In this document: positions 1 through 64,000 of the stretch, in pieces
How positions within the stretch are numbered: position 1 is the first letter of the stretch
Layout of the letters: each line of letters starts with the position of its first letter
NCBI GenBank assembly: GCA_030390025.1
Contig: CM059431.1
Span: forward strand, 155,746,001-155,810,000
Source: Squalus acanthias
Lineage: Eukaryota
Reading direction: 5' to 3'
Length of the DNA: 64,000 bases
The notes under the pieces: model-generated
What the model was told of the DNA's origin: nothing
What the model saw: only the letters and a program-made list of their open reading frames with translations
Database searches by the model: none
Position numbers and translations under genes: made by a program

Positions 1-1912
1 GATGCTCAGGGTCACTCTTACGGACTGAACGGAGGTGTTCAAAAAAGCGATCACCCAATCTGCGTTTGGTCTCCCCAATGTAGAGGAGAGCACATTGTGA
101 GCAGCGAATACAGTATACTAGATTGCAAGAAGTACAAGTAAATCGCTGTTTCACCTGGAAGGGGTGTTTGGGGCCCTGGAGAGTGGGAAGGGAGGATGAA
201 TAAGGGCAGGTGTTGCATTTCCTGCGCTTGCCCGGGAAGGGGCCGGGTGAAGGGGAAGGGGTACTGGGGGTGATTGAGGAGTGGACTAGGGTGTCTCGGA
301 GGGAGCGGTCCCAACGGAATGCTGAAAGGGGAGGTGAGGGGAAGATACATTTGGTGGTTGAATCACGTTGGAGGTGGCGAAAATGGCGGAGGATGATCCG
401 TTGAATGTGGAGGCTGGTGGGGTGAAAGGTGAGGACAAGGGGAACTCTATCGTGGTTCCAGGAGGGAGGGGTCGGGGTGAGGGCAGAAGTGCGGGAGATG
501 GAACGGACCACGGTAGAGGGGAATCCTCGGTTGATGAAAAAGGAAGACATGTCGGAAGCACTGGTATGGAAGGTGGCATCGTCGGAGCAGATGCGGCTGA
601 GATGGAGAAACTGGGAGAAGGGAATAGAGTCCTTACAGGAGGCGGGGTGGGAGGAAGTGTAGTCCAGGTAGCTGTGGGAGTTATTGGGCTTGTAGTGAAT
701 GCTGGTCAATAAGCTATCCCCAGAGATAGAGACGGAGAAGTCGAGGAAGGGGAGGGAAGAGTCGGATATGGACCATGTGAAGGTGAGGGAAGGGTGGAAA
801 TTGGAGGCAATGTGAATGAAATTGTCTAGTTCGGGGCGAGAGCAGGAAACGGCACCGATACAGTCGTCAATGTACCGGAAAAAGAGGTGAGTGAGGGGAC
901 CCGAGTAGGACTGGAACAAAGAGTGATCCACATATCCCACGAAGAGGCAGGCATAGCTAGGACCCATGCGGCTACCCATAGCAACACCTTTGAACTGGAG
1001 TTAATGGGTGGAGTCAAAGGAGAAGTTGTTCAATGTGAGAACAAGTTCAGCCAGGCGGAGGAGGGTGGCGGTGGATGGGGACTGGTTGTGCCTCTGTTCA
1101 AGGAAGAAGCGGAGCGCCCTCAGGCCATCCTGGTGGGGGATGGAGGTCTAGAGGGATTGTACGTCCATGGTGAAAAGGAGGCGGTTGGGGCCAGGAAACT
1201 GAAAACTGTTAAAGTGGCGGAGGGCGTCAGAGGAATCACGGATGTAGGTGGGAAGGGACTGGAGAAGGGGAGAGAAAATAGTGTTGAGAAAGGAAGAGAT
1301 AAGTTCCGTGGGGCAAGAGCAGGCTGAAACGATGGGTCTACCAGGGCAGTCCTGTTTGTGGATCTTGGGAAGGAGGTAGAAGCGGGCTGTGCGGGGTTGG
1401 GGAACTATGAGGTTGGCGGCCGTGGGGGGACGATCTCCAGAGGAGATGAGGTCAGTGCCAGTCTTGGACACGGAGGCTTGATGTTCGGTAGTGGGGTCAT
1501 GGTCCAGGTGGAGGTAGGAGGAGGTGTCGGAGAGTTGGCGTTCAACTTCAACAAGGTAGAAGTCGTTTCGCCAAACAACAACAGCAGCACACTTGTCAGC
1601 AGGTTTAATGACAATGTCGGGGTTGGATCGGAGAGAATGGAGTGCTGCAAGTTCAGAGGGAGGTAGGTTGGAGTGAGTGAGGGGTGCAGAGAAATTGAGA
1701 TGGCCGATGTGACGGCGGCAGTTAGCAATGACAAGATCTAGAGAGGTTAAGAGGCCAAAGGGAGGGGTCCAGGTGGAACGGGAATTCTGAAAGCGGGAGA
1801 AAGGGTCAGCCGTGCGGGGGGAAGACTCCTGGCCAGAGAAGTGGGCACGGAGACGGAGGTGGCGGAAAAAGACCTCAGCATCGTGCCGAACTCGAAATTC
1901 ATTGAGGTGGGG
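1..1912 (-). mobile_element. Penelope-like retroelement body (RT plus GIY-YIG endonuclease), degraded, runs off the window start
   Basis: Minus ORF 1148-1939 has PLE RT motifs DIVIKPADK, PRTARFYLLPKIHK..PGRPIVS and LFTMDVQSL. The minus strand at about 1-125 reads NLVYCIRCSQCALLYIGETKRRLGDRFFEHLRSVRK (GIY-YIG). Confidence 0.9.
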
Positions 1913-2522
1913 GCTAACTGCCGCCGTGACATCGGCCATCTCCGTTCAGTCCGTAAGGGTCACCCCGAGCTTCCGATCGCTTGTCATTTTAATTCACCCC
2001 TCCACGCCCACTCAGACCTCACCGTCCTCGGCCTCGTGCATTGTTCCACGGAAGCTCAGCGTAAGCTTGAGGAACAGCACCTCATCTTTCGTTTCGGCAC
2101 TTAAAGCCTTCCGGACTCAATATCGTGTTCAACTGTTCCAGATCATAACCCCGGCCCCTCCCACATATATATACATTTTATCCACCCCTTTTGGTCCGTG
2201 CCTTTTCCTTTTTTTTTTCTCTCTCTCCCCCTACGGCAGCTGTCACATTCTGCCAGCTTTTCACACCTCAGCTTTTGTTTCTTAACCTGACCCATTACCA
2301 TCTCGTCTTGCCTTGAGCATCTCTTAATGTCTCTACTTACCATAGGCCAACACTTTTGTTCTTTTATTCCTCCCCCCACCCTACCCCTTGCATTTTTATC
2401 TGTTTAATGTCTTGCTTTTCTCTCAGTTCCGACGAAGGGTTTCGACCTGAAACGTTAACTCTGTTTCTCTCTCCACGGATGTTGCCTGGCCTGCTGAGTT
2501 TTTCCAGCCCTTTCTGTTGGTA
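1913..2522 (+). mobile_element. Inverted Penelope pseudo-LTR (GIY-YIG C-terminus plus 3' UTR) attached to the 5' end of the element
   Basis: The plus strand from about 1937 encodes HLRSVRKGHPELPIACHFNS..EAQRKLEEQHLIFRFGT. 1937-1973 is an imperfect reverse complement of 1-37. The UTR contains a hammerhead motif. Confidence 0.85.
2425..2460 (+). ncRNA. Minimal type I hammerhead ribozyme, core mutated (CCGACGA instead of CUGAnGA)
   Basis: agtt-CCGACGA-agggt-ttcg-acct-GAAA-cg-tt-aact. Stem I is agtt/aact, with a palindromic ACGT in place of stem III. Confidence 0.7.
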
Positions 2523-4745
2523 TTCCTGTCTATTCAAATCCCATTTTCCAGCTCCTGGTCCGTAGCCTTGTATGCTATGGCGTTTCAAGTGCTCATCTAA
2601 ATGCGTCTTGAATGTTGTGAGGGTTCCTGCCTCTACCACCCTTTCAGGCAGTGAGTTCCACATTCCAACCACACTCTGGGTGAAAAAGTTTTTCCTCAAA
2701 TCCCCTCTAAACCTCCTGCCCCTTACCTTGAAACTATGCCCCCTGGTTATTGATCCCTCTACTAAGGGGAAACGTTCATTCTATATACCCTATCAATGCC
2801 CCTCATAATCTTGTACACCTCAATCAGGTCCCGCCTGAACCTTCTCGGCTCTAAGGAAAACAACACCAGTCTGTCCAGTCTCTCTTCATAGCTGAAGCAC
2901 TCCAGTCCACGTGACATCCTGGTGAATCTCCTCTGCATCCTCTCCAAAGCAATCCCACCCCTCCTATAGTGTGGCGACCAGAACTGCACGAGGTATTCCA
3001 GCTGTGGCCGAACTACCGTTTTGTACATCTTTCATAACCTCCCTGCTCTTATACTCTATGCCTCGGCTAATGAAGGCAAGTATCCCATATGCATTTTTAA
3101 CCACATTATCTACCTGTCCTACTGCCTTCAGGGATCCATGTACATGCACACCAAGGTCCCTCTGATCTTCTGTGCTTCCTACGGTCCTACCATTCATTGT
3201 TTATTCCCTGGCCTTATTACTCGTCCCAAAATGCTTCACCTCACATTTTTCAGGATAAAATTTCATTTGCCACTGTTCTGCCCATCTAACCATTCCATTT
3301 ATATCGTCCTGTAGCCTGAGGGCTCCCTCCTCGATATTTACCACAACAACAATTTTCGTGTCAGCTGCGAACTTACTGATCATACCTCCTAGGTTCATAT
3401 CTAAATCATTAATGTACACTACAAACAGCAAAGGACCCAGCACCAATCCCTGCGGTACACCACTGAAAACAGGCTTACAGTCACAAAAACAACGTTCGAC
3501 CATCACACTTTGCCTCCTGCCACTAAGCCAATTTTGGATCCAATTTGCCAAATTTCCCTGGATCCCATGGGCTCTTACCTTCTTGACCAGTCTCCCATGT
3601 GGGACTTTGTAAAAAGCCTTACTGAAGTCCCTATAGACTACCTCAAATGCACTACCATCATCCAAACACCTAGTCACATCCTCGAAAAAATGCAATCAAG
3701 TTGGTCAGACATGATCTCCCCATGACAAAGCCAAGCTGACAATTCCTGATTAATCCGTGCCTCTCCAGGTGGAGACTGATTCTGTCCCTCAGAATTTTTT
3801 CCAATAAATTCCCTACCACTGATGTGAGGCTCACTGGCCTGCAATTCCCTGGATTATCCGTACTACCCATCTTGAATAATGTCACTACGTTAGTTGTGCT
3901 CCAGTGCTCTGGCACCACCACTGTGGCCAGAGAGGTTCTGGAAATTTGTGGCAGATTCCCTGCAATCTCCTCCCTTGCCTCACACAGCAGCCTGGGATAC
4001 AGCCCGTCAGGGCCTGGGAATTTATCCACTTTTATCCCAGCTAAAATCGTCAGTATCTCCTCCCTGTCAATACTAATTTGCTCAAGTGTATCACAATCCC
4101 CCTGCCTGATTTCTATACCTACATCGTCGTTCTCCATAGTGAACACAGATGCAAATTATTCATTTAAAACCTTACCCACATCTTCCGGCTATACACACAG
4201 ATTGCTACTTTGGTCCCTAATGGGCCCTGCTCTTTCCCGGTTTACTTCTTGCCCTTAATATACTTATAACACACCGTGGGATTTTCCTTTATTTTGCCCG
4301 CCTGTGTTTTTTCATGCCCCCTCTTCGCTTTCCTAATTTCTGTTTTAAGTACCAGCCAGCACTTTCTATATTCCTCTCGGGCTTCCACTATTTTTAGACC
4401 TTTGTATCTGCCAAAAGCCTCCCTTTTTTTCCTGATCCATTCTTGTATATCCTTGGGTTTGTTGGTCCCACCCTTGACCTTTACGGGAACATGTTGGCAT
4501 TGTACTCTCTCTATTTCATTTCTGAAAGACACCCACTACACTGATGTGCATTGTCCTACAAGTTGCTGATCCCTGTCCACTTTGGCCAGATCCTGCCTTA
4601 TCATATTAAAATCGGCCTTACCCCAATTTAGAAATTTAATTTCCGGTCCATCTTTGTACTTTTCCATGACTACCTTAAATCTCACCGAATTATGGTCACT
4701 GTTACCAAAATGCTCTCCTATTGACACTTCTACCACTTACCCTGG
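2523..4745 (-). mobile_element. CR1-clade LINE fragment (end of APE, RT, 3' region), degraded
   Basis: Minus ORFs contain SDHNSVRF, PGPDGLYPRLL, CRPVSLTSVVG, DFSKAFYKVPH, GVPQGLVLGPLLF, SKFAADTK and VRPQLEYLVQFWSP. Confidence 0.92.
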
Positions 4746-6132
4746 TGGATAGTTAATGCTATATCTATATTTAAGGAGGGAGATAGAACATTTCCTGGGA
4801 AGTATAGAGCAGTCAGCTTAATTCGGCACTAGGAAAAATAATGGAATCCATACTAAAGGTGAGGTGAAAATAGCAAAATATCTTAAAACAAAAAATATAA
4901 TAATGATTAAACAATATGGATTTTAAGATGGAAAGTGTTGCCTGACCAAGCTCAGTGAATTTTTTTAAATAGTTAACAGAGAGAGTGGACAATGGCAATT
5001 CAGTGGATGTAACATGTCTGAATTACTAAAGGACTTCGAAAAGGTATCACTTAATAGAGTAATTAATAAGATCAGACCATGTGGATTCAGGGGTAAGTAG
5101 CTAGCTGGCTGCAAAATGGAAATCACAGAGTACGGGTAAAGAGTAGCTATTCAAAATGGCAGAATACGGGACGTGGTGTCCCACAACCATCAGTACTGCG
5201 GCCACTTTTATTCACAATTTATATTAACGATTTAGACTTTGTTATCTCAAACACTGTTTCAAAATTTGTGGGCGATACCAAATATCGAGGGATAGTCGAC
5301 ACTGAGGAGGACTGCAGAAAATTACAAGACATTAATAAATTGAAAAGAAAGTATAACATTGACAAATGGAATTCAACATAGATATGTGTGACGCATTACA
5401 TTGGGTAAAGAAAAATAATGATGTCTTACACTTTTGGCAAGTAAGAAGCTAAATCAGGAGCAAAGGTATCTGGGAGTACAAATACATAAATCACTAAATG
5501 TTGCGTCACAGGTCCATAAGACCATATCAAAAGCAAAACAAGCACTAGAGTTGTTTTCTAGAGGAATAGAATTGAAAAGTAGAGACTTTATGCAAAACTT
5601 ATATCGAACCTTGTAAAATTCTGATCGCCATATTATAAAAAAACATATAGAGGCAATGGAGACGGTGCAAAAATATTTACGAGGATGATAATATAACTCC
5701 GAGCTTATACTTATTAGTAAATGATGAATGGAGAAGATTGAGGTGTGACCTCATAGATGTCTTTAAAAGTATGAAAGGTTTAATACAATAGACACATGGA
5801 ATGTGTTTCCATTTGTGGGGCAGAGCAAAAAAACTGGAGACTATCAAAATGGTACAGTCATCAAGAAATCAAATAGGGAATTTAGGGGAAACCTCTTTAA
5901 CCAGAGAGTGCTGAGAATGGGCAACGAACAACTACTGTGAGTGGTTGAGACGAATAGTATAGATGCATTTAAGACGAAGCTAGACAAGCCTATAAGGGAG
6001 AACGGAACAGGGTGTTATGTTGATAGCGTAAGATGAGCAAGAATAGTACAAATGGAGCTTAAACGCCGGCATGGACTGGTTGGGCCGAATGGCCTGTTTC
6101 TGTGCTGTGTATTCTATGTAATTATATGTAAT
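4746..6132 (+). mobile_element. Old CR1 LINE 3' fragment
   Basis: Degenerate RT-like sequence (ORF 5434-5616 RYLGVQIHKSL). It ends in a CR1 3' UTR, gggccgaatggcctgtttctgtgctgt, with an attctatgt-type tail. Confidence 0.85.
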
Positions 6133-6161
6133 AATGCTATATAACGATATCGATAAATTAC

Positions 6162-7881
6162 CTGAGTATTTACATCTGTTTAGCAGGGGCCCCAGCTGAT
6201 CGCTGCCTTTATCGTGTACACCACATGTACTGAGATTCAGCTCTTCTATCAGTTCAATGGCCATTAACGATTTTGACAAAACCGCACAGTCATAAGGTTT
6301 AAGAAGACAGTGAGTGAATGTCATTGGCTTTAACGGTGTTAATGCGTCCGTGATCAAATTTGTGTATCCAAATTCAATAAAATAATGTAATACCTTTAAG
6401 AATGTCTTTTGGGTTTGTCCATCTTCCAAGTTCTGAATATATCTCTTGACATTTTCTGCGAGCCAAGCTGACACACACGGGGTTACGTCAGAAGGGAATT
6501 CGCCCAATTTGAACTTAAGCTGATCAGTTGATATCCGTGAGGAAAGACCAACAAGAAAACGCGATATTATCTTAAATCTGTCGTCACTGCACGTGCACCA
6601 TTCATTGAGCAATCGTGTCAGACCATTTCCTCGTGTAATTAGACTTTTCTTAAGTGCAGCGACAAAGTCTTGCATAACGGAATGCGTGAATGTGTAGACA
6701 ACACTACACGGATCTTTGTCTGAAATCTCGATTATAAACTCAGAGATAAAGTTGAAATGTTGGACTCTGTGGCGATTGAATTGGTCCGTTTGAAGCACAA
6801 CGGTTTTGTTGCAAACTCCATTGTAGGCTGACTCGCCCAATTTCAGCAACATGTTGCGAGAGGTTTTCGCGTCACAGCCGCATCTCTGTAAAATGTTTGT
6901 GACGTATGCGGATAACACCAGCATGCTGGTTGTGAAGAACAATGGTCTCTCCCCCGCTCCTTGTATCCGGTGTGACTCTAATAATTGAGCGAGGACTGAG
7001 CAGTAATAAGGAGTATAGCATATGGTGTACAAAGTCTCATTCTGCTCAATGTCCTAGATTGCAGCTGTGGCAAACTGTTCATCTTCAAAATAACAGCGAA
7101 AATACAGTTCTATTTCCTCAGAGGTGAAACCCAAGATTTCCACCGTTTGAAATAATTTTGATTTTACCAGAGTCTCCAGTTTCCATGGTCGGCTTGTGAT
7201 CAGTATTGAGCAGCCTTTGAGCAGCTCTCCCTGTATGAGGCAGCGCACGATGTCTGACACAACGCAGCAGCACTCGGGATCGAAACATTGATTTTTGGGG
7301 ATCGTTGTTTCTCTGAATATCGGTGAAATCAATGGTTTGCTCAAATTGGTCTAAATCATCAAATATAAACAATATTTTTTCGGATTTTTTCCACAAACGT
7401 TCCAACTCAGTTTCAAAATCAGGGTAGGAATCCAGGATCAGGCTATTTAGACATGTTTATCCTTTTATTACGTTCAATTGTCGAACCTTAAAAGGAAAGA
7501 TAACTTCAAACTGTTGGTATATTTTCCCTGCGGCCCATTCACTGATTATCTTCTGTATCATGGTGCTTTTCCCAATCTCCGAGGCCCCAATTACCGCAGT
7601 TGTCCCAGACCTGCCTGTTTTAGCGAAACTCAGCAATTGATCCAGCTGAATCTCTTCCATTTCATTCTCGATGTTTTTCCTCTGTAATCCTTCACGTTCA
7701 CTACCGCGGGCCTTCACTTCTTTTTCTAACAGTCTCCGCTCACGCAGGGAAGCAATAATCGTTACTTTAGTATATTTTTCATCAAGAAAAAATCTTCGAA
7801 ATCTTTCTTTTCCTACAGTGGTGTTAACTGTTATTTTCTCGTTCTGTTTGCGGAGCGTGTCTTTGTGCTGTCGTTCTATCC
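6162..7881 (-). pseudogene. NLR large exon: FISNA-like, NACHT, HD1/WHD/HD2 and first LRR; disrupted
   Basis: Acceptor ttcaag|GG at 7881 and donor AG|GTAATT at 6162. Motifs: Walker A GASEIGKST, Walker B ILFIFDDLDQ, sensor 1 ILITSRP, VEILGF, CYTPYYC, WHD FTHSVMQDFVAA, and LRR IEELNLSTCGV. Lesions: in-frame TAA 7457-7459, frameshift at about 7290-7300, in-frame TAG 7054-7056. Confidence 0.9.
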
Positions 7882-9449
7882 CTTGAATATGAATAACGTC
7901 ATTGGTGTCTTCATTGTAAATCAGGAGACAAATATTTAATAGATCAGTGTTTTAAAGGAGAAACTAATCGTCAAGAAACATGAAAAACATATCTAAAAAT
8001 GTTCTCAGCAATGAGTCATCCCTGAATTATTTTACATTTAAATGGCCAGATAATCATAGAAAAAAAATAATAGAATTGCTGAAGTAGCAGTAAAATATAG
8101 CATGAAGCAAGTTTAAGGATTGTAGGCCGTTTGCTGTTGGATTTTGAGCTTCTGGTAATGAAGATTTCTAAATTTCGATATGAAATGCAAAAGTAAATCT
8201 TGGTAATTGTGCTGGTATTTTCTGTTCTCATGTCAGTTGGGTTATGAACGACTCCTGGTTTCGTCCAGTAACAAACAATGTTGGCGAACCGCGGGTCTGG
8301 GCAGAAAAGGAGTTCCTTCATTATATTCTAACCTCGGGGATTCCATTTGTTTTGATTCCGCTGCTCCATGCTTTAATCTTGGCCAGCGAAGCCCACAGGT
8401 GACTCCAGGGTCAGACCAGTGGGGAGAATCGCAGACACCCAGAGATGGAGAGCCGAAGGAAGTCCATCATTTTACTGCTTGTTATGTTGCGAAATTTCAT
8501 GTTGTTATGGTCAGTCTCTACGGTATATTATATTTGGTGTCGAACGTGTTTTTTTGCGTATCAGTTTGTATTACTACCTAGTTCATTTTACAAGAATTTT
8601 TCTATTTTTTTCTATATATATCTGCACAGATACAAAAGTATTTACATGTATATATACATAAAATACAGATGTAAACATACATTGGTATCAAAATATAAAT
8701 TTACCATATTTTGAAACGCAGTGGAGATTTCTTACTCCCACAAATACCATTAATGTCCACGTTGAAACCGCCGCTCCAAATAGGAAAACGCATTACGTGA
8801 CTACAGCAGGACACAAATGGTATGAAGTCAGGCCTCCCGATATTTAGTTCCATTGGTCAAGGGAAGGCAACATTGGACCGAGCACATAATGGGCGGCAGA
8901 TGTAATACCGCCCGTTTTGCTTCCCCACCAATTCAATTTGCACCCACAAAGTTAAACTAACCAATTTCAGAAAAAGTCACAATCTGTCAGCTTGCCTACA
9001 TGCACTGCCACGTTGATGCAAGAAAAAATTGCTTTTCGATATGTTTACTGAAATATGGCATGCAAATTGTGCGATGGCAATAACGTTTTGTGAAACAAGT
9101 CAAAATAATCCGTATTGACCTCATCCTATTTTATGTCATTGTTTGGTTTTATTTTAATTATAGAGTTGTCCAATATAAGTGTTACGTTGTGAAATTGGCC
9201 ATGGGCGCGGCATGCTAAAAAAAATGTTATTGCATCGATCGCCTGTTACAAGCTCCGTCCAATATTCGGATCAATTGACTTTAATTGAACCGATAACCTG
9301 GCGTGTGTTATAACTATTTCACAAAGATTTCTGCCCTAAAATCCCGTATGAGCTTCGGTGTCAACTTATGTTTGCTAATACTGCTGTGAAGCAACTCGGG
9401 ATGGTTTACTTCGTTAATGGCGCTATTTAAATGCAAGTTGTTGTTGTTG

Positions 9450-9838
9450 CCAGGCGTTTATGGGTATTCAGCGCGTATCAGGATCCTTCTATTTGTGTTC
9501 AATGATTAACAGCGTGTCTAAATTATTCCATTTTCAGAGAGTATCAGGAGCCGGCCAGGTGTGTATGGGGTTTCTCAGTGTATCGGGATCCTGCCAGGGT
9601 GTGCATGGGTTTTCACAGTGTATCTGGATCCTCTCAAGTGTGTATGCGTTTTCTCAGTGTATCGGGATCCTGCCAGATGTGTATTGGGATTCACAGTGTA
9701 TCAGGTTCCTGTTAGGTGTGTATGGGTTTTCACAGTGTATCTGGAACCTGCCAGGTGTGTTTGGGTTTTCACAGTGTGTGAGGTTCCTGACAGGTGTTAA
9801 TGGGGTTTCAAAGTACATCAGGATCCTGCAAGTTATGT
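9450..9838. repeat. Degenerate minisatellite, unit about 37-38 bp
   Basis: Repeated gtgtatgggttt(t)cacagtgtatcaggatcctgccaggt-like units. Confidence 0.85.
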
Positions 9839-9842
9839 CATT

Positions 9843-10224
9843 GAGTCATAAAGTCATAGAGTCATAACGGCAGAGAAGGAGGCCATTTGGTCCATCGAAT
9901 GCGTGCCGGCTCACTGTAGAGTGATCCAGTCAGTCCCATTACGCCGCTCTATCCCGGTAGCCCTACAAGTTTATTCCCCTCAAGTGCCTATCCAGTCTCC
10001 CCTTGAAAACTTTGAGTTTTTCCGCTTCAAGCACTTCGGTCGGGAGCGAGTTCCAGGTCCTCACCACTCTTTGCATAAAAAAGTGTTTCCTCACATCCCA
10101 CCTGCATCTCTTGCCCGAAACATTAAATCTGTGTCCCCTAGTCCTTGTACCATCAACTAGTTGGGCCAGCATTTCCCCTTCTAGCCTATCCAACCCGTCA
10201 TAATCGTGTACACCTCTATCAAAG
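9843..10224 (-). mobile_element. CR1 3' end fragment inserted in the minisatellite
   Basis: Tail repeats gtcata(a/g)a. Minus ORF 9963-10250 reads TRTRGHRFNV..FFMQRVVRTWNSLP. Confidence 0.85.
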
Positions 10225-10830
10225 ATATATGCAGGTTCACTGTTTATCATGATATGCCAGTTGCGTGTGGGCTTTCACAGCGTATCAGGCTCCTGTCAGG
10301 AATGTGTGGGGTATCACATTTTGTCGGTGTTATGTCAAGTAGTTATGCTTTTGACAGTGTATCAGAATCCTGCCAGGTGTGTATAAGTATTCGCAGTTTA
10401 TCAGGATTCTGCTATGCATGTTCATGAATTCACAACGTATAAGGATCCTACCAGGTGGGTTTGGGGTTTTAGATTATAACGAGAGTCTGCGAAATATATA
10501 TGGGGTTTATATTTTATCATGTTTCCGCCACATGTATAAGGGTTTATCCAGCATTTCTTGAATCCTGCTAGATGTGTTTTAGTTCCAAATGTACAGGTAT
10601 CGTGGCAGGTGTGTACAGGTTTTCACAGTGTAACAGGATCCTTCCACGTTTGTATGGGTTTACACAGTTTAATAGGATCCTAACCCAAGTGTATGGGGTT
10701 TCAAAGTATTTCAGGCTCCTGCAAGGTAGGCATGCGGTTTCATAATATATCACAATCCTGCCTGATGTCTATTGGGATTCACAATGTATTGTTTCCTGCA
10801 AGGTTTGTATTATTGTTCAAAGTATATTGT
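10225..10830. repeat. Continuation of the ~37 bp minisatellite
   Basis: Same gtgtatggg..cacagtgtatcaggatcctgccag unit. Confidence 0.8.
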
Positions 10831-11972
10831 CAAGGCCTCCATAATCAGCACCTGTGAAGAGACGCTCAGTCACTCGATCAGGAACCACCAAGACTGGTCC
10901 GATGAGTACAACCAGGAGTTCCAGGAGCTAATAAGCCACATGCGCAAGGCATTCCTGATCTGGAAACAGCAACAGAACTCGAGAGCAACACAGCAGCTCT
11001 ACAGACGCCTGAAGGCCGAAGTCCAACAATAAACTCGCGACCTAAAGAACAGATGGTAGGTGGAGAATATGCAGGACATCCAGCAGCTATCCGACAAACA
11101 CGACGTGCGTGGATTATTTAGCGCAGTCAAGATCATCTATGGCCCAAGCACACAAGGCCCTACCCCACTGCAATGCAAGAACGGAGAGATACTCATCAAG
11201 GACAGAGCGGCAGTCAGTGCCTGCTGGAATGATCGCTTCGATGTTCTTCTTAACGGCTACTCTGTCTTCGACGCGAGTGTCCTCAAATCCATCCGGCAGC
11301 ATGCTTCCCGCCACCATCTCAGCACAATCCCAGCCCGGCATGAGGTTGAAAAGGCCATCCGGCAACTGAAGAACAACAAGGCCTCAGGAGCAGATGGAAT
11401 CCCCGCCGAGGCACTAAGGTATGGCGGAGAAGCACTACTGTCGCTAATTCAGGAACTCATTTCTCTTATCTGGAAGGAGGTGAGCATGCCAGAGGATCTC
11501 AGAGATGCCTTAATTGTGACCATCTTAAAGATTGCGGTAATTACAGAAGAGTTTACCCGCTGTCTGCCACAGGGAAAGTCATCGCAAGAATCCTCCTCAA
11601 TTTCTTTCTCACAGTGGCCGAAGAGCTCATCCCAGAGTCGCAATCCTGATTCCACTCACTAAGGGGCACAATGGACATGATCTTCATCGCACGTCAATTA
11701 CAAGAGAAACGCAGGGACCAGCACCAACCGCTGTACATGGCCTTCTCTGACGTCACAAAGGCCTTGGACACTGTCAACCATGAGGGATTATGGAGTGTCC
11801 TGCTCAAATTCGGCTGCCCTGAAAAGTTTGTCACCATCCTCCGCCTGCTTCACTACGACATGCAAGCCCTGATCCTAAACAACGGTTCCACCACAATCCA
11901 ATTCACGTAAGAACTGGGGTCAAGCAAGGCTGTGTCATCGCACCAACGCTATTCTCGATCTTTCTTGCAGCA

Positions 11973-13181
11973 TGATGCGGAGATGCCGGTGTTGGACTGG
12001 GGTGGACAAAAATGAGATGTCGCACAACACCAGGTTATAGTCCAACAGTTTTATTTAAAATTACTTGCTTTCGGAGCTGTTGCCCTCGTAAGAATGGGAT
12101 ATGACGCTCGACTCGTCGATCGACAGTTCCGACGGGCCACAGCGAAAAACCGCATAGACCTCCTCAGAAGGGGAACACGGGACACAAACCAACAGAGTAC
12201 CCTACGTCGTCCAGTACTTCCCCGGAGAGGAGTAACTACGCCATGTTCTTGGCAGCCTTCAACATTTCATCGATGACGACGAACACCTTGCTAAGGCCAT
12301 CCCCATGCCTCCACTACTCACCTTCAATCAGCCTTCTAACCTCAAAAGTACCATAGTTCGCAGCAATTTCCCCAGCTGTCAGGAGAACAGCGACCACGAC
12401 ACCACACAACCCTGCCACGGCAAACTCTGCAAGACATGCCAGATCATGAACACAGATACCATCATCACACGTGAGGACACTACCCACCAGGTACATGGTA
12501 CATACTCAAGTGACTCGGCCAACGTTCTGTACCTGATACGTTGCAGGAAAGGATGCCCAGGAGCATGGTACATCGGCGAGACCATGCAGATACTGAGACA
12601 ACGTATGAACGGACACCGTGCAACAATCGCCAGGGAGGATTGTTACCTCCCAGTCGGGGAACACTTCAGCAGTCAAGGACATTCAGCCTCGGATCTGTGG
12701 GGTAGCATTCTTCAAGGCGGCCTTCGAGACACACGACAACGCAAAATCATCGAGCAGAAACTGATAGCCAGCTTACGCACCCATGAGGACGGCCTCAATA
12801 GGGATCTCGGGTTCATGTCACGCTACAGAACGTGACTCGACATCGTTGTATGTCTTTCCAGTTTTTAAATAAAAATAAAACACAAAAAACAAATCCAAAA
12901 AAACAACCCAAAAAAGAAAACTCAACTGCCGATGGCAGGATTTGACATTTTGGACCCCCTGTGACCCGCCCCATTGTCTTGGCTGTGCTCTGGTGTGTCT
13001 TTGATGTAATGCCTCCCAGAAATATTGTATCTCTGCAGACAAATTGCTTTCTGTGTTTATATACTGTATAATAGATTCCCTCATTATAATTTTACCTGAT
13101 GAAGAGGCAACAGCTCCGAAAGCTCGTAATTTTAAATAAAACTGTTGGACTATAACCTGGTGTTGTGCGACTTCTCATTTA
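11973..13181 (+). mobile_element. Second Penelope-like family: truncated copy with GIY-YIG and an inverted terminal pLTR fragment
   Basis: ORF 12305-12835 reads CHGKLCKTC..NVLYLIRCRKGC..WYIGET..RQRMNGH..PVGEHF..GLNRD. 12010-12087 is the reverse complement of about 13103-13180. Imperfect TSD tttcttgcagca (11961-11972) / tttcttcctgca (13182-13193). Confidence 0.9.
13092..13129 (+). ncRNA. Minimal type I hammerhead ribozyme in the Penelope pLTR
   Basis: ttac-CTGATGA-agaggcaacagctcc-GAAA-gc-tc-gtaa. Stem I is ttac/gtaa, with a palindromic AGCT; stem II is imperfect. Confidence 0.8.
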
Positions 13182-14329
13182 TTTCTTCCTGCAATGCTCC
13201 ATCTCACCCTCAGTAAGCTTCCAGCTGGAGTGGAGCTAATTTACAGAACAGACGGGAAACTGTTCAACCTCCGTCACCTCCGGTCCAGATCCAAGGTCGT
13301 CCCATCCTCTGTCGTCGATTTAAAGTATGCAGACGATGCTTGCATCTGCGCACACTCAACGGTAAAACTCCAAACCATCGTCAAGACCTTCACCGAAGCG
13401 TACGAGTGTATGGGCCTTACTCTAAACATCCGTAAGACAAAGATCCTCTATTAAACCTGCCCCCGCCACACAGTACTGCCCCCTATTCTCAAAATCCACG
13501 ACAAGGCCTTGGACAACGTGGACCACTTTCCATTCCTCAGAAGCCTACTGTCAGCAAGGGCAGACGTCGACGACGAAGTCCAATACAGCCTTCATTGCGC
13601 CAGTACAGCCTTCGGTCGCCTGAGGAAGAGAGTGTTTGAAGACCAGGACCTCAAAACCTGCACTAAGCTCATGGTCTACAGAGCAGCAGTGATACCCGCC
13701 CTGCTGTATGCATCAGAGACATAGACCATGTACAGCAGGCACCTCAAAGCACTGGTGATGAACCACCAACGCTGCCTCAGCAAGATCCTGCAAATCCATT
13801 GGCTGGATAGCCGCACCAACATCAGTGTTCTTGCTCAGGCCAACATCCCCAGCATCGAAGCTTTGACCATGCTCGATCAGCTCCGATGGACGGGTCAGAT
13901 TTTCCGCATGCCCGATGCGAGACTCCCAAAACAAGCGCTCTACTCGGATCTCCGACACGGCAAGAAATCCCCAGGTGGGCAGAGGAAACGCTTCAAGGAC
14001 ACCATCAAAGCCTCCTTGAAAAATGTAAATTCCGCACCGACACCTGGAAATCCCATGTCCAATACAGCGCAAATTGGATACGAAGCATCCGGGAAGGTGC
14101 CGAACACCTCGAGTCTCTTCACCGGGAGCAAGCTGAAACCAAGCGCAGGCAGCGCAAGGAACGCACGTCAATCCAAGCACCCCACCCACCCGCCCCTTCA
14201 ACCACGGTCTGCCCCACCTGTGACAGAGACTGTAGGTACCGCATTGGACTCATCAGTCACCTGCAAACGCATATTTAATGTGGAAGCCAGTCATCCTCGG
14301 TAAGGAGGGACTGCCTAAGAAGAAGAAGA

Positions 14330-14680
14330 TCAATATCCTGCCAGGCTGGGTATGGGGTTTCACAGTGTATCGGGACCTGCCAGGGGTGTATGGAGATAAG
14401 CAGTGTATCGGGATTCTGCCTGGTTTGTAAGTGGTTCACAATGTATCAGGAGCCTGCCAGGTATGTACGGGGTTTCAAAGTGTAAGAGTTTACTGACAGG
14501 TGTTGATGGGATTTCAAAGTACATCTGGAAACTTCAAGTTATGTATGCAGTTCCACTTTTTATCGTGATATGCCAATTGAGTGAGGGCTTTCAAAGCGTA
14601 TAATAATCCTGCCAGGAATTTATGGGTTATCACATTTTGTCGGTATCATGTCAGGCATCTACGAGTTTAACAGTGTACCA
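14330..14680. repeat. ~37 bp minisatellite, same family, resuming after the RTE tail
   Basis: gtatggggtttcacagtgtatcgggacctgccagg units. Confidence 0.8.
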
Positions 14681-14934
14681 AGCGGGATTGAAAAAATGTG
14701 GACATGAACACTGTGTTTTATTGTATAATTTGGAAAGTGCGATTTCGGAGAAGAGGGCGAAGGAGTTGTTGTTGTTTGCCAACACTACTTGCAATGCTTT
14801 CTATTAAAGGCAGATATTTAAATTCAGTACCCTGAACTTAACCTAGATCAAGTAAGTAGACACGAAAGTACACTGTAAACTAAGTTATCTGAATACAACT
14901 TAAATTAAATTTCATTAAATAGAACAAGGTCAAA

Positions 14935-17900
14935 TATTGATGGCAGTGTAGGCGGTGTGCCGCAACTGATGCAGGTGGGCTTTTGAGGAGAGCATTGTGA
15001 TCCCGCATTTGCAGTAAGTGCCTGAATCTTGAGGATCTTAAGCTCAGAGTTTTTGAGCGAGAATCTGAGATGGAGACATTGCAGGGCATCACGGAGGCGG
15101 ACAGTTACCTGGAAACTTTGATCCAAAAGGCAGTCGCACCCCTAAGGTCTGGTACAGGTTTGGTTAGTGGTCAGGGAATGGAGGGTGTGACTGCGACTCA
15201 GGCAGGTAAGGCAAACTCAGATATAGTGCTGCAGGAGCCTCGGCCTTTACGCTTGCCCAACATGTATGAGGTTATTGCTGCCTGTGTAGATGAGGGAAAA
15301 GCCTGCCGGATGGATTAGCAAACTGATCGTGGCACCACGGTTCAGGAGGTCATTCATGTGGGGGGAGTGAAATGAATGTAGTTGTGGTAGGGGACAGTAT
15401 ATTCAAGGGGATCAATACTGTTTTCTGCAGCCACGACCGAGAGTTACGAAGGTTGTGTTGCCTGCCCAGTGCCAGGGTTAAATACATCTCCTCGCGGTTG
15501 TAGAGCCACTTGGAGTGGGAGGGGCAGGTTACAGTTGGATTGGTCCACGTAGGAACCAACGACATTGGTAGAACTTGGAATGCGGATTTGCTGAGGGATT
15601 TTGATGAGCTAGGATCCAAATTTAAAAGCAGAAATTCAAAGCTAATAATAATTGGATTGTTATCTGATTCACGCGCAATTTAGCATAGGGACAGACAGAT
15701 TCGATGTTTAAATACGTGGCTCAAAGAGTGGTGTGGCAGGAAGGGTTTTCAGTTCTTGGGGCACTGTACCAGTACTGGGGAAAGAGGGAGCTGTTCTGTT
15801 GGAACGGGCTTCACTTACACCGGGCTGGGACCAGTGTCATGTTGAACCTAATAAGTAGGGAAGTAGACAGAGCTTTAAACTAATGAAAGATGTTGGAAGT
15901 TTCAGGAAAGAGTACATTTAAAAGCAGCGATAGATTTGGTAACTATACGCAGAGTGCATCAGGAAGGTTGAGAGAGAGCAACAAAGGTAATACGGCATCC
16001 GCGACTAAGGTGACATCAGGGAAGAATAGAAATAAGTCAAAGCAAAATATGCGCGAAGCATTTGCAACAAAATAGATTAATTATTAGCGCAGATGGATAT
16101 TAACAGGTTTGATCTAATAGCCATAACGAAGACGTGGTTGCAAAATGGCCAAGGTTGAGAACTAAATATCCCAGGATACTTAACTTTTAGAAGAGATAGG
16201 CAACATGGAAAAGGAGCAGGAGTAGCCCTGATAATAAAGGATTGTATAAAGGTTGTAGAGAATAGGATCTTAGCAACGATAATCAAAAAGTAGAAAAGTT
16301 TGAGTGAAGCTAAGAAACATCAAGGGGTAGAGCACGTTGCTGGGAGTGATTTATCGGCCGCCAAACAATAGTTGTAATGAAGGGAAGTGTATGAATCAAG
16401 AAATTAAAGGCGCATGCAACAAGGGGAATAAAGTGTTCATGGGGGACTATTATCTACATATAGACTGGGCAATCCAAATTGACAGTAATAATGTGGAGGA
16501 CGGTTTCATGGAATCGCTGCAAGGGAGGTTTCTATATCAATATGTTTACGAACCAACCAGGTAACAGATTATTTTAGATCCAGTATTGTGCAATGAGAAC
16601 GGACTTATTAATAACCTTGCAGTAAAGGGGCCTTTAGGGAAGAAAGACATGATGAAAATGTTATTATTGACTTTGAAATGCTTACATAAATCCGAAACTA
16701 GGGTCTTAAATCTAAACAAAGCAAACTACTTAGGTATGAGTGACGATTTGGCCAAGGTAGATTGGGAAAATACGTTAGAAGGTATGACAGTGGACGAGAA
16801 ATGGCTGGCATTTAAAGAATTAATACATAATTTACAACAAATACACATTCCATTAAGGAAAAAAAAACAAAAATAAAAGTGCCCAACCGTGGCTAACAAG
16901 AGAAGTTAAAGATAGTATTAGATCAAAGGAAGAGGCGTATAATCTTGCCAAAGAGTAGTAAGCCTGAGGATTGGGAGAATTTAACAATTCAGCAAAGAAG
17001 GACCAAGCAATTGATAACGAAATGGAAATAAAATATGACAGGAAATTAGCGAGAGATATAAAAACAGACTGTAAAACTTGTATATGTATGTTAAAAATGC
17101 AGAAATTAGCGAATGTAAATGTGATTTCTTTACAGGCTGAGACAGGGGAAATTATAATCGGGAATAAGGAAATGGCTGAGAAATTAAAAAAATACTTTGT
17201 GTCTGTCTTCACGGAGAAGACGGAAAAAACTTCCCAGATATACTGCAGAACCAATGAGCTAGCGAGAATGAGGAACTGAAAGATATTAGGATTACTAAAA
17301 AAAAAGGTACTGCAGAAATTAATGGGACTGAATGCCGATACAATCACTGAACGTGATGGCCTGCATCTCAGGATTTTGAAAGAGGTGGCTATACAGATAG
17401 TGGATGCATTGGTTGTGATTTTCAAAAATGGTATAGATTGTGGAACGGTTCCCACGGATTGGAAGGTAGCAAATGTAACACCAATATTTAAGAAAGGAGT
17501 GAGAGAGAAAACGTGGAACTACGGACCAGTTAACCTGACATCAGTAGTAGGGCAAATACTGGAATATCTTATTAAGAACGTGGTAGCAGGGCTCTTATAA
17601 AATAATAGTAGGATTTATGAAAGGGAAATCGTTTGTGATGAACCTGTTAGAGTTGTTTGAGGTTGTAACTCGAAGAATATATAAGGGGGAAGCAGTGGAT
17701 ATGTTGCATTTGGATGTTCAGAAGATATTCGATAAGGTGCCACACAAAAGGTTATTAAACATTATTAGGGCTCATGGGATGAGGGGAATAAACTAGCTTG
17801 GATTGAGGATTGGTTAACGGACAGAAAACAGAGAGTAGGAATAAACGGGACATTTTTGGGTTAGCAGGCTTTACCTAGTGGGGTACTGCAAGGATCAGTA

Positions 17901-19203
17901 ATTGGGCCTCAACTATTCTTAATCTACATCAATGATTTGGATGAGGGGACCAATTGTAATTTTTCCAGCTTAAGATATAAAGCTGGGTGGGAATGTAAGT
18001 TGTGAGGAGCTTGAAAGGAGGCTTCAAGGGGATATAGATAGGCTAACTGAGTGGGCAAGAAATTTCAAATGGAATATAATGCGGAGAAATGTGAAGTTAT
18101 TCACATTAGTTGTAAAAATAGAAAAGCAGGGAATGTTTTAAATGGTGGGAGATTTTTCACAGTGGCAGAAGTTTGGTAGTGGTGTTCCACAAGCATCAGT
18201 GCTGGGATTCACAATTTTTATTAACGATTTAGACTTTTGAATCAAAAACACAATTTCTAAATTTGTGGATGACACCAAATAGCACGGTGGGTGTGTGGGG
18301 GGTGGGAGTCTATAGTCAATACTGAGGAGGACTAAAACAAGTTACAGGAAGAGATTAATAAACTTGCAGAAAGTGCATATAATTGGCAAATGAAGTTCAA
18401 CACAGATAAATGTGAGGTATTACATTTCGGTAGGAAGAATAGGAAGGTAACTTATAACTTGGATGGTGCGAGTCTAGGTGGGGTGGAGGAACAAAAGGTT
18501 CTCGGAGTACAAATACACAAATCACTAAAACTTGCGACACAGGTTAACAACACCATAAAATAGCAAACCAAGCTTCATTTCTAGAAGTATAGAATTGAAA
18601 ATTGGGGAAGTTATGCTTAACCTGTATCGAACCTTGGTCAGATTACACTAAGACTACTGCATACAGTTTTGGTCGCCCTATTAAATAAAGGATATAGATG
18701 CACTGGAGAGGGTGCAGTGTAGATTAACAAGGATGATAACAGAAATGCGAGGTTATACATATCAAGAAAGGATGAACAGGCTGGGTCTCCTTTCTCTTGA
18801 AAAATGAAGGCTGATGGGCGTCCTAACAGAGGTCTTTAAAATTAGGAAAGGTTTTGATCGAGTGGATACAAAGAGAATGTTTCCACTTGTGAGGAAGTGC
18901 ATAACTAGAGGCCATCAATATCAGATAGTCACCAAGAAATCCAATAGGGAATTCAGAAGAAACATCTTTACGCAAAGTGTGGTGAGATTGCGGAACTCGT
19001 TACCACAGGGAGTGGTTGAAGCGAAGAGTATAGATGCATTTAAGGGGAGGCTAGACAAGAATATGAGGGAGAACGGAATAGATGATTATACTGATGGATT
19101 TAGGTGAGGGAAGATGGGAGGAGGCTCGAGTGGAGCATAAACGCCGGCATGGAATGTTTGGGCCGAATCGCCTGTTTCTGTGCCGTATATCCTATGTATG
19201 TAA
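14935..19203 (+). mobile_element. Degraded long CR1 LINE(s): ORF1 esterase remnant plus ORF2, probably two pieces joined near 18155
   Basis: VVVGDSI (gtagttgtggtaggggacagtata) at about 15378, APE GVIYRPPN, and RT YGPVNLTSVVG. The RT core region occurs twice (about 17880 and 18180). CR1 3' UTR and tail at about 19160-19203. Confidence 0.88.
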
Positions 19204-19313
19204 TTATCAAAATAAGAAGTTGCCATAGTTGGGAGTGCAGTGGAGATTTATTGCACCCACGAAAAACAGGAATATGCATGTTGAAAACTGCGGTTCAAAT
19301 CGTAAAACACATT

Positions 19314-20056
19314 GGGCCGAAAATTGATCCCGGTGCGCGAGAGTACGCACTGCGTACTCTCGCGTATTCCCACTCCAATTGCCGGTTTTCTGCATGCCCT
19401 GCGCATGCGCTGAAAACCGGCAATTGCTCTTCTGAAAAGGGGGCGGGGCCTGGGTGCATCGCGTGCGCGCTACAGGCTGCGCGCACGCTGTGCACTTCAT
19501 GCTTTGGACGCGCAGGTAAGTAGGGAAGATCTTGGAAATGTAAAAAGGAGGAGTAAGACCCGCTTTTAAGAAGGTAAGTAGTGAATTAAGTATTTTTTTG
19601 AATTTTTTTTTACAGGTATATCTTTTTTATAGACTTTAAAGACAGGTAAGTTTATTTTTATAACTTTTTAAAAGATTTTAAATTTTTTCAAAAATTTAAT
19701 TTTTTATTTAAAATGGTTAATTTAATTAACTATACTTATTTTATTAATGTGATGGTTTTTTTTAAAATTTAATTGAGGTTTAGCTGTTATTTTTGGGGGG
19801 TGTAAGATTCATAGATTTCACGGCCATGCTGTGAGACTTATGAATGGAAGATGGTGTGCTGACATTGGCTTTAACTGAGTCACGTGATCCCACAGCTCGC
19901 ACGAATTCACTACGCCGCTGGGATACGCAAGCCCGGCACAGCTGATGTCTGGAACATCAAGGTCGTGCGAGCTGGATCTGAAAAAGCATAAGCGAGGTGA
20001 GACAGCGCGGGGAAGGCTTACCCCCGCGGGAACAGAGCGAGATCAATTTCTGGGCC
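19314..20056. mobile_element. Non-autonomous TIR DNA transposon (MITE, PIF/Harbinger-like), 743 bp
   Basis: Imperfect TIRs gggccgaaaattgatc / reverse complement ggcccagaaattgatc, with 3-bp TSD ATT (19311-19313, 20057-20059). The paralogous site at about 33680 (acacattatcgg) is empty. Confidence 0.8.
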
Positions 20057-20154
20057 ATTATAGGATCAGAGCAGCAGAGACTTTCATCCGCCCTGTATTC
20101 AGTTCTACTGAACTCAATGAAAGGCAACATCGGACCGAGCGCATAACAGGCAGC

Positions 20155-22065
20155 ACAGAATCATAAAATGGTTACAGCACAGAAGGAGGCCATACGGCCC
20201 ATCGTAGCCGATGTCGGACCTCTGCAAGAGCACTTCAGCTAGTCCCACTTCCCCGCCCTTTCCACGTAGTCTCGCACATTGTTTTCTGCAGGTATTTATC
20301 TATTCCCTTTTGAAAGCCACGATTGAATCTGCCTCCACTATACTATCAGGCAGCGCATTACAAATCCTAACCACTCGCTGCGTAAAAAAGCTTTCCTCAT
20401 GTCGCCTTTGTTTTTGATGCCTATCACCTGAAATCTATGTCCTCTGGTTCTAGATCCTTCCGCTAATGGGAACAGTTTTTCTCTCTCTCGACACTGTCTA
20501 AACCCCTCATGATTTTGAGCAAATCTATGAAATCTCGTCTACTCTAAGGAGAATAACCCAAGCTTATCCAGTCTATCCACGTAACTGAAGTCCCTCATAC
20601 CTGAAACAATTCTTATAAATCTTTTCTACAATCTCTCAAAGGCCTTCACATTCTTCCTAAAGAGCTGTGCCAGAATTGGACACAATACTCCAGTTGAGGC
20701 CGATCCACTGTTTTATAAATAATCATCATAACGTCCTTGCTTTTGTATTCTATGCCTCTATTAAGGAAGCTCAGGATACTGTATGTTTTTTTACTGCTTT
20801 CTCAAACAGCCAACTTCAAAGAAATGTGCACATATGCACCCAGATCTCCCTGCTGATACACCCCCTTGAGACTTGTGCCCTTTAGTTTATATTGCCTCTC
20901 CTCGTTCTTCCTCCCATAATTTATCACTTCGCAATTTTCTGCTTAAAATTTCATCTGGCAGGTATCTACCATTCCACCAGCCTGTCTATGTCTTCTTGAA
21001 TTATATCACTACTCTCCTCAATGTTCACTATCCTTCAAAGTTTCGTGCCATCAGCAAATCTTGAAATTGTGCCCCGTACAAACATGTCCAAGTCATTAAC
21101 ATATATATCCAGAAAAGCAGTGGTCCCAGTACTGACACGTTGCGGAATACCACTGTATACCTTCCTCCAGTCCGCATAACAACCGTTCACCACTACTCTC
21201 TGTTTACTGCCACTCAGCCAATTTCATATCCATGCTTCCACTGCCACTTTTATTCCTTGGTGTTCGACATTGTTGGCAAGCCTATTAAATGGCACTTTAG
21301 CAAACGCATTTTGGATTTCCATGTACACCACATCAAACGCATTACCCTCACCACCCTCTCTGTTACCGCATCAGAAAACTCAATCAATTTAGTTAAACAC
21401 GATTTGCTTTTGCCATTCCGTGCTTACTTTCCTTAATCAATCCACACTTTTCCACGTGATTGTTAATTTTGTCCCTGATTATCGTTTCTAAACGTTTCCC
21501 TACTACCGAGGTTAAACTGAATGGTGATCTGTAGTTGCTCGGTTTATCTTTAAAGCCGTTTTGGAACAAGGGTGTAATAGTTCCAATCCTTCAGTCCTCT
21601 GGCACCACCACCGTATCTAAGGAGAATAGGAAGATTATGGCCAGTACCTCCGCAATTTCCACCCTTACCGCCCTAAGTATCCTAGATGCATCCCATCTGG
21701 TCCTGGTGACTTCTCAAATTTAAGTTTAGACAGCCTTTCGAGTACCTCCCCTTTATCAAATTTATATTCCATCCAGTATCAAAACTACCTCCGCTTTCAC
21801 TTTGACTTTGACAGCATCTTCTTTCTTTCTGAAGACAGATGCAATGTACTCATTTAATACCTTAGCTATACCCTCTGCCTCCATACGTAGGTGCCCTTTT
21901 CGTTCTTTGATCGACCGCACTCATTCTCTTACTTGCCGTTTCCTATTTATATGCCGATAGAATGCTTCTGGATCCCCTTCCATGTTAGCTGCCAATCTAT
22001 TCTCATATTCTCTCTATTCCCCTCTTATATCCTTTTTTCCTTCCCGTCTTAAATTTCTATCTTCA
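20155..22065 (-). mobile_element. CR1 LINE 3' part, degraded; paralog at 33790-35690
   Basis: Begins with an antisense CR1 3' UTR (agaatcataaaatggttacagcacagaaggaggcc) followed by RT remnants. Confidence 0.85.
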
Positions 22066-22319
22066 GTTGCGATACAGACCGTTTTTCGGCGATGAAATAA
22101 TGCAGGCCGTATCTCGCCGGATTAAAATTGAATTCAACTGATTTTCGAATGTGTTTTATAACGGTCAGAAAATGCAATTGCGCATCTTTTGTTTACTGCC
22201 CATGCAGAATTTAATCCTCACAGACTTTAATTTAAATTAAAGTAATTGCGATAAATCATGAACGTTTTATTCTTACAGTAAACACGATCTTTTTGAAGTT
22301 AGATTTGGACACCACCGAC

Positions 22320-22509
22320 CTTTCAAGTGATGTTCTACCTCTGCACCACTGTTCTGTATTTCTGACAATGTCGCTTTCAGCTTGGGTTTCGTATCCTGCA
22401 GTTGAAGAAATATGTTCCACATTATTCTTTGTGCCCGAGCTCCCACAGTGCTGACAATCTGTCGTGAAGCATCGCTTCTGAGGTGTCTTTCAACAAGGTT
22501 TTTGAATCT
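22320..22509 (-). CDS. NLR N-terminal death-fold/CARD-like exon B, module 1 (phase 0 to 1)
   Basis: Splice sites ttttttag|AGA and AAAG|GTCGGT; 190 nt, open. Reads RFKNLVERHLRSDASRQIVSTVGARAQRIMWNIFLQLQDTKPKLKATLSEIQNSGAEVEHHLK. Joins the NACHT exon in frame. Confidence 0.8.
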
Positions 22510-25500
22510 CTAAAAAACATATTGCAATCATATTGAGTCATGCAATGTAAATAATCAGATAAATAACATATTTTCACTGACTCCTATTTTGGGATGAATG
22601 AATAGAAAAGCTCACAATCGAGTGACCAAAAGATGAGCTAAACAGGTAAGTTTTAAGGAGCGTCTAAAAATAGGAGAGAGTGGTTGGTAGCCAGAGAGAA
22701 TTAACTAAGGAACTTCAGAGCTTAGGGCCGAGGCAGCTGAAGGCACTGTGAATAAAATAGGGGTTGCGGAAAAGGCCAGAATTGGCTGAACAGTTGGATT
22801 ATCGATGGTTGTCGGGCTGGAGGAGTTTGCAGAGATAGAGTGGAGCAGCGTTAAGTCATCCAGGGAATTTGTATTTTCTCAGCTGACAGAGGAATAGGGT
22901 AAGGTGCTGATTAAAAGGGGAAAGCTTACGTTTGCAGGAATAGGATTCGAACAAAATTAGGGATTATTGGTTGTTAATAACAGTAATATTTTGTAATGCT
23001 AACGATGTGGTTTCAGAAACTCAAATTTCAGAAATTGAAAACCATAAAGTTGAGTTTGAAATTAGTGCTGGCCAGAAGCACGAAATGGGCTGATAGCGAA
23101 TCGGTGGCCCACTTTATGCCGCGTCCGATTTTCTTTCTATTAACTTCCATGAGCCTTGAATTCACTCTAAGTGTCAGCTTCATTAATCGAAACTGTTGCA
23201 TAAAGTTATCAGTGACTCCCTCATGCCCTATATGAATATTGTCGTTTTCTTCTCTCTGCAGCTGTGTTCTTTGATTAACTGTTTTAGTTGATGTTTTCAT
23301 GAAATGTGACAATTGTCTCTAATTCTGTAACCTGCCATTTATTCATTTCTTGCATTTGAACGTGTTCGCTTCTGTTTTATATTATTTATGTTTACTTGAT
23401 TTGTTTTATATAATCAGCCCTGCAACCCTAGATTTAATTAAAAAAACATTTTAAATCATATTCTATGCAAGTCCAATATATTGTAGTTTGTGCTTGACCT
23501 CTTTTATTCTCGTATAATTTGTGTATCTTTTATGTCAATATTCTCCTATTTGGCAGCTTCCTATTGCGTCAACGCGACTTTTTCTGATCATTAACCTGCC
23601 AAAATATCTGGGCTAGCACTTTAGTTTCGTTTTAATTAGATTTATTCCTGTAAAATGTATATTGCTTTGATTGTCCCGTTATCGTTTACGATTCATATGA
23701 ATCCAAATGATATAATATTTTCCTAGATGTTCTACTACTGTTACCTCACCTCTAGTCCCTCCCCACTTCTAGAAATTGATCCAATTCTCATTCCTTCCAT
23801 GTTGTTCTAAAACCGTAGCAATCTAAACAACGTAAGCTGTAGGCTGCAAATAACATGCCCTTTCTCCCACACTTATCTCATTTCTATTCCTTGGATATTA
23901 AAAGCAGAAATCACTCTGTTACTGTTATTGCTGCACTTTCTCCAACGTTTCACTATTTATTTTATCTATCCATTGCCCAAGATTCGATGCATGATAATAG
24001 CACCTTATTATTCTGTAACACCAAACGTATAGATTAATTTTGCGAAGCATTCCTTATACTACTCCTGAGTTCCCGTGCTCCAATTGAATCTTTCAGTAAT
24101 TCCTTCTCCCTGTCTTAAAAAAAAAACTTGATTCCCCATTAATATTTAGTAACATGACACTTTAGCTCCTAATCTTGCCCTTACATAAGCCAGATAGATA
24201 TTAATATCTGTGCATCATAATTTATAGCATATCCCCAGAAACCCTGGGCCTTCAACTAACCAGCTATATTTGGAATAGTTTGTATATACATGTGTTAGGC
24301 AATTGTAGGAGGTATTCGGAAAAGCGAGCATGTGGACAGTACAGAGAGTCCATAGATTGTTTTTATGCAATGGGTCATTATGGCAGTCTTGACGTCAGAG
24401 GATGATGGCCGATCAGAGGCCAGTATTAGCGATGACACTGAGCAGTGAGCCGAAGTACGTGCAGGACCTGAGCTGGCCAGGAATCAAGGCATAATTTTTC
24501 ATATCCCATAGACTGGATGAATGTTGCGAGTCCTTGGTGATGCGTGAGACAATGCAGATTGTGAGAGTTTAGAAATTCAGAAAATGTTTAGTTCGATGTA
24601 AATATTGTGGCAGGGAAAGTGTTAGAACGGCAGAGAGAGGCAACCATGCTGTGATGTGCAAAGTAGCAGAGAAATCGATCAACGATTTGGTTACGTTCAC
24701 TAGAATTCACCAGAGATCCGCGCCACCGGCAGTGTCACAAACTAATCAGATGGTTCACTGGAAACAAAGGGCTGATTTGATAGAGAATAAAGGGAAACTC
24801 AAGGGCTTTAATGCCACAGTTTAGCTTTTATACATCAGTAAATTTCTTCCCGTGAGATTAGAAGTATGTCGCTATTACAAGTTTTATCTCACTCCAGAAT
24901 TTCCTTTGATGCTGAGCTGAGGACGCATGATGGCTGCGCTGCTAATAACTTATTAAATTATTAATTTCGATTCCTCTGGGCTTGGCCCGTGCAATCATGT
25001 AAATTGGGGTAATTGATCAATTGATAGGACAGCCTGTATGTCCGCTTTCCGAAACTAAAATAAACCAATCCCATGCACAAATCTGGGCACTGAATTACCT
25101 TAACAGCGAGACGTTTCACAGTGAATTCGCAGACCTGGTTTTCTTCCTGGCCACCCGGCTGTTGATTGTCGCCGTATCGCCGATGGTAATGGCATTAAAT
25201 ATCAAGGGGGGCTGATGTAAGTCTCTCTTGTTGGAAATGGTCATTGCCTGGCACTTGAGTTGCGCAAATGTTACTTGCCACTTATCCGGCCAAACCTAAA
25301 TGTTGTCCAGGTATTGCTTCATACGGGGATGGACTGCTTCATTATTGGTGGAATTTCGAATGGAGCTGAACACTGTGCAATCATTAGTGATCAGCCGCAA
25401 TTCTGACCTTATGATAGATGGCCATTGAAGAAGCACTTACCGATAATCGGGCCTTGGACGCTGCCATGAAGCAAACATAATTATACCATGAGATGATGTT

Positions 25501-25722
25501 CTCTCATTATTTAATGCTTTAATTGAAGGTTAAAAACTGAATAATTTTCCAGTGATATATTTCAGAGGAGCACTTCAAATGTTGTTTTAATTTGCCTCGA
25601 TCTCAATTTCAGCGTCAATATTCAGTACTGCTTATATCGATGATTTGCACAAAATACAGTTAATCTAACTCTGACTCATGACTCATTTAACACTATGAGA
25701 TTTCACCATATTTGTTGCATAC

Positions 25723-25883
25723 CTCATGATGTGCTTCAGTAAACACTTCTCCATCAAAAAGCTTCTGACTAACAGCCTCCACGTTTTCTTCAATTGATTG
25801 CTCCAATCTCTGACGGCAGCACTCGATAATTCTCCACAGCTGGATATCCGTGTAGCTCTGCAGCATCAGAAAGGTTTTAGTAT
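25723..25883 (-). CDS. NLR N-terminal death-fold/CARD-like exon A, module 1 (phase 1 to 0)
   Basis: Splice sites ttcag|AT and GAG|GTATGC; 161 nt, open. Reads (D)TKTFLMLQSYTDIQLWRIIECCRQRLEQSIEENVEAVSQKLFDGEVFTEAHHE. Confidence 0.8.
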
Positions 25884-26267
25884 CTGAATTTGAAGTCAAG
25901 GAGTAAATGAGAACAGATTAAAATACAGTGCCCGCTATAAAACAATGAATACTCTGGACCAATTGATACAGCAACAGCGTTTATTAAAGTCTTTCAAGCA
26001 GTCATACCGACAGTGGCGCCTCACAGAGGAGGAATTAAGAATCAATGCTGTCTTTTTTTGGTATAGTTAGGAGGAACGACCCAGGCCTTGCAACATTCGG
26101 ATTGGTTAAAGTAAGTAAGAAGTAGAAAGAGGGGGGCCTTAGAAACGGAGTCAGTGAGATTGACATCTTTGCCTGGAGTGCCGAGCAGACGAACCGATAT
26201 ACTAGAGACCACAGCGAGGGAGAGGTGTGTAACAGAGCGAATGTTAAGAAGAATGTAGCGATAAGAT

Positions 26268-28961
26268 ACATAGATACATAGAACATAGAACAGTACAGCA
26301 CAGTACAGGCCCTTCGGCCCTCGATGTTGTGCCGAGCATTGTCCGAGACCAAGATCAAGCTATCACACTCCCTATCACTCTGGTGTGCTCCATGTGCTTA
26401 TCCAATAACCGCTTGAAAGTTCCTAAAGTGTCCGACTCCACTATCACAGCAGGCAGTCCATTCCACACCCCAACCACTCTCTGAGTAAAGAATTTACCTC
26501 GGACATCCCTTCTATATCTCCCCCCCATGCACCTTATAGTTATGCCCCCTTGTAACAGCTGCCTCTACCCGAGGAAATAGTCTCTGAACATCCACTCTAT
26601 CTATCCCCCTCATCATCTTATAATCCTCTATTCAGTCGCCTCTCATCCTTCTCCGCTCTAAAGAGAAAAGCCCCAACTCCCTCAATCTTTCCTCATAAGA
26701 CCTCCCCCCCAAACCAGGCAGCATCCTGGTAAATCTCCTTTGCACTCTTTCCAATGCTTCCACGTCCTTCCTATAGTGAGGTGACCAGAACTGCACACAA
26801 TATTCCAAATGAGGTCTCACCAAGGTCCTGTACAGTTGCAGCATAACCTCACGGTTCTTAAACTCAAACCCTCTGTTAATAAACGCCAACACACCATAGG
26901 CCTTCTTTACTGGTCTATCCACTTGAGTGGCAACCTTCAGAGATCTGTGGATATGAACCCACAGATCCCTCTGCTCCTCCACGTTCCTCAGAACCCTGCC
27001 GTTGACCCTGTAATCCTTATTCAAATTTGCCCTACCAAAATGAATCACCTCGCACTTATCAGGGTTAAGTTCCATCTGCCATTTTTCGGCCCAGCTCTGC
27101 ATCCTATCAATGTCTCTTTGCAGCCTACAACTGCCCTCCACCTCATCCACTACTCCACCAATCTTGGTGTCATCAGCAAATTTACTGATCCACCCTTTAG
27201 TCCCCTCCTCCAAGTCATTGATAAAAATCACAAACAGCAGAGGACCCAGCACCAACCCCTGTGGCACACCGCTGGTAACTAGTCTCCAGTCCGAAAATGT
27301 TCCATCCACCACCACCCTCTGCCTTCTATGAGATAGCCAGTTACTTATCCAATCGGCCAAATTTCCCTCTATCCCACAACTCCTTACTTTCTTCATGAGA
27401 CGACCATGGGGAACATTATCAAACGCCTTACTAAAATCCATGTATACGACATCAACTGCTCTACCTTCATCTACACACTTAGTTACCTCCTCAAAGAATT
27501 CAATCAAATTTGTTAGGCAAGACTTACCCTTCACGAATCCGTGTTGACTATCCCTGATTAAGTTGCCCCTTTCCAAATGGTCATAAATCCTATACCTCAG
27601 GACCTTTTCCATTATCTTACCAACCACCGAAGTAAGACTAACAGGCCTATAATTATCAGGGTCATTCCTATTTCCTTTCTTGAAGAGAGGAACAACATTC
27701 GCCACTCTCCAGTCCTCTGGCACCATCCCCGTGGACAGTGAGGACCCAAAGATCAAAGCCAGAGGCTCTGCAATCTCCTCCCTTGCCTCCCAAAGAATCC
27801 TAGGATATATCCCATCTGGCCCAGGGGACTTATCGATCTTCAGATTCTTCAAAATTGCTAAAACATCTTCCCTCAGAACATCTACCACCTCCAGCCTATC
27901 CACCTTTATCACACTCTCATCCTCAAGAACATGGCCCCTCTCCTCGGTGAACACTGACGAAAAGTATTCATTCATCACCTCTCCTATCTCTTCTGACTCC
28001 ATGCACAAGTTCCCACTACTGTCCTTGACCGGCCCTACCCTCACCCTGGTCATTCTTTTATTTCTCACATAAGAGTAAAAAGCCTTGGGTTTTTTCTTGA
28101 TCCGACCCGCCAAGGACTTCTCATGCCCCCTCCTAGCTCTCCTAAGGTCTTTTTTAGCTCATTCCTTGCTACTTTGTACCCCTCAATCGACCCAACTGAA
28201 CCTTGTTTTCTCATCCTTACATACGCTTCCTTTTTCCTCTTGACTAGACATTCAACCTCTTTTGTGAACCATGGTTCTCTCACTCGGCCATTTCCTCCCT
28301 GCCTGACAGGGACATACCTATCAAAGACACGCAGTAATTGCTCCATGAAAAAGCTCCACTCTTCGTTTGTGCCTTTCCCTGATAGTTTCTGTTCCCATCT
28401 TATACTCCCTAATTCTTGCCTAATCGCATCATAATTACCCCTCCCCCAATTATAAACCCTGCCCTGCCGTATGGCCCTATCCCTCTCCATTGCAATAGTG
28501 AAAGTTACCGAATTGTGGTCACTATCTCCAAAGTGCTCTCCCACATACAAATCAAACACTTGGCCCGGTTCATTACCCAGTACCAAATCCAACGTGGCCC
28601 CACCTCTTGTCGGCCTATCCACATATTGTGTCAGGAAACCCTCCTGCACACACTGTGCAAAAACTATCCCATCCGAACTGTTTGTCCTATAAAGGTTCCA
28701 ATCAATATTTGGAAAGTTGAAGTCACCCATGACAACTACTCTGTGACCTCCACACCTATTCATAATCTGCTTTGCAATTTCTTCCTCCACATCTTTATTA
28801 CTATTTGGGGGCCTGTAGAAAACTCCTAACAACGTGACCGCTCCTTTCCTATTTCTAACTTCAGCCCATATTACCTCAGACGGCAGATCCACCTCGAACT
28901 GCCTTTCTGCCGCTGTTAAACTATCCTTGATTAACAATGCTACTCCTCCACCTTTCTTACC
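26268..28961 (-). mobile_element. Young 5'-truncated CR1 LINE with nearly intact ORF2
   Basis: ORF 28065-28937 (APE: YRPPN, GDFN, SDHN) and ORF 26632-28113 (493 aa RT: PQGLVLGP, FADD). Tail is (catagaa)n. Absent from the paralogous site gataagatggg at about 41155. Confidence 0.95.
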
Positions 28962-29224
28962 ATGGGCGGGGCCGTAGATTTATTTGAAGATGAGTAGGAC
29001 CATTTCACACATGATCAATTTGGGAGAAGAAGAGAATGTAAGTCAGTTACCCAGTGGTTTACGGATGAATGGAACTGAGGGTGAATTTCAATTTAAGCAA
29101 TAGAGCTGTGGAAAAGCTGGAGCTAGGCCCAAATGTCGTTTGAGGTATCATTTCTAAAGCTCACAGAAGCATCGATAAAGTACCAGCAAATATTCTTATG
29201 GAGTGCGTGTACAGAAAAAATAAC

Positions 29225-29332
29225 CTTTAATTGTTCCTGACGGTAATCTGAGACTCAAGGTTAGATCTAATGCCTTGAAATGAGCAGATGCTGTTGAATA
29301 ATTAGACATAGTCGTGACTTTCACGTGTTTGC
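29225..29332 (-). CDS. Possible extra linker exon (phase 1 to 1), module 1
   Basis: Splice sites ctcttcag|GC and AAAG|GTTATT; 108 nt, open (GKHVKVTTMSNYSTASAHFKALDLTLSLRLPSGTIK). A paralog of equal length is at 43189-43296. The donor is weak. Confidence 0.3.
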
Positions 29333-29965
29333 CTGAAGAGCTAATACATAATGTACAAATATTAAAAGTATGTAGCACCAAATGCAACTTCATTCGTGCT
29401 TCTCTTGTTCCTTCCTTATTTCAAGGAAAAATACATTGTGAAACAGGAACTGAGAAATGGAAAATTTGTGAAGCCAAAATGCAGTCACAATAAACTTTAC
29501 GAATATCAATACACCGAGTACAGGAAACAAAACATTGGGAAATTGTTTTCATTATCAATAGAAAATAATTACACAAAAACAAATACTTTAGCTTAGAAAT
29601 GAGTGTAGCAAGTACAGTTCCACAATTAAATGTACCCGAGCATAAAACATCCAAGAGAAAGGGCGAGGAGGATGTTGGAGAAAGTTGTGAGAGGTAGCTC
29701 TACTAAATAAAAATAATACCTCATCAACTACAACATAAACATTTATATGGCAACATAACGTGACAAAATTGTCCAAGGCGCCTAAAGGAAGTTTTAATGA
29801 GGCGTGAACATATACATTCAGGCCGAAGAAAGGTGTTGTAAGGGTTCTGGATGACTTACATTAATTGTAATAAAAAATCGCGTTTTAAGCAGACACTTAA
29901 GTAATTAACCGGGCTGCAGAGGCGGAGGTGTTTACGGAGGGAATAACAGAGTACGGGGCATGTAC

Positions 29966-30187
29966 CTTTTTCTCCACCGAAAATGTAACTCTCTTCTTCA
30001 ATATTTGTATTTCCTGCATCACAAGTGCCCGGACTAGTGCCCGCATTGTTTGCCGCATCAAGCTGTGCGTAATCTATTTTTGTCCACCAAAAAGTCGCAA
30101 AGATTCCTAGTGCGTCCAGTAGTATTGCACCGATGAATGCGAGGGGAATTGTGAATGGTTCGTCCATTATTTCAGTATCGTCAATCA
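29966..30187 (-). CDS. Exon with a predicted transmembrane helix, module 1 (phase 1 to 1)
   Basis: Splice sites gatttacag|TG and AAAG|GTACAT; 222 nt, open. Reads (V)IDDTEIMDEPFTIPLAFIGAILLDALGIFATFWWTKIDYAQLDAANNAGTSPGTCDAGNTNIEEESYIFGGEK. The ATG has a good Kozak context (ATAATGG). Confidence 0.7.
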
Positions 30188-31773
30188 CTGTAAATCACAG
30201 TACAGGTTTTGAGCTGTTGTAATTCAAGTATTCATTGATAGTCCAAACAATCTAAACCAATTTTAAAAGCTGCAGTCCGTTAACTTCCGTTTATTGATTG
30301 CGTATCGCATTGTTCAGTTCACTTTTTAATATCCTCTGCTGTTTTCACGGTTTTTCTTTGTCAGGTAATCGCAATCTTGAGCATTTCTACACTTTGGCTA
30401 AATAATGGGGTTATAAGGTGTCGCCTAGAGTTTTATCAGAGATAAATGCGAACTGTGGCTGCGTTAACTGTGCACTTATTTCCATCTTTTAGTTCATATG
30501 TTATCATTATTCTCACACAACAATAAACAATCTGTAATATATACCAGCCAATACTTACTCGGATATCGCCATTTAGTTCTGCTTTTGGATTCTGATCCAT
30601 GAGGATTTTCCTACTATAATTGAAATCGAAACAATTCACTGCTGCAGCTGGTTGCTTCTGCTGCAAGATTTGTCTGCGTAGAGGCAGGAGCTGCATTTTC
30701 CCAAGTTATATTCCTACAAGGGTTGGATGTACTTTTAGAGAGATGCGCTTGCATCTGATTCCCCACTAAGTACCAACTAATTCTAATTAACTTTTTTTAT
30801 ATAACAGCTGGTTGAAATATATGAACAATTGATTAAAAACTGAATTAACCGGAAGCGGTTCTGAAATCGGCTATTAAAATGAAGTCTCTTCAGTGAAACT
30901 TGAAGACTTTTAAACGTACAATTAGAAATCGTCATGCTTTTATTGTACATTGTTATTCTGTGACTAAATATACTATTACTTTTAAATCCGCGTCTTTACC
31001 AGCATTTTTACGAAATGTTCAGACGGCTAAACCTTATTCATTCGATATCCCTACTACTTATGAATCAATAGCTATATTTCAAATATACGAATTGAAACGT
31101 TATCACAACAAACAACGCCGATCCTTTCAAAAGAATAATCACGTTTACCATAAAGTAACGGGATTAGAGTAATTGAGGGGTAGGGGAATAATTTGGCTCC
31201 GAATGCCTGGAAATTGAAAACGGACTTTAAAATACACTGCAGATAAACACTCTAAAATTAAAAAAATGTTGCAAATATGAATCAAATTTAAATCACTTTA
31301 CCGTGTCAGGTACTTATTGTGATTTCTCATTGTTAGTTATTACCTGAAACAGAATACCGAAAGTAGCATCCTTTGCAATCAGAGACTAGATTAGCCTTTT
31401 ACCGCTGGCAAGGTTATTCAGTCACTACGTTCAAACTTCAGCACCTTTTTCAATATTCAAGTTTTATACAATTAACCAAGCTCCACATTATGCCGTTTGT
31501 CTTTTCAATCCAACAGCCAACGGATCAACACCATCTTCATTCACAATTCGGTTTACTTCCTTACTCTCCTTCGTCCAGATTTCTGCCCATTTCATCTTAT
31601 TTACTTCTTAACATTTCATGCTTCACTCCCTCCTTATAAATCATGCTGTTTCTGCTTTTCCCTCACTTCTCCCCGTCGGCACCGATGCTTCCTCTTTACG
31701 TTCCTCATGTAACCGGGATCCTGCTGTGATTTAACTGAACTTAATTTGTGAGCTAATAAAAGTAATCTCTTAC

Positions 31774-31887
31774 CTTTATTGACAGGAATGTTGCAGCGGC
31801 CGTCTACTGCGGCGGCCGAATCAATATCCATCGCCTGACAAATTGCTACACATTTAGTTCCCCTTAGCGCCAAGTTCAAGCAGGTGG
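31774..31887 (-). CDS. Short leader exon, module 1 (coding or 5' UTR)
   Basis: Strong acceptor tttttctttaatttttag|CC and consensus donor AAAG|GTAAGA; 114 nt, open in phase 1 to 1. Reads TCLNLALRGTKCVAICQAMDIDSAAAVDGRCNIPVNK. Confidence 0.6.
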
Positions 31888-32794
31888 CTAAAAATTAAAG
31901 AAAAACAATATAACAACTATATGAATGACCACGAGGGTTAGCAAGTTGGATTGTGAACTTATCTCACCTAAAACGTTCCACAATATGAGCCGATATCAGC
32001 TCGAAATTCCTTCCCACGTCTCCGCTGGTCTCTTGCTCAAACGGAAATTGGATTTGGTCATGTGCCCCCTTGACCGCTGACTTCTAATATATAGCAAACT
32101 GTGCCAGTACACTCGTGGAGTAATTTTAGCTTTTCCCGATCGCGTATGACGGGCGATAATTGCTCGGAGATAAACCTCTCGATATCGAATATCGTCCGTT
32201 TTACACTAGTTCCAAAAGCTAAATTTAACCCCAATCGTTACAGAAGGATTCATCCCGTTGTGAGAATCCACATGGGATGTAGATAAAATATCCTTAAAGA
32301 CTTCGCCAGTTGGCAATATGTAGCTTGGTAGAATTTCAAAGCTATCAAAGTACCGTAGCATTCACGGACAGGAATGTTTATCGCTCTGCCTCGGATTCCG
32401 GGTTCACTAACACAGTTTTTTTCTAGCATAGTAGGAACAAATATACCAACATTATGGATATGCTGAAACAGCAGTGGTGTGGGACTAATTGGCTAGCTGT
32501 TCCTTTCAGCCGGCAGAGGAACGATTGTTCGAAATGCCTTCTTCGATGTTAAGATGCTATCCAGCGATTTGCCGCCAGTTGTTTAACAGCAGTAGGCGAT
32601 TCAGAATCCCGAGCACGTTTCGCCATTCAAAGAGATCATTGCTTATCTGTATCTTAACTCAATAAAATCACTTTTGTTCTGTATCCGTTAATAGGCTTTG
32701 CTAGCAAAACTCTATCGAAATCAGGTTTAATATTATGTCATCTGTATTTGCAACACCAAATTTCTGATTGGACCATTGCAGGACAAGACCATAT

Positions 32795-33160
32795 TTTTTC
32801 CATTTTTTCTCTCTCTCTCACATGGCAGCTGTCGATCAATCTGCCATGGCCGTTTACACTTGATCTAGGGCCATCTTTTGTTTCTTAAATTGTCCGATTA
32901 CTATCTGCTTTTGCCTTGCACCATCATCCCTATTGTCTCTTAATTCACCTGCCTTCCATTCTATCACAGAGCTTCCCTTCTGTTCTGTCCTCACCTCCCC
33001 CCTTTCCCTGCTCCTACATTTGCTTAAAAAGCTGTTCCATCTCCAGCTTTTTCCAGTTCGGACGAAGGGTCATCGATCTGAACCTTTAACTCTGAGTTTC
33101 TACTCCACAGATGCTGCCTGACCTGCTGTGTATATCCAGCCTTTTCTGTTTTTTTTCTCT
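32795..33160 (+). mobile_element. Solo Penelope pLTR/3' UTR fragment with degenerate hammerhead (33055-33091)
   Basis: Similar to 2205-2520. Contains agtt-cggacga-agggtcatcgatct-gaacctt-taact followed by ctccacagatgctgcctgacctgctg. Confidence 0.75.
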
Positions 33161-33199
33161 TGATTATAGTCGAGCAACGTAAAAACTATGCTACTGTTC

Positions 33200-33510
33200 C
33201 CATGTCAGATGTTTATGCAGATTTACAGCGTATCGGGATCGTGCTAAATTTGTATGGTGATAGAGTTTATTGGGATCCTGCCAGATGAGTCTCGGAGAGT
33301 TAGTGTAACAATTTTTATCCAGATGTGCACAGTGAATAAGAGCCTAACTGGATACCTCCAGATATGTACGTGGATTCACAGGGTATCTGCATCCTTTCAG
33401 CATGGGGTTTCACAGTGTATCAGCATCCTACCTGTTCAGTCTGGACCTTCAAAGTTTAACGGCTACCGGCCAGATGTGTATGCTGTTTCACGGTGTAATA
33501 GGATGCTGTA
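33200..33510. repeat. ~37 bp minisatellite, copy at the start of duplicated module 2
   Basis: atggggtttcacagtgtatcagcatcctacc-type units. Confidence 0.7.
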
Positions 33511-33789
33511 GCTTGTCACAAAATCGTATTTTTATATTTGGACATATACTTGAAGATAAATGCATTTATATATATTAGTAAAGTAAGATGTTGCCATATT
33601 TGGAAATGCAGTGGAGCTGTATTACACCCACAAAAAGCAGGAATGTGCATGTTGGATTCTCGGCTTCAAATAGGGAAACACATTATCGGACCAGAGCAGA
33701 ACACAAATCGCACAAACTTCAATTCTACCGCTATTGAGTTCTATTGAAATCGATGGGAGGTCTCATCAGGCCGAGAGCCTAACGGACAG

Positions 33790-35690
33790 CAGAGAATCAT
33801 AAATGGTTACATCATAGAAGGAGGCCATTTGGACCGTCGAGCATGTACCGGATCTCCGGAAGAGCACTTCAGCTAGTCCCACTCCCCAGCCCTTTCCCCG
33901 TAGCTCTGCACATTTTATTTTACTTCAGGTACTTACCCAATTCCTTTTTGACAGCGACGATTGCGTCTGCCCCCAACATCCTTTCATGCAGCGCATTAGA
34001 GACTCTAACCACTTGTTGCATAAATAAAGTTTTTCCTCATGTCGCTCTTGGTACTTCTGCCCATCTGTTTAAGTCTGTGATCTCTGGTTCGCGACACTTC
34101 CGCAAATGGGAACACTTTCTATCTCTCTCTCACTACTCTGTCCAGGCTCCTCATGATTTTGAACACTTCTATGAAATCTCCTCTCAACATTCTCTGCTCT
34201 AAGGAGAACAGAACAAGCTTCTCTTGTCAATCCACATAACCAAATACCCTCATCCCTGGAACCATTCTTGCAAATCTTTTCTGCACTCTCTCTAAGGCCT
34301 TCACATTCTTCCTAAAGTGCAGTGCCCAGAACAGGTCACAATTCTCCAGTTGTGGTCGAGGCAGTGTGTATAAAAGGTTTATTATAACTTCATGATTTTG
34401 TATTCTATTACTCTATTTATGAATCCCAATCTCCCGTAAACTATTAACCATTTTCTCAACCAGCCCTGATACCTTCAACGAATTGTGCACATATACCACC
34501 AGGTATCACTGATCATGTAGCCCGTTTAGAATTATACCCTTTATTTTATGTAGCCTCTCCTCGTTCTTGCTACCAAAATGTACCATTTCGCACGTTTCTG
34601 TGTTAAATTTCTTCTGCCACATGTCCGCCCATTCCACCAGCCTGTCTATTTCATCTTGAAGTCTTTCACTATTCTTCTCACTGTTCACTATACTTCCAAG
34701 TATTGTGTGATCTGTAAATTTTGAAATTGTGCCCGTACACTCAAGTCCAAATCATAACTCTAAATCAATACAAGCAGTAGTCCCAGTACCGACCCCAGGG
34801 AAACACTTTCCTCCATTCCGAAAAACAACCGTTCCCCAATACTAGCTGTTTCCTGTCACTTAGCCAATTTCGTATAAATGCTGCCACTGTCCCTTTTATT
34901 CCATGGGTTTCAACTTTGCTGTCTAGCCTATTAAGTGGCACTTTATCAAACGTCTTCTGGAAGTCCAAGCACGCCACGTCAACCGTATTGCCCTCACCAG
35001 CCACCCCCACCCTCCCTGTTAGCGCATCCAAAAAAAATAATGTTAGTTAAACACGAGTTGCCTTTGACAAATCCGTGCTGACTTTCCTTAATCAATGCAC
35101 ACTTGTTGAAGTGACTGTTCATTTTTTTCCCAGTTATCGTTTCTAAAAGCTTCCCCATTACCGATGTTAAACTGAAAGTTCTGTAGTTGATGGGTTTATC
35201 CTTACACCCTCTTTTGAACAATGTGTAACCTTTGCAATGTTACAGTCCTCTGGCAACACCCCCGTATATAATGATGATTGGAATATTATGGCTAGTCTCT
35301 CCACAATTTTCACCCTTACCTCCCTCAGCATCCTAAAATTTATCCCATTCGAACAACCAGCCTTTCTACTACCTCCTCTTTATCAATTCTTATCCCATCC
35401 ATTATTGCAACAACCTCCTCTTTCACTATGACGTTGACAGCATCTTCTTCCATGGTAAAGTCAGATGCAAAGTACTCATTTAGTAACTCAGCCATGCCCT
35501 CTGTCTGCATGCGTAGATCTCCTTTTTGGTTCCTAGTCGGCCCCACCCTTTCTCTTGCTATCTATTAATTATATGCATGAAGAAGACTATTGGATTCCCT
35601 TTTAGGTTAGTTGTGAGTTTCTTCTCATCCTCTCTCTTTGCCCCTCTTATATCCTTTTTCACTTCCCTTCTTAAATGTCTATGCTCAGTG
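33790..35690 (-). mobile_element. CR1 LINE 3' part, duplicated with the module
   Basis: Same position and orientation as 20155-22065. RT remnants DFQKTFDKVP and SQHGFVKG. Confidence 0.85.
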
Positions 35691-35962
35691 GCGATACCGC
35701 TCGTTTTCGGCGAAGCTATAGTACAGGCGGTATTGCATCGTGCGCCTATTGTACACTTCGCCCGAATAAGCTTGGATATTACTGAATACCGGGCGTGCTT
35801 TAAAAGGTCGGCAAATGTGAATCCGCCTGTTTTGTTTATCCACCCATGTAGAATTTCAAACCTCACAGATTAACTTAAATAAGGTCTTCGCCATAAATAA
35901 TGAACTTTGTTACTCTGACCGTAAACACGATCTTTTGCAAGTTAGATTGGGACACCACATAC

Positions 35963-36155
35963 CTTTCATGTCATTTTTTTCCTCTGTACCACTGTTCTGT
36001 ATTTCTGACAATTTCGCTTTCAGCTTGGGTTTTGTATCCTGCAGAAATATGTTCCATATTGGTCTTACTGCTCGAGCTCCTTTTTCTACCACGGTATTGA
36101 AAAGGTGTTGTGAAGCAACGCTTTTGTGGTGTCTTTCGACAAGGGTTCTGAATCT
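35963..36155 (-). CDS. Death-fold/CARD-like exon B, module 2 (phase 0 to 1)
   Basis: Splice sites ttttttag|AGA and AAAG|GTATGT; 193 nt, open. Reads RFRTLVERHHKSVASQHLFNTVVEKGARAVRPIWNIFLQDTKPKLKAKLSEIQNSGTEEKNDMK. Confidence 0.78.
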
Positions 36156-36277
36156 CTAAAAAAAAATGCAATCATATTGAGCCAAGTAACAGAATGATCA
36201 GAGAAGAGACGTCTTTTCACTTTCTCCCTCTCTTTATGAGATGAATGAATAGAAAATCTCACAATCGGGTGACCAGA

Positions 36278-36730
36278 CATATGAGGAGAGATTGGGTCGA
36301 TTGGGCTTATACTCGCTGGAGTTCAGAAGAATGAGAGGGGATCTCATTGAAACTTATAACATTCTAGGAGGACTAGACAGACTAGATGCAGGAAGGATGT
36401 TCCCGATGGCCGGGGAGTGCAGAACCAGGGGTCACAGACTAAAGATAAGAGGTATGCCATTTAGGAAAGAGATGAGAGGGAATTTCTTCACCCAGAGAGT
36501 GGTGAACCTGTGGAATTCTCTACCACAGAAGGCAGTGGAGGCCAATTCATTAAATATATTCAAGAAGGAGTTAGATATATTTCTTAATGCTAAAGGGATC
36601 AAGGAATATGGGGAAAAGGCAGGGACAGGGTACTGAATTTGGATGATCAGCCATGATCGCATTGATTGGCGTAGCAGGCTCTTGGGGACGAATGGCCTAC
36701 TCCTGCTCCTATCTTCTATGTTTCTATGTT
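36278..36730 (+). mobile_element. CR1 3' fragment, specific to module 2
   Basis: ORF LGLYSLEFRRMRGDLIE..FFTQRVVNLWNSLP, followed by a 3' UTR and ttctatg tail. Confidence 0.9.
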
Positions 36731-39423
36731 GTTCAAAGTCTTAAGAATTAAGGAGCTTGTTAAAGGAAAGGATTATAGAAGGAATTTCAGAGTTTCGGGC
36801 CAAGGCATCTGAAGGCTCTCATGCCAATGGTGAGGCGAAGAAAATCGGGGATGAACAAATGCCCAGAATTGGATGAGCAGAGAGATCACGGAGAGTTGCA
36901 GAGACAGAGAGTAGCATCTTTGAGGCATCCAGTGAAACTCTAAATTCTCAGCTAATAAATGGAAAAGTGGAAAGTGCTGAATAAAAGGGGGAAAGTTAAT
37001 TTTGCAGAAATAGGATTCCACCAACATCAAGCATTATTGGTTGTTAGTAACAGTAATGATTTGAAAAGCTCACAACGTGGTTTCAGAAACTCAAATTGCA
37101 GAAATTGAAAAATGCAAAAATGCGTGTGTTTTTTTTGTCTAGTAGCACGAAAGGGGCTGATAGCGAATCGGTGGTCTCCTTTACGACGCGTCGGATTTTT
37201 ATTCAATTTACTTCAATGAGCCTTTCATTCATTCCAAGTATCACCTTCATTCATCGAAACATTAGCAAAAGCTTATCAGTCACTCCTTCATGCTCTATAT
37301 GAAACTTGTAGTTTGCATCTCCAAACAGCTCTGTTCTTTTATTAACTGTTTTTTTGAGGATTTATGAAATATGATAATTGTCTCTAATTCTGACACCTGC
37401 TACTGATTCGTTTCATACATTTTGAACGTTTTCGCTTCTATTTTATATTACCCATGTTTCCTTGATTTGTTTTACTTAATCAGCCCTTCTATCCTATATT
37501 TATTTTAAAATCTATTTTTTTTTGTCTTTTTCTATGCAGGTCCAAGCAACTCTCGTTTGTGCTGCACCTCTTTTATTCTCGTGTAATTTTTGTATCTTCT
37601 ATGGCAATCTTCTCCTATTTGCCAGATTCTTATTGCTTCTCTGCGTCTTTCTCTGATCATTAACGTGACAATAAATCTGGGCTAGTATTTTAGTGTCGGT
37701 AAAAATAGTTTCATTCCTGTAAAATGTATAATGCTTTGATTGGCTCGTTAAATATTAGAGTTCATATGAATCCTATTGATATCATATATTCCTGGACGTT
37801 CCACTACCCTTAGATCAACTACCACTCCCTCTCCGTTTCTAGAAATTAATCCAATACTCATTCCTTCCTTGTTTTCCTAAAACCATATAAATATAAACAG
37901 CGAACCGGACAGGCTGCAAATACCATGCCTTTACTGCAACACTTATTTTACTTCTATCCTTTGGATATTTAAAGTCACCAGTTACTGTTACTGTTATTGC
38001 TGCACTTGCTCCATTTTTCTATCTTTCTATTCTTCTATCCATTTCCCACTATTCGATGCATGATAATAGCTCCTTTATTATCCTGCAACCCCAAACTTAA
38101 AGGTTAATTTTGCGAAGCATTCCTTATATCAGTCCTGAGTTCCCGTGCTGCAATTCAATAATTTAACAATACTTTCTCCGTATGTTCTTTAAAACTTGAT
38201 TCCCCATTAATGTTTCGTAACATGACACTTTAGTTCCTAATCCTGTCTTTACCAAAGCCAGATAAGCTATTCATGTCTGTACGTCATAATTTATAGCATA
38301 TTCCCAGACAATCTGTGCCTTCAACTAACCAGCTATATTCGGAAAACTTTATATATGCTTGTATTAGGTAATGGTAGGAGATATTCGGAAAAGCGAGCGT
38401 GTGGACATGATAGATGAGTCCAGAGATTGTTTTTATGGAATCGTTCATTATAACCCTCTTGACGTCAGAGGATGATAATTGAGGAGAGGCCAGTATTAGT
38501 GACGACACTGAGCAGTCAGCCGAATAAGAAGCACAACCTGCGCTGAGCAGGAATCAAGGCAGTAGTTTGCATAACCCATAGAACGGATGAATGTTACGAG
38601 TCCTTTGTGATACGAGATATAATGCATATTGTGAGCGGTTAGAAATTAAGAAAGTGTTTATTTCGATGTAAAAATTGTGGCAGGGAAGGTATTAGAAAGG
38701 CTGCGAGAGGCAGCCATGCTTCGAAGTGCAATGGAGCACAGAAATCGAATCAATGATTTAGATAAGTTCACTACAAATTTCTAGAAAACCGCACCAACGG
38801 CAATGGCAAAAACCAATCAGATGGTTCACTTGAAAAAACAGGGCTCCTTTGATAGAGAATGAACGGAAACTCACGGCCTTTAATTCCGACAGTTTAGCTT
38901 TCATACGTCAGTTAATTTATTCATGTGATATTAGATGTATGTCGCTATTACAAGTTTTATCTTTCTCCAGGTTTTCCACTGCGGCTGTGCTGGGGACGCA
39001 TGATAGAAGTGCTGCTAGTGCTGTCTCATTAAATTATTAACTCGATTCGTCTGGGCTTGGCTCGTGCAATCCTGCAATTTGGGGTAATTGATCAATTGAT
39101 AGGAAATCCTCTATGAATCAACTTTCAGAAACTGGAGTAAATCCATCCTCTGCAGAAATACGGCCACTGGAATTATCTTAAAAGCCGCACGTTTCACAGT
39201 GAATTCACAGAGCTGGTTTTATTCCTGTCCTCCAGGATGTTGATGGTGGCTGATTCGCCGATGGTAATTCCATTAAATATCAGGGAGAGATGATGTAACT
39301 CTCTCTTGGTGGAGATGGTTATTGCCTGGCACTTCAGTTGCGCGAATGTGACTTGCCACTTATCCGGCCAAACCTCGAGGTTGTCCAGGTCTAGCTTGAT
39401 ATGGGGATGGACTACTTCATTAT

Positions 39424-40246
39424 GTGGACAAGTGCGAAGTTATCCACCTTGGGTGCAGGAACGGGAGGGCAAATTATTATTTAAATGGAAATAAATTGGG
39501 AGAGGGGGAAGTACAGAGAGACCTGGGTGTTCTTGTACACCAGTCACTGAAGGCGAGCATGCAGGTGCAACAGGCGGTCAAGAAGGCAAACAGTATGCTG
39601 GCCTTCATAGCAAAAGGGTTGGAATACAGGAACAGGGATACCTTGCTGCAGCTGTACAGGGCACTGGTGAGACCACACCTCGAGTACTGTGTACAGTTTT
39701 GGTCGCCTCATCTGAGGAAAGATGTTCTTGCCATGGAGGGGGTGCAGCGGCGATTCACCAGGCTGATACCAGGAATGGCGGGATTGACTTATGAGGAGAG
39801 ACTATGTAGTTTAGGGATGTACACACTGGAGTTTAGAAGATTGAGAGGGGACCTCATAGAAGTGTATAAAATTCTGACAGGTCTAGACAGACTAGATGCA
39901 GAAGGAATGTTTCCCTTGGCGGGTGAGAACAGAACTAGAGGACATAATTTAAGGATAAGGGCTAAACCAATTAGGACAGAAATGAGGGGGAATTTCTTCA
40001 CTCAGAGGGTGGTGAACCTGTGGAACTCATTGCCACAGAGGGCAGTGTACGCCAGCTCATTAAATATATTTAAGAGGGAATTAGATATATTTCTACAGGC
40101 AAAAGGGGTTAAGGGTTACGGAGAGAAGGCGGGGACGGGATACTGAATTGGAGGATCAGCCATGATCTCATTAAATGGCGGAGCAGGCTCGAAGGGCCGG
40201 ATGGCCTACTCCTGCTCCTATCTTCTATGTATCTATGTATGTATGT
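39424..40246 (+). mobile_element. Young 5'-truncated CR1 LINE, specific to module 2
   Basis: Intact 240 aa ORF2 C-terminus. TSD attat at 39419-39423 and 40247-40251; empty site at about 25340 in module 1. Confidence 0.93.
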
Positions 40247-40614
40247 ATTATTGAAGCATTTGCGAAGGAGCTGAACACTGTGCAATCATCAGAGACTCGC
40301 CCCAGTTCTGACCACATGAGGGATGATCATTGAAGAAGCACTTAACGATAGTTGGGCCTAGTTCGCTGCAATGTAACAAACATAGTAAAACCATGAGATG
40401 CTGTTTTCTCATTATTTAACGCATTAATTGAAGATTAAAAACAAATTAAATTGCCAGAGATATATCTCCGAGGTGCACTTAAAATTACGTTTTCATTGGT
40501 ATCGGACTGAATTTCAGAGTCACTATTGAGTGCTGGTTATATCGTTGGGTTCCACGGAATACTGTTAATATAACTCTGACTCATGACTCATTTAACACCA
40601 TCTATTTTGCATAC

Positions 40615-40775
40615 CTCATGATCTGTTTCAGTAAACAGTTTTACATCAAAACGCATCTGACTTACAGCCTTCACGAATTCTTCATTTGAATGTTCTGGTC
40701 TCTGACGGTAGCCCTCGAGAATTGTCGGCAGCTGGATATCCGTGAAGCTCTTCTGCATCAGTAAGGTTTTAGTAT
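40615..40775 (-). CDS. Death-fold/CARD-like exon A, module 2 (phase 1 to 0)
   Basis: Splice sites tttcag|AT and GAG|GTATGC; 161 nt, open. Reads (D)TKTLLMQKSFTDIQLPTILEGYRQRPEHSNEEFVKAVSQMRFDVKLFTETDHE. Confidence 0.78.
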
Positions 40776-41834
40776 CTGAAATTAATATCAAGGTGTAAAT
40801 GAGAACAGATTAAAATATTGAGCCCGCTATTAAACAATGAATTATCTGGACCAAATGATATAGCAACAACATTTCTTAAAGCCTTTCAAGCAGTGATAGC
40901 GCCAGTGGCGCCTCACAGAGGAGGAATTCAGAATTTAAGCTGTCTCTTTTCGGTATAGTTAGGAGGAACGACTCAATGCTTGCAGAATTCGGAGGCTGGT
41001 TAAAGTTAGTAAGAAATCGAAAGAGGGGTGTTATTAGGAATGGAGTCAGTGGGATTGACATCTTTGCCTGGAGTGTGGAGCAGAAGAACCGATACACTAG
41101 AAAACTCCGCGAGGGAGAGGTGTGCAACAGAGGGGATGCTGAGAAGACTGTAGGGATAAGATGGGTAGAGCTGTACATTTATTGGAAGATGAGTAGGACC
41201 ATTTCACACATGATCAATTTGGGATAAGAAGTGAATGTGATTCAGTGACCAAGTGGTTTACGGACCTGTGGGTGAATTTGAATTTAAGCAATTGAGCTGT
41301 AGACAAGCTGGAGATTATAACGGGCTAGGCCCAAAGGTCGTGTGAGGAATGGAGTCTAAAGTTCCCAAAAGCATGGATAACGTACAAGCAAATATTCTTA
41401 TGGAAGTGCATGTCCAGAAAATAACCTATGATTGTTCCTGACAGTGTTCTGAGATTCCAGGTTAGCTTTAAAGCCTTGGAATCAGCAGATGCTGTTGAGC
41501 AATTAGACATAGTCGTGACTTTCTCACATGTTTGCCTGCAGAGCTAATAAACAATATACAGAGATTTATAGTATGAAACACTAAATGCAATTTCATTCGT
41601 GCTTCCATTTTTCCTTCTTTATTAAAGGAAGACTAAATTGTGAAACAGGAAATGAGAAATTGAAATATTGTGAAGCCAACAGGCAGTCACACTAAACTTT
41701 ACGAATATCAATACACCGAGTACAGGAAACAAAACTTTGGGAAAATAGTTTTCATTATCAATCGAAAATAATCACACAAAGACAAATACTTTAGCTTAGA
41801 CATGACTGTATCTAGTACAGCTCCGCAATTAAAT

Positions 41835-42830
41835 CTCCTCTCAACCTTCTCTGCACTAAGCAGAACAAAACCAGCTTCTCCAGTCAATCAACATAACCAA
41901 AGTCACTCATCCCTGGAACCATTCTTGTAAATCTTTCCTGCACCCTATCTCAGGCCTTCACATTCTTCCTAAAGAGCGTTGCCCAGAATTGGGCACAATA
42001 CTCCAGTTGAGCTCGAGGGAGTCTTTAATAAAGGTTCATTATAACCTCTTTGCTTTTGTACTCTATTATTTTATTTATGAAGCACAGTCTCCCGTAAGCT
42101 TTTTAACAACTTTCTCAACCAGCCCTGATAACTTCAACGATTTGTGCACAAATACCCCCAGGTCCCTCTGATCATGCAGCCCGTTTAGAAATGTACCCTT
42201 TATTTAATATTGCCTCTCCTAGTTCTTCCTACCAAAATATATAATTTCGCACGTATCTACGTTAAATTACTTCTTCCACAGGTCCGCCCATTCCACCAGC
42301 CTGTCTATGTTTTCTTGAAGTCTGCCATTTTGTTCTCACTCTTCACTATACTTCCAAATATTGTGTGAGCTGCAAATTTTGAAATTGTGCGCGGTACACC
42401 CAAGTCCAAATCATAACTATATATCCAGAAAAGCAGTGGTCCTAGTACCGACCCCAGGGGAACACCTTCCTCCACTCCGAAAGACAACCGTTCCCCAATA
42501 CTATCTGTTTATTGTCACTTAGCCAATTTCGTATCGAAGCTGCCACTGTCCCATTTACTCCATGGGTTTCAACTTTGCTCTCAAGCCAATTAAGTGGCAC
42601 TTTATCAAACGTCTTTTGGAAGTCCATGTACACCACGTCAACCACATCGCCCTCAAAACAGCCCCCCCCCAACCCTCTCTGTTACCGCATCAAAAAAATC
42701 AATCAAGTTAGTTAAACACGATTTGCCTTTGAAAAATCCGTGCTGACTTTCTTTAAGAAATCCGAACTTGTCCAAGTAACTGTTAATTTCCCCCCGATTT
42801 ATTTGTTTCTAAATGAGTCCCCATTAACGA
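41835..42830 (-). mobile_element. Internal CR1 RT fragment paralogous to about 34180-35170
   Basis: Contains DFQKTFDKVP, and shares a diagnostic short deletion with the 34.8 kb copy. Confidence 0.85.
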
Positions 42831-42835
42831 AGTTG

Positions 42836-43592
42836 CGGAGCAGAAGAACCGATACACTAGAGACCACAACGAGGGAGAGTTGTGTAACAGAGCGGATGTT
42901 AAGAAGACTGTATGGATAAGGTTGGTGAGGCCGTAGATTTAGTTGAAGGTGAGTAGGACCATTTCACACATGATCAATTTGGGATAAGAATTGAATATAA
43001 GTCACTGACCAAGTGGTTTACGGAACTGAGGGTGAATTTGAATTTAAGCAATAGAGATGTCGATAAGCTGGAGTTTATGACGGGCTAGTCCCAAAGGTCG
43101 TTTGATAAATCGAGGATAAAACTCACAAAAGCATGGATAAAGTACAAGCAAATATTCATATGGAAAGGCATCATCAGAAAAAAATTACTTATAATTGTTC
43201 CTGACGGTGATCTGAGACTCCAGGTTACATTTAATGTCTTGGAATCCGCAGATGCTGTTGAACAATTAGACATAGTCGTGACTTTCACATGTTTGCCTGA
43301 AGAGCTAATACATAACATAAAGAGATTAATAGTACGAAATACTAAATGCAACTTTATTAGTGCTTCCATTTTTCCTACTTTATTTTCAGGAAGACTAAAT
43401 TCTGCAACAGCAACGGAGAAATGGAAATATTTTGAAGCCAACAGGCAGTTACACTAAACTTTACGAATATCAATACACCGAGTACAGGAAACAAAATGTT
43501 GGGAAATAGTTTTCATTATCAATAGAAATTTTCACACAAAGACAAATACTTTAGCTTAGACATAACTGTAGCTAGTACAGTTCCACAATTAA
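42836..43592. repeat. Local direct duplication of about 41078-41832
   Basis: ggagcagaagaaccgatacactaga ... tagtacag.tcc.caattaaat is present twice in module 2 and once in module 1. Confidence 0.88.
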
Positions 43593-43921
43593 ATGGACCC
43601 GAGCATAAAACGTCAAAAGGATGGGTCGGGGAGTGTTTTGGAGAAAGTCGTGAGAGGTAGCTCTACTAAATAAAGACAATATCTCATCAACAACAATAAC
43701 AACACCCTTAACGTGATATAAAGTACTCCAATGCAACTCAAGGAAGTATTATTGAGGCATGAACACACGCATGCTGGCCGAAGAAAGAGATTGTAAGGGT
43801 TCAGGAAGAATTACATTGATTGTAGTCAAAAAAGGGAGTTTTAAGCAGACGCTTAAGGGATTAACCGGGCTCTAGAAGCGGAGGTGTTTATGGAGGGAAT
43901 AACAGGGTGCGAGGCATATAC

Positions 43922-44149
43922 CTCTTTCTCCATCAGAAATGTAACTCTCTTCTTCAATATTTGTATTTCCTGCATCATTAATGCCCGGAGAAGAACACGC
44001 ATTGTTTTCCTTACCCAGCGGTGTGTCATCATTTCTGCCATCATGTGTCTGCTTTATCGAAGAATAAGGGCCAAGGAATATTAATAGCCCCAGCAGTGTT
44101 AAAACGAGTAAGCTGTATCGTCCGAACATTATTGCAGTATCGTCAATCA
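43922..44149 (-). CDS. Exon with a predicted transmembrane helix, module 2 (phase 1 to 1)
   Basis: Splice sites aatttacag|TG and AGAG|GTATAT; 228 nt, open. Reads (V)IDDTAIMFGRYSLLVLTLLGLLIFLGPYSSIKQTHDGRNDDTPLGKENNACSSPGINDAGNTNIEEESYISDGER. Confidence 0.7.
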
Positions 44150-45206
44150 CTGTAAATTATACAACAACTGTTGAGCTGTTGTAATTCATGTAAACTTTGA
44201 CAATTAAAACAATCTAAATCAATGTTAAAAGCTCCAGACGCAATAACTTCCGTTTATCGTTTGCGTACCGCATTGTTCAGTTTACTTTTTAATATCCTCT
44301 GCTGTTTTCACGCTTTTTCTTTGTCAGGTAATCGCAATCTTGTGCATTTCTACACTTTGCCTGAATAACGGGTTTATAAGGTCTCACCTAGAGGTTTATG
44401 AGAGAAGAATGCGAACTGTGGCTCGGCTGAATGTGCACTTATTTTCATCTATTAGTTCAAAAGTTAGCATTATTCTCACACAACAATTAGCAATCGGTAA
44501 TATATTCCAGCCAATACTTATTGGGATATCGCCATTAAATCTGCTTTTGGGTTCTGAATCGTTAGGATTTTCCTGTTATCATTAAAATCGACAAAATTCA
44601 CTGCTGATGCTGTTTGCTTCTGCTACAAGTTTGGTCTGCTTAGAGGCAGAAGCCTCATTTTCCCAATTTATATTCCCACAACAGTAGGATGTACTTTTAC
44701 AGATATGCGCTTGCTCCTGATTCCCAACTACAGACTCAGTCATTCTAATTAACTTGTTTTTATAACTGCTGGTAGAAATATATGAACCATTGATTGAAAT
44801 ACTGAATTAACCGGAAGTGGTTATGAAATCTACTTTTAAATTGAAGTCTCTTCAGTTACACTTGAAGTCTTTTAAACGTCTAATAATAAATCGTTCGTGC
44901 TTTAATTGTACATTGTTATTTTGTGACTAAATATGCTATTACTTTTAAATCCGCCGATTTACCAGCATTTTTAAGAACTGTTCAGACTTCTAAACATTGT
45001 TCTTCGATTTCCCTACTAATTATGAATCAATAGCCGTATTTTAAATATACGAATTGAAACGTTATCGCAACAATCAACGCCGATCCTGTCAACAGTGGAA
45101 TTAAGTTTACCATTAAGTAATGGGATTAGATTAATGGAGTGGTAGGGGAATAAACTGACTCCGAATGGCTGGAAGCTGAAGAAGGACTTTAGAATACGTT
45201 GCAGAT

Positions 45207-45319
45207 AGTAGATTGGCAGTTAGGATCAGATCAGCCATGATCTTATTGAATGGCGGAGCAGGCTCGAGGGGCCAATTGGCCTACACCTGCTCCTATTTCT
45301 TATGTTCTTATGTTCTTAT
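45207..45319 (+). mobile_element. Very short CR1 3' terminal insertion
   Basis: Near-identical to 53047-53160. Empty site gcagataaacactc at about 31240. Confidence 0.88.
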
Positions 45320-45850
45320 AAACACTCTAAAATGAAGTATTAATGTTGCAGATATGAATCAGCTTTAAATTACTTTGCCGTGCCTGGTACTTATTGTAAT
45401 TTCCCTTTGCTAGTTCTTGCCAGAAACAGAGTAAAGAAAGTAGTATCCTTTGCAATCAGTGACCACATTGGGCGTCTACCGTTGGCAATATTATTCAGTC
45501 AGTCCGTTCATGCTGCAGCACCTTTTACCTGACTCAGGTGCTCTGCAATAAACCACGCTCCTCATTATTCCGTTTGTCTTTTAAGCCCAACTACTAGCGG
45601 ATCAACGCCATATTCATTCATAATTCGCGTTACTTCCGTACTCTACTTCCTGCAGGTTTCTGCCCACTTCATCTTATTTTCTTTTTGACATTCCATGCTT
45701 CACTTCCTTCTAATAATTCACATTGCTGTTGCTTTTCCCTCCTTTCTCCCCATCGGCACCGAAGCCTCCTCTTGAACTTCCTCACTTAACCGGGATCCTT
45801 CTGTGATTTATCTGAACGTAATTTGTCAACTGATAAAAGTAATCTCTTCC

Positions 45851-45964
45851 CTTTATTGACAGGAATGTTGCAGGGGCCGTCTACTGCGGCGGCCGAATCA
45901 GTATCCACCGCCTGACACATTTCTACGCAATTAGTTTCCAGTAGCACAAAGATCAAGAACGTGG
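45851..45964 (-). pseudogene. Leader exon of module 2 with both splice sites mutated
   Basis: 114 nt paralog of 31774-31887. The acceptor is AA instead of AG and the donor is GG instead of GT. Confidence 0.6.
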
Positions 45965-48186
45965 TTAAAATGAAAGAAAAACTATTTAACATCTAAATGA
46001 ATGACCAAGAGGGTTAGCAAGTTGCATTGTGAACTTATCCAGCCTAAACCTGTCCGTAATATGAGCCGATATACACTGGAAATTTCTTCCCACGTTTCCG
46101 CTAATCACTTGCTCAAACAGGAATTGGATTTGATCATGTACCCACTTGACTGTGGACCGTGCCAGCACACACTTGGGGTTATTTTACCTTTTTCCGATAG
46201 TGGTAGACGGGGGATAGTGGCTCGGAGATAAACCTCTCGAGGTCGCATATCGTCCATGTTACACGAGCGTCATAAGCTTAACTTACCCCCAATAGTTATG
46301 GATGGATTCTTCCCGTTATCAGAATTCACAGGGGATGTTGAAAATGTGTTCCTTAGAGACTTCGCCATGTGTCAATATGTAGCTTAGTGGAATTTCAAAG
46401 CTATGGTAATAATGTCGCATTCACGGACAGGCTCTGTTATCCCTCGGCCTCGGTTTCCAGGTTTGCTAACCTGGTTTTGGTTCTGGCACTGTAGGTACAA
46501 ACATAGTAAACTGCAGAATTGTATTAGTTTATTCATTGCATGTATGAGGAGAAATAGCATAGGAGTGGAACTTATTGGCGAGCTCTTCCTAACCGCCAGC
46601 ACAGGAAAGATTGGTCGAATGGGCGCCACCGATATTAAGTTGCTATCCATCGATTTTTACGGTCATTTTTGTAACAGGAGTAGGCGTTTAAGAACCTTGA
46701 TCATGTTCCGCCATTCAATTAGATAATTGCTTATCTGCGTCTTAACTCCATCAAATCTACTTTGTTCCGTATCCATTAATATGATTCGCCATCCAAAATC
46801 TATTGAAGTCAGGTTTAAAATTAGGATGCGTCCATTTGCAACAGCAAATTTCTGATTGGACTATTGGAGGACAAGACCATGTTTCTAATTGGTCAACTTG
46901 TAGGACAAGACTCACCCAGCAGTTTGCTTGCAATATGTAATTAGATCCTGCCTGCCTGAGTAATCAACATCTTTGCAATATGTATTTGATCCATTCATTT
47001 TGACAGCCAGGCTCCAGAGCAAACAGTGCTAACACTACTGCTTTCAGAGAACAGACATAGCTCACCCTCCAGGGTTACGAGCTCTCACAGCGTTTACACT
47101 GTTATGTTCAGATAGGAAGGGGTGAGGACATGGATGGAATTCAAAATAAGGATGAACTTTTTCAAATCAAGCTGTGGTGGACCATGAGCCAATCAATGTT
47201 TCCGCCATTTTTGTGGGTGCGACTCCTTTTAGGGCTGCGCGACTCATAAAAACTATTGCATGAGCGGGCTGATCCAGGTCGAACACTGGGAGAACGAGAT
47301 CCATCTTCCCATCTGGATCACCTTCTTGCTCTCATCTCCGCCCTTTAGAACTGGATCTCATTAATCCCCCTCCTCACTTTTCTCACAGTGCTCCGCACAA
47401 CAACCTATTGACCTGCCCCCCGGAGTGGGATATGATGGCCCGCTTCCCGGCTTCCTGACCTTCACCCCCCCAACAGGTTCCTGACATTGTCTCTCGTCGA
47501 CATCCTGAAATTCCCCGCCACTCCCGGCACCCCGCCGAATCCCTGAACTTCTCTTCTCGGATTCCTGACCTGCACCCCATACCCCGACAGAGGTCCTGAC
47601 CTTTCCTCTATGAGTTTCTGACCTTCGCCCCAGCCCACTACCATCCGAACATTGACCTTCTCCACAGGGAGCCGAGGAAAGCTTGACAGTTGAGGCTGCA
47701 CATGTGCGATTCCTGTGGGGCGGGAAACTTGAATTCTGAATAAAGGGATCGTGTATGAGTGGAGTCTGTGTGTGTGAGGGCGTCTCTGTGTGGGGTGCGT
47801 GTGTGGGTTTGTCTATGCTAGTTTGCCAGAAGCATTTTATTCCCTTCAACTTCTCGAATTGACGTGGTATCTCATATTGAAATGGAATACTTTACACTTG
47901 AGTTGAATACGAATATATCTCGTTCATAGGATATTTTATTTGTAAGTTCGAAACAATCTAAAATACATTTGTTCAAGTATATTAACTTGTTGTGATGCAC
48001 AAACATCGGTGTGGACTAAAATTGCAACAGTAAACTCATTTCCATTGTAAGTACCATGCGTAATATAAAGTTTAATTGCTAATACTTATCAGTAACAACG
48101 TTATCTGGAAGTTAAATTTGGAATAATTACAGTGCACCTATTCATAACTGTTATAATACCTAACCATATTGAATGTAATTGTTTAA

Positions 48187-51100
48187 ACTAGAGTGCAGTT
48201 TGTCACGGAGTGCAGATTTGGAATAGAGTGCTAAGCTGCGAGTTTGGTGAGTGAGGGAGTAACTCTTAAAGGTTAATCTCTTATTTTTATAAATTCTAGT
48301 CTTGTGTGCTTGCAATTAGCATTTAAATTTACTGTTTCAATTTTTAAGTTTCTTCCAGGCTTGGGCAGGGCTAAGCAAGCTCTGTGCTGGAGAGCAGGTG
48401 ATAGTAATTAATTAATTAACTGGTCTAATCGAGTTCTGTAACTGCCAGAGAGCTCACTTATTTAAATCTCAGCAGTATAAATAAGGGAGACTAGAGTGCA
48501 GTTTGTCACAGAGTGCAGATTTGGAATAGAGTGCTTAGCTGCGAGTTTGGTGAGTGAGTGAGTGAGTTCGGGGAGGGAGGTGTGCCTTTCTTTTTCCATC
48601 TTTGTCAGGTTCCTGGTGCGGCGGCGGACCTGTGTGAGGCGAGGCGGCGGCAAAGGGTTTAAAAGGCTCCAGAGACCAGGTAAGGCGGGACCAGTCTCCG
48701 AACTCGGAGGGAGGGAGAGAGGTAAAAATAATCGAGGTGTGACGTCACCAGAAAGCAGGTAATAATTGGTTGGTGAGTATTTCTCTCTTTTTAAACTTAA
48801 ACTCTGTGGGTTATAGTTAATAAGGCCTTTCTGGTGCAGAGTGACTGTTGGTAAACCATTTAACTGGTGTAATTTAGAGGGATTGATTTAATTTAAATCC
48901 AATTAATTAGAGGGGATACTAGCATCTATAATCGGGCAGAGTGTCCATAACTAACAATATTTTTTTTTAATTAATTACGTAGAATGGAGCAGGTGATGTG
49001 TTACTGTTGCGAGATGTGGGAGCCAGTGGACCCCATTGAGGCTCACGGTGATTATATCTGTGACAAGTGTCTGCTGCTAAAGTAATTCAACTCCGTATTG
49101 ATGAGCTGGAGTCTGAGCTTCAGACACTGCGACACATCAGGGTGGGGGAGAAGTACCAGAACTTTGTGTTTCAGGAGGTGGTCACACCTATGAAGTCAAT
49201 TAATTCAGATGTAGCCCATGATCAGGGACAGGACGGTGTGACTACGAGTGAGGCAGGTATAGAAATCCAGGAGGTAGTGTTGGAGGAGCCGCAGCCCTTG
49301 CTCTTGTCCAACAGGTTCGAGGTTCTTACTCCCTGTGGGGACAGGATCAGGGACTGCAGGGAGGATGAGCAACCTGGCCACAGCACCGTGGAACTTCAAG
49401 AGGGGGGAGTAAATAGAAATGTTGTAGTGGTAGGGGATAGTATTATTAGGGGGATAGATAGAGTTCTCTGCAGCCGAGAGCAAGAGTCCCGTAAGCTGTG
49501 TTGCCTGCCCGGTGCCAGGGTTAAGGACATCTCCTCTGGGCTGGAAAGAAACTTGCAGTGGGAGGGGGTGGATCCAGTTGCCGTGGTCCATGTTGGTACA
49601 AACGACGTAGATAGGACAAGGAAGCAGGTTATGTTAAAGGAGTATGAGCAGCTACGGGTCAAATTAAAAAACAGAACCTCAAGGGTATTAATCTGTGGAT
49701 TATTACCTGAGCCACGAGCGAATTTGGCTAGGAAAAATAAAATTAGAGAGTTAAATGAGTGGCTCAAAGACTGGTGTGGGAGAAATGGGTTTTGCTTCCT
49801 GGGACACTGGCACCAGTACTGGGGCCGGAGGGAGCTGTTCCGTTGGGACGGGCTTCACTTGGCCAGTGCTGGGACTAGATTCCTGGCGGATCATATAACT
49901 AGGGCTGTAGAGAGGGCTTTAAACTAACTAGTGGAGGTGGGGGGGGGGAGGTTCCTAGAGAGCAAATAATAAAAATGACAACAGAGAAGGTCATAGACTT
50001 AGGTAGCAGTGGGGAAATTAAAAACCAGAGTGCGTCAGGAAGGGGAGAAGGTATGGAGTAAAAGGTAAAGTAATAAAAAGGGCAAAAGCAGGAACTAAGT
50101 GTCACAAAACATATTTGAAAGTTCTCTATCTGAATGCACGCAGCATTCGTAACAAAATAGATGAGTTAATGGCACAAATAACTACATATGGGTATGATCT
50201 TGTGGCCATTACAGAAACATGGCTGCAGGGTGACAATGCCTTGGAATTAAACATACCAGGTTATTTAACGATCAGGAAGGACAGGCAGGAAGGAAGGGGA
50301 GGTGGGGTGGCTATGTTAATAAAGGAAGGAATCTCTGCAATACAGAGAAATGATATTGGGTTAAAAGATCAGGATAATGAAACAGTTTGGGTGGAGATAA
50401 GGAATAATAAGGGGAAAACAACATTAGTGGGCGTAGTCTATAGGCCTCCGAACAGTTGCAACTCTGTTAGACGGAGTATCAATCAGGAAATAGTTGAGGC
50501 TTGTAATAAGGGAACATCTTTAATTATTGGGGATTTTTAACATCATATTAATTGGACAAATCAGATTGGGCATGGCTGCCTTGAAGATGAGTTCATTGAG
50601 TGTATTAGGGATGGGTTTCTTGAGCAGTATGTAACTGAACCGACCAGGGGGCAAGCAACCTTAGATCTGGTCCTGTGTAACGAGACAGGATTAATTAAAA
50701 ATGTCTTAGTAAAGGATCCTCTTGGAATGAGTGACCATAACATGGTTGAATTCCATATTCAATTAGAGGGTGAGAAGGTTGGATCTCAAACAAGCGTGCT
50801 AAGCTTGAATAAAGGAGACTATGAAGGTATGCGACCAGAATTGAGTAGTGTGGATAGGGAAAATAGATTAAAGGGTAAGACGATACATGATCAGTGGTGT
50901 ACATTTAAGGAGTTATTTTACAACTTCCAAAACATATATATTCCACTGAGAAGAAAAGGGTGTAAAGGAAAAGAAAGTCACCCATGGCTAAGTAAAGAAA
51001 TTAAGGATAATATTCGACTAAAAACAAGGGCTTATAAGGTAGCAAAATCTAGTGGGTGGATAGAGGATTGGGAAAACTTTAAAAGACAGCAAAAAATAAC

Positions 51101-53160
51101 AAAAAGATTGATTAAGAAAGGGAAGATAGATTATGAAAGTAAATTAGCAAAACATATAAAAACAGATAGTAAGAGTTTTTATAGTTATATAAAAAGAAAA
51201 AGGGTGGCTAAAGTAAATGTTGGTCCCTTAGAGGATGAGACCGGGAAATTAATGGTGGGAAATATGGAGATGGCAAATACACTGAATGAATATTTTGTAT
51301 CAGTCTTTACAGTAGAGAACACTAAGAATATCCCAACACTGGACAAACAGGGGGCTTTCGGGGGGGAGGAGCTAAACACGATCAAAATCACTAAGGAAGT
51401 GGTACTCGGTAAAATAATGGGACTCAAGGCGGATAAATAACCTGGACCTGATGGCTTACATCCTAGGGTCTTGAGGGAAGTGGCGGTAGGGATTGTGGAT
51501 GCATTGGTAATAATTTTCCAAAACTCCCTGGACTCAGCAAAGATGCCAGCAGACTGGAAAACTGCTAATGTAACACCCTTATTTAAAAAGGGCAGTGGAC
51601 AGAAGGCTGGAAACTATAGACCAGTTAGCCTAACATCTGTGGTAGGTAAAATTTTGGAGTCCATTATTAAGGAGATAGTAACGGGACATTTGGATAATCA
51701 TAATTTAATAGGACAAAGTCAGCATGGTTTTATGAAGGGGAAGTCATGTTTGACAAATTTGCTGGAGTTCTTTGAGGAAGTAACACACAGGGTGGATAAA
51801 GGGGAACCAGTGGATGTGGTATATTTAGACTTCCAAAAGGCATTTGACAAGGTGCCACACAAAGGATTATTGCTTAAGATAAAAAATCACGGGATTGGGG
51901 GTAATATTCTGGCATGGATAGAGGATTGGCTATCTAACAGATGGCAGTGAGTTGGGATAAATGGTTCATTCTCAGACTGGCAATCAGTAACTAGTGGTGT
52001 TCCGCAGGGGTCAATGCTGGGTCCCCAACTCTTTAAAATCTATATCAACGATTTGGAGGAGGGGACCGAGTGTAACATATCAAAGTTTGCAGATGATACT
52101 ATGATGGGAGGGAAAGTAATGAGTGAGGAGGACATAAAAAATCTGCAAGGGGACATAGACAGGCTAAGTAAGTGGGCAGAGATTTGGCAGATGGAATACA
52201 ATACTGGAAAGTGTGAGGTGATGCACTTTGGCAGGAGAAAATAGTAGAGCAAGTTATTATCTTAATGGCAAGAAACTGGAAAGTACTGAAGTACAAAGGG
52301 ATATGGGGGTCCTGGTGCACGAAACTCAAAAGGTTAGTATGCAGGTGCAGCAAGTGATTAAGAAGGCCAATGGAATGTTGGCTTTCATTGCTAAGGGGAT
52401 AGAATATAAAAATAGGGAGGTATTGCTTCAGTTGTACAAGGTATTGAAGAGACCGCACCTGGAATACTGCGTACAGTTTTGGTGTCCATACTTAAGAAAA
52501 GATATACTTGCTCTCGAGTCAGTACAAAGATGGTTCACTCGGTTAATCCCGGGGAATAGGGGATGGACATATGAGGAGAGGTTGGGTAGATTGGGACTCT
52601 ACTCATTGGAGTTCAGAAGAATGAGAGGCGATCTTATTGAAACATATAAGATTGTGAAGGGTTTGGATCGGGTGGATGCGGGGAGGATGTTCCCGATGAT
52701 GGGTGAAACTAGAACTAGGGGGCATAGTCTTAGAATAAGGGGCTGCTCTTTCAAAACTGAGATGAGAAGGAACTATTTCACTCAGAGGGTGGTAGGTCCA
52801 TGGAATATGCTGCCCACAAAGCTGTAGAAGCTACATCATTACATAAATTTAAAACAGAAATAGACAGTTTCCTAGAAGTAAAGGGAATTAAGGTTTACGG
52901 GGAGCGGGCAGGAATTTGGACATGAGTCTAGGTTCGGATCGGTCATGGCCCTGCGGGTAGCGTAGCGGGCCCAGGGGCCGTGTAGCCTGATCCTGCACCC
53001 ATTTCGTGTGTCCAATTCTGTTAGGTTCAGGAGATGGTTCTGTGATAGTAGATTGGAGGTTAGGATCAGATCAGCCATGATCTTATTGAATGGCGGAGCA
53101 GGCTCGAGGGGCCAATTGGCCTACTCCTGCTCCTATTTCTTATGTTCTTATGTTCTTATG
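48187..53160 (+). mobile_element. Near full-length CR1 LINE: repeated 5' UTR, ORF1 (zinc finger plus SGNH esterase), ORF2 (APE plus RT), 3' UTR; several stops and frameshifts
   Basis: ORF1 from ATG 48984 reads MEQVMCYCCEMW..ICDKC, then VVVVGDSII, CCLPGARVKD, VHVGTND and WDGLHL. ORF2 has LYLNARSIRNK, AITETWL, YRPPN, SDHN, PQGSMLGP and FADD. Tail is (ttcttatg)n. Confidence 0.95.
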
Positions 53161-53274
53161 TAAATGGTGAGAGATTGGGAAAAGTTGGAGCTCAAAGTGT
53201 TCTGTGTGTCCTTGTACACGAATCACTGAAAGTGAACATGCAGGTACAGCAAGCAATTAGGAATACAAATGGTC

Positions 53275-55333
53275 TGTTCGAACTGAAGAAAAAATGGTGG
53301 GTGGCGAAAGCGCAGGTGATCCAGCAGCTAGTCGACAACCACAAGACCATCTAAGGCCCAAGCACCCAAGGCCCTACCCCACTGCGGGCCAAGTACGGAG
53401 AGGTGCTCATCATGGACAGAGAGGCAGTCAGTGGTCGCTGGAAGGAGCACTTCGATGATCTCCTTAACCGAGACACCGTCTTCGACTTGAGTGTCCTCAA
53501 CTCCATCCCGCAGCATGCTACCCGCCACCATCTCAGCACAACCCCAGCCCGGCATGAGGTGGAGAAGGCCATCCGACAACTCAAGAACAACAAGGCCTCA
53601 GGAGCAGATGGAATCCTTGCCGAGGCACTAAATCATGGCGCAGAAGCACAACTGGCGCGAATACATGAACTAATTTCTCTTATCTGGAAGGAGGAGAGCA
53701 TGCCAGGGGATCTCAGAGACGCCTTAATTGTGACCATCTTCAATAAACCTGACAAGTCCGATTGCGCTAATTACAGAAGTGTTTCCCCGCTGTCTGCCAC
53801 AGGGAAAGTCATCACAAGAATCCTCCTCAATCACCTTCTCCCAGTGGCCGAGGAGCTCCTCCCAGAGTCGCATTGCGGATGTTGCCCACTAAGAGGCACA
53901 ATGGACATGATCTTCACCGCGCGTTAATTACAAGAGAAATGCAGGGAACAGCACCAACCGCTGTACATGGCCTTCTTTGATCTCACAAAGGCCTTCGACA
54001 CTGCCAACCGTGAGGGATTATGGCATGCCCTCCTCAAATTCGGCTACCCTCAAAAGTTTGTAACCATCCTCCGCCTGCTTCACGACGACATGCAAGCCGT
54101 GATCCTGACCAACGGTTCCACCACAGACCGAATTCACGTACGAACCGGGGTCAAGCAAGGCTATGTCATCGCACCAACGCTCTTCTCGATCTACCTTGCC
54201 GCAATGCTCCATCTCACCCTCAGTAAGCTCCCCGCTGGAGTGGAGCTAATTTACAGAGCAAACGGGGAACTGTTCAAGCTCCGTCGCCTCCAGTCCAGAT
54301 CCAAGGTCCTCCCATCCTCTGTCATCGAATTACAGTATGCAGACGACGCTTGCATCTGCGCTCATTCGGAGGTCGAACTCCAAACCATCGTCAAAAACTT
54401 CACCAACGCGTACGACAGCTTGGGCCTCACACTCAACATTCAAATGACAAAGGTCCTCTACCAACCTGGCCCCGCCACACAGTACTGCCCCCCGATTATC
54501 AAAATCCACGACAAGGCCTTGGACAACGTGGACCATTTTCCATACGTCAGGAGCCGACTGTCAACAATGGCAGACGTTGACGACGAAGTCCAACACTGCC
54601 TTCAATGTTTCATGCAGCCTTCGGTCGCCTGAGGAAGAGAGTGTTTGAAGACCAGGACTTCAAACCCGGCACTAAGCTCATGGATTACAGAGCAGCAGTG
54701 ATACCCGCCCTGCTTTATGCCTCAGAGACATGGACCATGTACCGCAGGCACCTCAAAGCACTGGAGAGGCACCACCAACGCTGCCCCCGCAAGATCCTGC
54801 AAATCCAATGGCAGGATAGGCGCACCAACAACAAAGTTCTTGCTCCGGCCAACATCCCCAGCTTCGAAGCTTTGACCGCGCTCGATCAGCTCCGATGGAC
54901 GGGCCACATTGTCCACATGCCCGATACGAAACTCCCAAAACAAGCGCTCTACTCGGAGCTCCGGCAAGGGAAGAGAGCCCCAGGTGGGCAGAGGAAACGC
55001 TTCAAGGACACCCTCAAAGTCTTCTTGAAAAAGTGCAATATCGTCACCGACACCTGGGAATCCCTGGCCCAAGAAATAACAAAGTGGAGGAGAAGCATCC
55101 GGGAATGCGCCGAACACCTCGAGTCTCTTCGCAGGTAGCAAGCGGAAGCCAAGCGCAGGCATCGCAAGGAGCGCGCGTCAACCCAAGCACCCCACCCAAC
55201 CGCCCATTCAAGCACCGTCTGCCCCACCTGTGACAGAGACTGTAATCCCGGATTGGACTCATCAGTCACCTGCAAACTCATTTTTAACGTGGAAGCAAGT
55301 CAATGTCGGTTCCGAGGGACTGTCTAAGAAGAA
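53275..55333 (+). mobile_element. RTE-clade LINE, 5' truncated, same family as 10831-14329
   Basis: Contains KASGADGI, AFFDLTKAFD, GVKQGYVIAPTLF, QYADD and GGQRKRFKD, with an (aag)n tail. Confidence 0.93.
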
Positions 55334-56590
55334 GTACAGTTGTAGCAAGACATCCCTACGTTTGTACTCCATCCCCCTTGCATTATGGACCAACATTGCA
55401 TTTGCCTTCCAAATTATTGCTGTAAATTCATGCTAACTTTCTGTTTCTCATGTACGAGGACCCCCCAGATCCCTCTGTACCGCAGCATTTTGTAGTCCCT
55501 CTCCATTGAAATAATAATTTGCTTTTATTTTCTTCCTACCAAAGTGGATAACCTCACAGATTCCCATATTGTACTCCATCTGCCAAACTTTTGCCCACTC
55601 ACATAACCTATCCATATCCCTTTGCAGACTGTTTGTGTCCTCCTCACAACTTGCTTTCCCGCCTATCTTTTGTATCATCAGCAAATTTGGCTACAGTACA
55701 CTCGGTCCCTTCACCCAAGTCCTTAATTTAGATCATAAATAGTTGAGGCCCAGGAACTTATCCCTGTTACACACTACTAGTTATAGTTCGCCAACCTGAA
55801 AATGACCCCTTTATACCGGCTCTCTGTTTTCTGTTATTTAGCCAATCCTCCATGCATCCTAATGTATTACCACCAACCCCGTGAGCTCTTTTCCATTGCA
55901 GTAACCTTTTATGTGGCACCTTATCGAATGCCTTCTGGAAATCCTAATACACTACATCTACTGGTTCCCCTTTTTCCATCCTGCTCGTTACATCCTCAAA
56001 GAACTCAAGTAAATTTATCAAATACGATTTCCCTCTCATAAAACCATGTTGATTGCTTCATTGTATTATGATTTTCTAAATGTCCTGCTATTTCTTCCTT
56101 AATAATGGGTTCAAGCATTTTTGCAATGACAGATGTTATACTAACTGGCCTATAATTTCCTGCTTTCTGTCTCCCTCCTTTCTTGAATAAGGGAGTTGGT
56201 TGTTTAAATGAAAAATGAAAATAGCAAATCATGAAACTAGATTATGTGCTTCTGAGTTATGGTTTTTCCTGTTGATTTGCACTTTGTATAAAAATGTAGA
56301 TGAAATTTGAAGAAACATTTGCGGTTCTCCAATCCGCTGCGACCACTCCAGAAATCAGGGAATTTTGGTAGATTACAATCAATGCACCCACTATCTCTGC
56401 AGCCACTTATTTTAAGACCCTAGGATGCAGGCCGTCAGGTCCAATAGACTGGTCAGCATTTAGTCCCATTCGTTTTCCTAGTACGTTTTCTCTAAGGATA
56501 GTGATTGTTTTAAGTTCCTGCCTCCCTATAGCACATTCATTATCAATTATTATAGGGATGCTTTTATTGTGTTCTAGCGTGAAGATATTT
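55334..56590 (-). mobile_element. CR1 RT fragment
   Basis: Minus ORFs LQRDMDRLCEWAKVWQM and KAGNYRPVSITSV. Confidence 0.85.
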
Positions 56591-57954
56591 GTTCAAATTC
56601 TCTGCAATTTCCCTGGAGCATGAGACTCTATGAACGATCCTATACTAAAATAAGTGTATCAACAGCACCTGATTTCAAGAGAGAAGAATGAAGTGCGTGA
56701 CAATGTCTTCATCCAAAATGGCTAAGTGGATGATTCTATTCGGAATCACCCATATTTTGCCACACTCATACAATCAGTTCCATCCACTTGACGTTAAGAA
56801 GCAGATGAATGCACAGAACACAGTGAATTATTTTGAACTTCAGAATTTAATCTCCCCAACCCCAGCCAAGCTAATGCAGTGCATCTGATATGGCATCTGA
56901 TGCACAAAATACAAGGATGACCAGCTGTGTCCTTACCAAAAATTCAGCAAAAGACTGGATCCTGCCAATTACTGACGTATCAGCTGCCTTATAATGATCA
57001 GCAAAGCGATATGTCTACTAAACAATAGAACCATCAAACAACAGTCACTCACTAATAACCTGCTTTCCGATATTCAGTTCGAGTGTTGCCTGAAATGATC
57101 GGTTCCGGATTTTTTCAATGATGCAAGATTTGAATGCCGGAGAACAAGTGACCGTACCTCACCTCGATTACAAGGTTGCATTTCACGCTGTTTTGCATTC
57201 TGATATCAATGAGATTGAAAGGGCAAAACACCCGTGGCTTGAAACTTTGGAACTCGGTAAAGGTTAGCAGTTGCGTTTTATGTAAAAATGTCTCGAACTC
57301 TAACTTTTTAGTCGTAACGTTGTCATAAACGAAAAATAATTTAAATATCATTTACAGCCGCAGAACGTCAGCGTCTGTGTTTATATTTGGAAGTTCAATC
57401 TGTTAAATGCCACAGCTTCCAGTAAACCGATTTCTGAAAAAAAGCAATCCTTTCTTACCCCATCCCCTATGTATAATACAAAGTTTCACTATCCTTGAAG
57501 ATCGATAGAATTCAACGGCGATATGTCCATTCCCGTACATTAGAACAAAGTAATTGTGCTCAGTATATCCAGCTGCTTACCTTGTGCTACGGATCCTGAT
57601 TCTTGTTCCAGAGAGTCTGGGTAAGTTAGCGTTGTGGGTTCTGCAGGATAATGAACACACCCTGGGTAAACGTCAGTTACACATCACAGTCATAAACCCG
57701 GGTTTCAGTCTGATCAGTAAAATCCCTTCCCGCCCTATTCTCTGATGCAGGTTTCGATCGGAATCAAACCCAGTCTCATTGGGATTAAAGTGTTCTGATA
57801 AATTAGGAATATTTTCAGTAAAATCATAAATTCTGTGTGGGATAATAATGATTACTCTGCGATTCAGGATACTTTGCAGAGAAATCGGTTTCTCTATCCG
57901 GATTCAGTTTCGTGTGCTCGATTCTACTTCATTGCTCACCATTTAAACTGTTTA

Positions 57955-60510
57955 TTGAGAGATTACTGAGACATGGCTACAGCAAATTCATGACTGGGAA
58001 TTAACCATTGCCGGGTACAACATATATAGAACAGATAGAGAGCGAAAAGTGGAGGTGGAGTACCTGTACTTATTGGAGATATAATAATGGCAGTAGAAAA
58101 AGTGACGTAGCCTTGAGTAAGAGATAAAATGAATCCATTTGGATAGAGATAAAAGATAATGAAGGATCAGTCACAGTAATAGGGGTAGCCTGCAGAGTAC
58201 ATAATAGTGGAATGGAGAAGGGGAAGAAATACCCAAATACATTAGGGAAATGAATTAAAAGATACAATAATAATCATGGGGGATTTCAACTACACCGAAA
58301 TTAATTGGCCAGATGAGGGAGATTAATTGGATAAGTGAATGGAATCCATACAATGTGTACAGGATTCCATTAAAACTTTTATGTAAGAAGTCCAACAAGG
58401 AGGATTCGCTACTGGAATGAACCAGGGCAAATACGATAAGTAAAAGTAGGGGACCATCGAGACAATCGTGGCCATGACATAATATATTTTTAGATAATAA
58501 TTGAGAAGGGCATAAGCAATAGAATGAAGAAAAGCTGATTTTGAGGAGCTGAGCTTACAAAATAATATGGATATCAATATTCTGGCAAACAAAAACGTGG
58601 AACATTAATGGGAAGCATTTAAATGTCGTTCAGCACAATCCAGGAAATAAATATTCCGCTAAAAAACAAGGACCAAATAAACAGTAATGATTCACCATGG
58701 ATGAATAATGACGAAGGGAATAATTGAGGTTAAGGAAAGAAACATACTCTAATTACATGGACAGCAGTAGCGAGCATGAAAAGCGAAATACGAAAAAAAA
58801 TAGGGGAGGAATCAAAAAACAATCAGAATGGCAAAGAGAAAATGTCAAACTAAATTATCAAGGAACATAAAAAGCAAAATATTCTCCAGACATGTAAATT
58901 TAAAAAAAGGACATTTGGGATGGGAATACGGCCATTAAAGTGTGGACAGGCTAAACTCAAATGCAGCGATAGCGAAATGGCAGAAATATTAAATACTTAC
59001 TTTGGGTCAGTATTTACAGGGAGACATAATCAAGAGAATAGATAGAAGAGGCACTATTACACATAGTAAGTAATTCGTTAGGAAAAGGTCTAGTTCCAGA
59101 GGACGCGTGGATAGCTAACGTTATACGTGTATTTAAGAAGGGAGATAGAACATGTCCAGGAACTATAGGCTAATCAGCTTAACATTGGTGGTCGGAAAGA
59201 AAATGGAATCCATCTTAAAAATGAAAATAGAAATACATCTTAGAAGCAAAAATATAATAATAAAAACTCAGCATTGATTTCTAAAGGGAAAGTCTTGCTT
59301 GAGCAACCTCATGAAATTTTTCGAAAAGGTAACAGAGAGCCTAGAAAAGGGTAAGTTAGTACATGTAATATATCTAGATTTTCAAAAGGCCTGCGTTAAG
59401 GTACCACATAAGAGACTCATGAATAATGTTAGAGCATGTGGAGTCAGGGGTCAAGTAGCTGAAAGTATAGCTAGCTGGCTGCAAGATAGAAAGCAGACAA
59501 TAGAGGTAAAAGTTAATTTATCAGCGTTGCAGAAGGGGGGAAGTCGGACGCCACAGATCAGTGCTGACACCATTGTTTTCAATAATTATTTTGTCGATTT
59601 AGACATTGGAATTTGAAACAAAATTTCTAAATTTGGCAACAACAAATTGGTGGGAGGGGATAATCAATACTGAGCAGCAGTGCAATAAATTATAAGAATA
59701 CATTAATAAACTTGCAGAATGGGCATATAATTGGCAAATGATTACAACAGAAATAATTGCGATGTATTAAATTTTGAAAAGAAAAATATGGAGGTCACAT
59801 ATTACTTGGGAAATAAAATCTAAATCCGGCAGAGTTGCAAATGATCTGGGAGTGAAAATACATAAATCACTTAAAAGTAGGGACCCAGGTTCATAATGCC
59901 AAAAAAAAATCAAACTACGTATTAGGGCTTATTTCTGGTGGGATAGAATTGTAGAGAAGTTAGGCTAAACTTGTATCGAACCGTAGTTATACCACACTTG
60001 GAGTACTGTTCACAAATCTGGTCGCCATTTTATACAAAAACGATATAGAGGCACATGAGGGGGAACACAACGATTTACAAGCATGATACCTGATATACCT
60101 ATCAGGAAAGTATGAACAGACTTGGTCTCTTTTCTATTTAAATGTGAATGCTGAGGGGTGATCGAATAGAGTTCTTTAAAATTAGGAAAGGTTTTGATAG
60201 AGTAGATGCAGAGAGATTGCTTCCACTTGTAAGGAGGAGAAAAAATTAGAGGCCATCAATATAAGATAGCCACCAATAAATTAAAAAATGGTAATTCAAA
60301 AGAAATATTTTCAACTAGAGAGTGGTGAGAATGTTGAACTCGCTAACTGAGGGAGTGGTTGAGTCCAATAGTATAGATGCTTTTAAGAGAAAGCTAGATA
60401 CGCATGGGAGGGAGGAGGGAATTGAGGGTTTGCTCCTGGAGTTAGATGAGGAAATATGGGTGGTGGTTTGAGTGGCGCATAAACATCAGCATAGACTGGT
60501 TGGGTCGAAT
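57955..60510 (+). mobile_element. Highly degraded CR1 ORF2 and 3' UTR
   Basis: ITETWL-like DNA at 57961, a GDFN remnant, YLDFQKACVKVPH, and a 3' UTR gactggttgggtcgaat. Confidence 0.82.
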
Positions 60511-60819
60511 CGATCAACTGGATGTAGGCGTCGTTGGTAAGGAGAGCATTTCTTGCCCATTGCTGATTTCCTTCGGGGAGTAAGGAGGTGAGACAGTCAT
60601 CACAGAATAACCAGCCTCTGATCTGCTCTTGTTGCCACTGTATTTATGTGGCTTGTCTACTAAAGCTTATGTTCATGGTGACCCCGAGGATGTTAATGGT
60701 GCGGGACCGGCCATCGTAATGCGTTGCATGTCAAGCGGAGGTGGTTAGACTCTTCCTTGTTGTAGACTGTCAATTCCTGGCAATTTTGTGACGCAAATGT
60801 TAATTTTCACTTATTGGCA

Positions 60820-61440
60820 TATAAATACTGTTACAACAAGAGCAGTTCACAGCCTAGGTATTCTGCGAGGACTATCTCACCTCCTCAGTCCCAAAGGCTT
60901 TCCACCATCTACACGGCGAAAGTCAGGAGAGTGATGGAATGCTCTTCACTTGCATGGATGAGTGCAGCTCCAACAACACTCAATAAGCTCGACCACATCC
61001 TGGACAATGCAGCACACTTGATTGGCACCCCAGCCAACACCTTAAATATTCACTTGCTCCACCACCGGCGTACCGTGGCTGTAGCGTGTGCCATCTACAA
61101 GATGCACTGCAGTGACGCGCAAAGGCGTCTTCAACAGCAACACCAAAATCCGAGACCTCCCACACCTAGAAGGACAAGCGCAGCAGGCGCATGGGAACAC
61201 CACCACCTCCAAGTTTCCCTCACATCACACACCATCCTGACTTGGAAGTATATCGCGGATCCTTCATCGTCATCAACATCCTGGAACTCCCTCCCTAACG
61301 TCACTGTGGGAGTTCTCTTACCATACGGACTGCAACGGTTCAAGAAGGCGGCTACTCACCAGCTTCTGAGGCGCAATTACGGTGGGCAAAAAATGCTGAC
61401 CTTGCCAGCGACGCCCACATCACATGAATGAATTAAATGA
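60820..61440 (+). mobile_element. L2/CR1-group LINE 3' fragment; related antisense pieces at about 60520-60815, 25190-25470 and 39230-40370
   Basis: ORF reads LSTIYTAKVRRVMECSSLAW..WNSLP..LQRFKKA, followed by an atgaatgaat tail. Confidence 0.7.
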
Positions 61441-61849
61441 AAACAGTGGGCCAGAGTATAATTTCTGTTGGGCCTGTAGAATGTAAGATTACCTGCACTA
61501 CTCAAGCAGTACACTAGGCTATTGACCCTGTAGACGGTCAGAATTCCTGGGATTTTGAGTCTGCAGAGGGGCAGGGCAACCTGGCTATATTAATTGTCGG
61601 ATTACACTGGGAGAATGACTCTGTTTATTTTCAGAATTCGGCCTTTGTATGGTCAGACCATTCTGGGCATTTCGTCCAGTAACGGTTCAGAGTAGACTCG
61701 GCAATGCAGACTGGCAGAATACTCTGGGATATACAGAAGTTAAGATTATGCTGGGATAGTGGCCGTTTCGAGCATCAGAGACCCAGAGATCTTGGACTTT
61801 TAGATTGTCTGAGGGTTCCATATTACTGAGCCAGTAGATATTCAGAGTA

Positions 61850-61979
61850 ACAACAGAAAACGCTGGAAAAACTCAGCAGGCCAGGCAGCATCCGTGGAGA
61901 GAGAAAGAGAGTTAACGTTTCAGGTCGATGACCTTTCGTCAGAACTGTGAAGAGCCGGAAATCAAATGGATTTAAGGCC
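61850..61979 (-). mobile_element. 130 bp Penelope-derived hammerhead element with a 14 bp flanking direct repeat
   Basis: agatattcagagta at 61836-61849 and 61980-61993. 61855-61945 is the reverse complement of the pLTR end at about 2425-2518. Confidence 0.75.
61909..61946 (-). ncRNA. Minimal type I hammerhead ribozyme with intact core
   Basis: Minus strand reads agtt-CTGACGA-a-aggtc-atc-gacct-GAAA-cg-tt-aact. Confidence 0.85.
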
Positions 61980-62864
61980 AGATATTCAGAGTAGTTGAGT
62001 GCTGGGCTTGTAAAGTTCCGAATAACCCTTAGATATACGGCCTGTAAAATGTCAGAGTACCCTGTGCCATGCAAAAGTTTGCAGTACCCTGGGCTATTGA
62101 GCCAGCAAAGAATCAGACTTACCTGGGCTGCACAGAACGTCATATGCTGCTGTGCTATTGAAACTGTGGAGGGTTAGCTTACACTGAGCTATTGGGCCTT
62201 TACAGTGTAAAAGTACCCTGGGCTATTTGGCCTACAGAGTGTCAGAGCATCCTTGGATTTATAGAGTGTAAATGTACCGTCGGCTATTGGGCGTTTAGAG
62301 GGTCAACGTATCGTTACTTTTGATCACGTAGTTGATCAGATATTGCTGTGTTATTGAGACTTTGGAGTTTCAAAATTTCATGGGATTTTGGGCATTCAGA
62401 GGGTCAGAGAAATCTTGGAAATTGAGCCGAAAATGTTTACCTTAACCTGGGTTGTACATAGTTTCAGAGTACATTTTCTATTGGGCCTGAAGAGTACCAG
62501 AGCACCTTTGTCTATGCAGAATGTCAGAGTAAACTGACATATTTTCCCAGTTGAATTTCGGAGTAGCTTGAGATTTGCAGAGAGTCAATGTGCATTGGGT
62601 TACGAATAACGTAATGTACCCTGGGCTACTGAATCTGCAGAGGGTCAGAGTACCTGGGCTATTGAATCTGTAGAGAGTAAGTGTACCCAGGGCAATATGC
62701 CGTCTAAACATTAAGAGGACCCGGGTGTTTATGGCCTCCAAATATATTTCGTGCTCTGTTGTTTGTAGAAGGCAAGGGTACCCTGGGCTTTTGGGCTTTT
62801 TAAGGTCAGTTTAAGCTGCGATATTGGGCCTTTAGAGGGTTAGGGTTCCCTCAACTCTGAACCT

Positions 62865-64000
62865 ATGTTATTTCCCATTGGAAGCATATTGGAGCATTAG
62901 CGACGCAGAGAACGTCGTGGATAGCACGTTTATCGAGTTGGCCACACCACAGGTAAAGCGTGTATAGGCAGGAACTGAATGTGCTACCACAAGGCAGAGT
63001 AAGAGGTGCAGGCCGGTAGTGCAGGGGTCCCCTTTGGCCATCCCTCTCACAAACAGATATACCACTTTGAATGCTGTTGGGGGGGATGACTTATCAGGAG
63101 AAAGCAGCAGCAGCCAACTTCCTGGCACCAGGGGTGGCTCTGCTGCACAGGCTGAAAGGAAAAAGTGTGGTAGATCTATAATGATAGGGGATTCAATTGT
63201 GAGGGGAACAGATAGGCGTTTCTGAGGCTGCAAACGAGATTCCAGGATGGTGTGTTGCCTCCCTGGTGCAAGGGTCAAGGACGTCTCGGCGCGGCTACAG
63301 AACATTTTGGAGGGGGAGGGCGAACAGCCAGTTGTCGTGGTGCACATAGGCATCAACGATATAGGTAAAAAACGGGATGAGGTCCTAAAAGCAGAAGACA
63401 TGGAGTTAGCAGGCAAATAAAAAAATAGGATCTCAAAGGTAGTAATCTAAGGATTGCTACCAGTGCCACGTGCCAGACAGGGTAGAAATAGAAAAATATT
63501 TCAAATGAATACGTGGCTAGAGGAATGGTGCAAGGAGGAGGGATTCAAATTCCTTGGACATTGGATCCGGTTCTGGGGGAGGTGGGACCAGTCCAAAGGG
63601 ACGGTCTGCACCTGGGCAGGGCCGGGACCGATGTGCCAGGGGGAGTGTTTGCTAGTGCTGTTGGGGAGGGTTTAAACTAAAGTGGCAGGGGGTTGGGAAC
63701 CAGAGAAGGGAGGCAGAGGAAAGTGAAACAAGGATAAAAGCAAAAGACAGGAAGGAGAAAAACAAAAGTAGAAGTCAAAGAACTCAACGGTTTAAATCAA
63801 ACATGGTCACAGTAAATAATAATTCATATAGGTCTGAGAGTATTAAAAAAAGACTGAAGGCTTTGTGTCTTCATGCAAGGAGCATTCGGAACAAGTTGGA
63901 TGAATTAGCTGCGCAAATAGAGGTAAATGAACACGATTTGATTGGGATTACAGAAACAAGGCTCCAGCGTGGACATTACTGGGAACTCAACATCCAGGGT
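62865..64000 (+). mobile_element. CR1 LINE 5' part: ORF1 esterase and ORF2 start, degraded, runs off the window
   Basis: Contains IPLTNRYTTL, IMIGDSIVRG, CCLPGARVKD and VHIGIND, then ALCLHARSIRNKLDEL..IGITET at about 63860-63960. Confidence 0.9.

Follow-up and report, generated by a model that had tools for sequence, protein, structure and literature searches.

The window analysed here, a 64,000-nt stretch of the spiny dogfish (Squalus acanthias) genome, carries on its minus strand what is probably a decayed paralog of an elasmobranch NLR subfamily composed of a predicted N-terminal signal-anchor, a CARD, a NACHT and an LRR region. The locus itself is a pseudogene, a decayed member of a small subfamily, and it is unable to make a membrane-anchored CARD-NLR because its NACHT exon holds two stops and a frameshift and it has lost three CARD codons as well as a basic cluster beside the hydrophobic segment. 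The membrane-anchored architecture of the original prediction is plausible for the family, given a paralog that is still intact elsewhere in this genome, gene models from Scyliorhinus torazame and restriction to one clade, while the locus for which it was proposed is dead. Full-text literature searching returned membrane-bound NLRs only from anthozoans, sponges and a sea cucumber, and in the literature searched the order TM-CARD-NACHT-LRR is not described for a jawed vertebrate.

Five minus-strand exons with chaining phases had been proposed for the window, and AG and GT are present at each, in the phase order 1>1>1>0>1. The first coding exon (29966-30187, 222 nt, phase 1 at its 3' end) carries the hydrophobic segment; CARD exon A (25723-25883, 161 nt, phase 1 to 0) and CARD exon B (22320-22509, 190 nt, phase 0 to 1) supply the two halves of a CARD-fold domain; and a large exon (6162-7881, 1720 nt) covers the pre-NACHT, NACHT, winged-helix and HD2 regions together with a first LRR-like stretch. 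These borders agree with those of the homologous model P0009. The single frame said to run into the NACHT indeed runs uninterrupted from the first exon until shortly after the Walker A motif and is broken beyond it: mapped against the intact paralog, to which 1456 of 1718 nt are identical, the NACHT exon shows a TAA at 7459-7457, a 1-nt insertion near 7301 and a TAG at 7056-7054. RRSHRR, the membrane-flanking basic cluster of its paralogs, is deleted from the window copy, and alignment to P0009 and comparison with the paralog model show that CARD exon B lacks three codons (AEK) found in paralogs. The intron between the first coding exon and CARD exon A holds a LINE (26632-28979, minus strand) with reverse transcriptase and endonuclease (Pfam RVT_1, E 4e-36; Exo_endo_phos, E 4e-14). 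Contigs from public runs over 21500-32000 cover just this LINE and other repeats.

The longest product from the ATG has 325 aa, and one could imagine the locus to be alive, making a truncated TM-CARD protein that ends after Walker A and serves as a CARD-only decoy. Retained splice sites and a frame without interruption from the ATG past the CARD as far as residue 325 would suit such a role, but three more exon junctions follow the stop, an arrangement that should trigger nonsense-mediated decay. The loss of the basic flank and of the three CARD codons, and the similar decay of a second paralog, P1, also speak against a decoy, which we regard as very improbable.

Searching for intact TM-NLR paralogs, as had been proposed with the prediction, yielded one in the same genome. 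This copy (P2, contig C2044) has the uninterrupted frame that the window copy does not, 884 aa with AG/GT at all junctions, arranged as TM, CARD, NLRP3-like NACHT and short LRR. Of the four loci with exons of this type, only one is intact; P1 is decaying much as the window copy is, and P3 consists of the TM and CARD-A exons only. The order TM exon, CARD-A, CARD-B, NACHT is common to the window, P1 and P2. As read from their sequences, intact members show a Met 4-8 residues before one predicted hydrophobic helix of ~22-24 residues; they show after it a Lys/Arg cluster, an acidic linker of ~40 residues and a CARD fold spread over two exons, and finally an NLRP3-like pre-NACHT/NACHT/WH/HD2 block encoded by a single large exon, with the LRR on three short exons behind it. 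The window also holds, upstream on the same strand, a second N-terminal cassette (35963-44149) that has AG/GT borders and open frames and is without a NACHT of its own. Its TM-like exon lies at 43922-44149, its CARD-A' at 40615-40775 and its CARD-B' at 35963-36155; it matches the family profile A1 at E 9e-25, and the two-cassette layout is repeated at P1.

The most upstream of the five proposed exons (31774-31887, 114 nt, phase 1 to 1, minus strand) has AG/GT borders and an open frame in the window and is nevertheless doubtful, since the other copies lend it no support. Among its six genomic copies, three carry in-frame stops, four lack the GT and two lack the AG, so that AG, GT and open frame are retained together in one of the six, that of the window; at the intact paralog the corresponding copy is interrupted by a stop and lacks the GT. 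The piece shows no similarity to P0009 (E 16) and no match to Pfam.

The hydrophobic run, FTIPLAFIGAILLDALGIFATFWW, occupies about 30155-30084 within exon 29966-30187 (minus strand) and is followed by DYAQL in juxtamembrane position and by an acidic linker. As predicted, an ATG in Kozak context (30167-30165; A at -3, G at +4) stands just before it, by four residues. We took as a hydrophobic stretch at least 19 residues with a Kyte-Doolittle mean (KD19) above 1.6, a limit exceeded by the window run (2.13; next best in the spliced chain 1.05), by P2 (2.35 at residues 9-27, its one peak; next best 1.36) and by the homologue P0127 (2.48). Simple sums on the Hessa scale are borderline (+1.3 for the window, +0.3 for P2, -1.4 for P1 and -0.5 for P0009), and an Asp or Glu is conserved at mid-helix. 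The AF2 model of full-length P0127 draws residues 8-34 as one helix, at a pLDDT of only 31-39. In all 11 segments scored the C-terminal flank is more positive than the N-terminal one, by a margin of 1 to 7 charges; the margin is 1 in P0008 and in the window copy, whose flank charges are only -1 (C) versus -2 (N) because RRSHRR is deleted.

Such a helix might instead be a signal-anchor for the mitochondrial outer membrane, like those of Tom20 and Tom70, placing a CARD-NLR beside MAVS-type signalling, a reading that we consider quite unlikely. Moderate hydrophobicity combined with a positive flank directs signal-anchored proteins to the mitochondrial outer membrane, and the helix here is moderately hydrophobic with an acidic residue at its centre, followed directly by 4-5 net positive charges in P2 and P0127. 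A KD19 of 2.3-2.5 is, however, high for the Tom20/Tom70 class, and DYAQL, some 10 residues past the helix, contains the YxxL motif of endocytic or lysosomal sorting and fits that route as well.

The helix could also be foreign to the NLR genes altogether, if the hydrophobic exon were a separate small membrane-protein gene lying before them and the join an artefact. The first 71 residues of P0009 derive from a repeated, env-like element that is unrelated, so chimeric 5' ends do occur in such models. All seven genomic copies of the TM exon, however, have a same-strand CARD-A exon downstream at 1.4-4 kb, and the exon ends in a phase 1 GT donor without a stop and thus is not a complete gene. Nor does it match any Pfam domain or other protein family; a search with the TM-exon profile among 1.84 billion representatives and one with the exon alone among longer proteins likewise gave no match, a result that also counts against the anchored architecture. 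On these grounds a separate gene is highly improbable.

Support for the exon as part of the NLR is found in other species. The homologues are shark and ray proteins named 'NLRP3-like/NLRP12-like' in RefSeq, whose models are automatic predictions. Two models from S. torazame (XP_072354259 and XP_072354253, 857 aa each) start at a Met homologous to that of the window and have the same domain order, reading MDEN-, hydrophobic helix, KRKYKP, DYAQL, CARD, NACHT. With hhalign the window's TM exon matches residues 74-127 of P0009 (probability 66%, E 5.8e-5), and with BLASTP it matches the S. torazame exon at E 0.009, values that point to a modest homology between the window and S. torazame exons. Of the 16 closest homologues, 7 have an N-terminal KD19 of at least 1.9, versus 0 of 104 others, and none of 120 NACHT-LRR bodies used as a control reaches 1.9 (maximum 1.81). 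In a NACHT tree of 47 of the 121 rows, a clade of 17 (SH-like support 100) contains all eight TM-bearing rows, and its 30-row sister contains none.

Alternatively, the working proteins could be ordinary soluble CARD-NLRs starting at a conserved Met within CARD exon A, the TM exon being a leader usually skipped, untranslated or decaying and the TM-NLR forms being results of automatic prediction. S. torazame isoform X5 (P0123) starts in just this way, with MLLKFESY inside CARD exon A and no helix, and both the window and P2 retain a Met at that position; a soluble form may therefore coexist with the anchored one. Leaders are hydrophilic or short in 87 of the 88 CARD-bearing members among 120 homologues, and the hydrophobic runs are shortened in copies of the upstream cassette. 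Close paralogs are ~90% identical in exons and flanking introns alike (in the older cassette, 76-85% for exons versus 63-85% for introns), so that within the genome the exons are no better conserved than the introns beside them and the paralogs give no sign of constraint. Against this stand the TM-exon Met, invariant in all five aligned copies and retained with its frame across to S. torazame; the phase 1 end of the TM exon, which fits CARD exon A exactly; the hydrophobic N-termini in models from seven other species, all within one NACHT clade; and the recurrence of charge asymmetry across the helix. We therefore think an exclusively soluble family unlikely, if worth keeping in mind, and prefer a predicted signal-anchor in the intact members.

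The death-fold domain predicted behind the helix was borne out by structure search, which identifies it as a CARD, though the Pfam CARD profile stays below threshold. Exons A and B of the window match profile A1 over its full length (positions 1-102, E 4e-32), and exon A is 50% identical to P0009 residues 138-187 and belongs to a set of 113 related exons in the genome, with >110 CARD-exon copies on the window's chromosome. Pfam CARD (PF00619) reaches window exon A over positions 1-37 of 85 at E 0.021, and its gathering score of 23.9 bits is unmet there (15.3) and in P0009 (16.7); a profile search of PDB sequences with this domain returned only ICEBERG (E 0.2) and RAIDD (E 0.91). An AF2 model built on the S. 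torazame homologue, to which the window exons are tied by the shared profile A1, has six helices at pLDDT 84.3. Compared by VIA-align with 48,161 chains, it matches the CARDs of ARC (Z 9.4, rmsd 2.5, 71 aligned) and NLRC4 (Z 8.8), with those of MAVS and RIG-I at Z about 6, all in a range (below about 13) that can be common among helical bundles. Among the best 32 VIA-align rows, 22 are titled CARD and eight more are CARD-bearing proteins matched over ~80 residues, which we take to be their CARDs; the best four Foldseek rows are CARDs. On this modelled structure, the assignment of this N-terminal domain of ~100 aa as a CARD by fold holds.

The NACHT is recognisable even in the decayed copy, where 7457-7951 matches the Pfam profile at E 1.2e-8 (35.4 bits versus a cutoff of 26.7) and the large exon matches NOD2_WH (E 3.6e-6) and NLRC4_HD2 (E 6.7e-5); in P2 the NACHT match extends over positions 2-167 of 167 (E 7.5e-33). 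The proposed FISNA is less clear-cut. PF14484 gives nothing at E<=1 in the window or P2 (E 0.079 in P0012), and the domain is implied by alignment: P2 runs continuously with NLRP3 from residue 132, and so includes the pre-NACHT stretch that follows, presumably FISNA. No separate LRR exon is present within 6162-31887, the range given with the prediction, or elsewhere in the window. Three LRR exons (L022 7632-7727, 7178-7366 and 5648-5737) lie 2.3-4.4 kb past its left edge and are 53-78% identical to those of P2; one of them, searched alone, had no Pfam match, and the homologous region of P0009 matches LRR_6 at E 1.1e-6.

Behind its anchor, the shark protein follows the CARD-NACHT-LRR order of NOD1, NOD2 and NLRC4; the CARDs of NOD1 and NLRC4 are among its best fold matches (Z 8.0-8.8), and the NOD2_WH and NLRC4_HD2 profiles are shared. 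Its NACHT is nearer the NLRPs, however, with human and mouse NLRP3 the best solved match of P2 (E 1.2e-41) versus E 5e-23 for 5irl, which we take to be rabbit NOD2. NOD1/2 attach to membranes by S-palmitoylation and have no helix. NLRP3 is tied to the membrane near its pre-NACHT region by a polybasic patch and palmitoylation, and the shark protein is predicted to be tied beside the same region; NLRP3 differs in its PYD, peripheral binding and longer LRR, where the shark form has a CARD, a predicted TM helix and three LRR exons. MAVS, a signalling protein whose single-helix anchor holds its CARD in the cytosol, offers a likeness in the CARD predicted to sit on a membrane through one helix, but its anchor is a C-terminal tail rather than N-terminal and it lacks NACHT and LRR.

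The whale shark genome paper (PMC8455134) reports the expansion of a novel family of NLRs close to the NLRPs, a picture matched here by the NLRP-like names of the homologues and the many CARD-exon copies; the available text of that report describes no N-terminal anchor, both uses of 'transmembrane' being non-NLR. NACHT proteins with predicted or demonstrated membrane attachment are known from invertebrates: anthozoan forms have 3-4 N-terminal helices and a gap-junction-like Cys-rich domain (PMC3879445), and sea-cucumber Ig-TM-NACHT proteins have Ig domains, with an extracellular NACHT in one case (PMC13133943). Compared with what these sources describe, the shark form has a single helix, hardly any ectodomain and a CARD. 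Membership of the shark gene in the anthozoan clade was considered and rejected, given the one hydrophobic peak in P2 and P0127 and the lack of any Pfam domain in the exon; shark and invertebrate membrane NLRs are likely of independent origin.

We infer that the helix would act as an uncleaved N-terminal signal-anchor. An acidic N-flank and a basic C-flank would leave the tiny N-terminus luminal or outside and the CARD-NACHT-LRR portion on the cytosolic side, tethered to the membrane. Ligand-driven NACHT oligomerisation would then occur at the membrane surface and may cluster the CARDs, which in turn could recruit a CARD adaptor or caspase. NOD1/2 and NLRP3 gain their membrane association via lipidation or a polybasic patch; if the architecture proposed here is true, these shark and ray NLRs would have that same kind of association hard-wired by a helix.

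The minus strand of the window (C7:155746001-155810000, C7 being contig CM059431.1 of the 3.7-Gb genome) carries the five pieces that had been assigned to a single NLR gene: a small first exon-like piece (31774-31887, 114 nt), a hydrophobic (TM) exon (29966-30187, 222 nt), CARD exon A (25723-25883, 161 nt), CARD exon B (22320-22509, 190 nt) and a NACHT exon (7881-6162, 1720 nt). All five have AG before and GT after, and their lengths give the phases 1>1>1>0>1, in agreement with the original prediction. The ATG of the TM exon (30167-30165) has an A at position -3 and a G at +4, and a 24-residue hydrophobic run, FTIPLAFIGAILLDALGIFATFWW, starts four residues past it. The single reading frame that had been read through these pieces indeed stays open from the small first piece until shortly after the NACHT Walker A motif, but it is interrupted beyond that point, inside the NACHT exon. 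Upon mapping this exon against the intact paralog P2 of the same genome (1456 of 1718 nt identical), three lesions are seen: a TAA at 7459-7457 where P2 encodes Lys, a 1-nt insertion near 7301, and a TAG at 7056-7054 where P2 encodes Glu. The longest product from the window ATG is 325 aa. Also missing are six codons (RRSHRR) directly after the helix and three codons of CARD exon B. The window copy is a pseudogene in an elasmobranch subfamily that is real and apparently old, and it adds only evidence for birth-and-death turnover in the NLR cluster.

The LRR region had been placed within the same range, yet no LRR exon occurs anywhere in the window; three LRR exons, all open, lie 2.3-4.4 kb past the window's left edge, in the adjoining stretch L022. 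An LRR-like candidate at 19139-19213 was rejected as a repeated intronic element, reading ...YTAQKQAIRP...MPAF... and present on the minus strand at both 19139-19213 and 6040-6120, that is, in the long upstream intron and just past the NACHT-exon donor; it occupies matching relative positions in P2 and in a further paralog, P1. A LINE encoding both endonuclease and reverse transcriptase (26632-28979) lies in the intron between the TM exon and CARD exon A, and LINE-type reverse transcriptase/endonuclease fragments on both strands (1-4258, 11060-14303, 39400-40146 and 49064-55177) occupy the long introns and inter-cassette spaces of the window. Contigs from public runs that fall on 21500-32000 consist of the LINE and other repeats only, covering no exon and showing no exon-exon joint, and are uninformative on expression.

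The small first exon fares poorly as part of the gene. Six genomic copies of 31774-31887 were found, with in-frame stops in three, the GT donor lost in four and the AG acceptor lost in two; AG, GT and an open frame are all retained only in the window copy, and at the intact locus P2 the copy contains a stop and lacks the GT. The piece has no similarity to the S. torazame (Scyliorhinus torazame) protein and no Pfam match. On the decay of its genomic copies and the missing S. torazame similarity, a coding or ectodomain role for this piece was rejected.

The intact TM-NLR paralog whose existence the original prediction had made a point to check is P2 (C2044:265458-289054), with seven AG/GT exons and an uninterrupted frame of 884 aa. 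Its sole strong hydrophobic peak, by Kyte-Doolittle 19-residue mean (KD19), is at residues 9-27 (2.35; next best 1.36). Two other paralogs are damaged: P1 (C7, ~156.64 Mb) keeps the complete exon order with two TGA stops and a 1-nt deletion in its NACHT exon, and P3 consists of first exons only, the donor of its TM exon being lost. The genome holds seven copies of the TM exon (all 13 candidates scored), every one with a CARD-A exon 1.4-4 kb downstream on the same strand, and, as lower bounds, 113 CARD-A and 150 CARD-B exon copies, mostly at C7 153.7-159.6 Mb. A very large NLR array thus extends over ~6 Mb around the window on C7, most of its members without the hydrophobic exon. Among young copies exon identity equals flanking-intron identity (~90%), so that conservation between paralogs is no evidence of constraint.

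Pfam identifies NACHT (E 7.5e-33), NOD2_WH and NLRC4_HD2 in P2, and among solved proteins NLRP3 is closest (E 1.2e-41), the alignment beginning at NLRP3 residue 132 and including the pre-NACHT stretch. Pfam FISNA is unmatched in P2, and the FISNA-like assignment made earlier is at most implied by the NLRP3 alignment. The death-fold assignment for the preceding domain survives as a CARD by predicted fold, while the sequence evidence stays below the Pfam threshold (Pfam CARD E 0.021 for window exon A and E 0.0075 for P0009, the S. torazame model XP_072354258). The ~100-residue domain is present in 88 of the best 120 of 720 homologues, and the window's two CARD exons match the family profile over all 102 positions (E 4e-32). 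Searched against PDB sequences, this profile gives nothing significant (ICEBERG E 0.2, RAIDD E 0.91). Modelled with AF2 from an 11-row alignment, the domain shows six helices at a pLDDT of 84.3; Foldseek with this model returns nothing at E <=0.001, its top four rows being NLRC4 and ARC CARDs. VIA-align against 48,161 chains ranks the CARDs of ARC (Z 9.4), NLRC4 (8.8), zebrafish ASC (8.2) and NOD1 (8.1-8.0), and of its top 32 rows 22 carry CARD in the title, a further 8 being CARD-bearing proteins aligned over ~80 residues. For a helical bundle such Z values are modest, a point on which the tool itself cautions, yet the matches are specific to CARDs.

A search with the P2 NACHT exon retrieved 720 proteins at E <=1e-20 among 8000 candidates, of which the best 120 are all shark, ray or chimaera "NLRP3/12-like" models (top identity 58-59%). 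Within these best 120, an N-terminal KD19 >=1.9 is seen in 7 of the 16 closest proteins versus none of the 104 others. As a control, the NACHT-LRR bodies reach this value in 0 of 120 cases, with a maximum of 1.81 over 77,712 residues. In a FastTree phylogeny of 47 rows chosen from 121, all eight TM-bearing rows fall in one 17-row clade (SH-like support 100) and none in its 30-row sister clade; the remaining rows of the 17 are shorter models, several of them named isoforms, or have other N-termini. The TM label requires seven changes on this tree, a score matched by 192 of 500 shuffles, so restriction to the clade rests on the split of 8/17 versus 0/30, not on fine clustering. The clade spans Heterodontus, Stegostoma, Cetorhinus, Mustelus, Scyliorhinus, Chiloscyllium, Rhincodon and the sawfish Pristis.

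Nearest to the window architecture is S. torazame, whose model P0009 aligns at identical exon borders (CARD-A at residues 138-187, CARD-B at 190-248, NACHT from 247). A TM-exon profile aligns with P0009 over residues 74-127, the two Met coinciding (hhalign E 5.8e-5, probability 66%; BLASTP E 0.009). Two broader searches with the TM exon, one of the window exon against longer proteins (51 candidates scored) and one of a five-row profile against 1.84 billion representatives (E <=0.001), gave no match, a weak blank for so short and hydrophobic a query. Translation begins at the inner Met in the 857-aa models of isoform X4 (XP_072354259) and of a second gene (XP_072354253/4), whose order is MDEN-, helix, TKRKYKP[KE]RDYAQL, CARD, NACHT, LRR, the TM-CARD-NACHT-LRR form that had been proposed. 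P0009 itself might suggest that a cleaved signal peptide and ectodomain are ancestral. This alternative was rejected, since isoform X4 starts at the inner Met and the extension has an env-like origin: residues 1-71 (isoforms X1-X3) share 75-80% identity with the beginning of a repeated env-like element (TLV_coat E 0.0015, under the cutoff), also carried by P0121 (residues 214-291) and P0122 (residues 1-78), two unrelated models, one annotated as LDL-receptor class A domain protein 3, the other uncharacterised. The "signal peptide plus ectodomain" is thus a local add-on, probably either a prediction artefact or a 5' exon derived from an endogenous retrovirus. Isoform X5 begins within CARD exon A, without the helix, and a soluble isoform probably coexists with the anchored form.

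The hydropathy of the helix is well above the classical limit in the window, P2 and S. torazame. Net positive charge is higher over the 15 residues following the helix than over those preceding it in 11 of 11 segments, drawn from six other species as well as this genome; in the window copy the asymmetry is only marginal. The orientation of membrane helices is governed by the positive-inside rule, by which the more positive C-flank would leave CARD, NACHT and LRR facing the cytosol. The best reading of intact subfamily members is that of CARD-NLRs anchored at the N-terminus and facing the cytosol, the anchor being our inference. The conserved mid-helix acidic residue of all four TM exons of this type (three Asp, one Glu) makes a simple Hessa-scale sum borderline. 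In a full-length AF2 model of the S. torazame paralog P0127, residues 8-34 are drawn as a single helix, at a pLDDT of only 31-39, with a disordered linker behind it. Paralogs continue past the helix as ...CWWAKRRSHRRIDY[AV]QL..., and the DY[AV]QL motif about ten residues past the helix (DHAQF in P1) is also present in S. torazame; the acid or this motif may serve in partner binding or sorting.

The helix is also the fastest-changing part of the protein. P0127 and its paralog P0125 differ at 22 of 857 residues, 10 of them in the first 30 (Fisher p 3e-10), making the helix a hot spot of replacement in which hydrophobicity is kept. Given fast change alongside a conserved mid-membrane acid, the helix could act within the bilayer in recognition or in partner binding. 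That this elasmobranch clade of NLRP3-like CARD-NLRs consists of integral membrane proteins whose helix is more than a tether we regard as a long shot.

A second N-terminal cassette lies upstream on the minus strand, at 35963-45962, with no NACHT exon before the next cassette. Its small exon-like piece (45852-45962) has lost both AG and GT; its TM-like exon (43922-44149), CARD-A' (40615-40775) and CARD-B' (35963-36155) are open with AG/GT borders. The same two-cassette layout occurs at P1. Between the two cassettes of the window exons are 76-85% identical versus 63-85% for flanks, and the helix is more diverged than the flanking introns. As CARD-B' ends in phase 1, it could be spliced to 31887 or 7881, and it is possible that alternative 5' cassettes serve one NACHT-LRR body, to which tandem cassettes could give alternative helices. 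Further TM exons of the upstream type, L007 (C7:158022276-158022629) and L006, have hydrophobic runs of just 12-14 residues, or stops, and their sequences suggest a type that is decaying or was never membrane-spanning.

Vertebrate NLRs are taught as cytosolic sensors, and in recent work on NLRP3 and NOD1/2 reaching the membrane is a key activation step. An anchor common to sharks and a sawfish would probably be more than 200 million years old. No transmembrane NLR of jawed vertebrates is described in the full-text literature searched, and passages on the expanded NLRP-related family of the whale shark do not mention an anchor (PMC8455134). Anthozoan NLRs, differing from the present form in having three to four helices each, are reported as the first putative membrane-bound NLRs, with weak signals in sponge (PMC3879445), and sea-cucumber receptors differ again in being Ig-TM-NACHT (PMC13133943). 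Candidate TM-NLR sequences are already in RefSeq, named "NLRP12-like". If the anchor is real, membrane-bound NLRs would have arisen more than once in animals, and a genetically hard-wired anchor on an NLRP3-like CARD receptor would offer a natural comparison for the effect of membrane placement on NLR assembly.

Follow-up and report, generated by a model that had tools for sequence, protein, structure and literature searches.

A broken NLR gene copy in Squalus acanthias points to a possible membrane-spanning NLR with CARD-like modules on both sides

In vertebrates, both NLRs and CARDs are regarded as cytosolic. NOD2 has two tandem CARDs that are adjacent and cytosolic, with no signal or transmembrane (TM) segment. 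It resembles the gene described here in carrying two CARD-type modules ahead of NACHT-LRR, whereas our gene has hydrophobic segments and its CARD-like modules lie apart. CARD16/17/18 are soluble and single-domain. According to the part of a recent preprint used here, these CARD-only proteins originated from caspase-1 by tandem duplication of the 5' part of a CARD-bearing gene within a cluster (bioRxiv 10.1101/2025.06.19.660630), as did the module studied here in its own cluster; unlike them, it is preceded by a hydrophobic leader and can be joined in frame to NACHT. An expanded “NLRP-related” NLR family in whale shark (PMC8455134), compared by description only, is likewise a cartilaginous-fish NLR expansion; the portion of that article drawn on here describes no TM or CARD arrays, and of the two uses of “transmembrane” in its main text the one viewed is unrelated. 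Anthozoan NLRs, as presented in the consulted part of their description, come closer, since they have predicted membrane segments N-terminal to NACHT, with three to five TMs clustered at the N-terminus (PMC5094078). That part describes no CARD on each side, whereas the two hydrophobic segments of our gene are kept apart by a CARD module. The same source terms non-anthozoan metazoan NLRs exclusively cytoplasmic, and one sponge NLR has an N-terminal TM signal (PMC3879445). Our literature search found no published description of an NLR with CARDs on both membrane sides.

The window, that is, the whole 64,000-nucleotide stretch of Squalus acanthias DNA analysed here, contains two blocks (module 1, 20096-32796; module 2, 33732-46884; no strand assigned to either) that align collinearly in a self-alignment at 74-84% identity and are about 19% diverged. 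This duplication, proposed in a preliminary description, is genuine. An assembly artefact is ruled out by the level of identity and by insertions private to each copy: a reverse-transcriptase element at about 26270-28960 in module 1, presumably a LINE, and insertions near 36290-36765, 39430-40245, 41160-42930 and 45207-45318 in module 2. The duplicated DNA starts at about 20.1 kb, not at 14.3 kb, where that description had placed it. Positions 14330-14680 hold a minisatellite with a 38-39 bp unit.

On the minus strand, exons T, A and B occur twice in identical order, A and B being the two halves of a CARD-like module. The distal set comprises T2 (44015..44149), A2 (40615..40775) and B2 (35963..36155), and the proximal set T1 (29966..30187), A1 (25723..25883) and B1 (22320..22509). 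The A exon has 161 nt and phase 1-0, and the B exon has phase 0-1. All of these small exons are open, as had been claimed, but T1 has lost 18 nt, including a basic cluster, and B1 has lost 9 nt, in frame, from a nearly invariant stretch. Over 0.22 divergence, both modules have kept open frames and usable splice sites, the neutral survival values being 0.0065 (frames and splice sites of T2, A2 and B2) and 0.0026. The repeated order does not extend to the “leader” segment as an exon. Its module 2 copy, L2 (45851..45964, minus strand), is open but carries AA in place of AG and GG in place of GT, and is likely non-coding. L1 (31774..31887, minus strand) combines AG, GT and an open frame, which none of the seven other window-type copies does. 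With one usable copy in eight, the proposal of a conserved coding leader exon fails, and L1 may act as a 5' UTR or a terminal exon, or have no role. The duplication also takes in some 900 bp upstream of each leader, AATAAA is found in 21 of 22 leader copies, and CpG content singles out no promoter.

Both TM/CARD exon sets precede the lone NACHT-WH-HD2 exon of the window (6162..7881, minus strand). This exon is broken, as had been noticed, by two stops (7457-7459 and 7054-7056) and two frameshifts (one nucleotide inserted near 7296 and one lost near 6171). Its acceptor at 7881 agrees with those of its paralogues (our NACHT tree omitted two NACHT exons whose acceptors misfit the expected pattern), and its open pieces match PF05729 (E 8e-9), PF17779 (E 2.5e-6) and PF17776 (E 4.5e-5, under its cut-off). 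Two open LRR-type exons lie just outside the window (contig C7, about 155743175-155743730). The gene is a pseudogene copy of the NACHT-LRR (NLR) family and most likely died recently, about 0.03 substitutions per site ago. The end of B2 (35963) does fit in frame with 31887, 30187 or 7881, and the respective chains are open up to the first NACHT stop over 488, 557 and 297 aa.

The window modules appear CARD-like by homology to a catshark protein that passes the CARD profile. A1 itself matches PF00619 weakly (E 0.021; 15.3 bits against a cut-off of 23.9), and at E<=0.1 CARD matches were obtained for 4 of 23 A exons and none of 19 B exons. Profiles of A and B retrieved no CARD in the PDB, and protein searches with exon A or T2 as query gave no match. 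The B-exon profile matched one protein among 7999 scored candidates: XP_072354261.1, a RefSeq model of 1405 aa from Scyliorhinus torazame annotated as an uncharacterized protein. It passes PF00619 at 40.4 bits (best stretch 641-711) and contains five modules of this family (82-118 bits), of which four precede and one follows its lone strong hydrophobic segment. That segment scores 13.5 bits against the T profile, a value reached by none of 1000 full and none of 1000 segment-wise shuffles. In one ORF, the order is hydrophobic start, four CARDs, T homologue, CARD, NACHT and LRR, which matches the order of elements in our gene, with modules and NACHT 40-49% identical. The catshark protein differs in having four repeats rather than one before the TM, an N-terminus that is weakly hydrophobic and not homologous to T2 (-1.8 bits), and an intact frame; being a single automatic model, it could be a fusion of tandem genes through symmetrical phase-1 exons. 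The closest solved relatives of its NACHT are NLRP-type proteins. A single-sequence model of one of the catshark repeats is of low quality (pLDDT 57, pTM 0.35), although entirely helical; too poor to search with, it gave no fold match at E<=0.001.

The two hydrophobic exons belong to distinct classes, so the modules are not equivalent. They are 74% identical, compared with 81% for the introns, and T2 has its own inner donor after 44015, common to all five T2 copies and up to which all five are intact (an alternative in-frame donor follows 43922). In T2 (ATG at 44129), an Arg precedes the short core, the net charge after it is -3 to 0, and there is no basic tail; the uncharged run is 12-13 residues in four of the five copies and 21 in the window copy, which could be an uncleaved anchor. 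T1 (in-frame ATG at 30167) keeps a TM helix of about 22 residues. Its paralogues have a full TM followed by a charge of +3 to +4, so that three of four T1 copies show a single TM with a basic, cytosolic-type flank; the window copy is the exception, its 18-nt in-frame deletion having taken the basic cluster that the three paralogues retain. The positive-inside rule is the basis for reading such flanks as membrane polarity. By hydropathy and charge, T2 would be signal-like and T1 a stop-transfer TM, and this difference in polarity is what read-through into one chain requires. Searching the T profile against 1.84 billion protein representatives gave no matches, and Atlas searches gave no usable match. 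Of 12 runs guessed to be RNA (shares 0.05-0.18), four were aligned over 29800-46300 at 82% likeness; their reads piled up on repeat insertions and left T1 and L1 uncovered, and the joints listed included no splice joint. These reads are evidence neither way.

The duplication is not peculiar to the window gene but is an inherited subfamily feature inside a cluster with 111 exon-A matches, in which CARD number per gene ranges from 0 to at least 17. At all four loci holding both exons, which share one origin and hence are not independent, T2 lies upstream of T1 with zero to two complete CARD modules between them; the T2-T1 pairing is old, common to the window and three paralogous loci. In the paralogue on contig C2044, the leader before T1 is deleted, T2-T1-A-B-NACHT is open over 808/808 or 839/839 codons, and LRR exons follow the intact NACHT. 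These observations, together with the catshark model, lend real support to the earlier suggestion that the two modules could be read as one ORF, although the layout would be signal-CARD-TM-CARD-NACHT and not the repeated TM plus death fold that had been envisaged. We consider the chances about even that the window is an NLR copy with a broken NACHT whose working ancestor spliced both modules into one membrane-spanning protein.

From the exon order, phases, lesions, paralogues and hydropathy, we infer how such a protein might be spliced, oriented and used. T2 would act as a signal sequence and send the distal CARD-like module to the outside or into the lumen, transfer through the membrane would halt at T1, and the proximal CARD, NACHT and LRR would remain cytosolic. 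Were the outer CARD(s) to be bound or clustered, the cytosolic NACHT-CARD parts could be drawn together and give a signal. The number of outer CARDs would vary, with 0, 1 and 2 in this genome and 4 in the catshark model, and a shorter form may exist alongside, with its start at the ATG of T1. Several findings speak against a membrane-spanning protein. CARDs are known as cytosolic domains. Some long CARD arrays with no detectable T precede NACHT directly, so CARD arrays need not be outside the membrane, and the two flanking T exons of the T9 subfamily do not differ in polarity. Glycosylation was considered as support for an ectodomain and rejected on sequon counts: neither window module has a sequon, and XP_072354261.1 shows no enrichment (5 in 533 aa before the TM versus 7 in 660 in NACHT-LRR).

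The prevalence of start codons and the duplicated upstream region count against membrane-spanning read-through as well, and they suit a reading in which duplication covered the complete 5' end, from the upstream region through leader and T to the CARD, and a separate transcript begins at each T and is spliced to the shared NACHT. The product would be an N-terminally anchored TM-CARD-NACHT-LRR protein with cytosolic CARDs, without double read-through. An in-frame ATG is kept in 20 of 21 T copies, and two cluster loci with a single T read T-(CARD)3-NACHT and T-CARD-NACHT, so a T exon can come first in the coding sequence. The in-frame fit of B2 to 7881 and flanking DNA, which marks the upstream T position as ancestral and the T9 copies at array ends as later insertions, agree with this. 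We nevertheless think alternative N-termini rather unlikely: T2's signal-like polarity would push a directly spliced NACHT across the membrane, T2 and T1 are both intact in C2044 with no leader between them, and T is internal in the catshark model.

The locus might instead still make a NACHT-less CARD protein, secreted or tethered, that acts as a decoy like the CARD-only proteins, in the form of T2-CARD ending in intron read-through or the leader segment, or of T2-CARD-T1-CARD. This idea, raised in the preliminary description, finds support at a sister locus (C7:158.02-158.09 Mb), where T2 and nine of nine CARD modules are intact although T1 is gone and five older lesions are common to the two NACHT copies nearby (array intactness, P 0.0016 to 5e-6). 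In all six T9 arrays tested, the end is a T plus a stop that lies three codons inside the leader segment, and the AATAAA noted in leaders fits as well. At the window itself, all four clear lesions lie within NACHT, but survival of the small exons over that period is only marginal (P about 0.045) and not significant in the conditional version of the test (0.10). The window copy also lacks the T1 basic cluster, three B1 codons and the splice sites at both ends of L2, and a full-length message with a stop before LRR introns would likely be degraded. No dedicated terminal exon was found; read-through past B2 stops within 17 codons, with the nearest AATAAA/ATTAAA about 1.06 kb further. We regard continued production here as unlikely.

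We think it very improbable that module 2 is merely an inert, partial copy whose frames have stayed open by chance where exons are copied all the time. In favour of this are the likeness of A and B exons, barely above that of introns (83-85% versus 81%), a dN/dS between modules of 1.46 (interval 0.72-3.84) and the many exon-A matches in the cluster; against it are the low neutral survival of T2, A2 and B2, the integrity of T2 in all its copies and a dN/dS near 1 in intact NACHT exons likewise. Because these NACHT exons give 0.66-1.18, the suggested dN/dS test of module copies does not discriminate. The distal module shows a replacement excess (43:6, p 0.011; compared with the proximal 16:7, p 0.10) that is only a hint, being post hoc and dependent on a weak sister pairing (94/39); the nine-module array group shows no significant excess (p 0.29). 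Our 42-module CARD tree excluded any module with a stop, a missing splice site or an absent partner exon.

The window copy, being broken, is a pointer to a family and not a working gene. Tentatively, and with more doubt than confidence, we propose that sharks may possess single-pass membrane NLRs with a variable row of outer or luminal CARD-like modules that signal through CARD-NACHT-LRR on the inner side, and that secreted or tail-anchored poly-CARD proteins lacking NACHT may be their partners; the cluster does show NACHT-less arrays kept after NACHT loss. The idea is directly testable, since the intact C2044 paralogue and the catshark model exist. If it is true, a single chain would combine sensing at the surface or in the lumen with NLR oligomerisation, and death folds would take on a new function as ectodomains, where they might for instance sense released inflammasome filaments or pathogen proteins.

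Self-alignment of the window pairs a block at 20096-32796 with a collinear one at 33732-46884; they are 74-84% identical and each carries private insertions, confirming the tandem duplication of an N-terminal module proposed in the preliminary description. The minus-strand order is L2, T2, A2, B2, L1, T1, A1, B1, NACHT, where L is the “leader”, T a hydrophobic exon (T1 at 30187, T2 at 44149), A and B the two halves of a CARD-like module, and the suffixes 1 and 2 the proximal and distal copies. Intron divergence between the two modules is 0.19 observed and 0.22 corrected. The NACHT exon (7881-6162, minus strand) contains two stops and two frameshifts, and two open LRR exons lie past it, outside the window. 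The feature is real, old, and common to the whole family, here in a broken copy. The T2-A2 intron holds a 760-bp internal duplication (41074-41834 versus 42834-43594, 86.5%), which paralogues also have. Two reverse-transcriptase elements, which we take to be RTE-like (11038-14325 and 53279-55334), are 86-87% identical; a further element, bounded by a 75-bp inverted repeat, interrupts the first at about 11972-13185.

Exons A and B together form one CARD-like module; the window pieces fall under the Pfam CARD cut-off and the homologous catshark protein lies above it, while structure prediction and fold search gave no confirmation of a CARD fold. The leader did not hold up as a duplicated coding exon: AG, GT, and an open frame occur together in only one of eight window-type copies (L1), L2 has neither splice site, and a conserved coding exon is ruled out by this count. 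The leader may be 5' untranslated sequence, since about 900 bp of upstream DNA travels with it, or a terminal exon, since AATAAA occurs in 21/22 copies and a stop lies three codons in when it is spliced from exons of a further hydrophobic class, T9 (6/6 tested). Two orphan leader-like segments, at 155825776 and 156611225 of C7, the chromosome contig carrying the window at 155746001-155810000, each have a NACHT exon 15-16 kb upstream, and the latter retains a remnant of T-flanking DNA. Such a segment is either a 3' element or the 5' end of a gene since lost.

The DNA fetched holds 21 T copies (12 T9, 4 T1, and 5 T2). T9, 129 nt long with its donor retained in 12/12, looks the older type, and a protein search with it returned only those 12 copies and two weak T1 matches. 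The helix encoded by T9 and T1 is 22-25 residues long and has basic residues after it, a cluster removed from the window T1 by an in-frame deletion. T2 has an Arg ahead of its core and no basic tail, with an uncharged run of 12-13 residues in 4/5 copies and 21 in the window copy. Charge distribution sets the orientation of membrane segments (the positive-inside rule); judged by sequence, T2 would direct the following part outward and T1 inward, which is the polarity that a read-through protein needs for a cytosolic NACHT.

T2 lies ahead of T1 at four loci, namely the window, C7:156.6 Mb, C7:157.3 Mb, and C2044, another contig of the assembly, with one, none (B only), two, and none complete CARD modules between them, respectively. 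One clade (support 100/99) unites the proximal modules of the window, C2044, and 156.6 Mb, and the T2/T1 pairings derive from one event. On C2044, the leader before T1 is deleted and the T2-T1-A-B-NACHT reading frame is open throughout; its NACHT shares 96% identity with the broken copy at C7:156.63 Mb, and the contig may be an alternate haplotype. C2044:260099-288722, which carries an intact L-T2-T1-A-B-NACHT and LRR exons, is the strongest candidate for a functional signal-TM-CARD-NACHT-LRR gene.

The wider cluster has at least 111 exon-A matches, at least 17 of them in a row ahead of one NACHT, and most copies extracted are intact (A 50/57, B 51/55). At C7:154008588-154058942, a T9-(CARD)3-NACHT-LRR gene with a frameshifted NACHT has a single N-terminal TM layout. 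CARD arrays lie between two T9 exons at C7:154.97-155.03, 155.22-155.30, 158.32-158.40, 158.83-158.95, and 159.18-159.28 Mb, the outer T9 being inverted at 158.40 Mb; in 4/5 the last T follows a B exon by about 2.1-2.3 kb, and splicing it to a leader, with a stop after three codons, would give a tail-anchored poly-CARD protein. One minus-strand array contains, twice, an inverted exon A beside a truncated one (C7:157254859-157255533 and 157299228-157299902). Across the 3.7-Gb genome, at least 150 NACHT matches to the window exon, most at about 45% identity, lie on many contigs, which suggests an NLR family much larger than the C7 cluster.

We put at about even the chance that the intact gene made signal(T2)-CARD-TM(T1)-CARD-NACHT-LRR, that a short form started at T1 may coexist with it, and that the window copy is dead or truncated. 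The ancestral gene would have spliced T2 (signal), CARD, T1 (TM), CARD, NACHT, and LRR into one chain, clustering of the outer CARD would lead to oligomerization inside, and the short form may be made alongside the full form. Against this reading we count the lack of an RNA junction, the ATG in 20/21 T copies, the single-T genes and T-free arrays of the same cluster, the same-polarity T pairs of the T9 subfamily, and a sequence check that found no glycosylation signal supporting an ectodomain. Separate starts using one NACHT, a rather unlikely alternative, would suit those ATGs; the open frame through T2 and T1 on C2044 is what the one-chain reading expects.

That a NACHT-less product is still made is likewise unlikely for the window. 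The preliminary description had pointed to small exons open beside a broken NACHT. The pattern is present, but as a sign of such a product it neither shows nor excludes it: about 0.03 substitutions per site would account for the four NACHT lesions, a span that the small exons would survive by chance with P 0.045, and the chance of all four lesions landing in NACHT is 0.10. A clearer case, unless spliced to an untraced NACHT, is a fifth locus without T1 (C7:158020697-158089491), where T2 precedes nine intact CARD modules. Beyond the last B of this array, the DNA corresponds to the window's B2 intron and stops short of L1-T1; both nearby NACHT copies are dead, one inverted, and the array has 0 lesions versus 6-12 expected since the death of its NACHT. 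It is a candidate for encoding a secreted or tethered poly-CARD protein. A 38-39 bp minisatellite family, a possible marker of rearrangement points, occurs between this array and its inverted NACHT and at 9531-10827, 14329-14680, and 33345-33509 in the window.

That module 2 is an inert duplicate is improbable: neutral survival of frames and splice sites, computed with intron-derived indel and substitution rates, has P 0.0065 for module 2 and 0.0026 for module 1, so for most of their history both modules were under constraint. The proposed dN/dS check between module copies gave 1.46 (0.72-3.84), against a median of 0.65 over 767 family pairs; since three intact NACHT exons have branch values of 0.66, 0.76, and 1.18, the ratio cannot separate live from dead here.

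A profile search with exon B brought up a single protein, XP_072354261.1 of Scyliorhinus torazame, because of which we call the window gene shark-type. It runs from a weakly hydrophobic start, unrelated to T2, through four family modules, one TM, a fifth module, NACHT, and LRR; its TM aligns in register with the T profile, even over the residues ahead of the Met (13.5 bits, 0/2000 shuffles). This single automatic model may join neighboring genes.

NLRs with a TM have been described in anthozoans (PMC5094078), and one case is noted in a sponge (PMC3879445). In whale shark, the main-text passages on an expanded NLRP-related NLR family describe no architecture of this kind, a point on which the supplements could bear (PMC8455134). 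Searches of an open-access library listed no publication on shark NLRs having a TM flanked by CARDs on both sides. Among CARD-only proteins, CARD16-18 are reported as probable duplicates of caspase-1 (bioRxiv 10.1101/2025.06.19.660630). ASC specks are known to be released in mammals (PMC9174887), which is no more than a lead for a ligand of the outer CARD. Our boldest reading, which we hold as tentative and on balance doubtful, is that sharks have single-pass membrane NLRs with a variable outer CARD-like row, together with NACHT-less poly-CARD partners. If the splicing holds, the gene would represent a new variant of NLR architecture.
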